A stretch of DNA of 63,820 nt, the filler included. It is 6 parts of 6 records of this genome, joined end to end, with 100 filler letters (N's around TTAATTAATTAA, not from the genome) between each part and the next. Parts side by side here need not be neighbours in the genome. Positions count along the whole stretch, not along the records: positions 1 to 15,900 come from SRR31156797_4497; 5 more parts are not named here. One strand, given 5' to 3'. The notes under the pieces are model-generated. The model saw nothing but the letters and a program-made list of their open reading frames with translations. It ran no database searches and was not told the origin of the DNA. Each line of letters begins with the position of its first letter. Positions within the stretch are counted from its first letter, which is position 1. The position numbers and the translations under genes are program-made. This document shows, in pieces, positions 1 through 63,820 of this stretch.

Positions 1-36
1 ATCCGCCACGACCTCATACCACTGTACGTTCTATGC
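1..36 (+). repeat. attC-like site 0 (right half only, cut by contig start)
   Basis: ATAC-N8-GTT (16-30); GTTCTATGC (28-36) is the exact reverse complement of GCATAGAAC (1329-1337) at the end of the first gene. Confidence 0.7.
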
Positions 37-59
37 AATTTTAAAAAAACATCATACCT

Positions 60-1334
60 ATGAAATTAAAACCTACATTAATAGTGTTAGCATGCATTAT
101 CGCAATACAGACCTATGGACAATCTGAACTTATAAGTGAATTAAATAAGAATATAACCAAAATAGAAAGCGTTACACCTGACGGTAATTTTAACGACCTC
201 AACTCTTTACAAAGTGTTTTTCAAGACAAAGAAATTATAGGACTTGGAGAAGCAACTCATGGAACACATGAATTCTTCACATATAAACATCGAATGGTAA
301 AATACTTAGTAAAGAATGAAAACTTTAAGGTATTTATTATTGAAGGTGACTTTGCAGGTTCTCAAGCTATGAATGAATACGTGGTTCATGGAAAAGGAAC
401 GCTAATGGATGGCCTTAAGGGTATTGGGTATGGAGTTTGGTTTAGAAAAGAGTTTGTGGACTTTGTTGAATGGATTAAAGAATATAACCAAGATAAACCC
501 ATAGAGGACAAAGTTAAATTTTATGGCTGTGATATTAATAATGAAGTTTCAGTAGCGCAACGCCTAAAATCGTTTTTAGGAGAAAATAATAGATTGAATA
601 ATTCATTAAATGAAGGATTAGAAATAATAATACAGCGTCAACTACGAAAAAAACTTTCGGAGGAAAATTCTACTTATGCAGAAGAAGTTATTTCAGAACT
701 CAGCGATGCTTTTACTAGTATTAAAGAATGCCGTAAAAAAATACTTATGCAACAATGCAAAAGAGAATTGGAACAAATATTTGAAATAATACAGGCAGAT
801 GACAAAACAAGCATTGTACTGCGAGATAAATTTATGGCAGAAAATATAGAATGGGTATATAACCATGAAAACATGCAGAAAACTGTTTTTTGGGCACATA
901 ACGAACATATTAAGAACGATAAAGCCAAATCGTATCAGAAACCAACAGGCTACTATCTAAAAGAAAGATTTGGAGATAATTATTATTCGTTTGGATTTGG
1001 ATTTTACGACGGTGAAGTTGCCGGTTACAACTGGAAAGAAAAGAAATATGATAGTTTTAAAGTTCCAGCAATGTCATCAAAGAAGTTAACAGACGCAGTC
1101 TTTAGCGAATGCATTTACCCCAATTTTATTTTAGATTTAAGAACTACTAATTCGAATGATATAATAAGTAAGTTTTTTAATGCCAATTTATATCAACGCA
1201 CGATAGGTGCAGGTTTTCACCCAGACGGAAAAAAGCAAAATCATTTTCGGATGGGAAAATTGATTGATAAATATGATGGTTTAATATTCTTTAGAGAAAC
1301 AAATCCATCCAGAGTTATAGAAAAAACAGCATAG
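60..1334 (+). CDS. Erythromycin esterase family protein with signal peptide (cassette 1)
   Basis: IIGLGEATHGTHEF, RDKFMAEN, WAHNEH and YDGLIF motifs of the Ere family; hydrophobic N-terminus. Confidence 0.85.
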   Translation: MKLKPTLIVLACIIAIQTYGQSELISELNKNITKIESVTPDGNFNDLNSLQSVFQDKEIIGLGEATHGTHEFFTYKHRMVKYLVKNENFKVFIIEGDFAGSQAMNEYVVHGKGTLMDGLKGIGYGVWFRKEFVDFVEWIKEYNQDKPIEDKVKFYGCDINNEVSVAQRLKSFLGENNRLNNSLNEGLEIIIQRQLRKKLSEENSTYAEEVISELSDAFTSIKECRKKILMQQCKRELEQIFEIIQADDKTSIVLRDKFMAENIEWVYNHENMQKTVFWAHNEHIKNDKAKSYQKPTGYYLKERFGDNYYSFGFGFYDGEVAGYNWKEKKYDSFKVPAMSSKKLTDAVFSECIYPNFILDLRTTNSNDIISKFFNANLYQRTIGAGFHPDGKKQNHFRMGKLIDKYDGLIFFRETNPSRVIEKTA

Positions 1335-1408
1335 AACAAACCGTAATAATGCATAGCTTGCCGCAGGCGCAACACAAGCCACGCATCATACGGCAGGCCG
1401 TTGTAAGC
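1329..1408 (+). repeat. attC-like site 1
   Basis: GCATAGAAC-N5-GT...; imperfect stem ccgtaataatgcatagcttg / caagccacgcatcatacgg; ATAC-N8-GTTGTAAGC; overlaps the stop codon of the upstream gene. Confidence 0.8.
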
Positions 1409-1566
1409 AAGTGTAAGAAACCGACACGACACATTGAAACTTGATTGAAATATTTTCAAAAAACGGATTGACTGGATTGGTGCTCCGTTGATAGGGCGGT
1501 GCAGTTTGAGGGAAATTTATTTTGTTTTTTCTCCCCCCGCACAAAGAAAAAAGAAACCCCGCCCAC

Positions 1567-1631
1567 AAAACAGCACATTTGCAAACCCCACTAGCCAACC
1601 CACAATCCAAAGTTTGCAAAAGAGCTGTTTT
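1567..1631 (+). repeat. GCACATT...AAAGAGC palindromic element, copy A
   Basis: aaaacaGCACATTtgcaaac ... gtttgcaAAAGAGCtgtttt; same motif at 10997, 11395 and 14904. Confidence 0.8.
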
Positions 1632-1647
1632 TTCCAACACTACATAG

Positions 1648-1679
1648 TCAACTGGTTTAGATATAAAATCAACTGGTTT
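1648..1679 (+). promoter_or_regulatory. Direct repeat TCAACTGGTTT x2 at 21-bp period; putative AraC-type operator
   Basis: Copies at 1648 and 1669, upstream of the AraC-domain regulator. Confidence 0.5.
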
Positions 1680-1716
1680 TTCATTAATTTGGGCTTTTTT
1701 ATTTTTATGCACATGT

Positions 1717-4608
1717 ATGATTAGGACTAAACTTCAAATATTACTTATATGCTGTCTTTTTTCAAGCATTTCTTCTAACGCTCAATCGTTAGTAAATACT
1801 GAATACAAAAACACAAAGCAACTACCAGTTGCACAAGTATTTCGAACTTTTCAGGATTCTGAGGGTTTTTTGTGGTATGGAACTCAGGGAGGTGGATTGT
1901 GTAGGGATGATGGTTATTCTGTCAAAATTTTCCGTTCAGATTGTAATACACCTGATTTATTAGAAAGCAATTGGATTACTTGTATTTCAGAAGATTTACA
2001 TCATAAAATCTGGTTTGGCACAAAACGAGGTTTATATGTTTTAGATAAAACAACCTATGAAATTCATCAAATAAAAGACCCTGACATTCAAAACTGGAGT
2101 ATTGATGCTTTATGGGCATCTACAGAAGGTAATATATGGGTATCAACAGCAGATTTAGTCATTAAATATGATTTATTTGAGAAAAAACTAGACACCTACC
2201 ATTCATTGTGGAAAGGTGAATCAAAAAGTGTTTCTCAAATTTATGAAGACCGTGATAAGAATATATGGACTGTTCAATGGAGGGGTGGGATACATAAATA
2301 TAATCCAGCAACAAATGAATTTGTTCCAATTCCATGGGAATTTGAGGAAAGCCCAACGAGTATAATTCAAGATACCGACTTGAAAAAATATTGGATTTCA
2401 ACATGGGGGCAAGGTATAGTAGAGTTTAATCCCAATAATACAGGAGAGCCATGTTTTACGTTACACAATTCCACAAAGGGAAATCGGGATGATTCAAAAA
2501 GATATATTTTAAATTTAACAACAGACACTGTTTTAAATTACATTTGGGCAGCTACTGTAGATAACATTTATGCTTACAGCAAGAGTCAAGACCGCCAATT
2601 AACCAATATCAATATTGACAAGTACTTACCCTCTGGTAAGTTATTAGTGAACCAAATAATAACTGACAAACAAGGGAATTTAAAAATATCAACCGATTAT
2701 CCTCATTCTTTCACTCTATCGTTTAGACAAAAAAACTTTCTAGCAGAAAGCATTAACCAAGATGTAAATACTTTTGGCTTACCAATTGCTCCTGTCGTTT
2801 TTTCTAACAACAAAAATAATTATTGGTTTTGGCAAAAACGCCAAGGACTCTTTCTTTATAATACGAAAATTGGCAAACTAATATCACTATCTGAATTACC
2901 AGGGCTGAATGGTAGAAAGAAATCCATCCTTATAAAAAAGGCAACGGATGATGATGGCATATACACTGTATTAGATGATACAGTTGTCGTAAAACTTCAT
3001 CCATCAGGAGCAGGTAACGTAACATTGGAAAATGTTATCGAAATTCCTTCTTCAGAACGGATTCATAGCCTCAGTCAAGACCAAAAACATAACTTATTGA
3101 TTGGAACTCAAAACACCCTGTTTTATTACAACTTTGCCATCGGAAAATTAACAAAGAGTTCTATAAACGTTGGTGTTATTAATGACATAACAACAAGCAA
3201 TGGATTAGTATTCTTAGCAACAGAACAATCAGGATTGTGCATGATTGATACAACTGGTAGCATTCATGAAATTGTTATGGACAAAAATTTTTCGTCAATT
3301 GCAAATGCTTCTAATCGGTTTATATGGTCTGGAACCGAGCAAGGCGAAGTTTTTATCTATGATATTTTAAATAATAAAACATCACAGATAAAGGAACTTT
3401 TAGGCTTAAACGGTGATGCAATCATTGATTTAGAAGTTGACAGCTCAGGTTTAATATGGATTTTAACCAACCAAAAAGTTATTATTTACAATCCTGAACA
3501 AAAAACAACAAATTCCTATTACAGTTCTGAACCTGATATTTCAATGAATAATTTTTATTCATTAGGCAAAGATGCAAAAGGTCAGATTATTATTGGTGGC
3601 ATGGATGGTTTTCGTCGTTTTGTATCACATAGTAGTTTGAAAAATGAATCAAAAACACAACACGTAAAGCTTACTTCATATTCAATTAATGGAAATCATA
3701 AACTAGTTGGAATTGAAAATAGCATATTAGAATTACAACCGAATGAACGAAATTTAGTACTAAATTTTTCCACATTTGACCATCTTCATACCGGTAAAAT
3801 ACGTTTCGCTTACCGTTTTAAAAATCAACACAGTAATTGGCAATACTTGCCTGATGGCATTAATAGCTTGTCATTAACCGGACTCTCGAAAGGATTGTAT
3901 CAGATAGAGGTCCACGCTACTAATGCAACTGGTCAGTGGAGTAATCAAATATCTTTGTTCTCTTTAAAGGTTTTACCATACTGGTACGAATCAATTATTG
4001 CTTTTATTATTTATTTGCTACTGCTAATTGCATTCATCGTATTATCAATCCATATCTACTTAAACCGTAAAAAGCAAAAGTTAGCTAATGAACAAATCCG
4101 TAATAGTGCTTTAGATTTAAGAGATTGGTTGTATCAATTATCTGGTGAAATGGTTTCGTCTGAATCTTCAGAACCTAATTTAAAGTCTTTGCTTTTAGAT
4201 ATCAAAAAACAGCTTCAGAATCAAAAAACAGAGAATAAGGGTGATGAGCAACAAGGCTTCATTTCTAATATTTCAGCCTCCGATGAAAAATTCATCCAAA
4301 AAGCACTTCATTTTGTTGAGTCGAATATCGATTCTACTAACTACTCGGTAGAACAGTTAAGCAAAGATTTAGGAATGGACAGGACAGGCTTATACCGGAA
4401 ACTTATCAGTATTATGGGTAAATCTCCTACAGACCTTATTAAATCCACTCGATTAAATCGAGCGAAAAAACTATTGAAAGGAGGTTATACAGTATCAGAA
4501 ACAGCCGACTTGGTAGGATTTGGCACTGCCAGCTATTTTAGCAAATGCTTTAAAGATGAATTTGGGGTAAAACCTTCGAGATATACTGACAACCAAAATA
4601 ATACATAA
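1717..4608 (+). CDS. Membrane-anchored sensor/AraC regulator (HTCS-like beta-propeller, Y_Y_Y domain, TM helix, AraC HTH; no kinase or receiver domain apparent)
   Basis: QDSEGFLWYGT/DGY propeller repeats, Y_Y_Y-like segment (IRFAYRF...GLYQIEV), TM helix after LPYWYES, C-terminal YSVEQLS...GFGTASYFSKCFKDEFGVKPS. Confidence 0.85.
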   Translation: MIRTKLQILLICCLFSSISSNAQSLVNTEYKNTKQLPVAQVFRTFQDSEGFLWYGTQGGGLCRDDGYSVKIFRSDCNTPDLLESNWITCISEDLHHKIWFGTKRGLYVLDKTTYEIHQIKDPDIQNWSIDALWASTEGNIWVSTADLVIKYDLFEKKLDTYHSLWKGESKSVSQIYEDRDKNIWTVQWRGGIHKYNPATNEFVPIPWEFEESPTSIIQDTDLKKYWISTWGQGIVEFNPNNTGEPCFTLHNSTKGNRDDSKRYILNLTTDTVLNYIWAATVDNIYAYSKSQDRQLTNINIDKYLPSGKLLVNQIITDKQGNLKISTDYPHSFTLSFRQKNFLAESINQDVNTFGLPIAPVVFSNNKNNYWFWQKRQGLFLYNTKIGKLISLSELPGLNGRKKSILIKKATDDDGIYTVLDDTVVVKLHPSGAGNVTLENVIEIPSSERIHSLSQDQKHNLLIGTQNTLFYYNFAIGKLTKSSINVGVINDITTSNGLVFLATEQSGLCMIDTTGSIHEIVMDKNFSSIANASNRFIWSGTEQGEVFIYDILNNKTSQIKELLGLNGDAIIDLEVDSSGLIWILTNQKVIIYNPEQKTTNSYYSSEPDISMNNFYSLGKDAKGQIIIGGMDGFRRFVSHSSLKNESKTQHVKLTSYSINGNHKLVGIENSILELQPNERNLVLNFSTFDHLHTGKIRFAYRFKNQHSNWQYLPDGINSLSLTGLSKGLYQIEVHATNATGQWSNQISLFSLKVLPYWYESIIAFIIYLLLLIAFIVLSIHIYLNRKKQKLANEQIRNSALDLRDWLYQLSGEMVSSESSEPNLKSLLLDIKKQLQNQKTENKGDEQQGFISNISASDEKFIQKALHFVESNIDSTNYSVEQLSKDLGMDRTGLYRKLISIMGKSPTDLIKSTRLNRAKKLLKGGYTVSETADLVGFGTASYFSKCFKDEFGVKPSRYTDNQNNT

Positions 4609-4627
4609 AGCATATAACAAATCAAAA

Positions 4628-4662
4628 TCAACCATTTTACAGTTTTTTTCAACCATTTTACA
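4628..4662 (+). promoter_or_regulatory. Direct repeat TCAACCATTTTACA x2 at 21-bp period; putative regulator binding site for the GH43 genes
   Basis: Exact 14-mer at 4628 and 4649 in the intergenic region before the GH43 cluster. Confidence 0.6.
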
Positions 4663-4738
4663 CGACTAGTGAGTCTACATTATATTGTTTTGTGTTTTGT
4701 AATCGATATTATTAACAATATAAAACTTGGAAAAAGCA

Positions 4739-5812
4739 ATGCAAAAAAGAGTTTATTTTTTAATGATGACCGCAATAGTTTTATTCTTTCAATGGAGCTG
4801 TTCGCATAAATCATCTAAGAAAGAGCTATCCGAAAATGAGATGAAAGCCTACTTGCTAGTTTACTTTAAGGATAGCGACCATGCTTTACATATGGCACTC
4901 AGTTCTGATGGGTATTCGTTTACCGATATAAATAATGGCAATCCGGTTATATCCGGAGATACTATTTCTATGCAAAAAGGTATTCGTGACCCACATATTA
5001 TGCGAGGTCCCGATAACCTATTTTACATGACAATGACCGACCTGCATATTTATGCCCAACGGGAAGGATTGCGAAATACAGAGTGGGAGCGCCCCAGAAA
5101 CGAGTTTGGTTGGGGTAATAACAGGGGATTTGTTCTAATGAAGTCTGCCGATTTAATTAATTGGTCGCACACCACAGTTGCAATCGATGAAACCTTTGCT
5201 GGTTATGATTCTATCGGCTGTGCCTGGGCACCTCAAACAATTTGGGATGATAAAGAAGGGAAACCTATGTTATATTATAGTATGCGCTTTTATGACGGAA
5301 CAATTCGTTTGTTTTTTAGCTATACAAATATTGAGTTTTCTAAATTGGAGACAGAACCCAAACTTCTTTTCCAATATCCGAAAGACCTAACTTATATAGA
5401 CGGAGATATTACCAAGGCAAACGATAAATTTCATCTATTCTATGTTGCCCATGATGGCACACCGGGCATTAAACAGGCTGTTTCTTCATCCATTAACGAG
5501 GGGTATTCATATGACTCTGTTTGGTATGATTCAGAAGCAGTAAAATGCGAAGCACCTAATATTTGGAAACGTATTGGTGAAGATAAATGGGTACTAATGT
5601 ACGATATCTATGGATTAAAGCCTGCCAATTTTGGATTCAGAGAAACCTCCGATTTTAAAACATTCACCGATTTAGGACGCTTCAACGAAGGTGTTATGAA
5701 AGCAACCAATTTTCAAATACCCAAACATGGCGCCGTAATTCAGCTTACTAAAAAAGAAGCTGAGAAGTTAGCCAAATACTGGCAATTAGAAATGACGTTT
5801 GATAAACTTTAA
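4739..5812 (+). CDS. Glycoside hydrolase family 43 lipoprotein
   Basis: GIRDPHI, CAWAPQ, YIDGDI and CEAPN five-bladed-propeller motifs; lipobox-like QWSC; ATG at 4739 preferred to TTG at 4727. Confidence 0.8.
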   Translation: MQKRVYFLMMTAIVLFFQWSCSHKSSKKELSENEMKAYLLVYFKDSDHALHMALSSDGYSFTDINNGNPVISGDTISMQKGIRDPHIMRGPDNLFYMTMTDLHIYAQREGLRNTEWERPRNEFGWGNNRGFVLMKSADLINWSHTTVAIDETFAGYDSIGCAWAPQTIWDDKEGKPMLYYSMRFYDGTIRLFFSYTNIEFSKLETEPKLLFQYPKDLTYIDGDITKANDKFHLFYVAHDGTPGIKQAVSSSINEGYSYDSVWYDSEAVKCEAPNIWKRIGEDKWVLMYDIYGLKPANFGFRETSDFKTFTDLGRFNEGVMKATNFQIPKHGAVIQLTKKEAEKLAKYWQLEMTFDKL

Positions 5813-5913
5813 AAGATTGGAATTATGAAACGAGCCATGAGCATACCTTTTCTTACAAAGGATAATGACGACTGGCAAGTTCCATCTGACCATTGAAAAT
5901 AAATTATAAACAG

Positions 5914-8337
5914 ATGAAAAACACATTAATCATACTATTATTAGTTTTTAAGACAGGACTTATACTTGCACAAAACTATCCTCAGGTAATCCTTCGTGGC
6001 GATTACCCCGACCCGACTATTATCCGTGATGGAAGCGACTATTATATGACGCACTCAAGTTTTGTTTACAATCCGGGATTCCTGATTTGGCATTCAACGG
6101 ACTTAATTAACTGGGAACCAATAGCCAGAACTATGACAAAAATTAAAGGTTCGGCATATGCTCCCGATTTGGTAAAATACAATGGAAAGTATTACATCTA
6201 TTATCCATCTGCCGGTACAAATTGGGTTATCTGGGCAGATGATATCAGAGGCCCTTGGAGTAATCCCATTGATTTAAAAGTTGAAAGAATTGACCCCGGA
6301 CATGTTGTCGATAAAAAAGGGAACCGATTTTTACATTTAAGCAAAGGTCTTGTTGTACCATTAACAAAAGACGGACTAGCTACCAAAGGTGAAGCAACAA
6401 AAACGTACGATGGATGGGAATACCCAAAAGAATGGGTAACTGAGTGTTTTTGCCTTGAATCACCTAAATTAAATTATAAAGATGGTTATTATTACCTCAC
6501 CAGTGCCCAGGGTGGAACGGCTGGCCCGGCAACCAGTCATATGGTGGTGTCAGCTCGCTCTAAAACACCTGTTGGTCCTTGGGAAAATTCACCTTACAAC
6601 CCAATTGTGCATACATGGTCGCCATCTGAAAAATGGTGGTCAAAAGGTCATGGTACTCTTATTGATGACATAAATGGTGATTGGTGGATTGTTTATCATG
6701 CATACGAAAACGGGGCTTATACCTTAGGACGCCAAACATTGATAGACCCCATTAAATGGACAAGTGACGGATGGTATAAATTGGACGAAAACCGGGAACC
6801 CCTGCCCTCCCAAAATCCTCAAATAGGCATGCAACTTTCTGACTCTTTCTCAACAAATAAACTTGGCATTCAATGGACAACGTGGGGTGGTTATAAAGGC
6901 GATGATATTACATTTTCCAATGGCAGCCTGTTTTTAAAAGGAAAAGGTGATACCCCGGGATATGGTCGTAAACTGCTTATTACTGTACCTGACAAAAATT
7001 ACCAAATAGAAAGTGAAATTACCCTAAACGAGGGTGGTTCAGGAGGCTTAATTTTATTTTATCGTGAAAATGCTTTTGCCAGTATTACCTCTGATGGGGA
7101 GTCTTTTACAATAAACGATAGGGATAAAGAAGTTGATAACATTGATTCTGAATTTGGCGACCATTTTTTTCTAAGAATCATTAATCAGGCAGATTTGTGT
7201 ACTATACAGGCAAGCAAAGATGGTAAAATATGGCTTACGTTAAAGAATTATCTTGATGTTTCAGGTCTGCACCATAATAATTACAGAGGGTTTTATGCCT
7301 TAAGAGCTGGTTTAGTAGCTACACACAATGCAAAAGTAGAATTCAAATATTTTAATTATACTGCTGGTAAATTAGCTCCAAAGCCTGTATTTCGTGACCC
7401 GGTTTACGATGGTGCTGCCGACCCGGTTGTAATTTGGAATCCATTGGTTAGCAAGTGGTGGATGTTTTACACCAATCGTAGAGCTACTGAAACTGAATTG
7501 CCAGGTTATAGTTGGGTATTTAAAACACCTATCGGAATTGCAGAATCTGACGACGGTGCCAATTGGGATTACGTAGGAATTGCGAATTTTCCAAATCTCC
7601 CTCCGGAAGCAGGAGGCGACAGTGCAACTTTATGGGCACCGGATGTTATTTACGGTGAAGATGGTAATTGGCACATGTTTTTAAGTATTCAAGCAGGTAT
7701 TGCTGAACACTGGGGCAAAGTTCCCGGTTATATCGACCACTTAACCAGCTATAACCTTCGGGATTGGCAATATAAAGAACGCTTCAATCTTCCGGTTGGC
7801 AGCTACGATGCCGATGTAATTAAGATGCCTGACGGTAAATGGCGTATGTATTACAAAGACCCATCAAACCATGCTTCAACCTTCTATTATCTTGAAAGCA
7901 CCGATTTAAATAACTGGTCAGCCCCAACAAAAGTAATGTCAACAAAAGGTGAAGGCCCTGCCGTTTTTTATTGGAAAGACTATTATTGGATGATACTTTG
8001 TGATGGAATGGGCTTTAAAACATTTCGTTCTAAAGATGCAAACGAATGGGAATTGCAACCCGGAGGCCCTTTAATGCCGGAAGGTTCAGGAACAGGATCC
8101 GACGATGTGGCAACGGCACGCCATGGTGATGTTGTAATCAGCAATGGCAGAGCCTATTTTTATTATTTCACCCATCCCGGCCAGGTTGGAGAAGACACAA
8201 AGAAAGACGGTTTCGAACAACGTCGTTCTTCAATTCAGGTGGTTGAGCTAAAGTTGAAAGATGGATGGATTGTTGCAAATAGAGATAAACCGACGTTCGT
8301 AGATTTGGAAATGCCTAAAATTAATCGTTTAAAATAA
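5914..8337 (+). CDS. Two-domain GH43 (xylosidase/arabinofuranosidase-like) fused to a second GH43-like propeller
   Basis: YPDPTIIR, YAPDL, IDPGH and LESP in the N-terminal module; beta-sandwich; second module with AADPVV, LWAPDV, YDADV and GEGP; ATG at 5914. Confidence 0.85.
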   Translation: MKNTLIILLLVFKTGLILAQNYPQVILRGDYPDPTIIRDGSDYYMTHSSFVYNPGFLIWHSTDLINWEPIARTMTKIKGSAYAPDLVKYNGKYYIYYPSAGTNWVIWADDIRGPWSNPIDLKVERIDPGHVVDKKGNRFLHLSKGLVVPLTKDGLATKGEATKTYDGWEYPKEWVTECFCLESPKLNYKDGYYYLTSAQGGTAGPATSHMVVSARSKTPVGPWENSPYNPIVHTWSPSEKWWSKGHGTLIDDINGDWWIVYHAYENGAYTLGRQTLIDPIKWTSDGWYKLDENREPLPSQNPQIGMQLSDSFSTNKLGIQWTTWGGYKGDDITFSNGSLFLKGKGDTPGYGRKLLITVPDKNYQIESEITLNEGGSGGLILFYRENAFASITSDGESFTINDRDKEVDNIDSEFGDHFFLRIINQADLCTIQASKDGKIWLTLKNYLDVSGLHHNNYRGFYALRAGLVATHNAKVEFKYFNYTAGKLAPKPVFRDPVYDGAADPVVIWNPLVSKWWMFYTNRRATETELPGYSWVFKTPIGIAESDDGANWDYVGIANFPNLPPEAGGDSATLWAPDVIYGEDGNWHMFLSIQAGIAEHWGKVPGYIDHLTSYNLRDWQYKERFNLPVGSYDADVIKMPDGKWRMYYKDPSNHASTFYYLESTDLNNWSAPTKVMSTKGEGPAVFYWKDYYWMILCDGMGFKTFRSKDANEWELQPGGPLMPEGSGTGSDDVATARHGDVVISNGRAYFYYFTHPGQVGEDTKKDGFEQRRSSIQVVELKLKDGWIVANRDKPTFVDLEMPKINRLK

Positions 8338-8346
8338 AAAATTATT

Positions 8347-9723
8347 ATGAAGGTATTAGACCTTAAAAAAATTACTTTATTTGGACTATTTCTGTTGGCT
8401 TATCTGGGAGTTATAGCTCAAAACCCAATAATACAATCTAAATACACGGCTGATCCGGCACCAATGGTCTATAACGACACCGTATTTCTTTTTGTAGGTT
8501 GTGATGAAAAAGATGCTCCTGCAAACAGATATCTTATGCGAGAGTATCATTTGTATACAACCACAGATATGGTTAACTGGACAGACCATGGCGCACCATT
8601 AAAGACAAGCGATTTTTCATGGTCGCTAGGTGATGCCAGTGCCGGACAATGTATCGAACGAAATGGAAAATTCTACTTTTACATGTCTACCATGAATAAA
8701 AACATTCGGGGAGTTTCTATTGGAGTGGCTGTGGCAGATAGTCCTTATGGACCATATAAAGATGCTCTGGGGAAAGCCCTGATAACAAACGATATGACCA
8801 AAGCTGCCCACCACTCATATGATGATCTTGATCCAACGGTTTTTATCGATGATGATGGACAGGCGTATCTGTATTGGGGAAATGGCGTTTGTTATTGGGT
8901 GAAACTAAATGACGACATGGTTTCAATTAATGGTGATATTACGGCTTATGATAAAAATGACCAAGCCATATTTGGAAAAGGATTTACGGAGGCTCCGTGG
9001 GTATACAAACATAACAAACTGTATTACATGATTTATGCTTCCGGCTTTCCGGAATCTATTCATTATTCAACAAGTAAATACATAACTGGACCGTGGAAAT
9101 ATAAAGGCGTTATTATGCCATTGGAAAAGGGCAGCAACACCAATCATCCGGGAATTATCAACTATAAAGGAAATGCTTATTTCTTCTATCACAACGACGA
9201 CCTGCCCGGCGGACATAGCTATTGCCGCTCGGTATGTGTTGAACAATTTAAATACAACAACGATGGAACGATTCCTGAGCTGACCATGACAAGCGGAACT
9301 CGAAAAGCAGTTGCAACTTTAGATCCATATAAAAGAAATGAAGCAGAAACCATAGCTCGGAGTGCAGGTATTACTGTAGAAGGTGATAAAAAGTATGGAT
9401 GTTTTGTTTCCTCTATTCATGATAGTGATTATATAATGGTTCGGAATGTTGATTTTGGCGTAAGAGGGGGCGAAAAATTTATTGCGACTACTTCAAGTAG
9501 ATATCATGGAGGTACAATAGAGATTAGAACAGATTCTATTGATGGAGCATTGCTTGGCATCTTAAAGACACGCTACACCGGAGAATGGGGAAATTGGGCT
9601 ACACTTTCCGTTGATGTGAAACCTGCTGTCGGAATCCATGATTTATATTTTATATTTCGAGGGGGTAAACCTTATGAACTTTTTTATTTCGACTACTGGA
9701 AGTTTAATGAATCATCAAAATAA
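8347..9723 (+). CDS. GH43 glycosidase with C-terminal CBM6
   Basis: TADPAP, DLDPTVFIDDDGQAYLYWG, FTEAPW and TNHPGI motifs; C-terminal NEAET...VDFG...GIHDLYFIF...FDYWKF. Confidence 0.85.
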   Translation: MKVLDLKKITLFGLFLLAYLGVIAQNPIIQSKYTADPAPMVYNDTVFLFVGCDEKDAPANRYLMREYHLYTTTDMVNWTDHGAPLKTSDFSWSLGDASAGQCIERNGKFYFYMSTMNKNIRGVSIGVAVADSPYGPYKDALGKALITNDMTKAAHHSYDDLDPTVFIDDDGQAYLYWGNGVCYWVKLNDDMVSINGDITAYDKNDQAIFGKGFTEAPWVYKHNKLYYMIYASGFPESIHYSTSKYITGPWKYKGVIMPLEKGSNTNHPGIINYKGNAYFFYHNDDLPGGHSYCRSVCVEQFKYNNDGTIPELTMTSGTRKAVATLDPYKRNEAETIARSAGITVEGDKKYGCFVSSIHDSDYIMVRNVDFGVRGGEKFIATTSSRYHGGTIEIRTDSIDGALLGILKTRYTGEWGNWATLSVDVKPAVGIHDLYFIFRGGKPYELFYFDYWKFNESSK

Positions 9724-9744
9724 CTTCTATAGAATGAATGTTTT

Positions 9745-9905
9745 TATTACTTTACCCTTCCCGGCCAGGTTGGAGAAAATAGAAAAAAGATGGATTTGAC
9801 CAGCGTCGCTCATCCATACAAGTTGTTGAATTAAAATTACAAGACGGATGGATAATAGCAGATAGGGATAAATCAAGTTTTATCCAGATGTCAAAACTTT
9901 GGTAG
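9745..9905 (+). pseudogene. Frameshifted remnant of a paralog of the 3' end of the 5914-8337 gene
   Basis: YYFTLPGQVGENRK-(-1)-DGFDQRRSSIQVVELKLQDGWIIADRDK versus YYFTHPGQVGEDTKKDGFEQRRSSIQVVELKLKDGWIVANRDK (8161-8289). Confidence 0.85.
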
Positions 9906-9920
9906 TAGTCTATAGGAAGG

Positions 9921-9990
9921 GTACAATTGTACGGGTCGATATTGAAGAATGCTTTTATCATATTAATCCAACGTACAATTGTACTAGTCG
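9921..9990. promoter_or_regulatory. Two copies of the perfect palindrome GTACAATTGTAC, each followed by nnGTCG, 52 bp apart
   Basis: Copies at 9921-9932 and 9973-9984. Confidence 0.45.
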
Positions 9991-10083
9991 TAACGATAAT
10001 AACTACATCTTTTTTTCGTTATATTTAGAATTCAGTTCTAAAATTATAGGAGAAAGAAAAGCAGTTTCAACCTGCTATGTTAA

Positions 10084-10257
10084 GAAGCAAAAGGAATTTA
10101 ATCGGAAGCAAGGGCAATGAAAGTCGAAGCAGCCCAACTACAAGAGGAAGCAGTAGAACTGTAAGCTGAAGCAATACAATTGCAATGCGAAGCAACGGGA
10201 ATGTAACCCGAAGCAACGCATTTGTAACTGGAAGCAGAGCAGATGTAAGTCGAAGCA
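10084..10257 (+). repeat. Phased array: GAAGCA x9 at an exact 21-bp period
   Basis: Copies at 10084, 10105, 10126, 10147, 10168, 10189, 10210, 10231 and 10252 with variable 15-nt spacers. Confidence 0.85.
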
Positions 10258-10318
10258 ACCAATTTGTAATTATTAATAACCCGTTTGCTGTAATGGCAGA
10301 CCTTAAAAATTAAATTTT

Positions 10319-10975
10319 ATGGCAACTAGACCGAAAAATTCCGAAGCCGATACATTAGAGCTTTATCGAGTAGCGTTAGAAAATGCAGAAACACAGTCAG
10401 AAATTGCAACAGTTATGGCAGAGTTAGGCTACGACTCCGCAAAAATCACCGAAGGTAAAACCCTTTTGACCGAGACACGTTCAGCCTACGATTTCAACAA
10501 GACCGAAGATGACGAAACCTCTGCTGCTTCAGCTTCATTCTCCGATAAAAAAGCAGAATTGGAGAAAGTTTTTAAAATGCAACGTAAAAAAGCAAAAGTC
10601 ATATTCCGTAACGATAGTTTAACCGCCGATAAATTGGCAATTTCAGGAGAAATGCCACGGACTTATATAAAATGGTTAGAAGCTGCAAAGAAATTTTACA
10701 GTGTAGCAATTACCGATACAGCTATTCAGACCAAATTGGCAAGATTAGCAATTACTGCTGACTCATTAACAGCCGCAAACACTTTGATAACTGAACTCGA
10801 AACAGCAAGAGCAGAATACTTAAAAGAAGTTGGAGAATCGCAAGACGCAACAAAAGCTAAAGATGCTGCATTCGCTAAGATGGATGATTGGATGAGCGAG
10901 TTCTACGCAGTTGCACGGATTGGATTAGAGGATAATCCACAGCTATTAGAAGCATTAGGAAAGATAGTTAAATGA
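10319..10975 (+). CDS. Hypothetical all-alpha-helical protein
   Basis: 218-aa ORF rich in Ala/Glu/Lys, with an AT-rich leader before the ATG; no motif recognised. Confidence 0.75.
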   Translation: MATRPKNSEADTLELYRVALENAETQSEIATVMAELGYDSAKITEGKTLLTETRSAYDFNKTEDDETSAASASFSDKKAELEKVFKMQRKKAKVIFRNDSLTADKLAISGEMPRTYIKWLEAAKKFYSVAITDTAIQTKLARLAITADSLTAANTLITELETARAEYLKEVGESQDATKAKDAAFAKMDDWMSEFYAVARIGLEDNPQLLEALGKIVK

Positions 10976-10996
10976 TAAAAGGGAAAGCCCACGCTA

Positions 10997-11062
10997 TTTG
11001 TAAGCACATTGGCAAGTCACACGAGCCACGCTCAGACCAAAACTTGCCAAAGAGCTTACAAA
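10997..11062 (+). repeat. GCACATT...AAAGAGC palindromic element, copy B
   Basis: tttgtaaGCACATTggcaagt ... acttgccAAAGAGCttacaaa. Confidence 0.8.
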
Positions 11063-11221
11063 GCCAGCCCTAAGTACCGCCTTTAAGGGCGGTTTGGGAT
11101 TTCCCGTCGCACAAAAAACAAAATAAATTCGTGCTCCGTATCAAGGTCAGTGCGGATTGATAAGAATAAAGATTAGATTTGTAAAAACTTGAAACAGATT
11201 GACTTCGAACAATGAACACCA

Positions 11222-11357
11222 GCTTACAACACGGTATATACAAAATGGGCGGGATTGTGCTAAAATCAAGGGCAGTAGCCCGCTTTAAAATAGTAACGGT
11301 TTGATAAGTATGTAGCCCGCAATCGCCCACATTTGCATATACCCATCCGTTGTGTTT
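11222..11357 (+). repeat. attC-like site 2
   Basis: GCTTACAAC (complement of 1400-1408); stem ggtatatacaaaatgggcg / cgcccacatttgcatatacc; ends in GTTGTGTTT. Confidence 0.8.
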
Positions 11358-11394
11358 CATGCAAAGAGAGACCGTGCAACTAATGCCAACGCAC

Positions 11395-11456
11395 ATTTGG
11401 CACATTCGCAAGCCCTAACCCACTAGCTGATGCTTCAGCTTGCAAAAGAGCCAAAT
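11395..11456 (+). repeat. GCACATT...AAAGAGC palindromic element, copy C
   Basis: atttgGCACATTcgcaagc ... gcttgcaAAAGAGCcaaat. Confidence 0.8.
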
Positions 11457-11492
11457 TTTAGCCGACGCACAGCCAGACAAAATGAACTGATT

Positions 11493-13529
11493 ATGAATAT
11501 AGAAGAATTAAATAGTGGAATTAAACAAATCGGCAAGACTTCAATAGATATCAAAGGATATTATGATAATCATGAGAAACTTGTTGAAGGCTTGAATAAT
11601 GTACCGACTGCCGAACTTGATAAGTGTCTTGATTATTACGCTTCAAGGTCTGGTGTTATCGTTGACTTACGCAAGGAACTAATTGAAACATTAAAGCGTG
11701 AAGACAAAATTACAACTGATACATTATCGGATTTGTTAAATAAGCATAGAGAAGGAAAAGAGAATCAGTTTCGAGCATATAAAAATTGGTTTTCACTTTT
11801 TTATCCACCGATAACTTTCTACGGACATAATCCGATTAGGAAATTTATAAATGAGTTCATTGAGAAGTTAATCGCTGATTTAAAACTAAATGAACATGTA
11901 AAATCTACTTTGATTGATTTTCAAGGAGCACGACAACAAGGAGCTGACCGATTATGGCTTGCACTTTATAATAATCAGCAAAAATCACAGTCTCATGGTC
12001 TACAATTTTTTGTTGAGTTCTACAATGGCACTATTAAATATGGCGTTTATCGCCATAGCAATCAAAGCTATATAAAGAAACCTGAGAATATTTCATTTGA
12101 AGATTTTGATTACAACAAAATGCTTGGATATTTCAGTCCTGAAACCGATGTAATTAAAAATGATACTCCTAAAAAGCAAGAAAGCAATAGTGAGCCTGTT
12201 CCAGAAAATGGTAACACTAATGGCTCAAAAAGCTTAAATCAAATCTTATATGGCCCTCCAGGTACAGGTAAAACTTATAATACGGTTTTAAAAGCAGCAC
12301 AGATTATTTCACCTGATTCATATATTACAGATTATGATGAAGCCTTAAAGATATTCAATGACAATCTTGGAGGCAGAATTGAGTTTATTACTTTTCATCA
12401 AAGCTATAGTTATGAAGACTTCATCCAAGGTTTAAGACCAGACGTTGAAGCGAAAGGGCAATTAAGTTTTGATAAAAAAGATGGGGTATTTACAAGAATA
12501 GCGACAGAAGCACTCTTTGAATACTACAAAAAATCAAAAAGACTTAAAGCCGAAAAGAAAGAAAGCTCTGAGAAAAAAGATGAAAACGAGGTTTATTTAG
12601 ATTTTATTGAGCATTTAAAGAACCTTGAATCAAAGGTCTTTAAATCAGCAACTGGCTCAGTCATCTCAATTACATCTTTTACAAAAAATGACAATGTTGA
12701 GTTTAAACATGCAAATAGCAGTAGAACATATTTAGTTTCAGGTAATCGCCTTTTAAAGCTATTTGAAGTATTTCCTGATATAAAGAAAATAAAGAACGTT
12801 CATACTGACATACGGGATGCAATTGGTGGTTGTAATACAACAGTATATTGGGTTGCATTGAAGGAATTTATTTCATTTTATAATAAGTATGAAAAATCCT
12901 CAGATGAGGAAAAAGAAGAGGTTTTTGAAGAAGTTAGCTACGAATCCAAAAAGAAACTACTTGCCACATTTGATTTGGAAGTACTACGAAAAATTTCAAC
13001 AGAAGATGTCCCAAATTATGTTATCATAATCGATGAAATCAATAGGGCAAATATTTCTAGAGTGTTTGGCGAGTTAATAACACTTATAGAGCCTGATAAA
13101 CGTTCTCACGGTAGAATACCATTGTCATGTACACTTCCATCAGGCGAACAATTTATTGTTCCTTCAAATTTATATCTGGTTGGAACTATGAATACTGCAG
13201 ATAAATCGATTGCACTATTAGATATTGCATTGCGACGTCGTTTTGAATTTGTTCCAATGTATCCAAATTACAACTTGGATTATGAAGCAAAAGAAGTGTT
13301 GCAATCAATAAATGAAAAAATCATAGAACTTAAAGGTTATGATTTCCAGATTGGACACGCTTACTTTATGACAGAGGACTTTAACTTAGTTGATTGTATT
13401 AACAACAAGGTAATTCCTTTACTACTAGAATATTTTCTGAATGATGAGAATGAGGTTAAAAATGTATTAACTCATGCTGGACTTGAAGTACAAGACAAAA
13501 GCTGGCCATTACAAATTACCAGCAACTAG
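11493..13529 (+). CDS. mcrB: McrB-family AAA+ GTPase (type IV restriction)
   Basis: GPPGTGKT, FHQSYSYEDF, IIDEINRAN and GTMNTADKSIALLDIALRRRF; ATG at 11493 chosen because the longer ORF starts inside the repeat element. Confidence 0.9.
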   Translation: MNIEELNSGIKQIGKTSIDIKGYYDNHEKLVEGLNNVPTAELDKCLDYYASRSGVIVDLRKELIETLKREDKITTDTLSDLLNKHREGKENQFRAYKNWFSLFYPPITFYGHNPIRKFINEFIEKLIADLKLNEHVKSTLIDFQGARQQGADRLWLALYNNQQKSQSHGLQFFVEFYNGTIKYGVYRHSNQSYIKKPENISFEDFDYNKMLGYFSPETDVIKNDTPKKQESNSEPVPENGNTNGSKSLNQILYGPPGTGKTYNTVLKAAQIISPDSYITDYDEALKIFNDNLGGRIEFITFHQSYSYEDFIQGLRPDVEAKGQLSFDKKDGVFTRIATEALFEYYKKSKRLKAEKKESSEKKDENEVYLDFIEHLKNLESKVFKSATGSVISITSFTKNDNVEFKHANSSRTYLVSGNRLLKLFEVFPDIKKIKNVHTDIRDAIGGCNTTVYWVALKEFISFYNKYEKSSDEEKEEVFEEVSYESKKKLLATFDLEVLRKISTEDVPNYVIIIDEINRANISRVFGELITLIEPDKRSHGRIPLSCTLPSGEQFIVPSNLYLVGTMNTADKSIALLDIALRRRFEFVPMYPNYNLDYEAKEVLQSINEKIIELKGYDFQIGHAYFMTEDFNLVDCINNKVIPLLLEYFLNDENEVKNVLTHAGLEVQDKSWPLQITSN

Positions 13530-13534
13530 GATTT

Positions 13535-14902
13535 ATGATAAATCTTTTCGAATATCAGAATAAAGAAACCTTTAAAGGCGATTACTCTGGACTAGAGTAT
13601 TTTCTAGATGATATCTGGAATAAAAGAGAACGCAGTTTCTTTTATGGTAATGGTGATTCTGAAAAAGTTGAAGTTCAGCGATTTGTTCAGTTCATACATA
13701 AATCTAAGGAGATTAAGTCTAATAAGTATGTTGGTGTAATTCATTTTGAAGGCGAAAAAGTAAATCTGCTACCAAAGATATTCTACGACACCAAACGGGA
13801 TTATGATGATAAAGATGTAAATGCAATTCAGCAACATATTTTATGGTATCTGAGCTATTGTAGAAAATTGAAATTCCCAAATTTCAAATCATCTTTAGGT
13901 AGCTTAAAAAATGACTTCTTTGAAATCCTAATCTATTTATTTGCTAAATACACAAGAGAGCTTCTATCGAACTCTATATTCCAGCAATATGAAGAGGTTA
14001 ACAGAGAAGTTCATAATATTAAAGGCCGATTAGATACACCAACTTATATTTCTCAAAATTTATCAAAAGCTCATTGGCATAAAGTTAGTTGCACTTATGA
14101 TTCTTTTGTAATGGACAACAAATTCAACAGAATTGTAAAGTATGTAACTAAGTTGCTTTTCAATGTCAGTACCAACTTTGAAAATAGAAAGTATTTAAGG
14201 GAGATACTATTCATCCTAGACGAGGTTAGTGATGAAAATGCAACAGCAAATGATTGTGCGAGTATAGTTTTTAATCCTATGTACAGTGAGTTTGAGACAA
14301 TTCGTGATTACTGTACTTTGTTTCTGAGTAATAGCATTTCAATTGATTACAAAAACGATTTGAAACTTTTCGCTTTTCTGTTGCCAATGGAGTATTTATT
14401 TGAAGACTTCGTATTTGGCTTCATAAATAAAGAGCTTAAAGAAATAAATGTAAAATCACAAGTTAGCTCAACTCACTTAGACGAAGGAAAGATATTCGGA
14501 TTAAAACCTGATTTATGCATTACCACACCGACAAAAGATTTTATAGCGGATACAAAATATAAAATTGCTTACTCAGAGAATAATGACCCTAAAAATGGTA
14601 TTTCACAAAGCGATTTATATCAAATGGTTGCTTATGCAATTAGATTTGAAATACAGGATATTGCTTTGCTATATCCGAGTATGCTTAAATCAAAAGATAA
14701 TGGAATGTCAACGATACAGATAAAAGATAACTTGGCGTTGGATAAAGAAATAGATATTTCAGCTCATCAGCTACCGATTATAAACTACGATTTATTTTCA
14801 ACGGAATCTGATTTTAGAAATATTGAATTAACAGAGTTGTTTAAAAAACAAAAAGATGAATTAAGAAAAAAATTAGAGGATATATTTGCCACCCCTTCGT
14901 AG
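13535..14902 (+). CDS. mcrC: McrC-family endonuclease subunit
   Basis: YVGVI...LLPK, PMEYLFEDFV, KPD...ADTKYK (PD-D/ExK) and SDLYQMVAYA; directly follows mcrB. Confidence 0.9.
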   Translation: MINLFEYQNKETFKGDYSGLEYFLDDIWNKRERSFFYGNGDSEKVEVQRFVQFIHKSKEIKSNKYVGVIHFEGEKVNLLPKIFYDTKRDYDDKDVNAIQQHILWYLSYCRKLKFPNFKSSLGSLKNDFFEILIYLFAKYTRELLSNSIFQQYEEVNREVHNIKGRLDTPTYISQNLSKAHWHKVSCTYDSFVMDNKFNRIVKYVTKLLFNVSTNFENRKYLREILFILDEVSDENATANDCASIVFNPMYSEFETIRDYCTLFLSNSISIDYKNDLKLFAFLLPMEYLFEDFVFGFINKELKEINVKSQVSSTHLDEGKIFGLKPDLCITTPTKDFIADTKYKIAYSENNDPKNGISQSDLYQMVAYAIRFEIQDIALLYPSMLKSKDNGMSTIQIKDNLALDKEIDISAHQLPIINYDLFSTESDFRNIELTELFKKQKDELRKKLEDIFATPS

Positions 14903-14903
14903 T

Positions 14904-14964
14904 CAAGCACATTGGCTGGTCGCTCAAAAAGCCAACGCACGACCAAAACCAGCCAAAGAGCTTG
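14904..14964 (+). repeat. GCACATT...AAAGAGC palindromic element, copy D
   Basis: caaGCACATTggctggt ... accagccAAAGAGCttg; begins 2 nt after the mcrC stop. Confidence 0.8.
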
Positions 14965-15004
14965 CCAACCCAATCGCACGGGCAGACTGCGAGATAAAGC
15001 ACGA

Positions 15005-15141
15005 AAACACAACAAAGTGTCATACGTAATGCGGGGAAAAGTGGTAGATTTGAATATAAGTACAATTAATAAACGGCATAGTGGTTTGATAGTTTGGAGC
15101 TTCGAAACCCGCACTACGCATACACTAGGCCGTTGTGGTTA
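15005..15141 (+). repeat. attC-like site 3
   Basis: AAACACAAC (complement of 11349-11357)-N5-GT; stem agtgtCatacgtaatgcggg / cccgcactacgcatacact with one extra base; ATAC-N8-GTTGTGGTTA. Confidence 0.8.
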
Positions 15142-15181
15142 ATCAAGAAGGAGAAACAAAGTTCCATTTTATCATCTAGAA

Positions 15182-15213
15182 TTTGATTTTTGTTCCATTA
15201 TTCGTTAACTTTG
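15182..15213 (+). promoter_or_regulatory. Bacteroidota sigma-A type promoter of the toxin-antitoxin cassette
   Basis: TTTG (15182-85)-N20-TAACTTTG (15206-13) matches TTTG/TAnnTTTG; the ATG follows 4 nt later. Confidence 0.65.
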
Positions 15214-15217
15214 TAAC

Positions 15218-15571
15218 ATGGAAACAAAAAGAAAGATTTTCTACTTCAAGAATCATTTTAGAGATTTCTTTGAAGCTCAAACTGAAAAAGTTAAGGACAA
15301 GATTGATTACGTTCTTTTCTTAGTCACTGTTGCAGAAAAGATTCCTAAAAAGTTTTTTGACAGCATGACTGGTTATGACGGACTTTGGGAAATAAGGATT
15401 GAATTCCAAAGTAATATCTATCGAGTTTTCTGCTGTTTTGATGAAGGAAGTTTAGTTGTTTTATTCAATGGATTTCAAAAGAAAAGCCAAAAGACACCAA
15501 AGAAAGAGATTGAAAAAGCAATGCGGATAAAAGATGAATATTTCGAGTTAAAAAAGAAAGGAGAGCTATAA
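15218..15571 (+). CDS. RelE/HigB-like (Gp49-type) toxin
   Basis: GLWEIRI...YRVF...VVLFNGFQKKSQKTPKKEIEKA. Confidence 0.85.
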   Translation: METKRKIFYFKNHFRDFFEAQTEKVKDKIDYVLFLVTVAEKIPKKFFDSMTGYDGLWEIRIEFQSNIYRVFCCFDEGSLVVLFNGFQKKSQKTPKKEIEKAMRIKDEYFELKKKGEL

Positions 15572-15861
15572 TGAAAAATTTAACATCATTTGACGACCAT
15601 TTAGACCAAAGATATGGTAAAATTGGTAGCGAAAAACGGACTGAATTTGAGATTAAAGCCAAAGCTTTTGCAATTGGAGAGATTTTACGTGAAGCAAGAA
15701 AAGATGCACACATGACTCAAGAACAATTAGCAGAAAAAACAGGAACAAGAAAAAGTTTTATATCTCGAATAGAAAACGGCCATAGTGATATTCAATTGTC
15801 AACGCTTTACCGATTAGTAGAATTAGGATTTGGTAAAAGAGTTAACTTGACGATAGGATAA
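15571..15861 (+). CDS. XRE-family HTH antitoxin (HigA-like)
   Basis: LREARKDAHMTQEQLAEKTGTRKSFISRIENG; stop and start overlap with the toxin. Confidence 0.85.
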   Translation: MKNLTSFDDHLDQRYGKIGSEKRTEFEIKAKAFAIGEILREARKDAHMTQEQLAEKTGTRKSFISRIENGHSDIQLSTLYRLVELGFGKRVNLTIG

Positions 15862-15866
15862 AAGAC

Positions 15867-15900
15867 TAACCACAACAATTTGTATAAGCAATAGCGGCAA
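15867..15900 (+). repeat. attC-like site 4 (left part only, cut by contig end)
   Basis: TAACCACAAC is the exact complement of GTTGTGGTTA (15132-15141); followed by N5-GTAT. Confidence 0.75.
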
Positions 15901-16000
15901 NNNNNNNNNNNNNNNNNNNNNNNNNNNNNNNNNNNNNNNNNNNNTTAATTAATTAANNNNNNNNNNNNNNNNNNNNNNNNNNNNNNNNNNNNNNNNNNNN
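15901..16000. other. Artificial contig spacer
   Basis: N-run with TTAATTAATTAA. Confidence 0.99.
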
Positions 16001-16324
16001 CTGTTGCCATGGGGATTTCCCCGGCTTTTTGCAACCCTCTCTTATAGGGAATGGGAATGGGATTGTCAATATTCGGGAAAGTGATTTTCAGGGCCGCTGC
16101 TTCGATTATGGGATCTCATTATTAAACATGTATTATTTTGAGAATTTCACCGATACTCTTTACTGTCAACGACAATACCGGTTTAATAGTCGGATTGTGT
16201 TTCATTATGATACACAACCCGGTTTATTGAATTTCTCCGGTCCGGATCCGGGACCGATTTCTTGTGACACGCCGGGCGGGCATTCCTATCCAAAATCCAT
16301 TAAATTTTCACACCAACCTGGTCA

Positions 16325-16340
16325 CGGCACAGTTTTGGCT
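16325..16340 (+). promoter_or_regulatory. sigma54 (-24/-12) promoter
   Basis: cGGcacagttttgGCt (GG-N10-GC), about 45 nt upstream of the likely start codon. Confidence 0.6.
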
Positions 16341-16382
16341 TTATTCCTGAATCATAATGCCAAATTGGAGAGGGGATTCTTT

Positions 16383-17504
16383 TTGAGGTCAGCTGACATT
16401 ATCATCATAGGAGGGGGACTGTCCGGTTCAGCCACGGCACTTGGGCTTGTCCAGGAAGGCGGCTGCAAGGTCATGGTGTTTGATAAACACCTTCCCAACC
16501 AGCGGTTGTCCCGGGGAAATTTTGGATTGACCTGGTTTATGACCAAGGGCGCTGGGCATCCTGCATATGCGCAATGGTGTCGGATGGCCACACGGCAATG
16601 GCCTGATTTTGCCCGTGCCCTGGAATCGGAAACCGGCTATGATGTGGAATTGGAATGGACGGGCGGGGTCATACATGCCTTTGGCGAAAAAGAGCTGAAA
16701 TCCCATGCTGACGAGATCGAAAACATAAGGAAAACATGCGGGGAAGTCGGCCTGGATTACCCGGTAAAAATACTGAACCGGTCCGAGTTCGCCGGCCTGG
16801 TACCGGATATGCGGCTTGGCCGCGATGTGTCCGGGGCCATGTATACGCCGGAGCAGGGTCATGTGAATCCGCTTAAATTATTGACGGCGCTCAGGTCGGC
16901 CTTTCAAAAAAAGGGGGGTATTTTCCACGGGGGGCAGAGCGTGGTCAGGGTCCTTCCGCAAAAAGGCGGAACCATTGTCCTTGAAACAGGCCAGGGCCGG
17001 TATCAGTGCAAAAAATTGGTCATTGCCGCTGGACACGGCTCATCACGTCTGCTGCATCCTTTGGGAGAAAAACTTAATATTTATCCCTCCCGCGGACAGA
17101 TTATGGTCACCGAACGGGTGCGCCGAACGCTGACTATACCTGACCTTTGTGTGCGGCAAACCGCAGATGGTACTTTTTTAATCGGATATTCCGAAGATGA
17201 TGCGGCCCATGACATCAGCGTGACCCCTGATGCCATGAAACGACAGGCAGCCAACGCCATAAGGCTGTTCCCCGAGCTTGCCCGGCTGAACTGGATTCGG
17301 GCCTGGGGGGCTGTCCGGGTGTTAACCCCGGACGGAGCACCGATTTACAGCCGGGTTTCCGGCCATGAAAATATTTATGTTCTGGCCCTCCACAGCGCTG
17401 TCTCGCTGGCTCCTATGAAGGTCAGCGCCATTGCCCCCTGGATATTGGAAAAAAACACGGCCTCTCAACTCCATCATTTCAGAAACGGAAGATTCAATGT
17501 TTAA
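16383..17504 (+). CDS. FAD-dependent oxidoreductase, DAO family (opine dehydrogenase beta / HcnC-like subunit)
   Basis: IIIIGGGLSG, SRGNFGL, GHVNP, LHSAVSLA and terminal RF; TTG start after RBS GGAGAGGGG (the upstream ORF extension is promoter DNA). Confidence 0.8.
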   Translation: MRSADIIIIGGGLSGSATALGLVQEGGCKVMVFDKHLPNQRLSRGNFGLTWFMTKGAGHPAYAQWCRMATRQWPDFARALESETGYDVELEWTGGVIHAFGEKELKSHADEIENIRKTCGEVGLDYPVKILNRSEFAGLVPDMRLGRDVSGAMYTPEQGHVNPLKLLTALRSAFQKKGGIFHGGQSVVRVLPQKGGTIVLETGQGRYQCKKLVIAAGHGSSRLLHPLGEKLNIYPSRGQIMVTERVRRTLTIPDLCVRQTADGTFLIGYSEDDAAHDISVTPDAMKRQAANAIRLFPELARLNWIRAWGAVRVLTPDGAPIYSRVSGHENIYVLALHSAVSLAPMKVSAIAPWILEKNTASQLHHFRNGRFNV

Positions 17505-17808
17505 ATATGATATAGCCCCTGAGCAAATGGTACGGGTTTCCCTGGATAATCGTTCTGTTATGCTTCCCTGCGGAATGAATCTGGCCGCTGCCCTGCTGGG
17601 TGCCGGTGAAATTATTTCAAGGGTCTCTCCGACCTCGAAGAAACCCTGTTCCCCCCATTGTCTGATGGGGGTCTGCTACGAATGTCTCATGGAGATTGAC
17701 GGGATAAACCGTCAAGCCTGCATGACAACGGTAACCCGGGGTATGGTTATCAAGCGGGATCTTGGGATAAAAACGGCAGGTCCCTTGTCTTCCGAGGTCA
17801 GTCCATGA
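17497..17808 (+). CDS. 2Fe-2S subunit (opine dehydrogenase gamma / HcnA-like)
   Basis: CLMGVCYECLMEIDG...RQAC. Confidence 0.85.
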   Translation: MFKYDIAPEQMVRVSLDNRSVMLPCGMNLAAALLGAGEIISRVSPTSKKPCSPHCLMGVCYECLMEIDGINRQACMTTVTRGMVIKRDLGIKTAGPLSSEVSP

Positions 17809-19208
17809 TCCGCCATTTTGACGTTATTGTTATCGGTGCCGGACCGGCCGGGCTCAGTGCAGGGGCGAGTCTTGGTGAAATGGGTCTGAATATAATGGTG
17901 CTGGATGAACAGGATCAGCCCGGGGGACAGTTTTTTTGCAATATTGAGGCGGCATCTGACCGGAACAGCTCCCTTTTCGGGGATGATTATAAAACAGGTG
18001 CGGCACTGGTGCGGCGGTTTAAAAAAAGCCGTGCCGGCTATGAAAGCCGTGCCTCAGTATGGCAGGTAAATCCCGATGGAACCCTGTTTTATTCCAGGTC
18101 GGGCAGATCTAGTGAAATACGGGGGCGGTATATTATTATGGCAACCGGTGCCATGGAGCGGCCTGTCCCGTTTCCGGGATGGAATCTTGCCGGTGTCATG
18201 GGGGCAGGGGCTGTGAACCGGCTTGCCAAGCAGTCCTCTCTTCTGCCTTCCGGCAGCATGGTTTTAGCGGGCAGCGGCCCTCTCCTGCTTCTGGAAGCCG
18301 CCCGGTTGGTCCGAAAGGGGATTTCAATCACGGCCATCCTTGATACGGTACCGGCCCTTCCACCCGCTTCCGCCTTCCCCCATATTCCCAATGCACTGCG
18401 CAGGGTGGATTTTCTTTGGAAGGGCATTTCCCTGCTCCGGGAAATCAAATCCGGCCATATTCCCTATTACAGAGGCGTAACAGATATCCGTGCAACCGGA
18501 ATGAACCGGCTTGAGACCGTGGCGGCAAACTCCGGCAGCAAGTCTTTGCATTTAAAGGCAGAAATGCTTTTAATTCATTTCGGGGTGATTCCAAATACCC
18601 ATATATTCAGGCAGGCCGGATGCCGGATGGTCTGGAACAAGGATCAGCGGTATTGGTCGCCTGCCTGTGATGAATGGGGGCGCACCAATTTTGAACAGAT
18701 TTTTGCCGCAGGAGATGGGGCAGGGGTATCAGGGGGGATGGCAGCCCTTTACAAAGGAGAACTCACAGGCCTTGAGGTGGGCCGGTGCCTCGGCATGATT
18801 TGTTGTGATGAACGGGATACACGTGCTGCCCTCCTGAAAAAAAAGATGCGGTCAGATGGATATCCCCGGCCCTTTGTTGACGCGCTCTATGCCCCCAGGT
18901 CATTGGCCTTTGAAAACCAAACCGTACTCTGCCGGTGCGAGAATGTAACTGTGGGCGATGTTCGAAAGGCTGTAAGGGAGGGGGGACGGGACCTGGATGA
19001 GATCAAAATCATGACCCGGGCCGGAATGGGGCCCTGCCAGGGGCGGATGTGCGGCCCTGCACTGGCCGAGGTCCTGGCTGAAGAAATTTCCGTTTCCTGT
19101 GAAAAACTGGGGCAGCTGAATGTAAGGCCCCCCCTTAAACCGGTTCCGCTTCAGGAGATAGCCGAGCTGGAACTCGACAATTTTACGGACAAAGACCTGC
19201 TGCTCTGA
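17805..19208 (+). CDS. FAD/NAD(P) oxidoreductase with BFD-like C-terminus (opine dehydrogenase alpha / HcnB-like)
   Basis: GAGPAG, ATGAMERPVPFPGW, CRCENV, TRAGMGPCQGRMC and RPPLKP. Confidence 0.85.
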   Translation: MIRHFDVIVIGAGPAGLSAGASLGEMGLNIMVLDEQDQPGGQFFCNIEAASDRNSSLFGDDYKTGAALVRRFKKSRAGYESRASVWQVNPDGTLFYSRSGRSSEIRGRYIIMATGAMERPVPFPGWNLAGVMGAGAVNRLAKQSSLLPSGSMVLAGSGPLLLLEAARLVRKGISITAILDTVPALPPASAFPHIPNALRRVDFLWKGISLLREIKSGHIPYYRGVTDIRATGMNRLETVAANSGSKSLHLKAEMLLIHFGVIPNTHIFRQAGCRMVWNKDQRYWSPACDEWGRTNFEQIFAAGDGAGVSGGMAALYKGELTGLEVGRCLGMICCDERDTRAALLKKKMRSDGYPRPFVDALYAPRSLAFENQTVLCRCENVTVGDVRKAVREGGRDLDEIKIMTRAGMGPCQGRMCGPALAEVLAEEISVSCEKLGQLNVRPPLKPVPLQEIAELELDNFTDKDLLL

Positions 19209-19231
19209 TCGCAGCAAAAAAGGAGCCTTAA

Positions 19232-19594
19232 ATGGGTGACATTAAAAGAGTGGAAACAAATGACCGGATGAGCAGGATTGTCATCCATAATCAAACCGTA
19301 TATCTCTGCGGCCAGGTTGCCGAAGATGCAACCAGAGGGATAGCGGCCCAGACGGAATCCATGTTGGGAAAGGTGGACACCCTGCTTGTCCGGGCCGGCT
19401 CCGGCAGGGACCGGATTTTATCTGCCACGATCTATCTTCGGGACATCAAGGATTTTGACCGGATGAACTCGGTATGGGATTCATGGGTTCCAAAGGGGGC
19501 TGCTCCGGCCAGGGCATGTGTTGAAGCCCGTCTTGCAGATGCGGATCTGCTGGTTGAAATTTCTGTTGTTGCGGCAATAGACTTCAATGACTAA
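19232..19594 (+). CDS. Rid family (RidA/YoaB-like) enamine/imine deaminase
   Basis: [16 protein letters not shown]...PARACVEA...LVEI. Confidence 0.9.
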
Positions 19595-20390
19595 TTTTGC
19601 CTTACGGGATGACGCCATGGATGATAATCAAACCGCTTTGTCAGTTGAGGATCTGTATAAACAATTTGGTGAAATCCCTGTTTTAAAGGGGATTTCTCTT
19701 ACGGCGCAAAAAGGGGATGTCATTTCGGTTCTGGGCGCCAGCGGCTCAGGCAAAAGCACATTGTTGCGGTGTATTAATTTCCTGGAAATGCCGGACAAGG
19801 GGAAAATTCTTGTTTGCGGAGAAGAGGTGCTGTTTGAAACAGCAGGGCGTGGGAAAAATAAGCCCAAAGATATCCGGCAGGTGGAAAGAATTCGGTCAAA
19901 GCTTGCAATGGTGTTCCAGCAATTTAATCTCTGGAGCCATATGACCATATTGGAGAATGTGATTGAAGCTCCGATTCATGTCCAAAAGGTGCCCAGGGCC
20001 AGGGCCATTGAAAAGGCCGGGTATTACCTTGAAAAGGTGGGCATCAAAGATAAGATAAATGCTTATCCGGCACAGCTTTCCGGCGGTCAGCAGCAGCGGG
20101 CAGCCATTGCAAGGGCACTGGCCATGGAGCCTGAAGTCATGCTTTTTGACGAGCCCACCTCAGCACTGGATCCCGAACTTGTGGGAGAGGTGCTCAATGT
20201 GATTAAAAGTCTTGCCAAAGAGGGGCGGACAATGGTCCTTGTCACCCATGAGATGGGGTTTGCAAGGGATGTTTCCAACCGGGTTATTTTTGTTCACAAC
20301 GGCCGTATCGAAGAAGACGGCCCCCCTGACAAAGTGTTTGAAAAAGCCCAATCCAAACGATTTCAAGAATTTATTGCCGCGGTGGGATAA
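19587..20390 (+). CDS. Polar amino-acid ABC transporter ATPase (HisP/AotP/OccP-like)
   Basis: [17 protein letters not shown] and [11 protein letters not shown]. Confidence 0.9.
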
Positions 20391-20431
20391 ATGAAGGAAT
20401 GCTTATAACTTAACTTTTAATAGGAGACCTT

Positions 20432-21211
20432 ATGAAAAAAGTACTATCTGCTGTCATTGTTTTAAGCCTGGTTTTATCTGCGGGCCTTGTTTTTGCCAAG
20501 GACTGGAAAACAGTTCGGGTGGGTGTTGAAGGGGCCTATCCTCCCTTTAGTTTTGTGAAACCTGACGGCGGCCTTGACGGGTTTGACATAGAGATGGCCC
20601 GGGCCATTGTCGACGCAGCCGGTGCCGATATTGTGATGGTCACCCAGGACTGGGACGGTATGATCCCGGCCCTGCTTGCAAAAAAATATGACTGCATTCT
20701 GGCCTCCATGTCCATCACCGAAGAGAGAAAGAAAAAAGTAGCGTTTACCAATAAATACTATCAGGCACCGGCTAAGTTCGTTGCTAAAAAAGGGCGGTTT
20801 ACGGACCTGTCCAAAGAAACCCTCAAGGGGAAAAAAATAGGGGTACAAAGATCTTCTACCCATGATAAATACCTCACGGACAACTATGGCAGTGAGGTGA
20901 CCATAAAACGCTACGGTAGCCAGGATGAGGTCTATCTTGATATGACCGCCGGAAGGATTGATCTCTTTGTTTCAAATGCTGTTGCAACCTCTGAAGGGTT
21001 CTTGAAAAAAACCGAGGGCAAAGACTATGAATTTGTCGGCCCCGATCTGACGGATCCTCGATGGTACGGAGAAGGGGTGGGCATTGCCTGCAGAAAAAAT
21101 GACACAGCCCTTGTTGAGAAACTGAATGCCGCCATCGATAAAATTCGTGAAAACGGGACATACAGGAAAATTCAGGATAAGTATTTTGACTTTAATATTT
21201 ACGGCAACTAA
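20432..21211 (+). CDS. Polar amino-acid ABC transporter substrate-binding protein (HisJ/ArgT/AotJ-like)
   Basis: Signal peptide, EGAYPPF, WDGMIPAL and SMSITEER. Confidence 0.9.
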   Translation: MKKVLSAVIVLSLVLSAGLVFAKDWKTVRVGVEGAYPPFSFVKPDGGLDGFDIEMARAIVDAAGADIVMVTQDWDGMIPALLAKKYDCILASMSITEERKKKVAFTNKYYQAPAKFVAKKGRFTDLSKETLKGKKIGVQRSSTHDKYLTDNYGSEVTIKRYGSQDEVYLDMTAGRIDLFVSNAVATSEGFLKKTEGKDYEFVGPDLTDPRWYGEGVGIACRKNDTALVEKLNAAIDKIRENGTYRKIQDKYFDFNIYGN

Positions 21212-21900
21212 TGTTTAATCTCCAAGGATACGGGCCCAGTATACTCCAGGGAACAATTCTTACCATAGAATTGTCCCTGGTTTCCCTTTTGATTGCCATG
21301 GGGTTGGGCATTTTATGCGCCCTTGCCAAATTGTCGGATAACAGGGGGTTAAAAGCCCTGGCCCAGGTCTATACAACCATTATCAGAGGCGTCCCCGAGC
21401 TGGTTCTTATGCTGCTGATCTATTTTGGCGGACAGGTTTTTATTAACCAGGTCGCCCCGGTTTTCGGGTTTGAAGATTATATTGATATAAATCCCTTTGT
21501 TGCCGGTGTCTCCACCATTGGATTCATCTTTGGGGCCTATCTTGCCGAAACCTTCCGGGGTGCCATCCTGGCTGTTCCTTCAGGTCAGCTTGAGGCCGGG
21601 TATGCATTCGGCATGTCCAGGCTTCAGGTCTTTTTCAGAATCCTGGTTCCCCAGATGGTCCGCCACGCCATTCCCGGGTTCGGCAACAATTGGCTGGTAT
21701 TAATGAAGACCACGGCCCTGGTTTCCATTATCGGTCTTAATGACATGGTACGGACAGCCTCCCTTGCCTCGGGCGCCACCCGCATGCCTTTTACTTTTTA
21801 CGTGGTTATTGCCGTTATTTACCTGATATTAACCTCAGTTTCCATTCTGATTTTAAACTGGCTGGATAAAAGATACAGTGCCGGAATTATAAAGGATTAA
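21211..21900 (+). CDS. Polar amino-acid ABC permease (HisQ-like)
   Basis: RGVPELV, AETFRGA...GQLEA and LMKTTALVS. Confidence 0.9.
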   Translation: MFNLQGYGPSILQGTILTIELSLVSLLIAMGLGILCALAKLSDNRGLKALAQVYTTIIRGVPELVLMLLIYFGGQVFINQVAPVFGFEDYIDINPFVAGVSTIGFIFGAYLAETFRGAILAVPSGQLEAGYAFGMSRLQVFFRILVPQMVRHAIPGFGNNWLVLMKTTALVSIIGLNDMVRTASLASGATRMPFTFYVVIAVIYLILTSVSILILNWLDKRYSAGIIKD

Positions 21901-21902
21901 TC

Positions 21903-22592
21903 ATGGATTTTTCAATTATCGTTGAAAATCTGGATATCTACATCGAAGGGTTTAAAAATACATTTTTCCTGGTATCTATTTCTCTTTTCACAGGGTTGAT
22001 CTGGGCGATTGCTTTGGCCGGTGTATTAAGGACAACAGAAAATCGAATCCTAGTGGGTGTCATAAAGGCATATATCTACGTTTTCAGGGGCACGCCCCTC
22101 CTTGTTCAGATGTTTATCATTTACTACGGCATGGGTCAGTTTGAAGCCGTCAAAACCTCTTTTTTATGGGTGTTTTTCAAAGAGGCATATTTTTGTGCCC
22201 TGTTTGCCTTTACCCTGAATACCTGTGCCTACACCACGGAAATTATACGCGGTGCCATTGAAAACACCCCTAAAGGGGAAATTGAGGCGGCCAAGGCTGC
22301 GGGCATGTCAAGTTTTCTGCGGCTTCGCAGAATCATTTTGCCCAGTGCAATGAGACGGGCGCTTCCCTCTTACGGCAATGAAATTATTTTCATGCTCCAC
22401 AGCAGTTCCCTGGCCAGCGTGATCACCATTGTGGATATCACAGGGGCAGCCCGTATCATTAATTCTCGGTTTTACAGTCCCTATGAAGCATTTTTAACCG
22501 CAGCCGCATTTTATATGGCGATCACCTTTTTGATTGTCTGGCTGTTGAAACGGCTTGAAAAAAAATGGTTCGCCCATCTTCGGCACAATTGA
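21903..22592 (+). CDS. Polar amino-acid ABC permease (HisM-like)
   Basis: FRGTPLLVQ, GEIEAA and YGNEIIFMLH. Confidence 0.9.
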   Translation: MDFSIIVENLDIYIEGFKNTFFLVSISLFTGLIWAIALAGVLRTTENRILVGVIKAYIYVFRGTPLLVQMFIIYYGMGQFEAVKTSFLWVFFKEAYFCALFAFTLNTCAYTTEIIRGAIENTPKGEIEAAKAAGMSSFLRLRRIILPSAMRRALPSYGNEIIFMLHSSSLASVITIVDITGAARIINSRFYSPYEAFLTAAAFYMAITFLIVWLLKRLEKKWFAHLRHN

Positions 22593-22604
22593 TAGATCAG
22601 AGAT

Positions 22605-24503
22605 TTAATCTTTAAGCGGCAGCAGATTATATTTTTTAACTTTCCGGTATAAGGTGGCCCGGGATATTCCCAGTTGTTTTGCGGCGGCAGCCATATTGGC
22701 ACCTGTGTCCTCAAGGGCTGATTCAATCATCTTTCGTTCCATTTTTTGCAGGGAGCCTGACGGCAATGGGATACAGCCATTGTGATTTGCTAATCCCAGG
22801 TGCTTTTGTCTTAGGATTCCCCCGTCGCAGATATGCAATGCTCTCTGGATGGTATTTCCAAGTTCCCTGGCATTTCCCGGCCAGTCATAGGCAATGAGGG
22901 CGTCGGCGGCACCGGCTGTAAACCTTGCCCCCTGGTGGTTTTTACCCAGAAAATACCTGGCCAGCGCAATGATATCCTCTGGTCCTCTGTGCCTCAGGGG
23001 CGGGATGGTAATGGATAGAATATTTAAGCGGTAATAAAGATCCTGGCGAAACTTGTTGAACCGGATGGCCCTTGCCAGATCGACATGGGTGGAGGCTATC
23101 ACCCGGGGGCTCACCGTTATTATTTTTTGGGCACCGATGCGCTGGATCTCTCCGGTCTGCAGTACGCGCAGCAATTTTACCTGCATATCGTGGGGCATAT
23201 CCCCAATTTCATCGAGAAGGATTGTTCCGTTGTTGGCCAGCTCGAACTTGCCGGCCCGGCCCCCCTTCAGGGCACCCGTAAAAGCCCCGTCCACATAACC
23301 GAACAATTCGCTTTCAATGAGTTCTCCGGGAATGGCCCCGCAGTTAATGGGGATAAACGGCTGGTCCTTGCACGTCCCGGCATTGTGAATGGCCTGGGCA
23401 AACAACTCCTTGCCCGTGCCGGTTTCTCCAAGAAGGAGTACGGTGGAGTCGGAAAGGGCCGCCCGTTTTGCAAGGGCCAGGGCATTTAAAAAGACTTTAG
23501 AGTTTCCAATCAGATGATCAAAGGTGAAATATGCCTTTGGCCCCGTGATCTGTTTGGCCATGTTCCAGATATTTTCGATTTCCTCAAATACCAGGACCGC
23601 CCCCAATAATTCGTTTTCATGGGAGATGACAGGCTGGGCTGAAAAGATGATGGAAATACGTTTGCTCCCGTATCGGATATCCGCCTCTTTTCTTTTCCAG
23701 GCCGAGGGGTTCTGCAAAATATCCTCCAGGTCGGGGTTCAGTCCCTTTAATATGGAAACCGGCCTGCCTTCAAGGCTGTCTTCACCTAGGATTTCATTTC
23801 CCTTGCGGTTGGTTTTCCATATGCACATCTGCCTGTCGAGCACGAGCAGACCGGTTTCAGCGGATGCAACCACACTGTCCAGGAATCCTGTATATATAGC
23901 CATCTCTTTATGCTGCTGCATCAAATGCATTTGTTTTTCTATGGACCGTGCAGCAGAGGTGATCATGACAAGGGTATGAAGATGAACCAGGTCACTGCTT
24001 CCGGATACCACAAGCACCCCGTGTAATTTGTCCTCATATCCGAAAATGGGTGCAGCACAGCTTGTAAAGCCATGGGCCAGTTTACAATAGTGGTCTTCAT
24101 CGTTCAATTGAATGGAGACCTGTTTTTTAAGGCTGAGACTTATGGCTGTCGTACCGACTTCCTTTTCGGTCCAGCAGTATCCCGGTGCACAATTCCCCTG
24201 TGCAAATTCGGCCACAAGTTTGTCATTGCCCGCAAAATGAAGAATATATCCGTCCCTGTCCACAAGTGCGATGATAAATTTTTCAGGGGAGAGCAGATCA
24301 TAAAATTCGTCAATGTAATTGACCACAAGATTCAGCAACCCTTTGTTGGCAGACCGCCTTTCCTTTAAGGCGGCGGCAGATAGCTTCTTTTGGTCAGGGC
24401 TTCGTTTTTCCCGGCTGATACCGTACCGGTGAGAGCGTTGGTGGGATGCTTTTATCTCCTCGTTCATCTGCTCTGTTGAGAGTATGCGGCCTTTTTTTAT
24501 CAT
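22605..24503 (-). CDS. sigma54-dependent activator with GAF/PAS, AAA+ and Fis HTH domains (AcoR-like)
   Basis: GETGTGKE, ESELFG...GAFTGA, WPGNAREL and LGISRATLYRK. Confidence 0.9.
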   Translation of the reverse strand: MIKKGRILSTEQMNEEIKASHQRSHRYGISREKRSPDQKKLSAAALKERRSANKGLLNLVVNYIDEFYDLLSPEKFIIALVDRDGYILHFAGNDKLVAEFAQGNCAPGYCWTEKEVGTTAISLSLKKQVSIQLNDEDHYCKLAHGFTSCAAPIFGYEDKLHGVLVVSGSSDLVHLHTLVMITSAARSIEKQMHLMQQHKEMAIYTGFLDSVVASAETGLLVLDRQMCIWKTNRKGNEILGEDSLEGRPVSILKGLNPDLEDILQNPSAWKRKEADIRYGSKRISIIFSAQPVISHENELLGAVLVFEEIENIWNMAKQITGPKAYFTFDHLIGNSKVFLNALALAKRAALSDSTVLLLGETGTGKELFAQAIHNAGTCKDQPFIPINCGAIPGELIESELFGYVDGAFTGALKGGRAGKFELANNGTILLDEIGDMPHDMQVKLLRVLQTGEIQRIGAQKIITVSPRVIASTHVDLARAIRFNKFRQDLYYRLNILSITIPPLRHRGPEDIIALARYFLGKNHQGARFTAGAADALIAYDWPGNARELGNTIQRALHICDGGILRQKHLGLANHNGCIPLPSGSLQKMERKMIESALEDTGANMAAAAKQLGISRATLYRKVKKYNLLPLKD

Positions 24504-24780
24504 TTTTTTTAAGCGAAGCTCTTATCCTGGATCCAAGGGGGGCCATAGGACCAGCCTCCCCAGGTTCATGCCAGGGATTTGCCCTTAAATAGCCTTTGTT
24601 TAAAAATTCACTCGTCCCTGTAAAAAAGCAAAGATGAACCTTTGGGTCAAGCAAAACATTTAACCGGCAGGGGGTGAACGCCTTTGGACGGTGTAAAAAA
24701 AAGATATGTGAAATTCTTGTCAGGCGGCGGGCCTGAATTGATTTTTATGCCAGGGCCGGTTATAACCGTTGGGGTGAATC

Positions 24781-24880
24781 NNNNNNNNNNNNNNNNNNNN
24801 NNNNNNNNNNNNNNNNNNNNNNNNTTAATTAATTAANNNNNNNNNNNNNNNNNNNNNNNNNNNNNNNNNNNNNNNNNNNN
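24781..24880. other. Artificial contig spacer
   Basis: N-run with TTAATTAATTAA. Confidence 0.99.
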
Positions 24881-25081
24881 TGTCACAATGAATACTCTGC
24901 AAAAATGGCACGGGAACATAATGATGCCAATGTACTTTGTCTAGGAGAGAGAGTTAGTGGAGAAGGAATGGTTGAAGCAATTGTGGAAGCCTGGGATTCA
25001 CACTCTTTTGAGGGTGGAAGACATGAAGGCAGAGTTGCAAAAATTGATGCTTTAGCCAAAATGGGAAGCTGTAGAGTTTAA
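24881..25081 (+). CDS. rpiB: Ribose-5-phosphate isomerase B, 3' part (5'-truncated)
   Basis: Manual translation gives AREHNDANVLCLGERV...FEGGRHEGRVAKI. Confidence 0.9.
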   Translation, partial: CHNEYSAKMAREHNDANVLCLGERVSGEGMVEAIVEAWDSHSFEGGRHEGRVAKIDALAKMGSCRV

Positions 25082-25082
25082 A

Positions 25083-25271
25083 ATGGAACGTACTCCTCCA
25101 CCATCAGATTGGATTGTCTATATTGTTGTTATTGGGGTAGTTGCAGCTATGATGGTTGGAAAATACCTTATGTTCTTTGATGATAAAGCACCAAAAGAAT
25201 CTGACGCAGAACAATTTGATGATGAAATAGAAGAGATCATTGAAGAGACATTAGAAGAGAAGCTCAAATGA
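25083..25271 (+). CDS. Small single-TM hypothetical protein
   Basis: Hydrophobic helix plus acidic tail; tightly packed between its neighbours. Confidence 0.6.
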   Translation: MERTPPPSDWIVYIVVIGVVAAMMVGKYLMFFDDKAPKESDAEQFDDEIEEIIEETLEEKLK

Positions 25272-26497
25272 TAAATCCAAAGATCATAGACTATATTTTT
25301 AGCTCTGCTTCGATTCAAAGATGGAATGATTATCCAAGAATGGTTGATCTAGTTGAGCTTGATAAACAAGCACATAAATTTATTATCGCTTATTTCATTG
25401 CAAAACAAGAAAAAGATATCAATTTTACACATCTAATTGAAGCAGGTATTTTTGAGTTTTTACGTCGAGTGGTAGTAACTGATATACGACCTGATGTGTT
25501 TCGAAAAGCCTTACAAAAAAAAGGACCTCAGATCAATAACTGGGTCATAGGGAAACTTACCCCATCCTTAGAGGATATTGATGATGGACTTTTTTTACAA
25601 AAATTCAAAGAGTATCTTGATGATCCTACTATGTATGAAAAAGAGCGGTTTGTTTTAAAAGCTGCTTCTTATCTTGCTACGAAGTGGGAATTTAGTATTG
25701 TATATCAAACTAGTCAATTTTTAAATGATATAGAAGATGTGAAAAAAGAAGTAGAAGCAGAGATCGAAGACTACTATGAACTTATAGGAGTTCGTAAAAT
25801 CGCTTTAAATCAAAAACTAGCAAAGATTATTGATCTAAGCGGTCGTCTTAGATTTCAAAAAAGATGGGCACAAACTCCTAGAATCCCAGAGACTTCAGTC
25901 CTTGGTCATATGTTAATTGTAGCCATGTTTGGATATTTTTATTCACGTAAGATCAATGCATGTGATAAAAGATTACAAAATAACTTTTATGTAGCTCTTT
26001 TTCATGATCTTCCAGAAGCTCTCACTAGAGATATCATCTCCCCTGTTAAATACAGTGTAGATGAGCTAGCTGATATTATTGCTCAGTTTGAAGTAAGTCA
26101 AATCGAAGATAAGATCTTACCTTATGTACCAAATAATATGGTTAAAGAGTTCACCTATATTTTAGGGATGGATGATGATAACTTTAAAGATGAATTTGAG
26201 AATAAAATCAAACTAGATGGGAAAATTCAAATCGTAGAAGATATGAATAAATACAATCTAGAAAAATATGATCCAATTGATGGGAAAGCTTTAAAGCAAT
26301 GTGATAAACTTTCTGCTTTTATAGAAGCTAGTCTTTCTATCTCCCATGGAATCAAATCAAAAGAACTAGTCAATGGGAAAAAACAGATTATGGAATCTTT
26401 ACAAGAGATTCAAGGGATAGACTTTAAAAAGATCGCCAAAAATATCGATGAAGAGTTTTGTACTACTGGAACTACACAAATAAGAATGGAGTTATAA
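25268..26497 (+). CDS. HD-domain hydrolase (tandem YfbR-like domains)
   Basis: IQRWND / FQKRWAQ repeats, SVLGH, ALFHDLPEALTRDI and CDKLSA. Confidence 0.8.
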   Translation: MINPKIIDYIFSSASIQRWNDYPRMVDLVELDKQAHKFIIAYFIAKQEKDINFTHLIEAGIFEFLRRVVVTDIRPDVFRKALQKKGPQINNWVIGKLTPSLEDIDDGLFLQKFKEYLDDPTMYEKERFVLKAASYLATKWEFSIVYQTSQFLNDIEDVKKEVEAEIEDYYELIGVRKIALNQKLAKIIDLSGRLRFQKRWAQTPRIPETSVLGHMLIVAMFGYFYSRKINACDKRLQNNFYVALFHDLPEALTRDIISPVKYSVDELADIIAQFEVSQIEDKILPYVPNNMVKEFTYILGMDDDNFKDEFENKIKLDGKIQIVEDMNKYNLEKYDPIDGKALKQCDKLSAFIEASLSISHGIKSKELVNGKKQIMESLQEIQGIDFKKIAKNIDEEFCTTGTTQIRMEL

Positions 26498-26498
26498 A

Positions 26499-26777
26499 AT
26501 GGAATTTGCCTTTATATTTTTAGCTATTATTGTTATTGGATATTTAGTCCTTAATAAAACCAATACAAAACTACAACAAACTACTAAAAAAAAGCATGAG
26601 ATCATAGAAGAGTATGAAAAAGAGTTACAATCTATTTTAGATAAAGCATCAAGTGTGGAAGAAAAGATTCAGCTAAAAAAACAATTTCTACAAAAATGTA
26701 ATAGTGAACTCTCTCGTAATATATTTTTTACAAAAAGTGAAGCAACAGAAGCTCTTCAAAAACTAGCTTCTCTATGA
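26499..26777 (+). CDS. Hypothetical membrane-anchored protein
   Basis: N-terminal TM helix; operon-like spacing. Confidence 0.65.
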   Translation: MEFAFIFLAIIVIGYLVLNKTNTKLQQTTKKKHEIIEEYEKELQSILDKASSVEEKIQLKKQFLQKCNSELSRNIFFTKSEATEALQKLASL

Positions 26778-27397
26778 AACAAACCTACTTTATAACCGCT
26801 ACAAATACCGATGTGGGCAAATCGCATGCCTGTGAAGTTTTTTTAAAAAAGTTCACATCTAAGGGGAAAAAAGTCGGCTACTATAAACCTATAGAAACTG
26901 GAGTAAAAGAGACTCCAATAGATGGTAATAAACTTTTAAATCTTACTCAAAAACTTAATCCCCAATTTGATTTTAACATTGATGATGTGGTCCCTTATCA
27001 ATTTGCTCTTCCTGCAGCACCATTTGTAGCTAAACAAATACAAAAGCAAATCATAGATATTTCAAAAATCATTAACCATACACAAAAGCTTTTAGAAAAA
27101 TGTGACACCCTTATTATTGAAGGGGCTGGAGGATTAATGGTTCCTATTGAAAAAGAGTATTTCATAATTGATCTGATCAAAGAGTTTCAAGAAAAAGTAG
27201 GAACAAAAGTTATCTTAATAGCCCCAAGTAATCTTGGAAGTATCAATGACACCCTACTTTCACAAAAAGCTTTAGAAGCTTCTAACATAGACTATGATTG
27301 GTATATCAATTTATATAAAGATAAAGAAGGTTTTGAAAAAGTTACTCTCCCTTTTTATCAAGAATATTTTCAAAAAATAAAATTTTTAGAAAAATAA
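26774..27397 (+). CDS. bioD: Dethiobiotin synthase
   Basis: TNTDVGKS, YKPIETG, IEGAGGLMVP and LGSIN. Confidence 0.92.
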   Translation: MKQTYFITATNTDVGKSHACEVFLKKFTSKGKKVGYYKPIETGVKETPIDGNKLLNLTQKLNPQFDFNIDDVVPYQFALPAAPFVAKQIQKQIIDISKIINHTQKLLEKCDTLIIEGAGGLMVPIEKEYFIIDLIKEFQEKVGTKVILIAPSNLGSINDTLLSQKALEASNIDYDWYINLYKDKEGFEKVTLPFYQEYFQKIKFLEK

Positions 27398-27459
27398 GGG
27401 GATTATTTAGAGTATTTAGATAAAATATTTTCCTAATATACAACATAGAAGGATAAAAC

Positions 27460-28491
27460 TTGAAATACCTATTGCTATTTATAGTCTTGATCTCTTCACT
27501 TTTCGGTGAAAAAACACTTTGTTACAAAAACAATCTTGATACCTCAGTACAGCAAAATGCCATCGTTTTAGATGGGGGAAAATGTCAAAGACTTTTTAGC
27601 TCCCAAGAGATGCTAAAAAATGGTTGGGAACTGGAAGATTTTAAAGCGATCCAAACCAATGGAAAATATAATCATATTTTTATTTTTTCAAGAAAAACAG
27701 AACTTGATAAACTTTTTGAACAAGGATACGTTCCTGCTTCAAAAGTTGCAATACAACCTAGAACATTTAATAAAAATGAAACAGTTATTTATGATGTAAC
27801 AGATTCCACTGCAAAAATTAAATTAGGAAATTTACGAATTGGGCAAAGTGGAGCAATCGCTAATGCTATTGAGGGGAATTATACTATTATTACTCAAGCA
27901 ATTGTTACAAAAACCACTCCTGAATATTCTGAATTAGAGTTTGTAAAAGATGAAGTTTTAAAACAAGATGCTCTTCCAAAATTAAAATCAAAACCTCAAA
28001 ATAGTGATCTTTTTATTTTGAATCATCTTTATAAAGCAAGTTTATTGATCGTACCAAATGCAGCAGCAAAAAAAGTGATCTATCAAAACTTTCCAAAACA
28101 AAACTTTATGAGTGAAGACTTTTTTGCTTTTTATTTAAAAGTAAATAATACTCCTGTTCCAAAAAAAGAAGATCTTATTGATTTTTGTAATACCCATCAA
28201 ATAGGAACAATCTTTATTGTAGTAAAAAACAAACTCTATGTGATCGATTCTCTATCATTTAAAACGATTGATGAGATCTATGTGGATATCAATGATCCAT
28301 CAACAGAACTTCCATTTTTAACAAAAATCAACGAAATTGAAAAAGGGTTTTGGGATTTTGGATCAAGTGATATAGGAAGCTACAATGCTTTTTACCTTTC
28401 ATTGATCAAAGATACTGGATATACACCAAATAACGATGACTCAATAGTCAATTCAATTTTCAACAAAATCACGGAGCTTTTACCATGGTAA
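27460..28491 (+). CDS. Exported protein with plasminogen-binding (PgbA N-terminal-like) domain
   Basis: Signal peptide; GQSG...LKQDALP...LLIVPN pattern; position upstream of glcD as in Campylobacterota. Confidence 0.55.
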   Translation: MKYLLLFIVLISSLFGEKTLCYKNNLDTSVQQNAIVLDGGKCQRLFSSQEMLKNGWELEDFKAIQTNGKYNHIFIFSRKTELDKLFEQGYVPASKVAIQPRTFNKNETVIYDVTDSTAKIKLGNLRIGQSGAIANAIEGNYTIITQAIVTKTTPEYSELEFVKDEVLKQDALPKLKSKPQNSDLFILNHLYKASLLIVPNAAAKKVIYQNFPKQNFMSEDFFAFYLKVNNTPVPKKEDLIDFCNTHQIGTIFIVVKNKLYVIDSLSFKTIDEIYVDINDPSTELPFLTKINEIEKGFWDFGSSDIGSYNAFYLSLIKDTGYTPNNDDSIVNSIFNKITELLPW

Positions 28492-29870
28492 AAACTAATC
28501 ATATTGAAGCTCTTACAAAAATAGTAGGTGTTGAGAATATAAAAAGTGATAAAGCTCACTTAATAGCTTATTGTTATGATGCAACAAGAGAAAGGTTTGA
28601 ACCTGATGCAGTTGTTTTTCCAAAAGATGAAGAAGAGATCAGTCAAATATTAAAGTATTGTAATGACAATCAAGTAATCGTAGTACCAAGAGGGGCTGGA
28701 AGTGGATTTACAGGTGGAGCATTACCTGCAAATGGAGGGATTATCTTAAGCTTAGAGCGACATATGAATCAACTTCTTGAAATAGATATGCAAAATATGG
28801 TAGCACGAGTTCAGCCAGGTCTTGTAAATATGGATCTACAACGTGCTGTTGAAGAGGTTGGACTTTTTTATCCACCAGATCCAGCAAGTGAGGAGTATAG
28901 TACTCTTGGTGGAAATGTAAGTGAAAATGCTGGTGGTATGAGAGCTGCAAAATATGGGATCACAAAAGATTATGTAATGGCTTTACGAGCAGTTTTACCA
29001 AATGGAGATATTATCCAAGCAGGGAAAAAAACAATCAAAGATGTGGCTGGATATAATCTTGCAGGTATTTTAACTGCAAGTGAGGGAACTCTTGCTGTTA
29101 TTACAGAGATCACACTAAAACTTATCCCTAAACCAAAATTTAAACAAACCTATATGGGAATCTTTCCTGATGTAACAAGTGCAATGAATGCTGTATTTAA
29201 ATCTTTAGCAGCTGGAGCAAACCCAGTTGCGATGGAGTTTTTAGATTCACTTGTAATTCAAGCTTTAAAAGAGAAACTAAATGTTGACCTTCCAGATCAT
29301 GCAGGAGCAGTTTTAGTTGGTGATGTGGATGGAAACTTAAAAGATGAGATGAAGTTTCAACTTGAAACCCTAGAAAAAAGTTTTAAAGAGAATGGAGCAA
29401 CAGATTTTATAGTAGCCAAAGATGAAGCAGAAGCAAGTAAGCTTTGGTATGCAAGAAGAAATGCAAGCCCTTCAATCACTATTTTTGGAACAAAAAAACT
29501 TAATGAAGATATTTCAGTTCCTAGAAGTAAACTACCCGAAGCTCTTGAAAAAATCTATGCAATCGGTGATAAATATGGGATGAAAGTTCCATGTTTTGGG
29601 CATAGTGGAGATGGAAATATCCATGTCAATGTAATGGTAAAAGATAAAAATGATCCAAAGCAGATGGAAGATGGACATAAAGCGATTGAAGAGATCTTCC
29701 AACTTGTAGTAGATATGGGTGGAACTTTAAGTGGAGAACATGGAATAGGAACAGCAAAAGCTCCATATATGAATATCGCATTTACTGAAGCAGAGATGAA
29801 CCTATTTAGAAATATCAAAAAAGCATTTGATCCAAACAATATTTTAAATCCAGCAAAAATGGGATTATAA
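28485..29870 (+). CDS. glcD: FAD-linked oxidase, glycolate oxidase subunit D
   Basis: PRGAGSGFTGG, YPPDPAS, ENAGG...KYG, GHSGDGNIH and SGEHGIG. Confidence 0.88.
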   Translation: MVKTNHIEALTKIVGVENIKSDKAHLIAYCYDATRERFEPDAVVFPKDEEEISQILKYCNDNQVIVVPRGAGSGFTGGALPANGGIILSLERHMNQLLEIDMQNMVARVQPGLVNMDLQRAVEEVGLFYPPDPASEEYSTLGGNVSENAGGMRAAKYGITKDYVMALRAVLPNGDIIQAGKKTIKDVAGYNLAGILTASEGTLAVITEITLKLIPKPKFKQTYMGIFPDVTSAMNAVFKSLAAGANPVAMEFLDSLVIQALKEKLNVDLPDHAGAVLVGDVDGNLKDEMKFQLETLEKSFKENGATDFIVAKDEAEASKLWYARRNASPSITIFGTKKLNEDISVPRSKLPEALEKIYAIGDKYGMKVPCFGHSGDGNIHVNVMVKDKNDPKQMEDGHKAIEEIFQLVVDMGGTLSGEHGIGTAKAPYMNIAFTEAEMNLFRNIKKAFDPNNILNPAKMGL

Positions 29871-29872
29871 TC

Positions 29873-30634
29873 TTGTGGGAAAGGGTAAAAAAGCTTCTTA
29901 ACTTTATTGATGGGGATATCCCTTATCATGCAGCAAGTTTAAGTTTTTTTACAATCTTTTCTATTTTACCACTTATTGCACTTTTAGTAGCAGTTATCAC
30001 ATACCTTCCTATGTTTGAGATATATTCACAACCAATAAAAACATTTATCTTTGAATTTATCAATCCAACGCACTCACAACAACTTTCAAAATTTTTAGAA
30101 AACTTTTTAACAAATACTGATCAACTTGGAAGTATCGGTATGTTGTATCTTCTTTTTGTATTTATAATGTTTTTTAGAGACTATGAATATACTATCAATA
30201 AAATATATGATTCACCTCCAAGAGCTACATATAAAGTATTTCTTTTCTATTTAGGCTTTTTTATTATGGTACCTATTTTATATTTTATAATCTCTATTAT
30301 GAGAAATTTTATAGAATTTAGTTATTCCCAATCAATCTTTCTTTTTCTTTTTGGCTGGGTTTTATTTTTTATTCTTTTTTTTATCTCGGCAAATAAAAGA
30401 CTCTCCTTGAAAGCTATTACAATTTCAAGTTTTCTTACACTTCTTGCATTAAGTATTACAAAAACCATTTTTGGCTATTATGTCTCTTTAAATACCACAT
30501 ATGCAAGTATCTATGGTTCATTTAGTATTATACTTTTTTTCTTTTTATGGATATATATATCGTGGAATATTTACTTATATGGAACAAAACTTTGTTCGTT
30601 TTTAAATAAGGACTTTAGCCTCAATGAAAATTAA
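29873..30634 (+). CDS. YihY/BrkB family inner-membrane protein
   Basis: AASLSFFTIFS...P and YASIYGSF...FFLWIY. Confidence 0.85.
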   Translation: MWERVKKLLNFIDGDIPYHAASLSFFTIFSILPLIALLVAVITYLPMFEIYSQPIKTFIFEFINPTHSQQLSKFLENFLTNTDQLGSIGMLYLLFVFIMFFRDYEYTINKIYDSPPRATYKVFLFYLGFFIMVPILYFIISIMRNFIEFSYSQSIFLFLFGWVLFFILFFISANKRLSLKAITISSFLTLLALSITKTIFGYYVSLNTTYASIYGSFSIILFFFLWIYISWNIYLYGTKLCSFLNKDFSLNEN

Positions 30635-31061
30635 ACTTATTGCTTTTTTATTTATAATATTTTTTAATGTATCACTTTTTGGTGCCGAAGATACTCCTTT
30701 AGTAAATCTCTCAGTTGCAGCCGTTGAAGACCCTGCACAATTTGTAAAAACTATAAATATTGCAATTATTCTTGCCCTTTTTGTTTTAGCCCCAACACTT
30801 CTTTTGATGGTAACCAGTTTTACAAGACTTGTGATCGTTTTTGGTCTTTTACGTCAAGCCTTAGGTCTCCAGCAGTCACCTCCAAATCAAGTGATCATTT
30901 CACTCAGTCTCATCCTTACATTTTTTATTATGGAACCATATGCAAAACAAGCTTGGGAGAATGGAATTCAGCCATATATGAATGAAACAATTGACTATAA
31001 AGTTGCTTGGGATGAGAGTGTTGGTCCTTTTAAAGAGTTTATGATTAAAAATACTAGAGAG
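30624..31061 (+). CDS. fliP: Flagellar export protein FliP (3'-truncated)
   Basis: LAPTLLLMVTSFTR...LRQALG.QQSPPNQV...LTFFIM.P. Confidence 0.93.
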
Positions 31062-31161
31062 NNNNNNNNNNNNNNNNNNNNNNNNNNNNNNNNNNNNNNN
31101 NNNNNTTAATTAATTAANNNNNNNNNNNNNNNNNNNNNNNNNNNNNNNNNNNNNNNNNNNN
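31062..31161. other. Artificial contig spacer
   Basis: N-run with TTAATTAATTAA. Confidence 0.99.
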
Positions 31162-31162
31162 C

Positions 31163-31792
31163 GTTTCCGACGTTCTCGACTCGCTTGGTTTGCGTGGCGC
31201 CGTTGCGGCATCGCATATCCGGCCGATCGTACCCGGCAAGAGTATCGTCGGCCCTGCCGTAACCGTCCGCAGCATTCCCGAACGCAAAACGCCGACGCAG
31301 GGGTATATCACCAAAGACATTATCAGAATGTCGACACGGGAGATCTATTACATCGCCGAGCCCGGCGACGTCTTCATCGCCGATTTCGGGGGAAACCTTG
31401 ATGTCTCGAACATGGGTGGCCAATCCTGCACCGTGGCCCAGTCCTGCGGGGTGATCGGCGCCATCTGCAACGGCGCGGTCCGCGACGTTCCGACCATCGT
31501 CGACCTAGACTATCCGGTCTGGGCAAAGGGCGCGACGCCGATGACCGGGAAATTCCGCATGGAAGCCATCGAGATTAACGGACCGGTTACGGTCCATGAC
31601 ATCACGATTCATGCCGGCGATCTGATCGTTGCGGACGATTCCGGCGTGTGCGCCATCCCGTTCGATCAGATCGAGAACGTCCTTAAACAGATCCAAGCGA
31701 TCGATGAAGAAGAAGCCGTCATGCGCGGCCTCATCAACGACAAAAGACCGCTCGACGAACTGCGGCCGCTCTACCGAAAACGCTACAACTAA
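31163..31792 (+). CDS. RraA-family / HMG-aldolase-like protein (5'-truncated)
   Basis: VSDVLD, GPAVTV, GAVRD and GDLIVADDSGV. Confidence 0.85.
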   Translation, partial: VSDVLDSLGLRGAVAASHIRPIVPGKSIVGPAVTVRSIPERKTPTQGYITKDIIRMSTREIYYIAEPGDVFIADFGGNLDVSNMGGQSCTVAQSCGVIGAICNGAVRDVPTIVDLDYPVWAKGATPMTGKFRMEAIEINGPVTVHDITIHAGDLIVADDSGVCAIPFDQIENVLKQIQAIDEEEAVMRGLINDKRPLDELRPLYRKRYN

Positions 31793-31843
31793 AAACTTTT
31801 CCGCCAGAAGACCATTACATCAAAATAACCAGGGGGTTTTCCG

Positions 31844-32833
31844 ATGAGAAGTAACCAGCCTTTCAAACTCAGTCTTGCCGGGGCGATGGCCGCCGGCCTG
31901 GCGCTCGTCCTGTCGACCAACACCCTTGCCGCGGATTGGAAACCAACCGGTACGGTAACGCTGATCGTGCCGTCGCGGCCCGGCGGCGGGCACGACAACA
32001 ACGCCCGCACGGCGGCGAAGGTCGTCGAAAAACACGCCGGCCAATCCATCAATGTTGTGAACATGAAAGGCGGCGGCGGTGTCGTGGCCTACACCAAGAT
32101 GGATGCCGCGAAGAAAGACGGACTTACGATCGGCCAGATTTCCATTTCGGTCGTGTCCGACCAATATCGGATCGAAGGCGTCAAGTACAATCAGGATTCC
32201 TTCGACTATATCGCCCAGATTTCCGGCGATCCCAACAATCTAGTGGTCAATAAGGAAGGCCCCTACGGCAAGATGGACGTCAAGGAATTCGTCGCCTTTG
32301 CCAAGGCCAATCCGGGCAAGATCCGGATGGGGGTTTCGGGCAACTGGACCAACCACGACTACACCCGGCACCAGCTGGAGAAGACTGGGGGCGTGAAATT
32401 CCAACGGGTCTCGATCAAGGGCGGTTCGAATATCATGCTGGCGATCCTCGCCGGCGACGTCGATGCCGGCCTTCTCTATCCATCCGAGATCAAATCCCAG
32501 TATGAGGCCGGCAAGTTGTCGATCCTGGCGCACAATGCGGCGACTCGCCTCGACTTATGGCCGGACGTTCCGACCTTCACCGAAGCGGGCCTGGACATCA
32601 ACATGCCGATCTGGCGGGTTTGGGTTCTGCCGAAAGGGATGCCGCAGAATATCATCGACGGTTGGGTTAAAATCATGACGGCAGCCATGAACGATCCCGA
32701 AATGAAGAAAGCCTACCAGAAAGTGGGTATCGGCTACGCCTTCAACGGCCCGAAGGAAACCCGCGCCGTGATCGACCGGGCCCATGTCCGATACAAGCAG
32801 ATCATCGACGAAGCGAAGATCGGTAAAAAGTAG
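31844..32833 (+). CDS. TTT transporter substrate-binding protein (TctC/Bug)
   Basis: Signal peptide, LIVPSRPGGGHD..AR and PDVPTFTEAG. Confidence 0.88.
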   Translation: MRSNQPFKLSLAGAMAAGLALVLSTNTLAADWKPTGTVTLIVPSRPGGGHDNNARTAAKVVEKHAGQSINVVNMKGGGGVVAYTKMDAAKKDGLTIGQISISVVSDQYRIEGVKYNQDSFDYIAQISGDPNNLVVNKEGPYGKMDVKEFVAFAKANPGKIRMGVSGNWTNHDYTRHQLEKTGGVKFQRVSIKGGSNIMLAILAGDVDAGLLYPSEIKSQYEAGKLSILAHNAATRLDLWPDVPTFTEAGLDINMPIWRVWVLPKGMPQNIIDGWVKIMTAAMNDPEMKKAYQKVGIGYAFNGPKETRAVIDRAHVRYKQIIDEAKIGKK

Positions 32834-32865
32834 GGTTTCTCCGCGTATTCACGACTTCAAACCAA

Positions 32866-33324
32866 GTGAGTGACATGAGCGAGCAGGTGCCATCGAAGCG
32901 GGCGCATATATGGCCGATGGAACGGATTGTCGGTCTCATATTCGTCGGCGCAGCGGCCTTTCTGGCATATTCCCTGCGGGATGTGCCGGCCCGGCCGGCC
33001 GCGTTTCCGATGGCCCTGCTCGTCATTCTGGCCATCCTCGGGCTTATCGTCGCGATGCGCCCGGCCGCCGGCGAAAAGCCGGTTTCTTTCAAAGGGGTGG
33101 TCAACGTCATCGCCTGCGCGGCGCTGATCGTCATCTATGTCGTCCTTTCCGACATCGTCGGGTTTTTCGCGGCGACAATCCTGTTCATCATTTCGGTCTT
33201 GGTGGTTTCGGGATACCTGCGCGGCCATCGTTTTCGCTATCCGCTCATTCTGCTTATTGCCGTGCCCATCGGCTTTGTTCTCAGCCAGATCCTCGTCGAT
33301 ATCCTCAAACTGCCGATGCCTTGA
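32866..33324 (+). CDS. TTT transporter small subunit (TctB)
   Basis: About four TM helices, FP motif, terminal LPMP; lies between TctC and TctA. Confidence 0.75.
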   Translation: MSDMSEQVPSKRAHIWPMERIVGLIFVGAAAFLAYSLRDVPARPAAFPMALLVILAILGLIVAMRPAAGEKPVSFKGVVNVIACAALIVIYVVLSDIVGFFAATILFIISVLVVSGYLRGHRFRYPLILLIAVPIGFVLSQILVDILKLPMP

Positions 33325-33327
33325 ACC

Positions 33328-34818
33328 ATGTGGTCCCTGATCCTTTCCGGCCTCGAACACTGCCTCGAACTGTCCAACCTGGGTTTTATGCTTCTGGGCA
33401 CCATGTTGGGAGTGGTCATGGGCGCCCTGCCCGGACTTTCCGCAACCACGGGCATGGCATTGCTGCTGCCGCTGACATTCGGGATGGATGTCGGAGGCGG
33501 CCTTTTGATGCTGGCGGGAATCTATTGCGGGGCTTTGTACGGAGGTTCCATCTCGGCAATCCTGATCGGCATTCCCGGGACCGCAGCGGCGCTGCCAACG
33601 ACGTTTGAAGGGTATCCGATGGCCCGGTCAGGCCGTGCCAGCGAAGCCTTGCTTTACGCGCTTTATGCCTCCGTTTTTGGCGGGTTGGTCAGTTCGATGG
33701 TCCTGCTTTTCCTGACGCCGGTTGTCGCCGAGTGGGCGTTGGAATTCGGCCCGCCCGAGATCTTTGCCCTGTGCGTCTGCGGGATTTCGATTGTCGCATT
33801 TCTGGTCGGGAAGGATCCGGTCAAGGGACTAATCATGGCCGTTGTCGGCTTCATCGTCAGCACGGTCGGCGCCGATCCGGCCGAGGGCGTGATGCGGATG
33901 ACATTCGGCAACTATCGTTTCATCGGGGGCATGCAGTTCGTTCCGGTCATCCTGGGGACGCTCGCCCTGCCGCGCATCTTCGAAATGGTCGAGCGGTTTC
34001 GCGGCGATTCCCAGACTTTCTTTGCGCATTCCGAACGCCGGTTTTATTTCCTCAACCCGCTGATCCTGATCAAACGCTGGTTCCTGTTCCTGAGATCCGC
34101 CGTTATCGGCGTCGTCATCGGTATTGCCCCGGCCGCCGGCCCGACCATTGCCGCGCTCGTCAGCTACAACGAAGCCAGGCGCGTATCCGACTCGCCCGAC
34201 ACCTATGGCTCAGGAAATCCGGAAGGCGTGATTGCGAGCGAAGCGGCCAACAACGGCGCAACCGGCGGCAGCCTCATCCCGACCTTCGCGCTCGGCATCC
34301 CCGGTTGCCCGGCGGCCGCGATGTTGATGGCGGCGCTTATCATGAAGGGCGTGCAGCCCGGTCCGGCGTTGCTCCAGACCAATGCCGATATTCTTTACAC
34401 CTTTTTTATCGGCTTCATTCTCGTGAACCTGCTGATACTTCTGGTCGGCCACGGGTTCGTTCAAATCGGCCATTCCATCATCCGGACACCGATCGAGGTG
34501 CTTGCGCCGGTCCTGTTCACGGTTTCCCTGATCGGTGCCTTTTCCGCCGAGAACGACATGTTCAACGTCTACATCATGCTGATTTTCGGCATCGGCGCCT
34601 ATGTCCTGGGAAAGTTCGACTATCCCATGGCGCCGTTCATCCTCGCTTTCATTCTGGGACCGATCATGGAAGCCAATTTCTGGGCGTCCTTCCACCTGTC
34701 CTACGGCGACTATTTCATCTTTTTCAAGCGCCCGCTGTCGTTGCTGCTCATGGCCGTCGCCGTGTTCACCGTTCTCTGGCCGATGGTAATTGCCCGGTTC
34801 CGGAAGCGCCCTGAATAG
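33328..34818 (+). CDS. TTT transporter large subunit (TctA)
   Basis: GALPGL, YGGSISAIL..IPGT and ASEAANN...P...LGIPG. Confidence 0.9.
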   Translation: MWSLILSGLEHCLELSNLGFMLLGTMLGVVMGALPGLSATTGMALLLPLTFGMDVGGGLLMLAGIYCGALYGGSISAILIGIPGTAAALPTTFEGYPMARSGRASEALLYALYASVFGGLVSSMVLLFLTPVVAEWALEFGPPEIFALCVCGISIVAFLVGKDPVKGLIMAVVGFIVSTVGADPAEGVMRMTFGNYRFIGGMQFVPVILGTLALPRIFEMVERFRGDSQTFFAHSERRFYFLNPLILIKRWFLFLRSAVIGVVIGIAPAAGPTIAALVSYNEARRVSDSPDTYGSGNPEGVIASEAANNGATGGSLIPTFALGIPGCPAAAMLMAALIMKGVQPGPALLQTNADILYTFFIGFILVNLLILLVGHGFVQIGHSIIRTPIEVLAPVLFTVSLIGAFSAENDMFNVYIMLIFGIGAYVLGKFDYPMAPFILAFILGPIMEANFWASFHLSYGDYFIFFKRPLSLLLMAVAVFTVLWPMVIARFRKRPE

Positions 34819-35013
34819 ACGAGGACCAGGGTGACGCCCGCTTTTCGAATGGGCCTGCCATCGCGAGCGACTCGAAACCGGAAAAGCGGTCCAATTCCCT
34901 TGAGCAATCCGGGCCATCCCGCGCGATCGGCCGCGGCAAAAGAATGATGCAATCACGAAAACAGTCATTCACAATGAATGACATAAGAATAAATTATGGT
35001 GGTTGGTGCATTC

Positions 35014-35940
35014 ATGAAATTCGAAGACCTGCGGGCGTTCCTGAAAATCATCGAAACCGGCAGCATTACGGCCGCCGCCAAGGAACTCAACGTCGCCCAG
35101 CCGGCGCTCAGCATGCGCACGGCGCGCCTTGAAGATACGCTCCACAAGAAACTGTTGATCCGCACCCCGCGCGGCGTCACTCCGACCGAGGCCGGCCGCA
35201 AATTGGCGCAACATGCACGCGGCATTCTGCAGGCTGTCGAATTTGCCCGACACGACGTATCCAGCGGCCAGGGCAAAATCGCCGGCGAGGTGCAGGTCTG
35301 CCTGCCGACCTCGGCGATGGCCATGTTGACGCCCCTGCTTCTCGGTGAAGCGGGCCGGCTGTATCCCGACGTCCAGGTGCTGATCCAGGAGGAGGTCAGT
35401 TCCGTCGCCGGCGAACTGATCGAAAGCGGCCGGGTCGATCTGGCGCTTTTGCCGAATGCGGCGGAACTGAGGGGCATCGAGGTCGACCCCGTAATCCGAG
35501 AAAATTTCTACTTTATCGGCTCGGTGGAACACGATCCGCTGCCACCGAAAAGCATCAAATTCGCCGACCTGACGCAATATCAACTGGTCATGGCGACGCG
35601 TTCCAACAACGCCCGGCGGTGCTTGGAACAGGTTTCGTTGCAGGAACACCGATATATGAATATCCGCTATCACCAGAACGCGCCGCTGGCGACGCTCGCC
35701 ATCATAAAGGCCGGCCTGGCCCACGGTGTCATGTCGATCGTGCAGACGCGCGATAGTGTCGAGAAGGGTGACGTTTACGCCATTCCCATCGTTGATCCGT
35801 CGATCGAACGGACGTTCGCCATCGTTTATCCGAAATCCCGCGCCCTGACCAGTCCGGTGCGGGAAATCAAGGCGTTGCTGCGAAAAATCGTCGTCGAACT
35901 GAATGCCGACGGGCAATGGCCGGGAACCCTCATCGACTGA
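35014..35940 (+). CDS. LysR-family regulator (Nac/TcuR-like)
   Basis: GSITAAAKELNVAQPALS...RTPRGVTPTEAG. Confidence 0.9.
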   Translation: MKFEDLRAFLKIIETGSITAAAKELNVAQPALSMRTARLEDTLHKKLLIRTPRGVTPTEAGRKLAQHARGILQAVEFARHDVSSGQGKIAGEVQVCLPTSAMAMLTPLLLGEAGRLYPDVQVLIQEEVSSVAGELIESGRVDLALLPNAAELRGIEVDPVIRENFYFIGSVEHDPLPPKSIKFADLTQYQLVMATRSNNARRCLEQVSLQEHRYMNIRYHQNAPLATLAIIKAGLAHGVMSIVQTRDSVEKGDVYAIPIVDPSIERTFAIVYPKSRALTSPVREIKALLRKIVVELNADGQWPGTLID

Positions 35941-36094
35941 TGAATCGACGGTTGTGATATAAGAAAAATATATGATGAAATTATAAAGATATATTTCTGA
36001 TATGAAGTGAACGGTTCTAGCCTCCTCATAGACGGCAATCCGACGACAAGAATCGGGCCGATGGAGCAAAGGCAAGAAAAGAGGGAGGCGGACC

Positions 36095-37555
36095 TTGGAG
36101 CCGAAGAATCTTCTGTTCATCTGTTCGGACGAACATAGCCGCGACATCATGGGCGCGGCCGGACATCCGATGGTCCAAACCCCGGGTCTGGATGCCCTGG
36201 CGGCGCGCGGAACCACATTCGACGCGGCCTATTGCAACTGTCCGATCTGCGTTCCCAGCCGCGCCAACCTGATGACCGGGCGCCATTGCAACGACGTCGG
36301 TTTCTGGGACAACTGCGATCCGTACGACGGCAGCGTCCCGGGATGGGGGCACCGCCTGAAGGATGCCGGCCATCACACGGTATCGATCGGAAAGCTTCAT
36401 TTCCGGTCGGCCGACGACGACAACGGTTTCGTCGAAGAGGTGATCCCGCTCCATGTCCATGGGGGAATCGGCGACACCTACGGGCTGATCCGTGAAAACA
36501 TGACGCCGCGTCCGGCCTGCAAAAACCTGTCGGCGGAAGCCGGTGAAGGGGATTCCAGCTATACCGCCTACGACCGCGAGATTGCCGACACCGCGGCCAC
36601 CTGGCTGAAGGAACAGGCCCCGAAGTATGCAGACAAGCCGTGGGCGTTGTTCGTGTCCTTCGTTTGTCCGCATTTTCCGCTGATCGCGCCTTCCGAGTAT
36701 TACGAAATGTATCCGGAAGACCAGGTGCCGTGGCCGATGCTTTACGACAAGGCCGACCGGCCGCATTTCCCGTGGATCGACGCCATGCAGGTGGCTTTCG
36801 ACTACGACAAATATTTCGACGAAGGATCGGTCAGGCGCGCCGTCGCGGCCTATTTCGGGCTGGTGTCGTTCATGAGCGACCAGGTCGGCGCCGTCGTCGC
36901 GGCGCTGGACCAGGCCGGTCTCGCCGACGATACGCGCATCGTCTACACCAGCGACCACGGCGATGCCGTCGGCAAGCGCGGCCTTTGGGCGAAATCGACC
37001 ATGTACGAGGAATCGGCGGCGGTGCCGATGATCATTGCCGGCCCCGGAATACCGGCCGGCAAGCGCGTCAGGACGCCGGTAAGCTGGGTCGATCTGCATC
37101 CGACGATCATCGAAAACGCCGGCTTGAAGCCGCATGCCGACGATGGCGACCTTCCCGGCACGTCGCTTTTTGACATCATCGACGGCCAGGATGCGGATCG
37201 CGCCATTTTTTCGGAATACCACGCAGGCGGATCGCCGAGCGGTGCATTCGTCATCCGCCAGGGGCGCTTCAAGCTTCACTACTATGTCGGATCGGATCCG
37301 CTTCTATACGATCTTCAGGAAGATCCCCACGAAACACGCGATTTGTCGGAGGAGCCAGCCTATGCCGGTATCCTTGGCAAACTTCGCGCCGAACTTCTTG
37401 AGGTATGCGATCCCGAGGAAACCGACCGGCGGGCGAAGACCCGCCAGGCGGAGTTGATAGAGCGGTACGGCGGTCGCGAGGCGATCCTGAAACAGGGGTG
37501 TTTCGGCTATTCGCCGACGCCGGGTAACGAACCGGTCGTCGACGCCGCGGAATAG
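36095..37555 (+). CDS. Cys-type formylglycine sulfatase (choline-sulfatase-like, cytoplasmic)
   Basis: SDEH, CVPSRANLMTG, IGKLH, PHFP, YTSDHG and LYDLQEDPHE; no signal peptide. Confidence 0.88.
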   Translation: MEPKNLLFICSDEHSRDIMGAAGHPMVQTPGLDALAARGTTFDAAYCNCPICVPSRANLMTGRHCNDVGFWDNCDPYDGSVPGWGHRLKDAGHHTVSIGKLHFRSADDDNGFVEEVIPLHVHGGIGDTYGLIRENMTPRPACKNLSAEAGEGDSSYTAYDREIADTAATWLKEQAPKYADKPWALFVSFVCPHFPLIAPSEYYEMYPEDQVPWPMLYDKADRPHFPWIDAMQVAFDYDKYFDEGSVRRAVAAYFGLVSFMSDQVGAVVAALDQAGLADDTRIVYTSDHGDAVGKRGLWAKSTMYEESAAVPMIIAGPGIPAGKRVRTPVSWVDLHPTIIENAGLKPHADDGDLPGTSLFDIIDGQDADRAIFSEYHAGGSPSGAFVIRQGRFKLHYYVGSDPLLYDLQEDPHETRDLSEEPAYAGILGKLRAELLEVCDPEETDRRAKTRQAELIERYGGREAILKQGCFGYSPTPGNEPVVDAAE

Positions 37556-37622
37556 GCTTTGGGCGCGTAGCGGTCCCCAAAACAAACGAGCGGAACCGCC
37601 GCAGCCCGTGGGAGACAGAGGG

Positions 37623-38141
37623 ATGGCGGACGTGGCCACGGTTCAACTGCGCGAGAAGTACAAGGATTTGGCCTTGGCGGCCGTGTTCCTGGTTATTGGA
37701 ATCGGCGCCTTTCTGGCGGTCAATCCGAACAACGAGGTCATCGATCCGGGGCCGGGCGGCATGACCTTTAAATCCTTCCCGTTCGTCTGCGCGGCCGTGT
37801 TGATGGGATTGACCTTTCTGTATGCCGTCGGGATTGCCCGCGACATCGTTGCCCTGCGGAAAATTGCGCCAAGTAGGTCTGCTGTGAATCCGCAGATTGC
37901 TGATGACGGCGGGCCGACCCCGCGGGCGATCGCACTGCGGCGGGTCGTCACCCTGGCAATCCTGCTCGGCTATGTCGCCGCCCTTCAGTTTTTCGGGTTC
38001 GAATACGTAACGCCCGTCTTCCTTTTTCTGATGTTTTTCGTGTTCGGCGAAACCAAACCGGTCGTCAATCTGATCGTCAGCATCATCGGCAGCATCGGGT
38101 TCGTGGCTTTGTTCATCTACTTCCTGAATATGCCCCTGTGA
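37623..38141 (+). CDS. TTT transporter small subunit (TctB)
   Basis: TM helices, SFP motif, terminal FLNMPL. Confidence 0.75.
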   Translation: MADVATVQLREKYKDLALAAVFLVIGIGAFLAVNPNNEVIDPGPGGMTFKSFPFVCAAVLMGLTFLYAVGIARDIVALRKIAPSRSAVNPQIADDGGPTPRAIALRRVVTLAILLGYVAALQFFGFEYVTPVFLFLMFFVFGETKPVVNLIVSIIGSIGFVALFIYFLNMPL

Positions 38142-38148
38142 GAAGGAT

Positions 38149-39687
38149 ATGCTCGATCTGCTTCTGAACGGTTTTATCAGTACGACGACACCCTGGAACC
38201 TGGCGGTTCTGTTGATCGGCACCACCCTGGGTATCCTCGTCGGGGCGTTGCCGGGCCTGAGTTCGCCGATGGCGATCATCGTTTTGCTGCCGATCACCTA
38301 CAAAATGGAAACCCTGCCGGCGATGCTGTTGATGATCGGCATCTATGTCGGGACCAAACTGGGCGGATCGTTTTCCGCCATTCTGTTGCGCACTCCTGGA
38401 ACCCCGGCCTCGGCCTGCACCGCGGTCGACGGATTTCCGATGGCGCAGAAGGGGAAGGCCGGACTGGCGCTGGGTTATGCGACCATGGGGTCGACGGCGG
38501 GCGGTATTTTCGGTTGGCTCATCGCCGTCACTTTCATTCCGATGATCTCGACCATCGCGATCAAATCGAGCAACGCCGACATCGCCCTGATCGGCACCGC
38601 CGGGCTCATCATGGTTTCGGCCTTCACCCGCGGGTCCATGGTCAAAGGTCTGATCTGCGTCATGATCGGCCTGTTGATCGGGACCGTCGGCATCGACCAA
38701 CAAGATGCCGCCGAACGCTATACCTTCGGCATGTATCAGCTGCTGTCGGGGGTTCCGTTCGCGGCGGCGCTGGTCGGTTTCTTCGGGTTCACGGTGGTCT
38801 TCAGCGACGTCAAGCTGATCGGCCGGCAATCCTATCTGACGTCGAACCTGGTCAATCAGGAACTGCCGACCTTCGGCGATCTGCTGACGCGATGGAAGTC
38901 GATCCTTATCGGCGGCATCTACGGTACCGGTATTGGAGCCGTTCCCGGAGTCGGCGCCGACGGCGCCACCTGGATGGCCTACGCGACCATGAAGAACCAG
39001 TCGAAAACGCCGGAACTGTACGGCACCGGCATTCCCGAAGGGGTCCTGACCCCGGAGGCCGCCAACAACGCCACCACCGGTGGAACCATGGTGCCGATGC
39101 TGACCCTGGGCATTCCCGGCGATGCCTCGACCGCGGTCATGCTCGGCGCCATGCTGCTGCACGGATTGCGGCCCGGCGTGACGCTGATGACGGAAAGCGG
39201 CGATCTGGTTTACGGCATGCTGGCCGGGCTTCTGATCGCCACGGTCTTCATGTTCGTGGTTTCGTGGAAGGCGATCCGCTGGTTCATTTTCGTCCTTCAG
39301 CGCGACCGTTCCTGGCTGTTCCCGTTCATTCTGGTTCTGGCCACCGTTGGCGCCTTCGCCAGCACCAACGATTATTTTTCGGTCTATGTCGCGATCGGAC
39401 TGGGGCTGTTCGGATACTTTCTCGAAAACCGCGGGTTCCCGGTCGTCTGCATCGTGCTCGGCGTCATCCTCGGGCCGATCATCGAATACAACATGCGGGT
39501 TGCCCTGGCGCTGTCCGACGGCGACTGGCTGACCTTCGTCGGTACCTGGCCGCGTGTGGTCATGGTCGGAATCATCGTCCTTCTCGTCATCAACGAAGTG
39601 GTCAAGGCGATCAAGCGCGTATCCGCTGAATCGGCGGCGGATCTAATTCGAGAGAAGAATGCAAACCAAGAGGCAAAGGAGACGTGA
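38149..39687 (+). CDS. TTT transporter large subunit (TctA)
   Basis: GALPGL, GGSFSAILLRTPGT and PEAANNA...PMLTLGIPG. Confidence 0.9.
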   Translation: MLDLLLNGFISTTTPWNLAVLLIGTTLGILVGALPGLSSPMAIIVLLPITYKMETLPAMLLMIGIYVGTKLGGSFSAILLRTPGTPASACTAVDGFPMAQKGKAGLALGYATMGSTAGGIFGWLIAVTFIPMISTIAIKSSNADIALIGTAGLIMVSAFTRGSMVKGLICVMIGLLIGTVGIDQQDAAERYTFGMYQLLSGVPFAAALVGFFGFTVVFSDVKLIGRQSYLTSNLVNQELPTFGDLLTRWKSILIGGIYGTGIGAVPGVGADGATWMAYATMKNQSKTPELYGTGIPEGVLTPEAANNATTGGTMVPMLTLGIPGDASTAVMLGAMLLHGLRPGVTLMTESGDLVYGMLAGLLIATVFMFVVSWKAIRWFIFVLQRDRSWLFPFILVLATVGAFASTNDYFSVYVAIGLGLFGYFLENRGFPVVCIVLGVILGPIIEYNMRVALALSDGDWLTFVGTWPRVVMVGIIVLLVINEVVKAIKRVSAESAADLIREKNANQEAKET

Positions 39688-39688
39688 A

Positions 39689-40672
39689 ATGAGGACAACG
39701 ACCAGAAAACTGGTTTTGGGATTGGCGGCGGCGGTAACGGCATCCCTGGTCATGGGGCTCGGCGGACCTTCGCAGGCGGCCTTTCCCGAAAAGAGCATTC
39801 GTCTGATCGTACCCTACAAGGCGGGCGGCGGCACCGACTCGATCGCACGCGGCATCGCCACCGCCATCGAGGCGGAAATCGACCAGGCCGTCGTCGTCAC
39901 CAACATCACCGGCGGCAGCGGCGCAACCGGGATGATCAGCGCCATCAAATCCGATCCCGACGGTTATACCGTCCTGTTCACGGGGTCGAGCGACCTGAAC
40001 ACCCTGTTGGTGTTCAAGAGCATGTCGTTCGGGCTTGATTCGTTCCAGTACGTCGGCGGCGTCTACGAAACTCCGACCTGGATCCTGTCGCACAAGGATC
40101 GCGGCCTGACCAACCTCGGCCAGATCATTGATGCCGCGAAAGCGGCGCCGAACAAGGTCACCGTCGGTGTCGGCGGCAAGGCCAGCGCCCACTACACCAT
40201 GGCAAAGGCGATCATCGGCATCACCGACGCCCCGATCCGGGTCATCGCTTTTGACGGTGGTGCCTCGCTGAAGAAGGCGTTGATTGCCAACGAAGTCAAC
40301 TTCGGCATCATACATTCGCCGGTTCTGTTGAACGAAGTCAGGGCCGGTCTACTCAACGTCGTCGGTACCGGCGGCGGCCTCGGCGGCATCAGCTATGAGC
40401 CGGTTCGCGGCACCAAGACACTGCGCCAGTACGACATCCCGATCGACATCGGCATTACCCGCGGCCTGTTCTTGCCGAAGGATACGCCGCAGGAGACCGT
40501 TGACGCCTTCTCGGCCATCCTCGAAAAGGCGACCAACAATGCGACGTTCGCAGATTTCGGGGCGAAGTTCGGCTTCGCGCCGAAGTGGGTTTCGGGACCC
40601 GATTTCAGGCAACTTCTGCTCGACGAGCAAAAGACCTATCGCGACATCAAGGCCAACTACATCGACAAATAA
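39689..40672 (+). CDS. TTT transporter substrate-binding protein (TctC/Bug)
   Basis: FPEKSIRLIVPYKAGGGTDSIAR and PDGYT; RBS AAGGAG. Confidence 0.88.
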   Translation: MRTTTRKLVLGLAAAVTASLVMGLGGPSQAAFPEKSIRLIVPYKAGGGTDSIARGIATAIEAEIDQAVVVTNITGGSGATGMISAIKSDPDGYTVLFTGSSDLNTLLVFKSMSFGLDSFQYVGGVYETPTWILSHKDRGLTNLGQIIDAAKAAPNKVTVGVGGKASAHYTMAKAIIGITDAPIRVIAFDGGASLKKALIANEVNFGIIHSPVLLNEVRAGLLNVVGTGGGLGGISYEPVRGTKTLRQYDIPIDIGITRGLFLPKDTPQETVDAFSAILEKATNNATFADFGAKFGFAPKWVSGPDFRQLLLDEQKTYRDIKANYIDK

Positions 40673-40695
40673 GCCAAAGGGCGGTTTTGGCGACT

Positions 40696-40724
40696 GCGGA
40701 GGGCCGTTTGCCCTCCGCTTTTTT
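40696..40724 (+). terminator. Rho-independent terminator
   Basis: gcggagggc-cgttt-gccctccgc followed by T6. Confidence 0.75.
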
Positions 40725-41004
40725 TATCCGGAGTGGCGGCCCGTGCAAATCCCCGATGTGCCGGGCGTGGCGCCGGGTGGCGGCGCGATTTTCTATCGAA
40801 GCTGTTTTTTCGGGACGCCGTTGGAAAACCCCCGTGCACCGAAAGGTACACGGGGGCCGAGGCCGTCGTGGTGCAACAACAACCCCATAGTGGAGCAATT
40901 CAATTGCCCCGCCGGGAATTGTGTACCCCTAGCGGCCGTAGGGTCAAGCGATCGGCGGGACTCATTTTCCGGGAATGAACAAAAATTAATCAGCAAGTAA
41001 TTCA

Positions 41005-41146
41005 TGCATATTTATTGTGCATACTTGCGGTTGATATGCATTCCAAAGTCGACCGACCGATCCTGCCGCTTCGCCAATAACCGACTGAAATAATTGGGTA
41101 AATTATTTGTCCTGGGTCAGATCCTCCGGTTGGTCCGCATCTTGCT
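41005..41146 (+). promoter_or_regulatory. NtrC-like site and sigma54 promoter of the urt genes
   Basis: TGCA-N9-TGCA (41005-41021); tTGGtccgcatcttGCt (41130-41146). Confidence 0.6.
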
Positions 41147-41189
41147 ACGGTCGGCATGGTGCAACAACGTTCATAGTGGAGGGTTAGCA

Positions 41190-42476
41190 ATGAAGAGAAC
41201 CATTCGTGCAATGGTTGGGGCAGGCGCGTTGGCGGCGGTTACGGTCGCCGGTGGAGCCGCCCTGGCCGCCGGGGACACAATCAAAGTCGGGGTGCTGCAT
41301 TCGCTGTCGGGCACCATGGCGATCAGCGAAACGACGCTGAAAGATACGATGCTGATGCTCATTGACGACCTCAATGAGAAGGGTGGACTTCTCGGCAAAA
41401 AGGTCGAGGCCGTCGTCGTCGATCCGGCATCCAACTGGCCGCTGTTTGCGGAAAAGGCCCGCGAACTGATCGAAAAGGACGAGGTCGCGGCGGTGTTCGG
41501 CTGCTGGACCTCGGTGTCGCGCAAATCGGTCCTGCCGGTATTCGAGGAACTGAACGGATTGCTGTTCTATCCGGTCCAGTACGAAGGCGAGGAATCGTCG
41601 CGCAACGTGTTCTACACGGGTGCCGCGCCGAACCAGCAGGCGATCCCGGCCGTCGACTATCTGGCCAGCGAGGACGGCGGCGGCGCCGAGCGCTGGGTGC
41701 TCTTGGGTACCGACTACGTCTATCCGCGGACGACCAACAAGATCCTGCGCGCGTACTTGCATTCGAAGGGCGTGTCCGACGACGACATCATGGAGAACTA
41801 TACGCCGTTCGGTCATTCCGACTGGCAGACCATCGTCGGCGACGTCAAGAAATTCGCGTCTGCCGGCAAACGCACGGCGGTGGTTTCGACCATCAACGGC
41901 GATGCCAACGTGCCGTTCTACAAGGAACTGGGCAACCAGGGCATCAAGGCCGAGGACATTCCGGTCGTTGCCTTCTCGGTCGGCGAAGAGGAACTGGCCG
42001 GTCTCGATACCGGGCCGCTGGTCGGGCATCTCGCCGCCTGGAACTATTTCATGAGCGTCGAAAGCGACGAGAATTCCGCCTTCATCGAAAAGTGGCACGC
42101 CTTCATCAAGGATGAAAAGCGCGTCACCAACGACCCGATGGAAGCGCATTACATCGGCTTCAACATGTGGGTGCAGGCGGTCAAGCAGGCCGGTTCCACC
42201 GACGTCGACGCGGTCCGCCAGGCCATGTACGGCCAGCGTGTCAAGAACCTGACCGGCGGTGTCGCCGTGATGAACGTCAACCATCACCTTTCGAAGCCCG
42301 TTCTCATCGGCGAAATCCAGGCCGACGGACAATTCGACGTGGTCTGGAACACCGACGACGTGGTGATCGGCGACGCCTGGTCGGACTTCATCACAGAAAG
42401 CTCGAAACTGACCGCCGACTGGACCTTCCCTTGGGTCTGCGGCAACTGTGAAAAACCCAACTACGCCGTCAACTAA
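41190..42476 (+). CDS. urtA: Urea ABC transporter substrate-binding protein
   Basis: IKVGVLHSLSGTMAISE, FGCWTSVSRK, YPVQYEG and DYVYPRTTN; ATG at 41190 after GGAGG. Confidence 0.92.
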   Translation: MKRTIRAMVGAGALAAVTVAGGAALAAGDTIKVGVLHSLSGTMAISETTLKDTMLMLIDDLNEKGGLLGKKVEAVVVDPASNWPLFAEKARELIEKDEVAAVFGCWTSVSRKSVLPVFEELNGLLFYPVQYEGEESSRNVFYTGAAPNQQAIPAVDYLASEDGGGAERWVLLGTDYVYPRTTNKILRAYLHSKGVSDDDIMENYTPFGHSDWQTIVGDVKKFASAGKRTAVVSTINGDANVPFYKELGNQGIKAEDIPVVAFSVGEEELAGLDTGPLVGHLAAWNYFMSVESDENSAFIEKWHAFIKDEKRVTNDPMEAHYIGFNMWVQAVKQAGSTDVDAVRQAMYGQRVKNLTGGVAVMNVNHHLSKPVLIGEIQADGQFDVVWNTDDVVIGDAWSDFITESSKLTADWTFPWVCGNCEKPNYAVN

Positions 42477-42596
42477 CCCAACAGACGACGGTATTCACCC
42501 GCCGGGGCGGTTTCATCCCTGGGCCGTCCCGGCGGGCAAGATTTCACAAAGCATCTTCCGCGTTTTTCAGTCCTTTCCCAAGGATCCGAGGTTCCG

Positions 42597-43442
42597 ATGT
42601 TCCATCGCATTCGCACGGTACTTGTGGCGATCCTTCTGGCCGCAGGTGCCGTCGTTTTGTCGGCGCCGGTTTCGGCGGCCGGTTTCGAAGACGCCGTTGC
42701 CGCCCTGGGCGAAAAAAGCTTCAAGAAAAAGGTGGCGGCGGTCGAGGATCTGGGCGCCAGCGGCGATGCCCGCGCCGAGACGGTCCTGAAGGTTCTGCTC
42801 GACGGCAAACTCAATATTCACAAAGATACAAAGACGGTGGTCATTGCCGAAAAGAAAGGCAGCGTCTATCTGCTGACAGACCCCATCGAGGGCGGCGCAC
42901 TCGGCGAGGCGGCGAAAAAGGACCTGTCGCGAATCAAGGTCAACAACCGGATGCGTGGTGCCATTCGTGGCGCCTTGGGGGCGTTGACTCTGTTCAATCC
43001 CGGCCCGGAAATCCGAGGTGAGGCCGCCGATGCCGTGTTCAAGACCCGCTCGGCCGAGATGGCTCCGCTGCTGGAAAAAGCCCTGGCGCGGGAAACCGAC
43101 GATGCGGTCAAGCGCCGCATGGAAAGATCCCTGGCCGCGGTCCAGGCGCTGAATTCGAAGGACATACCGGTTCGCCTCGCCGCCATATCGGTTTTGGGCG
43201 AGTTCGCCGATCCCGACGTCCGGGCGCTGCTTGGGCAACTGGCCGACGGTGACGGCGAGGTTGCCGGGGCAGCCGCGACGGTGCTGGCCAAGATCGAAGA
43301 GAATTTGGCCTTTTGGAATGCGATCGGCAGCATCTTCCAGGGCGTCAGCCTGGGTTCGGTGTTGCTGCTGGCGGCTGTCGGCCTGGCCATCACCTTCGGG
43401 GTGATGGGGGTGATCAACATGGCCCATGGCGAGTTGGTCATG
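42597..43442 (+). CDS. urtB: Urea ABC transporter permease (3'-truncated)
   Basis: NNRMRGAI, helical periplasmic domain and [22 protein letters not shown]. Confidence 0.88.
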
Positions 43443-43542
43443 NNNNNNNNNNNNNNNNNNNNNNNNNNNNNNNNNNNNNNNNNNNNTTAATTAATTAANN
43501 NNNNNNNNNNNNNNNNNNNNNNNNNNNNNNNNNNNNNNNNNN
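43443..43542. other. Artificial contig spacer
   Basis: N-run with TTAATTAATTAA. Confidence 0.99.
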
Positions 43543-43543
43543 A

Positions 43544-43879
43544 ATGGTGTTTACCAATGTGTTTAATCCCAGAAGCCATGTTCCCCGGATGAACGAATTG
43601 CGAGATACGCTTGTAAGGGAAGGTGCCACTCTGGGTGCCAATTGTACCATTCTGTGCGGCCATACCATCGGACGGTTTGCGTTTGTGGGCGCGGGCTCAG
43701 TGGTGCTCCATAATGTTCCGGATTTTGCTTTGGTAGCGGGAAATCCCGCAAAATTCAAGGGATGGATGTGCCGCTGTGGTGTCCGTATCCATTTCCATGG
43801 GGAGAGTACCAAGTGTGAGGCATGCGGTGCCGAATATATGATAAAGGAAGGGGTGGTTTCCCAAGGGCCACCCGTTTGA
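43544..43879 (+). CDS. Hexapeptide N-acetyltransferase, WbpD-like (5'-truncated)
   Basis: VFTNVFNPRS, GATLGANCTILCG, GNPA..GWMCRCG and C-terminal CxxC. Confidence 0.8.
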   Translation: MVFTNVFNPRSHVPRMNELRDTLVREGATLGANCTILCGHTIGRFAFVGAGSVVLHNVPDFALVAGNPAKFKGWMCRCGVRIHFHGESTKCEACGAEYMIKEGVVSQGPPV

Positions 43880-43924
43880 GAGAGCCATATGGATTATTTG
43901 GGGTGTGAAATACGAAATCCGTAA

Positions 43925-44944
43925 ATGGTAAAAGGGAGGTTTTTCTTGGATATCAGAGGAAAGAAAATATTGGTCGTTGGTGGTGCCGGACTTATCGGTT
44001 CACACGTGGTTGAAGAGCTATTGAAGGAAGATGTGGCGGAGGTGATCATATTCGACAATTTTTGCAGGGGGCGTATTGAAAACCTGGAGGAAGTCCTGAA
44101 GGATCCCCGTTGCCGTATCTTTGAAATCGGTGGTGATATGTTGCAGACGGATATCCTCCATGCCGCCATGAAAGATGTGCAAGGGGTTGTCCATCTTGCG
44201 GCCCTGTGGCTGTTGCAGTGTCACGAGTACCCCCGGGCAGCCTTTGATGTGAATATCCGGGGGACATTCAATGTTCTTGAGGCCTGCGTGAAGAATAAGA
44301 TTGAGCGCCTGGTCTATTCCTCTTCCGCGTCGGTTTACGGTGATGCCGTGGAAGAACCCATGACGGAAAATCATCCCTATAATAACTGGACCTTTTACGG
44401 CGCCACCAAAATTGCGGGTGAACACATGATGAAGGCCTATCACAAACGATACGGGTTAAATGGCGTCGGATTGAGATATATGAATGTCTATGGACCCCGC
44501 CAGGACTATAAAGGGACTTATATCGCCGTCATGATGAAGATTCTCGATAACCTGGACAAAGGGCTTTCCCCGGTTGTTTATGGAGACGGCAGTCAGGCCT
44601 ATGATTTCATCTATGTAAGAGATACGGCACGGGCCAATGTATGCGCGCTGAAGAGTGATGTTCCTTTCGGTTTTTACAATGTGGGGAGGGGAATCAAAAC
44701 ATCCATCAAGGAATTGACGGAATTGATATTGAAGATTGCCGGATCAAAACTGCCCGTTGAATATGCGCCGGCCGGCCAGACATTCGTCACCAATCGTGTG
44801 GGTGATCCCAAAGCCGCCCGGGTTGATCTCGGTTTCACATGGGAAGTTGAACTGGAAGATGGCTTGAAAAGACTCATTGAATGGCGCAAGTCACATCTCA
44901 AGCAGGCGGAAAAACCGCGGGCACAAAAAGTCCCCGGAGCTTAG
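43925..44944 (+). CDS. NAD-dependent epimerase/dehydratase
   Basis: GGAGLIGSH, SSSASVYG, YGATK and RYMNVYGP. Confidence 0.9.
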   Translation: MVKGRFFLDIRGKKILVVGGAGLIGSHVVEELLKEDVAEVIIFDNFCRGRIENLEEVLKDPRCRIFEIGGDMLQTDILHAAMKDVQGVVHLAALWLLQCHEYPRAAFDVNIRGTFNVLEACVKNKIERLVYSSSASVYGDAVEEPMTENHPYNNWTFYGATKIAGEHMMKAYHKRYGLNGVGLRYMNVYGPRQDYKGTYIAVMMKILDNLDKGLSPVVYGDGSQAYDFIYVRDTARANVCALKSDVPFGFYNVGRGIKTSIKELTELILKIAGSKLPVEYAPAGQTFVTNRVGDPKAARVDLGFTWEVELEDGLKRLIEWRKSHLKQAEKPRAQKVPGA

Positions 44945-44946
44945 CC

Positions 44947-46053
44947 ATGAAAAAAATACCCTTGATTAAACCTTATATTACTGAAGAGCTGAAGGCAAAG
45001 GTGTGCGAGGTTCTGGATGGCGGTTATCTGACGGAGGGTCCCGTGACCCGGGATTTTGAAGAGAAATTCAAAGACTATATCGGATGCCCCCATGCTCTGG
45101 CCGTGACGTCATGTACCACGGGCCTTGAAATGGCCCTGCGGGCCTTGGGTATCGGGTCCGGAGATGAGGTGATTGTCCCGGATTATACCTATCCCGCCAC
45201 CGCGGACGTTGTTAACATTGTCGGGGCCAAAATCGTGATTGTGGATGTATCCAGGGATACCATGCTCATCGATTACGAAAAAATGGAAAAAGCCATAACA
45301 AGCCGCACCAAAGCAATTATCCCGGTTTCCGGCTTCGGTAACCCACTCGATTATGATCGACTTGCCCCCATTAAAGAAAAATACGGGGTGTATCTCATAG
45401 AAGATGCGGCGTGTTCCATGGGTGCTGAGTACAAAGGCATGAAGGTGGGCAACCAGGCCGATATTTCGGTTTTCAGCTTGCATCCCAGGAAGTTTATCAC
45501 GACCGGGGAAGGGGGCATGATTACCACCGCCAATGGTGGATGGGCCGATTGGATGATGTCCTACAAACATTTCGGGATGAAGGTAGAGGGGTCCCGCCTG
45601 ACAAACCGTTTTGAACGGGTGGGTTCAAATTACAAACTGAGCAATCTCCTGGCTGCGGTGGGCATGGCTCAGATGCAACATATCCATGCGCTTCTGGATC
45701 GCCGCCTGGCACTTTCCGAAAACTATTTGGCCCTTCTGAAGGATCATCCGGAAATAATCATTCCTGAAACCACCGAGCACGGAAAACACTCTCGCCAGTC
45801 ATTCTGTATCTACGTGAGGGGTCGGGATGAGGTGATACCCAAAATGGCCGATCTGGGTATTGAGGTCCAGATCGGCACCTATGCGCTCCATTTACATCCG
45901 GCCTTCGCGCCCAGTGACCACTGCAGAATATTCGGGGCGTTACCCGAGAGTCTTTATGCCTTTGAACATTGCCTGACACTACCCCTTTACCACGAAATGA
46001 CGGAAGATGATCAGGCGTACGTGGTTGAAAATCTCTTACAAAACCTTCCATAG
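44947..46053 (+). CDS. DegT/DnrJ/EryC1/StrS sugar aminotransferase
   Basis: SCTTGL, IEDAACSMG and FSLHPRKFITTGEGG. Confidence 0.9.
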   Translation: MKKIPLIKPYITEELKAKVCEVLDGGYLTEGPVTRDFEEKFKDYIGCPHALAVTSCTTGLEMALRALGIGSGDEVIVPDYTYPATADVVNIVGAKIVIVDVSRDTMLIDYEKMEKAITSRTKAIIPVSGFGNPLDYDRLAPIKEKYGVYLIEDAACSMGAEYKGMKVGNQADISVFSLHPRKFITTGEGGMITTANGGWADWMMSYKHFGMKVEGSRLTNRFERVGSNYKLSNLLAAVGMAQMQHIHALLDRRLALSENYLALLKDHPEIIIPETTEHGKHSRQSFCIYVRGRDEVIPKMADLGIEVQIGTYALHLHPAFAPSDHCRIFGALPESLYAFEHCLTLPLYHEMTEDDQAYVVENLLQNLP

Positions 46054-46083
46054 GGGCGGGAACTTTCGCAGTAAGGTTAATCC

Positions 46084-47973
46084 ATGTGTGGCATCTGCGG
46101 CATTTTTAATATGAACGGTGAGCCGGTTTCATCCGTGATCCTGCGACGGATGACCGATGCAATAGCCCACCGGGGGCCGGATGGAGAGGGGTTTTATACG
46201 GACAGCTTCATCGGCCTGGGGCACCGCCGGCTCGCGATTATTGATCTAACGCCGGCCGGTCACCAACCCATGGTGACCCGTGATGGTCAATTTGCCATTT
46301 CCTACAACGGTGAGGTCTATAACTTCCAGGAGATTCGCGCGCAATTACAGAGCCTGGGGCATCAGTTTCATTCCCGATCGGATTCCGAGGTTGTTTTGTA
46401 TGCCTACAGCCAGTGGGGACCGCGGTGTGTGGAACGCTTTAACGGCATGTTTGCCTTCGCCATCTGGGATCAGAAACGCCAGGAACTGTTCCTGGCGCGG
46501 GATCGTTACGGCATCAAGCCCCTCTATTATACATTCGCAGGGTCTACGCTCCTCTTTGCCTCGGAACAAAAGGCGATTTTGAGCCATGAAGCCGTCTGCC
46601 ATGACATTGATCTGGAAGCGCTTTTAGAATATTTCACGTTTCAGAATATCTTTACGGACAAAACACTTCTGAAGGGGGTGAAACTCTTTCCGTCGGGATC
46701 TTTTGCCCGAATCTCTCTAGGGGCAAGAACCCAGGCACTTTCCCCCACCCGATATTGGGACTTCAATTTTCGTGAACCTGACAACCCGGCAGGTGAACAG
46801 GATTATATGGAAGAATTGGACAGGCTATTCCGTCAGGCGGTTAATCGCCAGCTTGTCAGCGATGTGGACGTGGGCGCCTATCTGAGTGGTGGGATGGATT
46901 CCGGTTCCATCACGGCCGTTGCCGCAAAACAACTCCCCTATATCAAATCCTTTACCTGTGGCTTTGACCTCCATTCGGCTTCCGGGTTGGAGCTGGGCTT
47001 TGACGAAAGGGAAGAATCGGAGTTCATGAGCTACCTGTTCAAGACGGAACACTACGAAATGGTGCTGAAGGCAGGGGATATGGAAAGAGTTCTTCCGGCG
47101 CTCGCCTGGCACATGGAAGAGCCCAGGGTCGGTCAAAGTTATCCCAATTATTATGTGGCGCAGCTCGCGAGCAAGTTCGTAAAAGTTGTCCTTTCGGGGA
47201 CCGGCGGGGATGAATTGTTCGGTGGTTATCCGTGGCGGTATTACCGGAGTGTCGTTAATGACGGTTTTGAAGATTATATTGACAAGTATTATCTCTTCTG
47301 GCAGCGCCTGATCGCCAACAGGTCGATTCAGACCGTTTTCAAACCTGTCTGGCCTGACGTAAAACATGTGTGGACACGAGACATTTTCAGGGATGTCTTT
47401 CAGTTTCGTGACATTGAACTTTCACGCCCCGAGGATTATGTAAACCACTCTCTCTACTTTGAAGCCAAGACCTTTCTGCACGGTCTTCTCATTGTGGAGG
47501 ACAAGCTCTCCATGGCCCACAGCCTTGAAACCCGTGTTCCTTTTCTCGACAATGATCTTGTGGATTTTGCGGTTCAGGTTCCGGTGGGCCTGAAACTGGG
47601 AAACCTCAACCGGGTTGTCCGTCTCAACGAAAATGAACCGGGCGCAAAACCGGAGAAATATTTTCAGAAAACAAAAGATGGAAAACTGCTTCTGAGGCAA
47701 GTGATGCGTCGTTACATCCCCGATCAGATTACCCATGGTATTAAACAGGGTTTTTCAGCCCCGGATGCTTCATGGTTCAAGGGGGACAGCATTGACTATG
47801 TAAGAAGGTATCTGTTTGATCGACGCGCCCTGATCTATGACTATCTCGACAGGGACGCAGTGCAATCACTGGTGGAAGAGCATTTTCAAGGAAAAGCAAA
47901 CAGGCGGCTTTTTATTTGGTCACTCCTGAGTTTTGAGTTGTGGTGCCAGCGCTTCCTGGAGGGTTCCCCATGA
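46084..47973 (+). CDS. asnB: Asparagine-synthase-type amidotransferase (polysaccharide-associated)
   Basis: MCGICG, HRGPDG, YNGEVYN, LSGGMDS and SGTGGDELFGGY. Confidence 0.88.
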   Translation: MCGICGIFNMNGEPVSSVILRRMTDAIAHRGPDGEGFYTDSFIGLGHRRLAIIDLTPAGHQPMVTRDGQFAISYNGEVYNFQEIRAQLQSLGHQFHSRSDSEVVLYAYSQWGPRCVERFNGMFAFAIWDQKRQELFLARDRYGIKPLYYTFAGSTLLFASEQKAILSHEAVCHDIDLEALLEYFTFQNIFTDKTLLKGVKLFPSGSFARISLGARTQALSPTRYWDFNFREPDNPAGEQDYMEELDRLFRQAVNRQLVSDVDVGAYLSGGMDSGSITAVAAKQLPYIKSFTCGFDLHSASGLELGFDEREESEFMSYLFKTEHYEMVLKAGDMERVLPALAWHMEEPRVGQSYPNYYVAQLASKFVKVVLSGTGGDELFGGYPWRYYRSVVNDGFEDYIDKYYLFWQRLIANRSIQTVFKPVWPDVKHVWTRDIFRDVFQFRDIELSRPEDYVNHSLYFEAKTFLHGLLIVEDKLSMAHSLETRVPFLDNDLVDFAVQVPVGLKLGNLNRVVRLNENEPGAKPEKYFQKTKDGKLLLRQVMRRYIPDQITHGIKQGFSAPDASWFKGDSIDYVRRYLFDRRALIYDYLDRDAVQSLVEEHFQGKANRRLFIWSLLSFELWCQRFLEGSP

Positions 47974-47986
47974 GGGGATATGACGG

Positions 47987-48553
47987 ATGAATCGTTCGGA
48001 TTTGTTGAGAAAGTCCATCCTTGAGTTGTACAAATGGCTCCGCAAAGGCATGCGGCAGAAATGGATGAGGGATTTACCTTTTGAGGAAATGCTGTTTGAC
48101 CGGTGGGAACGGGCCGGAAGTCTTGGCTTTGATGAAGGTTCCAGCATTTATCACAATAGTTACGTTTACGCTGATGTGACGGTGGGAAAGAACACATGGA
48201 TAGGCCCATACACAATTCTGGATGGTTCGGGAGGTTTGACCATCGGGGACAGTTGCAGCATCAGCGCCGGTGTCCACATCTATACCCATGATACGGTGAG
48301 GTGGGCTCTTTCGGGCGGAAAAGCGGAATATGAGCGGGCACCGGTCAGTATCGGAAATTGTTGCCATATCGGCGCCAAAACAGTTATCGCTAAAGGTGTA
48401 ACCATAGGGCATCATTGTGTAATCGGTGCGTGTTCGTTTGTTAAGGGAAATATTGAGCCTTATACCATTGCGGTTGGAACACCGTGCAAACCCGTAGGCG
48501 TCGTGAACATTGGGGATGACGGAAACATTGCATTTCTTTTTAATCGTAATTAG
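47987..48553 (+). CDS. Hexapeptide-repeat acyltransferase
   Basis: VGKNTWIG, IGDSCSISAG and IGNCCHIG repeats. Confidence 0.85.
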   Translation: MNRSDLLRKSILELYKWLRKGMRQKWMRDLPFEEMLFDRWERAGSLGFDEGSSIYHNSYVYADVTVGKNTWIGPYTILDGSGGLTIGDSCSISAGVHIYTHDTVRWALSGGKAEYERAPVSIGNCCHIGAKTVIAKGVTIGHHCVIGACSFVKGNIEPYTIAVGTPCKPVGVVNIGDDGNIAFLFNRN

Positions 48554-48665
48554 AATGCGGGGAAACGTTTTTTTAAACGAAAATTAGGAGTTGACCCTGT
48601 GCCTTGGCGGCATTTAGCGGGTGTGGAACCTAATTGACCTGACAAAAAGAGAATGAGGGGGGATA

Positions 48666-49433
48666 ATGGAAAAACCAAGATTGTTCAATCCTGTTCAAAT
48701 AAGATTTATGAAAGTTTTATTTGCCTTGGCAATCTGCCTCAGCGTTGCGGGTACGGCTTTGGGTGAGGACCGGCTGATTGTAAAAAACGCAAACGGGACA
48801 AGCACTTTCAAGGTGGAAGATGTTGGAAAAGTTACTTGTACTTCCGGAATGTTTGTAAACGGTGCGTCCGAATGGGGGTCTGCTCCGTTTGTTCTGGGCC
48901 AGGATGCCGGTAACAGAGGTGTGGTGATTACCGACAAAGCCGCGAATAATCCGAAAAACATTTATTTCGGCTGGAATACGGGGCCCTCACATGATTATGC
49001 TGAAATCTTTGCACTTCAAGAGAATGTTGCGTGGATGAATTTGGTCCTGGCGCCCAACGGCGGGAATATCGGTATCGGCACCAGAAGCCCCGTGCAACCG
49101 TTGCAGATGGGAAGCGGTGCCTATGTTTCATCGGGAGGTGTATGGACCAATGCCTCCAGCAGGGCTTATAAACAGGATATCAAATCCCTTACCGGGGAGA
49201 AAGCCGTAGAGACTTTAACAGCGCTTCGGCCCGTACAATTCAGCTACAGGACCGATCCGAGAGAACGGCATGTTGGATTTATTGCCGAAGATGTTCCGGA
49301 TCTTGTGGCATCTACGGACCGAAAGGGAATGAGTGCCATGGATGTGGTGGCAGTGCTGACGAAAGTGGTTCAGGATCAGCAGAAAACCATTGCGGAACTG
49401 TCCCGGAAAGTTGCGGCCCTTGAACACAAATAA
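48666..49433 (+). CDS. Exported protein with C-terminal peptidase S74 (intramolecular chaperone) domain and coiled coil
   Basis: GNIGIGT repeat, WTNASSRAYKQDI, HVGFIAEDVP and LTKVVQDQQKTIAEL. Confidence 0.75.
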   Translation: MEKPRLFNPVQIRFMKVLFALAICLSVAGTALGEDRLIVKNANGTSTFKVEDVGKVTCTSGMFVNGASEWGSAPFVLGQDAGNRGVVITDKAANNPKNIYFGWNTGPSHDYAEIFALQENVAWMNLVLAPNGGNIGIGTRSPVQPLQMGSGAYVSSGGVWTNASSRAYKQDIKSLTGEKAVETLTALRPVQFSYRTDPRERHVGFIAEDVPDLVASTDRKGMSAMDVVAVLTKVVQDQQKTIAELSRKVAALEHK

Positions 49434-49477
49434 GTTGCACGCTAAGCCTTGAAAACATTTAGGAGTTTACCAAAAAA

Positions 49478-51256
49478 ATGAGAGGGAGGATTTCTGTAAA
49501 CGGGTTCATCTTCGGCATTTTCCTTTTGTCTGCCTTAGGCTTTTGGGTACAGGCCGGAGCGGAAATGAAAACCGTACCGGATGGTATCTCTGCAAGTGTT
49601 GTCAACTGTCTGCTCAATAGCCCAAGGATCATAAGACCCGGAACCATATTAGCGGATTTCCTTGAAGAGGGTTTGACAACAACCCCAGTGATCGTCAATT
49701 TGCGTGAAACTGAAACGGCCGATGCGCAAAGGACCCTGGAAAAACCCTATAATCGAAAATATTTGGCCAATCGTGTTCATGAGTTTCTGGACCGGGTTTT
49801 TCAGGGCTTCAATCCGGCGCAGGTTCGGAAAGCCCGTCGTTTCAAATATATGACCGGGTTTTCAGCCCGGGTGACAATTGAAGGCCTGGAAGCGCTGGCG
49901 GATGATCCCCATGTGCTTTCAATCGAAAAAGACGTCCTCCTCTACCCCTATCTGGCCCAGGGAATCCCGCTGATGAACGCATCCGTGGCAAGGTCGAGCT
50001 ACAGTGGCGAAGGGCTGGCGGTGGCCATTTGCGATACGGGGATTGATTATAACCATGTGCGCCTGGGAAACGGCGGTTTTCCCAACAGCAAGGTCATCGG
50101 GGGGTATGATACGGGAGATAACGACAATGATCCCATGGACCTTGAGGGGCATGGGACCGCCTGCGCCGGGATTTCCGCGGGAGACCTCGGCACTGTTGGG
50201 GACTATATCGGTGGCGTTGCCTGGGGGGCCAGACTTTATGCGCTCAAAATTTCCCATGGCAGTGGCGGCAGCGCTTACATTTCGAACATGATCGAAGCTT
50301 GGGAGTGGTGTATCGCCCACCAGTACGATGATCCCGACAACCCGATCATGATCATCAATACCAGCTTCGGCGCCGGCAGACACACCGGAGGATGTGACGC
50401 CTATTCCCACGCCATGACGACAGCCGCCGCCAATGCCAAAACCGCCGGCATGACCCTGTTTGTTCCTTCCGGAAATGACGGTTATTGTGACGCCATTGGG
50501 TGGCCGGCCTGTATTTCCCATGTGGTTTCGGTGGGGGCCGTATACGATGCCCATTTCACTGTCGAAAGTATCGGGTGGTGCGTGGCCATGGAATCATGTG
50601 CCGACAAAATCCCCACCTGGAGTTGTTCCTCGGGATTCTACTCGCCGAATGAACCGTATGGAGATCAAGTGACCGTGTATTCCAACACGTCGTCTTTCTT
50701 ATCCTTATTGGCGCCCGCCAACTGGGCCACCACCACGGAAAAGGGCGGCGGTTACTGGACCAGTGCCTACGGTTTCGGCGGTACTTCAGCCGCATCTCCC
50801 TATGCCGCCGGGGCGGCCGCCTGTCTGCAAAATGCCGCCAAAGTCATTACCGGCGCTTTTTTAACGCCGGATCAGGTGCAATCGACACTCATGGATACGG
50901 GCGACAGCATCACCGATACGAAGGTCGCCATCTCCAAACCGAGGGTGAATCTGGGTAAAGCCGTGGCCACGCTGGTAGGGGGCAATGCCATCTATGTGGC
51001 GCCATCCGGGGCATGCGGTGGGAAAAGCCCCTGCTATGCAAGCATGCAAGATGCCTTAAATGCCGCCGTTTCCGGCGATATCATAAAAATTTCCCGGGAT
51101 GCAACCGCCCAGGCGCTTAGCTTGAATACGGAAAAAAACGTTACACTCCAGGGTGGGTGGAATTCGTCATTTACGGTTCAAACATCGGATACGACCATGA
51201 CCTCCCTCTGTATTCAAAAAGGATCCGTTGGTGTGGATTCTCTGGTTTTGCAATAA
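49478..51256 (+). CDS. Secreted subtilase (peptidase S8)
   Basis: I9-like propeptide; triad motifs ICDTG, HGT and GTSAASP; PSGNDG. Confidence 0.88.
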   Translation: MRGRISVNGFIFGIFLLSALGFWVQAGAEMKTVPDGISASVVNCLLNSPRIIRPGTILADFLEEGLTTTPVIVNLRETETADAQRTLEKPYNRKYLANRVHEFLDRVFQGFNPAQVRKARRFKYMTGFSARVTIEGLEALADDPHVLSIEKDVLLYPYLAQGIPLMNASVARSSYSGEGLAVAICDTGIDYNHVRLGNGGFPNSKVIGGYDTGDNDNDPMDLEGHGTACAGISAGDLGTVGDYIGGVAWGARLYALKISHGSGGSAYISNMIEAWEWCIAHQYDDPDNPIMIINTSFGAGRHTGGCDAYSHAMTTAAANAKTAGMTLFVPSGNDGYCDAIGWPACISHVVSVGAVYDAHFTVESIGWCVAMESCADKIPTWSCSSGFYSPNEPYGDQVTVYSNTSSFLSLLAPANWATTTEKGGGYWTSAYGFGGTSAASPYAAGAAACLQNAAKVITGAFLTPDQVQSTLMDTGDSITDTKVAISKPRVNLGKAVATLVGGNAIYVAPSGACGGKSPCYASMQDALNAAVSGDIIKISRDATAQALSLNTEKNVTLQGGWNSSFTVQTSDTTMTSLCIQKGSVGVDSLVLQ

Positions 51257-51304
51257 AGTTCCAGCTGAAAGAACTGTTAAAACATTCAAAGGATTTGAAC
51301 CTTG

Positions 51305-52246
51305 ATGATGAATAAAAGATCCAAAATCTATGTGGCCGGGCATGGTGGCCTTGTGGGGGCCGCCATTGTGCGTCACCTTCTGAAGGCGGGGTATGACAAC
51401 CTTATTCTCAGAACATTTGGGGAACTGGACCTTACCCGCCAGGTTTCCGTTGAGGCGTTCTTTGAAAAAGAGCGGCCCGATTTTGTGTTCATGGCGGCTG
51501 CAAAGGTCGGCGGGATTTTGGCGAATGCTTCCTATCCCGCTGAATTTATATATGAGAATATACAGATTGAAGCCAATGTTATTCATGCAAGCCATTTGTA
51601 CGGGGTCAAGAAACTCCTTTTTTTGGGAAGTTCCTGCATTTACCCTAAACATTGCCCACAGCCCATGAAAGAAGAACATTTGCTTTCCGGATATCTGGAG
51701 CCTTCCAATGAACCGTATGCCGTGGCTAAAATTGCCGGCATAAAGATGTGTCAGGCCTATAATCGCCAATATGGGACCTGTTTCATCAGTTTAATGCCCA
51801 CCAACCTCTATGGACCCGGGGATAATTTTGACTTGAAAACCTCCCATGTTTTGCCGGCGCTGATCCGTAAGTTTCATGAGGCCAGAACCGCTGATTCTTC
51901 ATTTGTGGAAATATGGGGAACCGGCACGCCCAGGCGGGAGTTTTTGCATGTGGATGATTTGGCCCATGCTTGCCTTTTTCTGATGGATTGTTATGATGCC
52001 TCGGAAATCATCAACGTCGGCGTCGGCAAGGATTTATCCATCCTGGAACTGGCGCAAATGGTTGCACGGGTGGTCCAATTCAAAGGTGATCTTCGTTTTA
52101 ATTCGGATAAGCCTGATGGGACGCCGGTGAAACTGCTGGATGTTTCCAGACTCAAAAAAATGGGCTGGCAGCCGAAAATATCCCTTGAAGATGGCATAAG
52201 AGGGGTCTACCGGGTTTATGCATCATCTCAACATGGGCAATCCTGA
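51305..52246 (+). CDS. fcl: GDP-L-fucose synthase
   Basis: [32 protein letters not shown] and [15 protein letters not shown]. Confidence 0.93.
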
Positions 52247-52435
52247 ATTTACACATCATGTGATGCCCATAAGGTGTAAACTTCTATGGCGTCCGGCACT
52301 TCTTTCCTCAGACTTTTGCCTGGATGGTCACTTCCCACAAGCCGATTGCTCTCATGTCTGATTTTGCCATTGTTATACCAAATTATAACCAGAGCCATTT
52401 TCTTCCCTGGGCTTTGGAGAGTCTTCGGCACCAGT

Positions 52436-52535
52436 NNNNNNNNNNNNNNNNNNNNNNNNNNNNNNNNNNNNNNNNNNNNTTAATTAATTAANNNNNNNNN
52501 NNNNNNNNNNNNNNNNNNNNNNNNNNNNNNNNNNN
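52436..52535. other. Artificial contig spacer
   Basis: N-run with TTAATTAATTAA. Confidence 0.99.
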
Positions 52536-52973
52536 GTTAAAGTAAGCAGGAACTGTAATTACAGCGCCAGTCACTTCTTCACCTAGGAAGTCTTCAGCAG
52601 TTTTCTTCATTTTCTTCAGAATTTCTGCTGAAACTTGTGGTGCAGCCATTTTTTGGCCTCGAGCTTCAACCCAAGCATCACCGTTATCTGCTTTTACAAT
52701 TTTGTAAGGCATGATTTCGATGTCACGCTGAACTTCTTCGTCTTCAAAACGACGACCGATTAGACGCTTAATTGCAAATAGCGTATTTTCAGGGTTAGTT
52801 ACAGCTTGACGTTTTGCAGGTTGACCGACCAATGTTTCGCCGTCTGTATATGCAATAATAGAAGGGGTGGTACGCTCGCCCTCAGCGTTTTCAATTACGC
52901 GAGGTTTTTCGCCGTCTAGTACAGCAACACATGAGTTAGTCGTACCTAAGTCAATACCAATGATTCTACCCAT
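52536..52973 (-). CDS. dnaK: Chaperone DnaK (3'-truncated)
   Basis: [11 protein letters not shown] and [10 protein letters not shown]. Confidence 0.97.
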
Positions 52974-53068
52974 CAGGCTATCTCCGAAATAAATTCTCTG
53001 TTCGTTTTGTTATGCCCTCAATAGGGCCACAAGCTAAAACGTTTAGTTTGTTTCTTGTATGCACCATA

Positions 53069-53097
53069 GATAAGGGCGGCAAAAACCTTTTCAAGGG
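53069..53097 (-). promoter_or_regulatory. sigma32 promoter of dnaK
   Basis: Minus strand CCCTTGAAA...CCCTTATC. Confidence 0.6.
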
Positions 53098-53242
53098 GAA
53101 AGGTGAAAAAAAAATAAAATAAATCTGCTTTTTCTAGGGGAATTAATCTTTCTCAACCAAAGAAAAGGGTGTTGTTGAGCGATTAACTACCAAAAAACAA
53201 ACAGGAGGCCTAAGCCTCCCGTTCTTCAAGATTCTAAGTTGA

Positions 53243-53857
53243 TTACTTAGCAACCATTACCATCGCAGGACGCACTACGCGGCCATTAAGCTCGTAGCCT
53301 TTCTGCATAACAAACATAACCGTGTTTGATTCATGCTCAGGGCTTTCCTGAATAGACATCGCCTGATGGAACTCAGGGTTGAATGCTTCACCTTCAGGGT
53401 TGATTTCTTTCAGGCCAAACTTCTCAATGGTGCTGATGAATGTTTTGTGAGTCAGCTCAACACCTTCGATGATTGGCTTAATCACTTCGTTTTCAGCATC
53501 AGCCGCTTGAATTGCACGCTCTAGGTTATCGATAACCGGCAAAAGCTCTTCAGCAAACTTGTTTAAAGCATATTTACGAGCTTTGTCGATTTCCTGCTCG
53601 CTACGGCGACGCATATTTTCAACTTCCGCTTTCGCACGTAAAACGCTTTCTTGTTGATCTTTAACACGCTGTTCGCTTGCTAGCAGTGCAGCTTCAAGTT
53701 GAGCAATTTTCGCTTCTTGCTCATCCAGCACTTCGCCTTCTTGCGCTTCATCTTCGTTCCAATCGATATCAGCATCTGTGCCGATCGCTTCAGCTTCAAC
53801 TTCAACCGCTTCTGGCTTCAGCTCTTCATCTTTGATTTTATTTTCTTCGTTGCTCAT
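53243..53857 (-). CDS. grpE: Nucleotide exchange factor GrpE
   Basis: [24 protein letters not shown] and [16 protein letters not shown]. Confidence 0.96.
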
Positions 53858-53964
53858 GATATCTCCTGCATTCCTACTGTGTTTTTAATACAAACAGTTA
53901 AGGAATTGAATTCTCTTTTACGTTCTCGACACAAAAATTCGCATAAAAGCGTAACTTGCCCTTA

Positions 53965-53993
53965 TTATGGGGATGAAGAATTTTGATTCAAGC
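53965..53993 (-). promoter_or_regulatory. sigma32 promoter of grpE
   Basis: Minus strand CTTGAA-N14-CCCCAT. Confidence 0.7.
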
Positions 53994-54012
53994 CTAATTC
54001 GGTTGGAAACTT

Positions 54013-54897
54013 ATGAAAAAGCCATTTGAAGTTATCGCAATTATTGGTAAGCCGCGAGATCAACAAGCCATTCAGACACACAAAGAGCTGTACCTTTGGC
54101 TGACATCGCTAGGCTACACAGTATTTATTGACGATAGGCTCAAAGAAATCTTAACAGATATCCCTAATAACCATTTCTCAAGTTTAATCGAACTTGGAAA
54201 AAAAGCCGACCTAGCGATTGTGGTTGGCGGTGACGGTAACATGCTAGGCGCAGCGCGCGTTCTCTCTCGTTTCGATATTTCGGTTATCGGTGTAAACAGA
54301 GGTAATCTTGGATTCCTTACCGATCTCAACCCCGAAGATTTTCAGTCCCGCTTGCAGGAAGTACTAGCGGGAGAATACATCGAAGAAGAGCGCTTTTTAT
54401 TAGAAGCTGAAGTGCATCGTCATGGGCAAATAAAAAGCCACAATGCCGCCTTGAATGAAGCGGTGCTTCACCCTGGTAAAATCGCTCATATGATTGAGTT
54501 TGAAGTCTATATCGATGACAACTTCGCTTTCTCTCAGCGTTCAGACGGTTTGATTATTTCAACCCCAACTGGCTCAACAGCCTACTCGCTTTCTGGCGGT
54601 GGCCCTATCGTTTCGCCAAGCCTTAACGCGCTAAGCTTGGTTCCGATGTTCCCGCATACGCTTTCATGCCGACCATTGGTGGTTGATGGAAAACGTCGGA
54701 TTAAACTCATTGTATCGCCTGACAATCGAGGCACTCAGGAAGTCAGTTGTGATGGGCAAATTTCTCTCCCAGTCTCTCCTGGGGATGAAGTCATCATTTA
54801 TCAAAGCCAAAACGTTTTAAAACTGATTCATCCAAAAGATTACAGTTACTACAACGTATTAAGAAGTAAGCTCGGATGGTCGAGCAAGCTATTTTAG
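54013..54897 (+). CDS. nadK: NAD kinase
   Basis: GGDGN, GNLGFL, LNE and [15 protein letters not shown]. Confidence 0.96.
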
Positions 54898-54983
54898 AAC
54901 GCTGAGTTAAAGCTAAAATATTGACGAACATCACAAAACAGTTAGAATACGCAACCTGTTTAAATGTGAAGGTTTTGGCAATC

Positions 54984-55118
54984 ATGAATTCAGCACTACT
55001 ATCAGTATTCGACAAGAAAAACGACAATGGTGTGGAAACATCTAAAGCAACAACGGCGACACTGTTCATTGCAACATTGGCGGCTATCAGCCTGCTTTGC
55101 CTGACATTTCTTGCTTAA
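54984..55118 (+). CDS. Putative 44-aa small membrane protein
   Basis: RBS-like GAAGG, C-terminal hydrophobic helix, ends just before a bidirectional terminator. Confidence 0.4.
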   Translation: MNSALLSVFDKKNDNGVETSKATTATLFIATLAAISLLCLTFLA

Positions 55119-55131
55119 GAATACCAACATG

Positions 55132-55160
55132 AAAAAGACGCTCAAATGAGCGTCTTTTTT
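55132..55160. terminator. Bidirectional intrinsic terminator
   Basis: aaaaagacgctca-aa-tgagcgtctttttt. Confidence 0.8.
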
Positions 55161-55180
55161 GTTTCTAATCGTTGCAAAAG

Positions 55181-55564
55181 CTATTTTGTTGCCATCACTT
55201 CAATTTCAACTTTGGCATCCATCGGCAATCTGGCAACCTCAACACAAGATCGTGCAGGATACGACGCATTGTGGCTTTCAAAAAACTCACCATAAACTTT
55301 ATTCACAACAGGGAAGTCATTCAGATCTTTCACAAACACCGTGGTTTTCACAATGTTGTTTGCACCCAACCCTGCTTCTTGAATAATCGCTAATGCATTG
55401 TTTAGTGATTGCAGTGTCTGCTCTGCCACATCTTCGGGCATCTGCTTGGTTTCTGGATTAATTGGCAATTGGCCGGAAGTAATCACTAGCCCACCTAAGT
55501 TAACACCTTGTACGTATGGCCCGATAGCTAAAGGGGCATTTGAAGTATTCAAAATATCAGTCAT
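55181..55564 (-). CDS. ridA: RidA family enamine deaminase
   Basis: APLAIGPYVQG, SGQLP and YPARSCVEVARLP...VEIE. Confidence 0.88.
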   Translation of the reverse strand: MTDILNTSNAPLAIGPYVQGVNLGGLVITSGQLPINPETKQMPEDVAEQTLQSLNNALAIIQEAGLGANNIVKTTVFVKDLNDFPVVNKVYGEFFESHNASYPARSCVEVARLPMDAKVEIEVMATK

Positions 55565-55607
55565 TTTTAATTCTCTAATCTTTCTATTTGTATTAAGTGT
55601 TAAACAT

Positions 55608-56822
55608 TTATCCGCTAAATGTCGGTAGAAGGTTTAACATCGACATAAAGTGGAACACGGCAGTCAGCACTCCGAACAAAACCAGCATACCGACCATGAC
55701 ATTACCACCAGGGGCAATAAAGCCTTCTTGTCCACCTTCTAAAGTTCGAGTTTTACGCGCAAGTAACGCTGGAATGAGGCAAGCCCAAACCGTCGCTGCG
55801 GCACCCGCATAACCAATGGCAATCACAAAGCCAAATGGGAACAGTAGCGATAGCACCAAAGGAGGTAGAAAAGTCACGAGCCAGGTTTTAGTGCGGCCTT
55901 GCTTGGTATCTTCGAACTTAAATAAATCCGCTAAGAAATCGAACACACCTAGACCTACCCCGATAAAGGAAGAGAGAATTGCAGCCATGGAGAAGGTGTT
56001 GATCGCGCTGGATACTTTGTCTGAATCAATGACGGAACCTAACGCAACTAACAGTGCTTCTACGTTACCGCCCTGCTCAATAACCGGACCAAAGTTATTA
56101 CGAGGTAAGTTACCGTAAATACTTACCATCCATAGGAAATACAAACATAGAGCGATCACGGTACCACCTAAAATCGCTTTTTTCGCACGGTTCTCACATC
56201 CATAGTAACTGCGCATACTCGCCACAGAGTGGTGATAGCCAAATGACGTTAACGCGACAGGCAGCATTGCCATAGCATAAGGCGCATAATTGGATTCTTC
56301 ACTGATACGATCAAACAGCACGCCAGCGTCGATATTCACAGCCAATCCCGAAACACCAAACACAAAGCTCAACACCATGAACGCAATCAGAACCACAGAA
56401 ATTCTGTCTACAGCGCGCGTAGAGTGCCAAACAAAAAGAGAGAACACAGCGACAAAAATAACCGAGGCTATTTTATTATTAATGCCTAATACGCCTTGCA
56501 AAATTAAGCCTGAAGAAGTGATATAAGCGTAAAGTAAAATGCCACCAACAAAATAAACGGCTAAGTTATTAATTCGGTTTACATTGTCACCAAGTATATC
56601 TTTAGTAACGGTATTAAATGAGACTTTGAGATCATATCGTTTAAAAGCTTCTAACAGCATCCAGCCGGATACTGTCATCATGATCATAGTAAAAGTAACT
56701 GCAATCAGAGACCAAGTTGTCCAAGCGCCAGCTCCCGCACTCGGTAACCCCAACATTCCTGCTCCCACGCAGACGCTTGCAATAATACAAGCTCCGCCAA
56801 TCAAAGATGGATTATTACTCAT
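55608..56822 (-). CDS. tnaB: Tryptophan permease (Mtr/TnaB family)
   Basis: GAGMLGLP, LLYAYI, SFGYH and SSFIGV; downstream of tnaA. Confidence 0.85.
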   Translation of the reverse strand: MSNNPSLIGGACIIASVCVGAGMLGLPSAGAGAWTTWSLIAVTFTMIMMTVSGWMLLEAFKRYDLKVSFNTVTKDILGDNVNRINNLAVYFVGGILLYAYITSSGLILQGVLGINNKIASVIFVAVFSLFVWHSTRAVDRISVVLIAFMVLSFVFGVSGLAVNIDAGVLFDRISEESNYAPYAMAMLPVALTSFGYHHSVASMRSYYGCENRAKKAILGGTVIALCLYFLWMVSIYGNLPRNNFGPVIEQGGNVEALLVALGSVIDSDKVSSAINTFSMAAILSSFIGVGLGVFDFLADLFKFEDTKQGRTKTWLVTFLPPLVLSLLFPFGFVIAIGYAGAAATVWACLIPALLARKTRTLEGGQEGFIAPGGNVMVGMLVLFGVLTAVFHFMSMLNLLPTFSG

Positions 56823-56944
56823 AATCGATTCTCTTATATAAATTTCACGTTCGGATAGATAAGTAAGCCCACTAAATTTATTAATTTTTTTATTGCGGTA
56901 TTTAGAGGGAAATGACGCGCCAATTGGCGCGTCAGTGTTATGGG

Positions 56945-58363
56945 TTATTCAACTTCTTTCAAACGAGCGGTAAAGTGGCGAAGCACTGGTGGCTCATAAG
57001 TGAAATCTAAACCTTTTACGTTATGTGCGTTTTCTTTCACTTTCTCAAACGCTTCAATAACGAAGTCCATATGCGTTTGAGTGTAAGTTGCACGCGGAAT
57101 AGTTAAGCGCAACAGTTCAGCCGGACATGGATGCTGCTTACCGGTTGCAGGATCACGACCTAATAGTAATGAGCCGATTTCAACCGCACGGATGCCCGCT
57201 ACTTTGTATAACTCACAAGCAAGCGCATGTGCTGGGAACTGATCAGCTGGAATATGAGGAAGCAACTTACCAGCATCAACGAATGCAGCGTGACCACCAG
57301 CTTGCTGACAAACCACACCAATGGCTTCTAGGCCATCAACCAAGTATTGAACCTGACCGATACGGTACTCCAGCCAGTCTTGACGCATCCCATCGTAAAG
57401 CCCGACGGCTAAGCGCTCCATCGCGCCACCTTCCAGACCGCCGTAAGTTGGGAAACCTTCCTGAACCACACAAAGCGTGCGACACTCAGTGTACACATCC
57501 ATCATTGATTCATCTTTGAAACACAGCAGACCACCCATTTGTACCATCGCATCTTTCTTCGCAGACATTGCTAAGCCGTCTGCGTATTTGTACGATTCAC
57601 GAGTGATTTCTTCGATAGTCCAATTCTCATAACCAGGTTCACGTTGCTGGATGAAGTAGGCATTTTCAGCGTAGCGCGCTGAATCCATAATCACTGGAAT
57701 ATCGTAGCGTTGAGCGATCTCATACACCGCTTTTAGGTTGGCAATTGAAACTGGCTGACCACCGGCTGAGTTACAAGTAATAGTGCTAACAATATAAGGA
57801 ACGTTTGCTGGTCCCGCTTCTTCAATCGCCATTTCTAGTTTTTGTAGATCAAAGTTACCTTTGAAGTCTGCATTGACTGAAGTATCAAATGCGTCATCGG
57901 TGTAGACGTTTTTTGCCACACAGCAGTTCACCTGAGTATGACCTTGAGTGGTATCAAAGAAGTAATTAGACAGTGCGACCATTTTAGAGCGATCTAACCC
58001 TTTTTCTTGTTCCCGTTTTTTAATTAATACTGGGATGTAGATTTGCTCTGCACCACGACCTTGGTGAGTAGGAATGGTTAACTCATAACCAAAAATATCC
58101 TTCACCGCATTTGAAAGTGCGTAATAGCTGCGGCTACCACTATAAGCTTCATCACCCATTAACATCGCTGCTTGCATTTTCTGGGTAATAGAACCCGTAC
58201 CACTATCGGTCAACAGATCAATAAAGACATCATCACTATCCAATAAGAACGGGTTCATCCCTGCTTTGATAATCGCCTCTTCACGGTACTCACGAGTCGT
58301 ACGCTTTACTGGCTCAACAACACGAATACGGAATGGTTCTGGTAGATGTTTGAAGTTTTCCAT
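56945..58363 (-). CDS. tnaA: Tryptophanase
   Basis: [32 protein letters not shown] and LRHFTARL. Confidence 0.97.
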
Positions 58364-58615
58364 AATAAGACCTTTAATTTAAATTTTCGAATAGTCGATA
58401 TTACCCTTCACCCTTAATATTTATTTCAGGTGTAAGTTATCGCACTAAATAATTAGTGAAAAATTGGTTTTAAATAAATTAAATACAAATATCGAACAGC
58501 AATTTAAAATTAATTAAAACTGCGAATAAATACCGATAGTTCGATAAAGCATTAGATTTAAAATGAATAACGATTGGATAACAGGTATAGAGGTATACCC
58601 TAACAATCGCCTGGG

Positions 58616-58720
58616 TTAGGCGTGTTTGAAAGAAGGTAGAATTGAAAGCTGATAGTCGTGCGTGTACCAAGCTAATGAGCTTGACCATAACTTGTCTTGA
58701 TTTTTTAGAGCAGCACTCAT
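58616..58720 (-). CDS. tnaC: TnaC-like leader peptide (34 aa)
   Basis: Manual translation MSAALKNQDKLWSSSLAWYTHDYQLSILPSFKHA*; WxxxD motif; about 250 nt upstream of tnaA. Confidence 0.6.
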   Translation of the reverse strand: MSAALKNQDKLWSSSLAWYTHDYQLSILPSFKHA

Positions 58721-58980
58721 ATTTAAATCCGCTGTTAGTTATAGCTGGTTGACTGATGGTGGAATTTTTAAACAAATAGCCAATGAAGTAAATCAAACAG
58801 AATAATAATTGTGACCAAAATCTTTATTATTAAAATGGTAATAAGTGATGAGTCACAATTTAAAACCATACGGTTAATATAGGCCTAAAACTGAATAAAA
58901 GAAAAGCCATTACATATGCTCCCCGGCGAGTACATTTAGAACGTATCATTCTGTGACGTCCCAGTTCATTCGATACCGCC

Positions 58981-59002
58981 TAATTTGATTCTGATCACAA
59001 CG
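58981..59002. promoter_or_regulatory. CRP-binding site
   Basis: TTTGA-N6-TCACA (58984-58999) upstream of the tna operon. Confidence 0.55.
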
Positions 59003-59040
59003 GTAATCTATGGCGAACAATTTTCCACCTCACCACTTTA

Positions 59041-59096
59041 CTGTATAAAGAAACAGTATATACTGTCTCTTTATACAGTATTGTTTAATTATACAG
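59041..59096. promoter_or_regulatory. LexA (SOS) boxes of recN: two canonical and one degenerate
   Basis: CTG-N10-CAG at 59041 and 59063; TTG-N10-CAG at 59081. Confidence 0.85.
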
Positions 59097-59106
59097 GTGA
59101 TCAAAA

Positions 59107-60771
59107 ATGCTGGCTCATTTAAGCGTAAACAACTTTGCTATTGTGAAATCTTTGCAACTTGAGCTTTCACAAGGAATGACAACGATTACAGGTGAAACCG
59201 GTGCAGGTAAATCTATCGCAATTGATGCGTTGGGTTTGTGTCTTGGTGGTCGCTCAGAAGCCAGTATGGTAAGGCAAGGTGAAGATAAAACCGAAGTCAG
59301 TGCCTCATTTAATTTAGACAATAATATTCAAGCGACACGCTGGCTTGAAGATAACGATTTACTCGATGGCAATGACTGTATTCTGCGTCGAACCATCACC
59401 AAAGAAGGTCGCTCTAGAGCTTTTATTAATGGCAGTCCTGTTCCTGGCTCTCAGCTAAAAGCGTTAGGTCAACTGTTGATCAATATTCACGGTCAGCACG
59501 CTCATCAACAACTGATGAAACCAGATCAACAACTCGCGATGTTAGACCAATACGCTAATCATACTAATTTGTTAAAAAATACCCGTGTCTCCTACCAGAA
59601 TTGGCGCCAAGCAAACAACCAGCTTACGCAACTAAAAGAAAACCGTCAGCAGAATCAAGCTCAGCTTCAGTTGTTGGAATACCAGATTAAAGAACTGAAC
59701 GAACTGGCCATTGGTGAAGAAGAGTATGTAGAAATAGAGCAGGAACATAAGCGCCTCACCAACAGTGGCGACTTAGCACTGAACTGCCAAAAAGCGATCA
59801 CCCTGATAGACGAAGGGGAAGAAGTAAACGCACTTAGCCTTCTGCAATCCACCAGCCATACATTAATCGAACTGGCTGAAATGGATAACACACTATCAGC
59901 GTTACCAAACATGATTTCTGAAGCCATTATTCAGCTTGAAGAAGCAAACAATGAACTACGCAGCTACCTAGATAGTATTGATGTCGACCCAGAGCGTATG
60001 GCTTTTGTGGAAGAGCGTTATTCAAAGATCATGTCTCTATCACGTAAGCACCATGTTCTGCCTGAAGAGCTGTATCAACACCATCAGGATCTACTCAAAC
60101 AAATTGAGCAACTGGATAGTTCTGATGAAAAATTGGCAGAAATGGAAGCTGATGTTGAGAAGCAATATCAAGCATTCCTGACTCAAGCTGAAAAGCTCAA
60201 TAAATCACGCAGTCGTTATGCAAAAGAACTCGACAAACTGATTAGCCAAAGCATGCACGAACTGAGCATGGAAAAAGCGCAATTTAAAATTGATATTAAT
60301 AGCCAAAGCGATCACCCATCGCCGTTAGGTATTGATTCCGTGACATTCTTAGTATCAACCAACCCAGGCCAGCCTCTGCAACCTATCGCTAAAGTTGCCT
60401 CTGGTGGTGAACTGTCACGTATTTCTCTCGCGATTCAGGTAATCACCGCTCAGAAAGTAGATACTCCGAGCCTGATTTTTGATGAAGTGGATGTGGGTAT
60501 TTCAGGCCCAACCGCCGCCGTTGTGGGTCGTATGCTGCGTAAACTAGGTGAATCAACCCAGGTTCTGTGTGTTACTCACTTGCCTCAAGTTGCGGGTTGC
60601 GGTCACAACCAGATGTTTGTAGCGAAACAAACCAAAGCCGGAAAGACAGAAACACAGATGATGAAACTCGATAATGATCAGCGCGTCTCTGAGTTAGCTC
60701 GCCTATTAGGTGGCAGCCAAATTACTGAATCCACTCTGGCAAACGCAAAAGAATTACTGATTGCAGCTTAG
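59107..60771 (+). CDS. recN: DNA repair protein RecN
   Basis: [24 protein letters not shown] and VTHLPQVA. Confidence 0.97.
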
Positions 60772-60937
60772 ATAAATGGTGTAAACACACAAAAATAGGA
60801 TTTTTTTGTCTACTGTTTGCAACCAAACTCAAAATTCGTAGTCTCAATAGTCTCAAAGCGATTTGATGTTTTTACATTCGCTTTGAGCTTGTTTATTATC
60901 TTGCGAGTTTTGATTTACGGTTTAAAGAATTTTGAAT

Positions 60938-61297
60938 ATGCAGTTTACCAAGTGGCTAATCGCCATTCCCCTTGCAGTGACAACTTTGTCTGGCTGCTCG
61001 TTACTAGAACGATTGGTTTATCGAATCGACATTAATCAAGGCAATTACGTTGAACAGGAAGCCGTAGACCAACTGAAATTTGGTATGTCTAAAGAACAAG
61101 TACGTTTTGTTCTGGGTTCACCTATGCTGATCGAAAATGGCTACCCTGACACTTGGTACTACATTTATCACCATACTGAAGGCCACAAAGATTCCATTCA
61201 GAAGAACCTAATCGTGAAGTTTAACCCTGAAGGTTCACTGACTAATGTTACAGGTGACTTCCCAGCAGGTTCATCTTTCTTCGAAGGCATCAACTAA
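60938..61297 (+). CDS. bamE: Outer-membrane assembly lipoprotein BamE
   Basis: LSGC lipobox, YRIDINQGN and [14 protein letters not shown]. Confidence 0.93.
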
Positions 61298-61344
61298 ATA
61301 CGTCTTTCTCAGAACCTGATGACTTGCCAATAGTTGAACGGATA

Positions 61345-61380
61345 ACAAAAAGAGCTTGGTAAAAACCAAGCTCTTTTTGT
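61345..61380. terminator. Bidirectional intrinsic terminator
   Basis: acaaaaagagcttggt...accaagctctttttgt. Confidence 0.8.
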
Positions 61381-61487
61381 ATTTATACCAATCTAGATAA
61401 GTTAATGTTCAGATAATTGCTTAGAAAAAACGCTAATAACTGCGTTTTTAGCAAGCAAGAATGAGCAGAAACTTATGTAGATTGGTA

Positions 61488-61805
61488 CTATTTAGCTTTA
61501 GCAGCCGCTTCAGCTCTTTGCTGCTCTACCCGCTTACGACGGATTTCTTTTGGATCTGCCAATAGCGGACGGTAAATTTCAATTCTGTCTCGATCACGCA
61601 CTGTCGAATCGAGTTTCACGTTACGGCTGAATACCCCGACCTTATTCTCTTTCAAGTCAATTTCAGGGTACAACGATAAAATGCCTGACGTTTTAATGAT
61701 CTCTTCCACTGTCATGCTTTTATTCACCACAAGGTTCAGAACACGCTGCTCTTGAGGGAGTGCATAAACAACATCAACATGAATCATGTCAGATTCGATA
61801 CTCAT
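61488..61805 (-). CDS. ratB: RnfH/RatB (YfjF) ubiquitin-like protein
   Basis: VVYALP...[17 protein letters not shown]. Confidence 0.9.
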
Positions 61806-62236
61806 AACTGGTAAACCTGCTTAGCTCGTTTCGTGAAAGCATTAACCATATTGCTGGTTAACTCATTAAAGATCTTACCAAAAGCTAACTCAATCATCTT
61901 GCTTGAGAACTCAAACTCTAATTTCAGTTCAACTTTGCAAGCCTGTTCATCAAGCGGTGTAAAATGCCAGCCACCGCGTAAAGTTTTAAATGGTCCATCA
62001 ATCAGGTTCATAATAATAGCCTGACCAGGAAGCAGTTCATTTGACGTAGTAAACGTTTTGCTAATACCTGCTTTAGACACATCTACAGACGCGACCATCA
62101 TCTCTTCAGACGATTCCAAAACACGAGTGCCTGAACACCCAGGTAAAAACTCTGGATAGCGAGCGACATCATTTACTAAATGAAACATCTGCTCTGCACT
62201 AAACGACACCAACGCAGAACGACTAATTTGTTTCAT
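61802..62236 (-). CDS. ratA: RatA/PasT (Coq10-like START protein)
   Basis: [20 protein letters not shown] and [10 protein letters not shown]. Confidence 0.92.
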
Positions 62237-62408
62237 CTTTTCTCCTCATCCTTATCCAGACAATCTGGTTTGGCTTGATTGTACTGTCATACTATTGTCA
62301 CCTCAAGTTCACTATCGAATAGGACTTGTGAGTGAACGCAGTTAACCGTATGCTTACGCAAAGAAAAGCGTTTCCTAACACTCCACCAATCCGTATAATG
62401 CGCCCACT

Positions 62409-62894
62409 ATGGTAAAGAAAAAATCAAAAACAAAAGCGGGTAGCAACACTATCGCGCTTAACAAAAAAGCTCGCCATGAATACTTTATCGAAGATGAAGT
62501 AGAAGCAGGGCTTGAGCTACAAGGCTGGGAAGTTAAATCTCTTCGTCAAGGCAAAGCTAATATCGCTGAAAGTTATGTGTTCATGCGTGACGGAGAAGCT
62601 TTTGTTTCCGGTATGACAATTACTCCTCTTCAACAAGCATCAACGCACGTAGTCGCCAACCCGACGCGTGTTCGTAAACTGCTTTTAAGCCGTCGTGAAC
62701 TGGATAACCTATTTGGTCGTATCAACCGAGAAGGTATGACTTTGACTGCGTTATCACTTTACTGGTCTCGTTCTTGGGTAAAACTCAAAGTCGGCGTTTC
62801 TAAAGGTAAAAAGCTTCACGACAAACGTGATGATTTAAAAGATAAAGATTGGCAACGCCAAAAAGCTCGCGTAATGAAGAGCTCGTTGCGTTAA
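62409..62894 (+). CDS. smpB: SsrA-binding protein
   Basis: [18 protein letters not shown] and GKKLHDKR. Confidence 0.97.
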
Positions 62895-62960
62895 TCTTAA
62901 CCAAACAGACGCACAGTGCTAGACAGGCAATGCTTTTCTGGTACTATGCATTCATACCTT

Positions 62961-63328
62961 GGGGCTGATTCTGGATTCGACGGGAATTTTGAAGTCTGAG
63001 GTGCATGCCGAGGTGCGGTAGGCCTCGTTAACAAACCGCAAAAAAATAGTCGCAAACGACGAAAACTACGCACTAGCAGCTTAATACCCTGCTGAGAGCT
63101 CTCTCGCCCTAGCTTCCGCACGTAAGACGGGGAATAACGAGAGATCAAACCCAAACGCGCTAGCCCGGATTCTCCTGCCTGAGAGATGAACGGCGAATTA
63201 TAATTCAGGCTAGTCATTCATTAGCGTGTCGATTCGCAGGTGGGTGGCGAAATTAAAGATCGACTAAGCATGTAGTACCAATGATGAATGATTTTCGGAC
63301 GCGGGTTCAAATCCCGCCAGCTCCACCA
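62961..63328 (+). ncRNA. ssrA: tmRNA
   Basis: 5' GGGGCTGATTCTGGATTCGAC; tag ANDENYALAA* (63052-63084); 3' ...CCCGCCAGCTCCACCA. Confidence 0.98.
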
Positions 63329-63337
63329 AACGTTTGG

Positions 63338-63372
63338 AAAGGGCGATAACTCTTAGAGTTATCGCCCTTTTT
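63338..63372 (+). terminator. Terminator after ssrA
   Basis: aaagggcgataactc-tta-gagttatcgccctttt. Confidence 0.85.
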
Positions 63373-63424
63373 GTATTTTAACAATCAATATCTAAGCTGT
63401 TTGTACTAAAAATTGGTACTAAAC

Positions 63425-63798
63425 ATGCGATATTTGACCTTATCAAAATCAGGTAACTGGTATTTCCGATATCAGCTTCCTCACCAACAACGTCCTCTAT
63501 TTGAAAACAGATCTGAAATAAAAAGATCGCTTAAGACATCTTGTAAGCACGAAGCTAAGCTTTTAGCCCTTGAGTTAGAGCTATCCATTAGAAAGAAAGT
63601 GATAGGCCAGCTCTCACGGAATGAACTTTGGTCAGTGTCAAAGCCATCAGCCATAGAAAAGAAAGCGACAAAGCCCGATACATGCCCATTTTCAATACTC
63701 GAAAAGTTTTACCTATATAAGCTAGACCACGTCTCCCCCAAAAACCGCAGATAGCCTAAAGGCTCAGTGCACCACGATTTTAAGTCTCATTGAATAGC
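63425..63798 (+). pseudogene. Disrupted N-terminal part of an island tyrosine integrase (DUF6538-like arm domain)
   Basis: GNWYFRYQLP...RSEIKRSLKTS..EAK.LA; the ORF stops at 63754, and a shifted frame (VSPKTADSLKAQCTTILSLIE) also stops soon after; directly downstream of ssrA. Confidence 0.55.
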
Positions 63799-63820
63799 CA
63801 CCGACTTGATAGACACCTTT

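Follow-up and report, generated by a model that had tools for sequence, protein, structure and literature searches.

Positions 1-15,900 of the window (the whole 63,820-nucleotide stretch of DNA that was analysed) are very probably a fragment of a Bacteroidota integron-like gene-capture array in its Flavobacteriaceae form. The system is integron-like rather than a classical integron, with a different recombinase from that of classical integrons, because the recombinase beside related arrays lacks the IntI insertion, canonical IntI was not found in the five array-bearing genomes searched, and core sequences depart from GTTRRRY. New here is a structured element, termed h, that frames the long cassettes; the literature text searched gave no account of Flavobacteriaceae arrays or of an h-like element, although sequence motifs are not word-searchable. 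The window comprises six unrelated contigs separated by N linkers, with GC contents of 0.32-0.60, and the contig of interest has a GC content of 0.356. It contains three complete and two cut attC-type sites and four cassettes (Table 1), among which cassettes 2 (9.8 kb) and 3 (3.6 kb) are unusually long. Placement in Flavobacteriaceae is suggested by GC content and by a mobile cassette that shares 94-95% identity with Mariniflexile jejuense C42, the sole close relative found and the one whose genome was used here.

All genes share one strand, as originally noted (10/10 large ORFs are co-oriented), and the stop codon of the erythromycin-esterase gene of cassette 1 lies within a left core. The accompanying claim that the contig carries no integrase holds for its genes, but the absence is an assembly limit because both contig ends fall within attC sites. 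Recombinase, attI site and array start are all missing from 1-15,900, and an Rfam scan of this interval at E <= 1 returned zero matches.

Table 1. Sites, h elements and cassette genes on the contig at positions 1-15,900 of the window.
Feature	Position	Strand	Evidence or remark
attC-type site, 3' part, cut by contig end	1-36	+	right core GTTCTATGC at 28-36, complements 1329-1337
Cassette 1: erythromycin-esterase family protein, 424 aa	60-1334	+	Pfam PF05139, E 1.6e-56
attC-type site, short form, 68 nt AAC to GTT	1329-1408	+	R1 51.3 bits, E 6.8e-12
h_L (left-end h element) of cassette 2	1563-1635	+	fold z -5.3; R2 86.8 bits
Cassette 2 cargo overall	1717-9723	+	Pfam
Cassette 2: hybrid two-component/AraC regulator	1717-4608	+	Pfam
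Cassette 2: GH32/43-like protein	4727-5812	+	Pfam
Cassette 2: GH43	5893-8337	+	Pfam
Cassette 2: GH43-CBM6	8347-9723	+	Pfam
Cassette 2: ORF, 218 aa	10319-10975	+	zero matches in Pfam and PADLOC
h_R (right-end h element) of cassette 2	10994-11065	+	fold z -6.3; R2 84.4 bits
attC-type site	11222-11357	+	R1 117.7 bits
h_L of cassette 3	11390-11461	+	fold; R2; overlaps mechanical start of McrB-like ORF
Cassette 3 cargo overall: McrB-like and McrC	11430-14902	+	Pfam
Cassette 3: McrB-like AAA+ GTPase	11430-13529	+	PF07728
Cassette 3: McrC	13535-14902	+	PF10117, E 8.8e-70
h_R of cassette 3	14897-14971	+	fold; R2
attC-type site	15005-15141	+	R1 110.6 bits
Cassette 4 cargo overall: toxin-antitoxin	15218-15861	+	Pfam
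Cassette 4: HigB/Gp49-like toxin	15218-15571	+	PF05973
Cassette 4: HTH antitoxin	15571-15861	+	PF01381
attC-type site, 5' part, cut by contig end	15867-15900	+	left core TAACCACAAC

All eight core strings of the four cassettes occur exactly where they had been placed. Cassette 1 begins with GTTCTATGC at 28 and ends with its complement GCATAGAAC at 1329; the corresponding pairs are GTTGTAAGC at 1400 and GCTTACAAC at 11222 for cassette 2, GTTGTGTTT at 11349 and AAACACAAC at 15005 for cassette 3, and GTTGTGGTTA at 15132 and TAACCACAAC at 15867 for cassette 4. This swapped-core complementarity at G|TT is exact over 9-10 nt in all four cassettes; with GTT/AAC given, the other 6-7 bases would match exactly by chance in at most 1 of 4096 cases per cassette. 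End complementarity also generalises to related arrays, where 41 of 63 consecutive site pairs match in at least 8 of 9 bases and several of the non-complementary pairs reflect a skipped site or a register shifted by one base. Among 128 related sites, GTT stands in the expected register in 126 and AAC in 102. Only 8 of the 128 conform to GTTRRRY, which is the chance rate and agrees with the earlier view that the cores are non-canonical. That standard attC models may overlook such sites is only suggested by the available portions of the integron literature on Bacteroidota.

Each AAC is followed by an imperfect palindrome that runs to the next GTT, spanning 68, 124 and 125 nt inclusive in the three complete sites. 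On the bottom strand every one of them (3/3) forms a long stem interrupted by one bulged base only, and this extra base belongs to the top-strand left arm, as proposed from inspection. Bottom versus top fold energies are -14.4 versus -9.3, -20.9 versus -21.3 and -15.2 versus -13.6 kcal/mol, so that the bottom-strand advantage is clear in two of the sites and the third folds equally well on either strand. A covariance model, R1, trained on these three sites and three M. jejuense sites, returned 74 matches with E < 1e-3 over 291 kb and zero sites in the interior of cassette 2; two weak matches in other contigs of the window (59035-59086 and 61381-61492) were taken as chance (E 0.15-0.16). At E <= 1e-6, 53 of 151 sampled Bacteroidota genomes contain R1 sites, a count in which single matches may include chance ones. 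Site length is tightly set near 124 nt (111/128 sites), and fixed G-U positions are present in 75-81 of 88 aligned sites. In these 88 sites 87.9% of cells are paired, 17 of 24 pairs show double changes, and the covariation score is 0.375 compared with 0.139 in shuffles (0/500 reach the observed score) and <= 0.075 when the pairing is slid. R1 and the second model, R2, were trained within the family and the pair-count alignments were fitted to them, so pair-count support is biased toward the modelled structures. One site of the related array L057 contains a group II intron.

Gene content varies between arrays of such sites. The McrBC cassette occurs with other neighbours on contigs of three other metagenome studies, and the alternative junctions fall at the predicted crossover, at 11347-11350 and 15133-15135. 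Contig X7 matches cassette 3 up to 15135 and then diverges, X3 stops at 15133, and upstream of 11349/11350 both differ from the window; joints from run X2 were left out because their sides have just 21-23 letters. Circle junctions were not seen among the other-study contigs compared, which are assemblies, not reads. Together with the swapped cores, the alternative junctions uphold the original reading of the contig as an array whose cassettes were joined by G|TT recombination. Part of cassette 2 (1418-8319) is 94% identical to a module in M. jejuense C42 that stands outside any array and carries h_L; an R1 scan around this copy returned zero sites, and the module may be either a former cassette or one from which a cassette arose.

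The earlier picture of the hairpins was incomplete, as it missed a second hairpin family in cassettes 2 and 3. The h element is structured, about 72 nt long, and has GCCAACGC at both borders and again in its loop. It lies just inside each end of long cassettes in left (h_L) and right (h_R) subtypes, with the cargo between the two inner GCCAACGC copies. There are four copies in the window. Both ends carry h in 11 of 19 inter-attC intervals of at least 3 kb, compared with 0 of 103 shorter ones; among the remaining long intervals six are without h, that in L057 has it at one end only, and one has two copies that are both >200 nt from any detected attC. Loci picked irrespective of h include eight long intervals, of which just one is framed by h on both sides and one more has it on a single side. 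The element is present in 63 of 151 family genomes, attC arrays occur at 11/11 h-centred loci, and 29 of 36 h copies have an attC within 200 nt. Double changes occur in 15 of 18 pairs, and the covariation score is 0.623 versus 0.153. Loops are 22-27 nt long. Two further ideas about h were discarded: as a genome-wide repeat, it gave six matches in a pattern search of the M. jejuense genome, just one of them a real copy, against two control matches, and an exchange of its halves in the manner of attC cores is ruled out by the pairing of both stems inside each copy.

We tentatively regard h as a possible accessory or architectural site that may enable recombination of long cassettes, a reading that falls short of an even chance. 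A nested second mobile layer with h_L and h_R as its ends or sites, in which cargo would enter and leave a fixed chassis by site-specific action at or near GCCAACGC, is rather unlikely, despite several observations in its favour. The motif delimits both hairpin borders and the cargo, the subtypes are kept across genomes whose cargo is unrelated, homology to contig X6 stops exactly at the outer edge of the cassette 2 h_R, and the M. jejuense module with its h_L stands outside any array. Loci L061 and L085, the sole chassis pair with a cargo swap, share one chassis around different cargo; yet identity falls within h_L after a GCACATTT box and returns within the h_R loop, and these non-equivalent breakpoints fit homologous exchange better than a fixed crossover. 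BLAST of chassis spacers against all loci of the study found no empty chassis, no candidate enzyme was found, and conservation that ends at the motif may only reflect where a functional element stops.

An insulating role for h also seems improbable. Here the element would be a terminator or RNA-processing hairpin that shields self-regulated, potentially toxic restriction and defence operons from read-through, which would suit its presence at both ends in gene orientation and the restriction-modification or defence genes in 11 of the 12 h-framed cassettes examined (the exception is the 9.8-kb glycoside-hydrolase cassette of the window). A terminator scan nevertheless detected 0/4 window copies and no enrichment overall (13 versus 9.9 +/- 3.0 in shuffles), the loops span 22-27 nt and a regular T tract is lacking, and the toxin-antitoxin cassette, which is likewise self-regulated, is without h. 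The antisense (bottom) strand folds better in 36/36 copies, although loop composition may explain this bias; in the stems just 16 cells are A-C/C-A combinations, compared with four G-T.

The expectation that a recombinase would lie elsewhere is borne out in relatives, where arrays begin beside an Xer/XerA-like tyrosine recombinase. The R1 scan finds arrays of the same sites downstream of this gene and on the same strand at 9 of the 10 loci that bear it, and the tenth has <1 kb of downstream sequence. Three further arrays begin beside other Xer-like clades, and at least three recombinase clades occur; the gene is upstream and co-oriented at 12 loci and divergent at one (L085). Among 301 Flavobacteriaceae genomes, 15 encode a full-length orthologue. 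The catalytic set is intact, and clade 1 has an additional N-terminal alpha/beta domain of about 70-90 residues. Alignment to archaeal XerA/Xer is unbroken (4a8e, 3.5e-34), whereas alignment to VchIntIA (2a3v) falls into two pieces in which 23 residues face 66; the insertion specific to IntI is absent. The top fold matches of the recombinase model are XerA, then IntI4. Profile scores are below cut-off for both TIGR02249 (179 bits, cut-off 265) and NF040815 (184, cut-off 220). The enzyme, linked to the arrays by adjacency only, is a candidate for the acting recombinase. "IntI-type" recombination, as originally described, remains apt for the presumed chemistry and fails as a family label because the defining insertion of integron integrases is missing from the array-associated enzyme.

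These observations make it very unlikely that the contig is a piece of a classical integron (a CALIN) whose canonical IntI with an I2 insertion is encoded elsewhere and whose relatives have Xer-like genes as mere bystanders. Site anatomy and swapped cores do follow classical attC logic, the contig has zero recombinases, and reviews, in the portions available, count Bacteroidota among integron-bearing phyla. TIGR02249 has no match above cut-off in 5/5 array-bearing genomes, however, and the best matches there are the array-adjacent Xer-like genes themselves; the same-strand placement of arrays directly downstream of these genes, its recurrence beside other Xer-like clades and the chance-level fit to GTTRRRY all speak against bystanders. 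That the palindromes are inert intergenic repeats (REP-/MITE-like or terminators) with core complementarity unrelated to cassette recombination is largely refuted, even though they are intergenic and hairpin-forming and recombination is inferred rather than seen directly, since complementarity joins the start of a cassette to its own far end and not to the same hairpin, one cassette has other neighbours in three studies with breaks at the crossover, and array gene content varies among genomes while sites persist.

For the integron-like array, we propose that sites would act as folded single strands, with the bottom strand preferred and strand identity marked by the one bulged base and conserved G-T wobble pairs. 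A tyrosine recombinase would swap strands at the G|TT of the right core, and exchange at this point would make the first 6-7 bases of a cassette complementary to the left core of its own site. Cassettes may leave as circles, reinsert and be reshuffled through such exchange. The two long cassettes rest on a conserved chassis, with h just inside each end and GCCAACGC borders, and h would, at least in effect, be a homology handle for cargo exchange. A wider generalisation is doubtful: Bacteroidota may widely run an independently equipped integron principle that combines an Xer-like enzyme without the IntI insertion, strand-specific hairpin sites and cassettes beyond the classical size limit. Within it, 3-10 kb cassettes would owe their competence for recombination to h and its GCCAACGC borders as a second functional class of site, and whole restriction/defence operons or a glycan-utilisation module would be exchanged within a constant chassis.

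In the classical integron layout, attI and Pc separate intI from a divergently oriented array, and model attC sites have two or three extrahelical bases. The present sites have one bulged base, so the strand-selective fold is shared in kind, not in detail. Co-oriented cassettes, imperfect palindromes between AAC and GTT, the probable G|TT crossover, a bottom-strand fold with a bulge, toxin-antitoxin and restriction cargo, and the intron in the L057 site are likewise features of chromosomal integrons and CALIN. Differences are the recombinase without the IntI insertion, usually upstream and co-oriented rather than divergent, the non-GTTRRRY cores and the set length near 124 nt. Xer enzymes act at one double-stranded dif site per chromosome. 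Xer and archaeal XerA (PDB 4a8e, 5hxy) are the best sequence and fold matches and are two-domain "simple" tyrosine recombinases, whereas the present gene stands at the start of arrays with dozens of hairpin sites and, in clade 1, encodes an extra N-terminal domain. The IntegronFinder definitions of sedentary chromosomal integrons and CALIN reportedly have their source in work by Cury in 2016. CALIN are integrase-less attC clusters in the IntegronFinder definition, as worded in the accessible part of the Neron 2022 preprint; descriptively, the contig has at least two attC sites without a nearby integrase, with both its ends inside sites. Classical cassettes are size-limited according to the sections available of the Darracq preprint, whereas 3-10 kb cassettes are common in the present system. 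The archaeal-integron preprint of Ghaly, in its available text, treats the IntI-specific additional domain around patch III as the defining integrase feature. The Spirochaetota "reverse-orientation" integrons of the Ghaly preprint, as far as its available text describes them, also have the recombinase gene oriented with the array, but their enzymes are IntI with the additional domain and those described here are not.

In its described features the array also resembles rAID-1, the recombinase-associated acquired interbacterial defence clusters of gut Bacteroidales (Ross et al., 10.1101/471110). For the 5' XerD-like recombinase, the accessible text of that study sets a threshold of at least 44% identity to the protein of B. 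fragilis NCTC 9343, and it describes intergenic repeats that its authors find reminiscent of integrons. Both systems, on this partial account, have a 5' XerD-like recombinase, co-directional low-GC genes and repetitive intergenic sequences within the same phylum; the contig has more than the two co-directional genes asked for, low GC (0.356) and intergenic repeats. The cargo of rAID-1 is described there as orphan immunity genes against interbacterial toxins, whereas here it comprises an esterase, a regulator with glycoside hydrolases, McrBC and HigBA, and the accessible portion of 10.1101/471110 contains no G|TT swapped cores, strand-specific folding or h-type element.

Bacteroidota are listed among clades "previously found without any integrons" in the available part of the Darracq preprint, and the portion consulted of the IntegronFinder 2.0 preprint reports earlier only In0 and one complete integron, in Salinibacter. 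The presence of attC-type sites in 53 of 151 sampled Bacteroidota genomes contrasts with this nearly integron-free view, as far as these texts convey it. According to the same part of the Darracq preprint, recombination of hairpin sites requires the IntI insertion. If the link between enzyme and sites is true, single-strand hairpin recombination would be possible without the IntI domain, and surveys based on IntI would miss a large reservoir of mobile genes, among them a homologue of erythromycin esterase and numerous systems for restriction and defence. Long cassettes on an h chassis also bear on cassette size limits and on the origin and turnover of multi-gene cassettes.

The stretch consists of six contigs with GC contents from 0.32 to 0.60, separated by N/TTAATTAATTAA linkers, and the whole finding is restricted to contig 1 (GC = 0.356). 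All eight core strings of the original prediction are present where it had placed them, and its swapped cores hold in all four cassettes: the 6-7 bases after the initial GTT of a cassette are exactly reverse-complementary to those preceding the AAC at its own far end. The three AAC-to-GTT imperfect palindromes that separate the cassettes (attC-type sites) measure 68, 124 and 125 nt. Folded as single-stranded DNA, each has a bottom strand that adopts one long stem interrupted by a single bulged base; in two sites this strand is more stable than its top-strand counterpart, and in the third the two are equally stable. An Rfam scan of contig 1 returned no match. Cassette cargoes are diverse (see table); none of the 10 large ORFs of contig 1 encodes a recombinase, and the contig contains no array start.

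Features of the window, with positions along the whole stretch
Feature	Position	Description
Contig 1	1-15900	Carries cassettes 1-4
Five other contigs	15901-63820	GC 0.32-0.60, N/TTAATTAATTAA-joined; apparently unrelated to contig 1
Cassette 1		Erythromycin-esterase family protein
Cassette 2 (9.8 kb)		Hybrid two-component/AraC regulator, three glycoside hydrolases (GH43, one with CBM6), 218-aa orphan
Cassette 3 (3.6 kb)		McrB and McrC
Cassette 4		HigB/Gp49-like toxin and HTH antitoxin
h copies, cassette 2	1563-1635 and 10994-11065	~72-nt hairpin just inside each end
h copies, cassette 3	11390-11461 and 14897-14971	~72-nt hairpin just inside each end
Inverted repeat, cassette 2 ends	1476-1530 and 11113-11160	Imperfect, ~55 nt, outside the h copies; M. 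jejuense also has a left copy
Exact core of that repeat	1514-1530 / 11113-11129	17 nt
Tandem repeat, cassette 2	10160-10269	21-nt unit, 5.2 copies, 66% matches; just 5' of the 218-aa orphan ORF
GH43 3'-end remnant copy	9738-9886	8157-8204 resembles 9741-9788; 3' of the GH43-CBM6 gene

We infer the taxonomy of contig 1 from a mobile segment: the cassette 2 regulator is 95% identical to its counterpart in Mariniflexile jejuense (Flavobacteriaceae), and window 1418-8319 gives a 94% match to that genome. The GH43-CBM6 gene is absent from M. jejuense, and the GH43 3'-end remnant that follows it suggests insertion or duplication within the cassette 2 cargo. In M. jejuense, the regulator-GH43 module and the left-end hairpin (h_L) lie outside any attC array (L015, contig C42, about 10270-18915), flanked on one side by a tRNA gene and on the other by a 13-nt duplicate of the 3' end of that tRNA, with the right-end hairpin (h_R) split by a decayed IS; the module may once have been a cassette or may have given rise to one.

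The M. jejuense genome also encodes a 368-aa tyrosine recombinase (C1:4620-5726); behind its gene, and in the same orientation, come cassettes that share the site type and the swapped cores. Two copies of a cassette that has no ORF and is rich in GCGGAA-type repeats are present in this array (locus L014 on C1, 4575-4165 and 2196-1785, minus strand), one of them immediately following the recombinase gene; 1107-1222 and 3308-3562 of L014 are N, and two array sites are incompletely read. The recombinase has Phage_integrase and SAM-like domains. Its alignment to archaeal Xer/XerA is unbroken, but that to the integron integrase VchIntIA splits into two pieces, leaving 23 residues opposite 66 of IntI. 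Excerpts of the integron literature describe the IntI insertion as defining and essential. Scores fall below the cut-offs of TIGR02249 (179 vs 265) and NF040815 (184 vs 220), and the AlphaFold model (mean pLDDT 81), which has an additional N-terminal alpha/beta domain, matches XerA most closely and IntI4 second. An alignment of 12 array-adjacent recombinases, drawn from three clades, shows the catalytic residues to be conserved. The 368-aa protein has full-length orthologues in 15 of 301 sampled Flavobacteriaceae genomes, frequently at the ends of contigs, and canonical IntI was found in none of five array-bearing genomes. At one locus (L085, genome G113, 7582-8712) the Xer-like recombinase gene and its array are divergently oriented; the other 12 loci are co-oriented.

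A bottom-strand covariance model built from three window sites and three M. jejuense sites yields 74 matches at E < 1e-3 within 291 kb and none inside cassette 2. Matches lie downstream of the orthologous recombinase, on the same strand, at nine of ten loci, and the tenth has < 1 kb of downstream sequence. The swapped-core rule is kept by 41 of 63 consecutive site pairs in related arrays, several failures being one-base register shifts or skipped sites. GTT is in register in 126 of 128 sites, 111 are 120-139 nt long and only 8 fit GTTRRRY. In an alignment of 88 sites fitted to the model, 87.9% of cells pair, both partners have changed in 17 of 24 pairs, covariation is higher than in any of 500 shuffles or any slid control, and G-U occupies three positions in 75-81 sites, a mark of the bottom strand. 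At E <= 1e-6, such sites are found in 53 of the 151 Bacteroidota genomes sampled, with the site and h models and alignments all derived from one and the same family.

Contigs of four other public metagenome runs (assemblies, not reads) were aligned to contig 1. A 2,026-nt contig from run X7 matches cassette 3 up to 15135 and is unrelated thereafter, and a second diverges upstream of 11349; in run X3, a 3,731-nt contig spans 11429-15133 and ends there, and a short one diverges upstream of 11350; a single X6 contig carries 10514-11062, 271 unrelated letters and then 11347-14014. The McrBC cassette therefore has different neighbours elsewhere, and the breaks around it fall at the predicted crossover. 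No circle junction was seen in these assembled contigs.

Cassettes 2 and 3 carry a second hairpin element, h, with variable stems, a 22-27 nt loop and a conserved box (GCACATT/AAAGAGC) in which a C-G pair is flanked by two A-A mismatches, present in 51/51 and 49/51 distinct rows. Covariation is strong (double changes in 15 of 18 pairs; score 0.623 vs 0.153 in shuffles), in a count whose structure string is off by one column, the two never-pairing 'pairs' being the A-A mismatches. Copies form two conserved subtypes, left-end and right-end; the 8-mer GCCAACGC flanks each hairpin on both sides and also occurs in the loop, with cargo between the inner GCCAACGC copies. The h model matches 63 of 151 family genomes, each of the 11 h-centred loci examined has attC arrays oriented to match, and 29 of 36 copies lie <= 200 nt from a site, mostly 16-62 nt. 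Between-site intervals of >= 3 kb (n=19) have h at both ends in 11 cases, one h near an end and a second internally in one (L057), two copies farther in in another and none in six; loci L082-L092 were picked for having h, and recombinase-picked loci have h at both ends in only one of eight long intervals. Intervals < 3 kb have h in 0 of 103. A general repeat is ruled out, with a single copy in M. jejuense. Immediately after h_R in L057 (genome G006, 10330-11300) is a group II intron reverse transcriptase/maturase on the opposite strand; the intron appears, on our reading of the sequence, to be inserted in the left core of an attC site, and in this it is like the group IIC introns that target attC sites in classical integrons.

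Reviews list Bacteroidota as an integron-bearing phylum; an excerpt of the IntegronFinder 2.0 preprint reports only In0 previously, plus one complete integron in Salinibacter, and parts of the Darracq preprint place Bacteroidota among clades earlier found without integrons and emphasize the small size limit of cassettes. An Elizabethkingia survey using IntegronFinder, as excerpted, found no integrons. Literature searches, with supplements outside their reach, returned no account of Flavobacteriaceae arrays or of h. The closest published system, from the portions available, is rAID-1 (recombinase-associated acquired interbacterial defence clusters of gut Bacteroidales; Ross et al., preprint 10.1101/471110), a likeness drawn from its description.

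A terminator scan did not detect h. The bottom strand of h folds better in all 36 copies, which is weak evidence because the stems alone show little asymmetry. Restriction-modification or defence genes occur in 11 of 12 h-framed cassettes examined, the exception being cassette 2 of the window. Loci L061 and L085 have a common chassis (the conserved long-cassette ends framing cargo) at 98-99% identity with different cargo; identity falls inside h_L and returns inside the h_R loop, and by sequence comparison this cargo difference looks like homologous exchange.

Follow-up and report, generated by a model that had tools for sequence, protein, structure and literature searches.

We identified a family of hairpins (170 distinct copies at more than 120 loci, mostly in Bacteroidota) that brackets the cargo of large cassettes in integron-like arrays. 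The hairpin keeps its structure by covariation, stands at the boundaries of cargo, is linked to the non-coding shell around the attC-like site and persists in empty and hybrid shells. We tentatively propose that it is a cis-acting, strand-specific element at the cargo-facing ends of the array backbone, where it would act as a joint for cargo exchange or loss. In roughly one in four of the Bacteroidota species sampled, it marks the exact boundary between variable cargo and a reusable recombination shell.

An integron-like array with hairpin-bracketed cassettes

The window, the whole 63,820-nt stretch of DNA that was analysed, consists of six contigs with N/TTAATTAATTAA linkers between them, a correction to the initial annotation; the cassette array is therefore a single 15.9-kb contig (window 1–15900). 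This array is integron-like, and two large cassettes in it are bracketed by hairpins. Its features are listed below, with hairpin coordinates that include the outer stems.

1336–1406, + strand, attC-like site at the end of the ere-like cassette (crossover box GTTGTAA at 1400)
1520–1537, + strand, left arm (AAATTTATTTTGTTTTTT, between attC and the 5′ hairpin) of an extra inverted repeat; homologous block in locus L122
1566–1632, + strand, 5′ hairpin of cassette 2 (copy 1; outer stem CAAAACA/TGTTTTT; GCACATT at 1573–1579, AAAGAGC at 1619–1625; R1 86.6 bits)
1717–10975, + strand, cassette 2 cargo (hybrid two-component/AraC regulator, GH32-like, two GH43, one with CBM6, and two unknown ORFs)
10997–11062, + strand, 3′ hairpin of cassette 2 (copy 2; 21 nt past the last stop codon at 10973–10975; R1 80.5 bits)
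11110–11126, + strand, right arm (AAAAAACAAAATAAATT, between the 3′ hairpin and attC) of the extra inverted repeat
11222–11355, + strand, attC-like site of cassette 2 (TTACAAC ... GTTGTGT)
11393–11458, + strand, 5′ hairpin of cassette 3, mcrBC (copy 3; in-frame ATG at 11493, about 35 nt downstream; R1 50.7 bits)
11493–14902, + strand, cassette 3 cargo (mcrB-like AAA_5 GTPase and mcrC, PF10117)
14900–14968, + strand, 3′ hairpin of cassette 3 (copy 4; R1 68.5 bits)
15007–15138, + strand, attC-like site of cassette 3 (ACACAAC ... GTTGTGG)
15866–15900, + strand, first part of the cassette 4 attC-like site (CCACAAC), truncated where the contig ends

The initial annotation had placed four same-strand hairpins here, one inside each end of the two large cassettes and none in the small ones. 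This arrangement is confirmed. The pattern GCACATT N30–50 AAAGAGC has five matches on the + strand, comprising the four sites and one overlapping register, and 0.00 matches were expected from 100 shuffles. No fifth copy was found in the 63.8 kb by a relaxed scan or by the covariance model of the family (R1) at E≤1, and the short cassettes (ere-like esterase and higBA-like) lack the hairpin. The ATG at 1717 lies 85 nt past the end of copy 1, and the mcrC stop codon TAG (14900–14902) is itself part of the outer stem of copy 4.

Successive attC-like sites carry the paired boxes GTTGTAA/TTACAAC, GTTGTGT/ACACAAC and GTTGTGG/CCACAAC, in which the first box of each site complements the start of the cassette that the site closes; TTACAAC at 11225, which opens the site of cassette 2, is thus the complement of the box at 1400. 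A heuristic attC finder of low sensitivity and specificity (3 real sites among 10 hits; 1–9 hits in shuffles) was not relied on. A small G+C-rich hairpin with a T-rich tail lies at about 11071–11095, just 5′ of the right arm of the extra inverted repeat. The array contig of the window contains no recombinase gene, and a search of a phage collection with the window returned no match. One metatranscriptome contains part of the window stretch, in three short contigs.

A covarying hairpin with an invariant core

Copy 1 folds as DNA at −13.5 kcal/mol (z −5.2 against shuffles). The + strand of copy 3, folded alone as DNA, does no better than its shuffles (z −1.1) owing to a C.A mismatch, which corresponds to a G.T wobble on the − strand. 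The bottom strands of all four window copies fold 0.8–4.6 kcal/mol lower than the top strands.

Across the 170 copies, 14 of 19 stem pairs change on both sides. Paired cells make up 91.9% of the stem, compared with 66.8% in shuffles, none of which reached the observed score (0/500), and slid pairing registers are only 27–48% paired. Outer-stem positions vary freely among AT, GC, TA and CG, with AAC/GTT not conserved, and remain self-complementary (96% at three inner positions). Both A.A mismatches of the core are invariant (170/170), the closing G-C pair varies solely to A-T (8 copies), and the loops are 24–27 nt long and 81% A+C. The differing yet co-varying arms, the fixed core and the A/C-rich loops noted at the outset from four copies thus hold for the whole family. 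This covariation supports a single-strand structure under selection, as had been suspected, and the A.A mismatches and closing-pair limits fit recognition by a factor better than bare stability.

Top-strand mismatch events, counted by cluster, are more often A.C (44) than G.T (19), which, like the lower folding energies of the bottom strands, hints at the bottom DNA strand. G.U pairs are scarce (9 of 1879 cells), and G.T is not enriched, unlike in RNA stems. The top-strand asymmetry could also stem from the G-poor composition of that strand.

The covariance model matches 40 of 151 sampled Bacteroidota genomes, with 1–9 copies each; a pattern count in five genomes gave about 2–9 true copies each. 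Genome scans located copies in cassette arrays only, and the REP- or MITE-like scatter that would have spoken against a cassette element was not seen.

Placement around cargo and a possible transcriptional role

The copies fall into two subtypes, 5′ and 3′: 63 lie at most 45 nt past a stop codon, 72 stand before a start codon and 35 are unclear. The 3′ copies typically begin 9–13 nt past the last stop (36 of the 63), and the 5′ copies immediately precede the promoter-like motif of the cargo. The distances from one hairpin to the next form a bimodal distribution (75–533 nt across attC, 1.8–9.4 kb across cargo). We identified matching GTTNNNN...NNNNAAC boxes outside the hairpins in 20 of 28 testable units versus 5 of 28 controls, in line with the earlier proposal of pairs inside attC-bounded units. 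In two loci (L133 and L128), the covariance model detects a 3′ hairpin and no 5′ partner.

Cargo consists mostly of restriction-modification and other anti-phage systems. None of eight McrC relatives outside cassettes has a hairpin, which therefore accompanies the cassette rather than the gene. The copy 3 variant also precedes a type IIG restriction-modification gene (L012), and a near-identical variant of copy 4 lies 3′ of unrelated cargo in L010, L029, L041, L046, L071, L101 and L113.

These positions also suit the main rival to cargo exchange, a transcriptional insulator, which we regard as possible though rather unlikely. The 5′ hairpin would block read-through before the cargo promoter, and the 3′ hairpin would end or stabilise the transcript. 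Large self-regulated operons such as restriction-modification systems would be shielded, and small promoterless cassettes, which need read-through, would go without hairpins. Consistent with this idea, every hairpin shares the orientation of the array and lies at an operon boundary, and all the cargos that they accompany are at least 1.85 kb long, many beginning with an HTH controller gene. T-rich tails follow 23 of 72 5′ copies versus 1 of 60 3′ copies. The −7-like motif TAnnTTTG, the Bacteroides consensus, follows 30 of 72 5′ copies (mostly 12–41 nt away) versus 9 of 60 3′ copies. The terminator-like character of the 5′ copies, just before promoter-like motifs, counts against the cargo-exchange reading. 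The loop and flanks are C-rich and G-poor and thus resemble Rho-binding sites, which share this composition.

Other features speak against this reading. Loops of 24–27 nt, two invariant mismatches and a core kept across orders go beyond the requirements of an intrinsic terminator, the 3′ copies lack a T-run, and the scarcity of G.U pairs is unlike an RNA stem. In L073 and L108, the hairpins follow the array direction despite an adjacent cargo gene on the other strand. A small G+C-rich hairpin with a T-rich tail follows the 3′ hairpin in the window and in L122, and ordinary G+C-rich short-loop terminators follow the recombinase gene in L009; these organisms therefore use normal terminators where they are needed.

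A further alternative, which we judge improbable, is that the hairpin is an accessory structure for attC recombination of long cassettes, where, on the bottom strand, it might help attC to fold or remain folded, bind the recombinase or a host factor in the manner of arm-type sites, or prime complementary-strand synthesis on an excised single-stranded circle. In the excised circle, the two hairpins would be nearly equidistant from attC (43/39, 75/75, 166/159, 162/163 nt and others), which favours such a role, as do the confinement of hairpins to long cassettes, the bottom-strand hints and the N-terminal extension of the array recombinases described below. Against it, the hairpins lie anywhere from 26 to 210 nt from attC but keep a tight distance from the stop codon, only one side has a hairpin at window attC sites 1 and 3 (large/small cassette junctions), and small cassettes recombine without hairpins.

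Conserved shells, cassette movement and empty shells

Sequence homology indicates that the hairpins go with a conserved non-coding shell (hairpin, spacer, attC, spacer, hairpin) and not with the cargo. For 3′ copies, homology between loci with similar hairpins extends a median of 12 nt on the cargo side and 89 nt on the shell side; for 5′ copies, the medians are 5.5 and 19 nt. The shell side is the longer in 92 of 104 pairs of 3′ copies and 52 of 66 pairs of 5′ copies. Similarly, in contigs from other metagenomes the copy 2 hairpin, its spacer and the attC follow a different gene, and the sequences part at 10976–10987. Lengthwise pairing of the spacers, as an extension of the attC stem, was rejected, as only the R-box extension and one 17–26-nt block pair.

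The only transfer seen uses the attC ends. Metagenome contigs break at 11350–11351, the G|TT point of the cassette 2 attC-like site, and a wastewater contig with the same mcrBC cassette departs from the window sequence at 15133. What moves between metagenomes is thus a complete cassette, which includes both hairpins and is cut at the G|TT of attC. The X6 contig has 271 other letters in place of 11063–11346, which may reflect either a distinct attC module or sequence that has diverged past the 90% threshold.

We identified three metagenome contigs (L144, L145 and L146) with empty shells, which have one hairpin and no cargo and match the single-copy empty cassettes that the initial annotation had suggested looking for. 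L144 and L146 are the L013 shell with one hairpin, the cargo being absent. L145 is the L129 shell with a single hybrid hairpin, whose 5′ half derives from the 5′ copy and whose 3′ half derives from the 3′ copy. Cargo loss exactly between two hairpins therefore occurs. The idea of a capture site stands to this extent; a dedicated enzyme acting on the hairpins, the strand that it would use and the loading of cargo are at present inferred.

Ordinary homologous recombination is another way in which two similar hairpins could give rise to an empty shell. In the L013-type shell, the pair forms near-identical direct repeats of about 100 nt, so RecA-type recombination or slippage could yield the empty forms. 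The 5′ and 3′ hairpins of most cassettes have little in common outside the core, and the informative hybrid hairpin is a single case. Outer stems stay self-complementary, so different variants must seldom cross over within the hairpin. Among genome loci (175 hairpins) no empty shell was seen, in a flanking 7-mer search that was noisy (15 hits versus 25 in the control).

Recombinase and other mobility genes

A co-occurring recombinase, HUH or reverse transcriptase (RT) gene had also been anticipated, and the recombinase was found. An array-type tyrosine recombinase (Xer/IntI-like) is present in 24 of 40 hairpin genomes versus 27 of 111 without the hairpin, often on the same contig, and it directly precedes a 5′ hairpin in L009 and L078. 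At the N-terminus of the array recombinases, about 110 residues form an extension without a Pfam match. None of five carrier genomes scored above the TIGR02249 (IntI) cut-off: the best hits reach at most 146 + 80 bits against 265 and are split between model positions 2–179 and 239–314. No HUH or RT gene stood out near the hairpins, except for group II introns in attC sites.

It is very improbable that the hairpins derive, as its ends or its relics, from a selfish non-autonomous element (REP/RAYT-like, IS200/IS605 PATE-like or MITE) that spread into cassettes. In favour of such an origin, both segment ends carry an imperfect palindrome of the same orientation with conserved mismatches, as do the left and right ends of IS200/IS605 elements. 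Against it, the hairpins number 1–9 per genome in arrays only, stay with the shell and not with the intervening segment, lack terminal inverted repeats or target duplications and have no HUH transposase among about 270 flanking ORFs annotated with Pfam.

A putative joint for cargo exchange

In the cargo-exchange reading, the backbone consists, in array order, of the 3′ hairpin, a spacer, the attC-like site, a spacer and the 5′ hairpin. The hairpin would fold in single-stranded form, more likely as the bottom DNA strand, as attC sites do. Its 21–24-bp stem would present the invariant 7-bp core with two mismatches to a trans-acting factor, along with a GCCAACGCAC-like motif that is single-stranded in three places, the loop and the 5′ and 3′ flanks. 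Recombination of a 5′ with a 3′ hairpin would remove the cargo and leave an attC shell with one hairpin; the reverse reaction would load cargo into the shell. The site-specific enzyme is perhaps the array's own Xer/IntI-like recombinase.

A broader reading, which we hold to be doubtful, is that these arrays are two-tiered: the attC-like site would move the whole cassette, and the hairpin with its GCCAACGCAC motifs, as a second and dedicated single-strand site, would let a recombinase exchange multi-gene cargo in a reusable attC shell. If true, this would be a built-in way of turning operons into cassettes. The origin of integron cassettes is a long-standing question on which such a route, from operon to cassette, would bear, and the question is testable on defined substrates since shells exist in nature both with and without cargo. 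As the cargo is mostly restriction-modification and anti-phage genes, the hairpin also marks mobile defence cassettes, and the covariance model could find large ones in Bacteroidota. Standard integron finders reportedly see none in this phylum (Darracq et al., preprint).

Comparison with known elements

The hairpin is absent from Rfam 15 (no match at gathering score or E≤10), in agreement with the initial view that it is no named element. The whole window gives only tmRNA, and positions 10950–11500 give only a chance mir-254 match (E 8.6). Among the papers listed by literature searches, no published description of it was found.

Several assignments were rejected. The hairpin is not a typical intrinsic terminator, given loops of 24–27 nt instead of 3–8 nt and 3′ copies without a T-run. 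A terminator scan did not flag the hairpins, sigma-70 and terminator consensus sequences being uninformative for this phylum. IS200/IS605-type ends do not fit either, as homology follows the shell and not the cargo and no Y1 gene was seen in the flanks.

REP elements occur in hundreds of scattered copies and are tied to RAYT transposases. The hairpin resembles REP/BIME sequences as an extragenic imperfect palindrome with conserved mismatches near operon 3′ ends; it differs in being confined to cassettes and in its 1–9 copies per genome, not tens to hundreds scattered, and this assignment too was rejected. Plasmid single-strand origins, the F plasmid Frpo and the attP of phage CTX are long one-strand hairpins that depend on stem mismatches. 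With these signals (Frpo, CTX attP and sso) the hairpin shares an analogy only, with no sequence likeness.

The rAID-1 clusters of Bacteroidales are co-directional arrays of short immunity genes with an XerD-like recombinase (bioRxiv 10.1101/471110), and their intergenic repeats were called 'reminiscent of integrons' (Ross et al., 2019, bioRxiv 10.1101/471110). They share co-directionality, a tyrosine recombinase, repetitive intergenic sequence and the phylum with the hairpin arrays. The passages compared here mention no hairpin around large cargo, and the rAID-1 motif may overlap with this one.

A further close comparison is with the attC sites of integrons, especially the homogeneous repeats of sedentary chromosomal integrons such as those of Vibrio cholerae. 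The hairpin is not itself an integron attC: it lacks paired RYYYAAC ... GTTRRRY (AAC...GTT) boxes, occurs twice per large cassette and not at all in small ones instead of once per cassette, and the cassette ends lie elsewhere, with junctions at 11350 and 15133 in the attC-like sites. It also differs in its invariant mid-stem and conserved loop sequence. The array around it behaves as integron cassettes do, with a TTNNNN start after G and a complementary first box in the window pairs and in 20 of 28 units elsewhere. Like attC, the hairpin is an imperfect palindrome in which structure is kept more than sequence, certain positions are always unpaired and the orientation does not vary; each is conserved across cassettes with unrelated cargo, and each may act as the bottom strand.

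A single-direction cassette array with four hairpins

The window joins six contigs with N runs around TTAATTAATTAA (15901-16000, 24781-24880, 31062-31161, 43443-43542 and 52436-52535). These linkers are artificial, so genes on either side of them are unlinked and everything relevant lies on contig 1-15900. We identified a tmRNA gene on a different contig (62961-63328, Rfam RF00023, 257.7 bits). Contig 1-15900 is a cassette array, all in one direction:

60-1334: erythromycin-esterase family gene (PF05139, E 1.6e-56)
1566-1632 (+): hairpin copy 1
9.95-kb cassette: hybrid two-component/AraC regulator and GH32/GH43 genes
10997-11062 (+): hairpin copy 2
11393-11458 (+): hairpin copy 3
3.8-kb cassette: mcrBC
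14900-14968 (+): hairpin copy 4
last cassette: higB/HTH pair

The esterase gene forms a single-gene cassette, with an attC-like site beginning 2 nt past its stop codon. Inter-cassette DNA consists of long imperfect palindromes that behave like attC, the integron-type recombination site. Cassettes start TTNNNN after a G, and the downstream site belonging to each cassette has the complement as its first box (GTTGTAA/TTACAAC, GTTGTGT/ACACAAC and GTTGTGG/CCACAAC). The mcrBC cassette is also found on a wastewater contig (~96% identity), which diverges from the window at 11350 and 15133. Both are G|TT points, and both hairpins fall within the cassette so delimited. Contigs of other metagenomes confirm that the attC-like palindromes are mobile junctions.

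All four hairpins lie where the initial annotation had placed them and have one layout: a variable outer stem of ~7 bp, GCACATT, a 7-bp inner stem and a 24-27-nt loop, followed by the inner-stem partner, AAAGAGC and the outer-stem partner. The pattern GCACATT N30-50 AAAGAGC matches at these four window sites only (shuffles expect 0.00), and neither a relaxed scan nor the covariance model at E<=1 found further window copies. Folded as + strand DNA, three copies are much stabler than shuffles (z -3.7 to -6.0). A C.A mismatch, which is G.T on the opposite strand, leaves copy 3 no better than shuffles (z -1.1).

A widespread family with co-varying stems

We scanned one genome per prokaryote species with a stricter pattern and identified at least 120 loci, against an estimated chance expectation of ~23. 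The matches listed are Bacteroidota nearly throughout, with small numbers from Ignavibacteria and from MAGs under other labels. True copies occur on MAG contigs labelled Clostridiales (L017), Legionellaceae (L024), Clostridia (L054) and Mycoplasmatota (L060); these are probably mis-binned Bacteroidota contigs, or transfer may account for them.

Pattern-scan loci and regions of five carrier genomes yielded 170 distinct copies. The two A.A positions are unchanged in 170/170, the closing G-C pair has A-T as its sole variant (8 copies), and each remaining stem position has several Watson-Crick pair types. Across a 99-copy alignment, 91.9% of cells are paired (66.8% in shuffles), 14 of 19 pairs vary in both partners, the covariation score is reached by 0/500 shuffles, and slid registers pair at 27-48%. 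The proposal of co-varying stems around fixed mismatches is thereby borne out. Adenine makes up 41% of the loop and cytosine 40%. Words resembling GCCAACGCAC are repeated in the 5' flank, loop and 3' flank, where CCNAC occurs in 97, 100 and 102 of the 170 copies, respectively.

The covariance model matches 40 of 151 evenly sampled Bacteroidota genomes (1-9 matches each), mostly as same-strand pairs with 2-10 kb between. True copies in the five carrier genomes number ~2-9 per genome, at few sites. No Rfam family matches the hairpin, and its low copy number (1-9 per genome) at few sites rules out a scattered REP-like repeat. The hairpin is real, under selection and widespread, and is undescribed as far as literature searches, Rfam and two RefSeq plasmid annotations show.

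Hairpins belong to the attC shell

Arrays are ordered cargo, 3' hairpin, spacer, attC, spacer, 5' hairpin, next cargo; we refer to the non-coding hairpin-to-hairpin segment as the shell. Neighbouring hairpins are separated by either 75-533 nt or 1.85-9.4 kb, a bimodal distribution, and short gaps contain an attC-like site except at locus L073. There (341-1137), two hairpin-bounded units, one encoding SIR2 and a Piwi-domain protein and the other an inverted HU gene, lie 75 nt apart with a GGTAAC remnant alone between them. This gap looks like an attC remnant, left by cassette fusion through attC loss.

As had been proposed, hairpin pairs sit inside attC-bounded units: 20 of 28 testable hairpin-bounded units have an exact GTTNNNN box on the upstream side and the reverse complement of that box on the downstream side, versus 5/28 in the control, both boxes being almost equidistant from their hairpins. 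Small cassettes lack hairpins in the window, as first described, and likewise in the L130 and L121 arrays.

We surveyed 22 annotated hairpin-bounded cargos. Fourteen encode restriction-modification or named defence domains (types I, IIG, III, MmeI, BfiI, McrBC, GmrSD, AbiE), five others have defence-like ATPase, helicase or nuclease domains, and three are non-defence, including the window's glycoside-hydrolase cassette. An Adhaeribacter plasmid (L142, 1658-13200) carries transporter and ion-channel genes, all in one direction. Among them lie a hairpin copy (5648-5727) and a second, weak copy (4202-4277), and the run may represent an array with non-defence cargo.

We compared the extent of homology between loci with similar hairpins. 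Past 3' copies, median homology is 12 nt on the cargo side and 89 nt on the attC side; past 5' copies, 5.5 nt and 19 nt. The shell side is longer in 92/104 and 52/66 pairs, respectively. Loci encoding type III (L013) and type IIG (L129) restriction-modification have the entire shell in common. In one soil metagenome (X2), summed contig depth is ~100 over backbone 10850-11590 versus ~6 over mcrBC; many cassettes there use the same backbone. In two other metagenomes, the window's 3' hairpin, spacer and attC are joined to other genes, with the break at 10976-10987. No hairpin lies within 1.5 kb of the McrC relatives (34-63% identity) identified in 8/401 genomes. The hairpin is therefore part of the cassette backbone, not of the gene.

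Long-spacer cassettes have a third nested layer, symmetric about attC, with a 17-nt perfect inverted repeat (AAATTTATTTTGTTTTTT / AAAAAACAAAATAAATT) and a repeated GTGCTCCGT...GTGCRG block. It is homologous between the window (1480-1566 and 11063-11170) and L122 (5620-5760 and 9960-10090) and includes a small G+C-rich hairpin with a T-rich tail after the 3' hairpin.

Empty shells and a proposed cargo exchange

We queried a metagenome collection for L013 and L129 shell ends spaced as if a single hairpin lay between, and three contigs match. L144 and L146 both correspond to the L013 shell, cargo-free and with one hairpin. L145 corresponds to the L129 shell, and its one hairpin is mixed, the left half (outer arm ATTTTTA) being that of the 5' copy and the right half (outer arm CTGCCTT) that of the 3' copy. 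The single-hairpin empty cassettes envisaged in the initial annotation therefore exist, with cargo lost, or yet to be gained, exactly between the hairpins. Hairpins of such shells are near-identical ~100-nt repeats, so homologous recombination could yield empty shells. Outer stems in loaded cassettes are still self-complementary, and crossovers inside hairpins of unlike variants must therefore be rare. Empty shells could reflect a dedicated reaction or homologous recombination and are not proof of the former. Our top-ranked reading, offered tentatively, is that the hairpin serves as a joint for cargo exchange in a reusable attC shell.

Strand preference and alternative readings

Of the 170 copies, 63 follow a stop codon within 45 nt, 36 of them at a distance of 9-13 nt. 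Another 72 precede a start codon, most commonly by 50-75 nt; placement is ambiguous for the remaining 35. The 5' subtype has A/T-rich outer stems. A T-rich tail follows 23/72 5' copies versus 1/60 3' copies, and TAnnTTTG, a putative -7-like promoter motif, lies downstream of 30/72 (mainly 12-41 nt off) versus 9/60. Beside this placement and these motifs, we consider it possible, if rather doubtful, that the hairpin is a transcriptional insulator.

G.U pairs are scarce (9/1879 cells). With each event counted a single time per 90% cluster, the top strand has 44 A.C events versus 19 G.T events, a bias that a G-poor top strand alone could produce. The bottom strand folds better in all four window copies (by 0.8-4.6 kcal/mol), and hairpins at L073 and L108 stay in array direction despite an inverted adjacent cargo gene. 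We lean, tentatively, towards an attC-like bottom-strand DNA structure. That the hairpin is an accessory structure in the recombination of long cassettes seems unlikely, and a relic of a selfish element is very improbable.

Recombinases and relation to known systems

Contig 1-15900 has no recombinase gene. The best matches of an integron-integrase model in carrier genomes fall below cut-off and align in two pieces. L009 and L078 encode a tyrosine recombinase (382-398 aa) reading in array direction, with PF00589 and SAM-like domains and an N-terminal 110 residues without domain assignment. In L009, an ordinary terminator, then a GTTATGC box and then a 5' hairpin lie downstream of the gene; in L078, the 5' hairpin lies ~220 nt past the gene. 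Relatives occur in 51/151 sampled genomes, frequently on one contig with a hairpin. By our own tally, they are found in 24/40 hairpin genomes versus 27/111 hairpin-free genomes.

We also identified group II intron maturase fragments in or next to attC-like sites, on the strand opposite to the cassettes:

L121 5335-5970, 7153-7698, 10661-11206 (opposite strand): maturase fragments
L130 7831-8262, 12592-12978 (= L029 4420-4980) (opposite strand): maturase fragments

These resemble the group IIC-attC introns of classical integrons. Bacteroidota were earlier found without integrons, according to a preprint (Darracq et al.). The arrangement of recombinase and array matches that of the rAID-1 gene clusters of Bacteroidales, which have an XerD-like recombinase and a co-directional layout (Ross et al. 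2019, bioRxiv 10.1101/471110).
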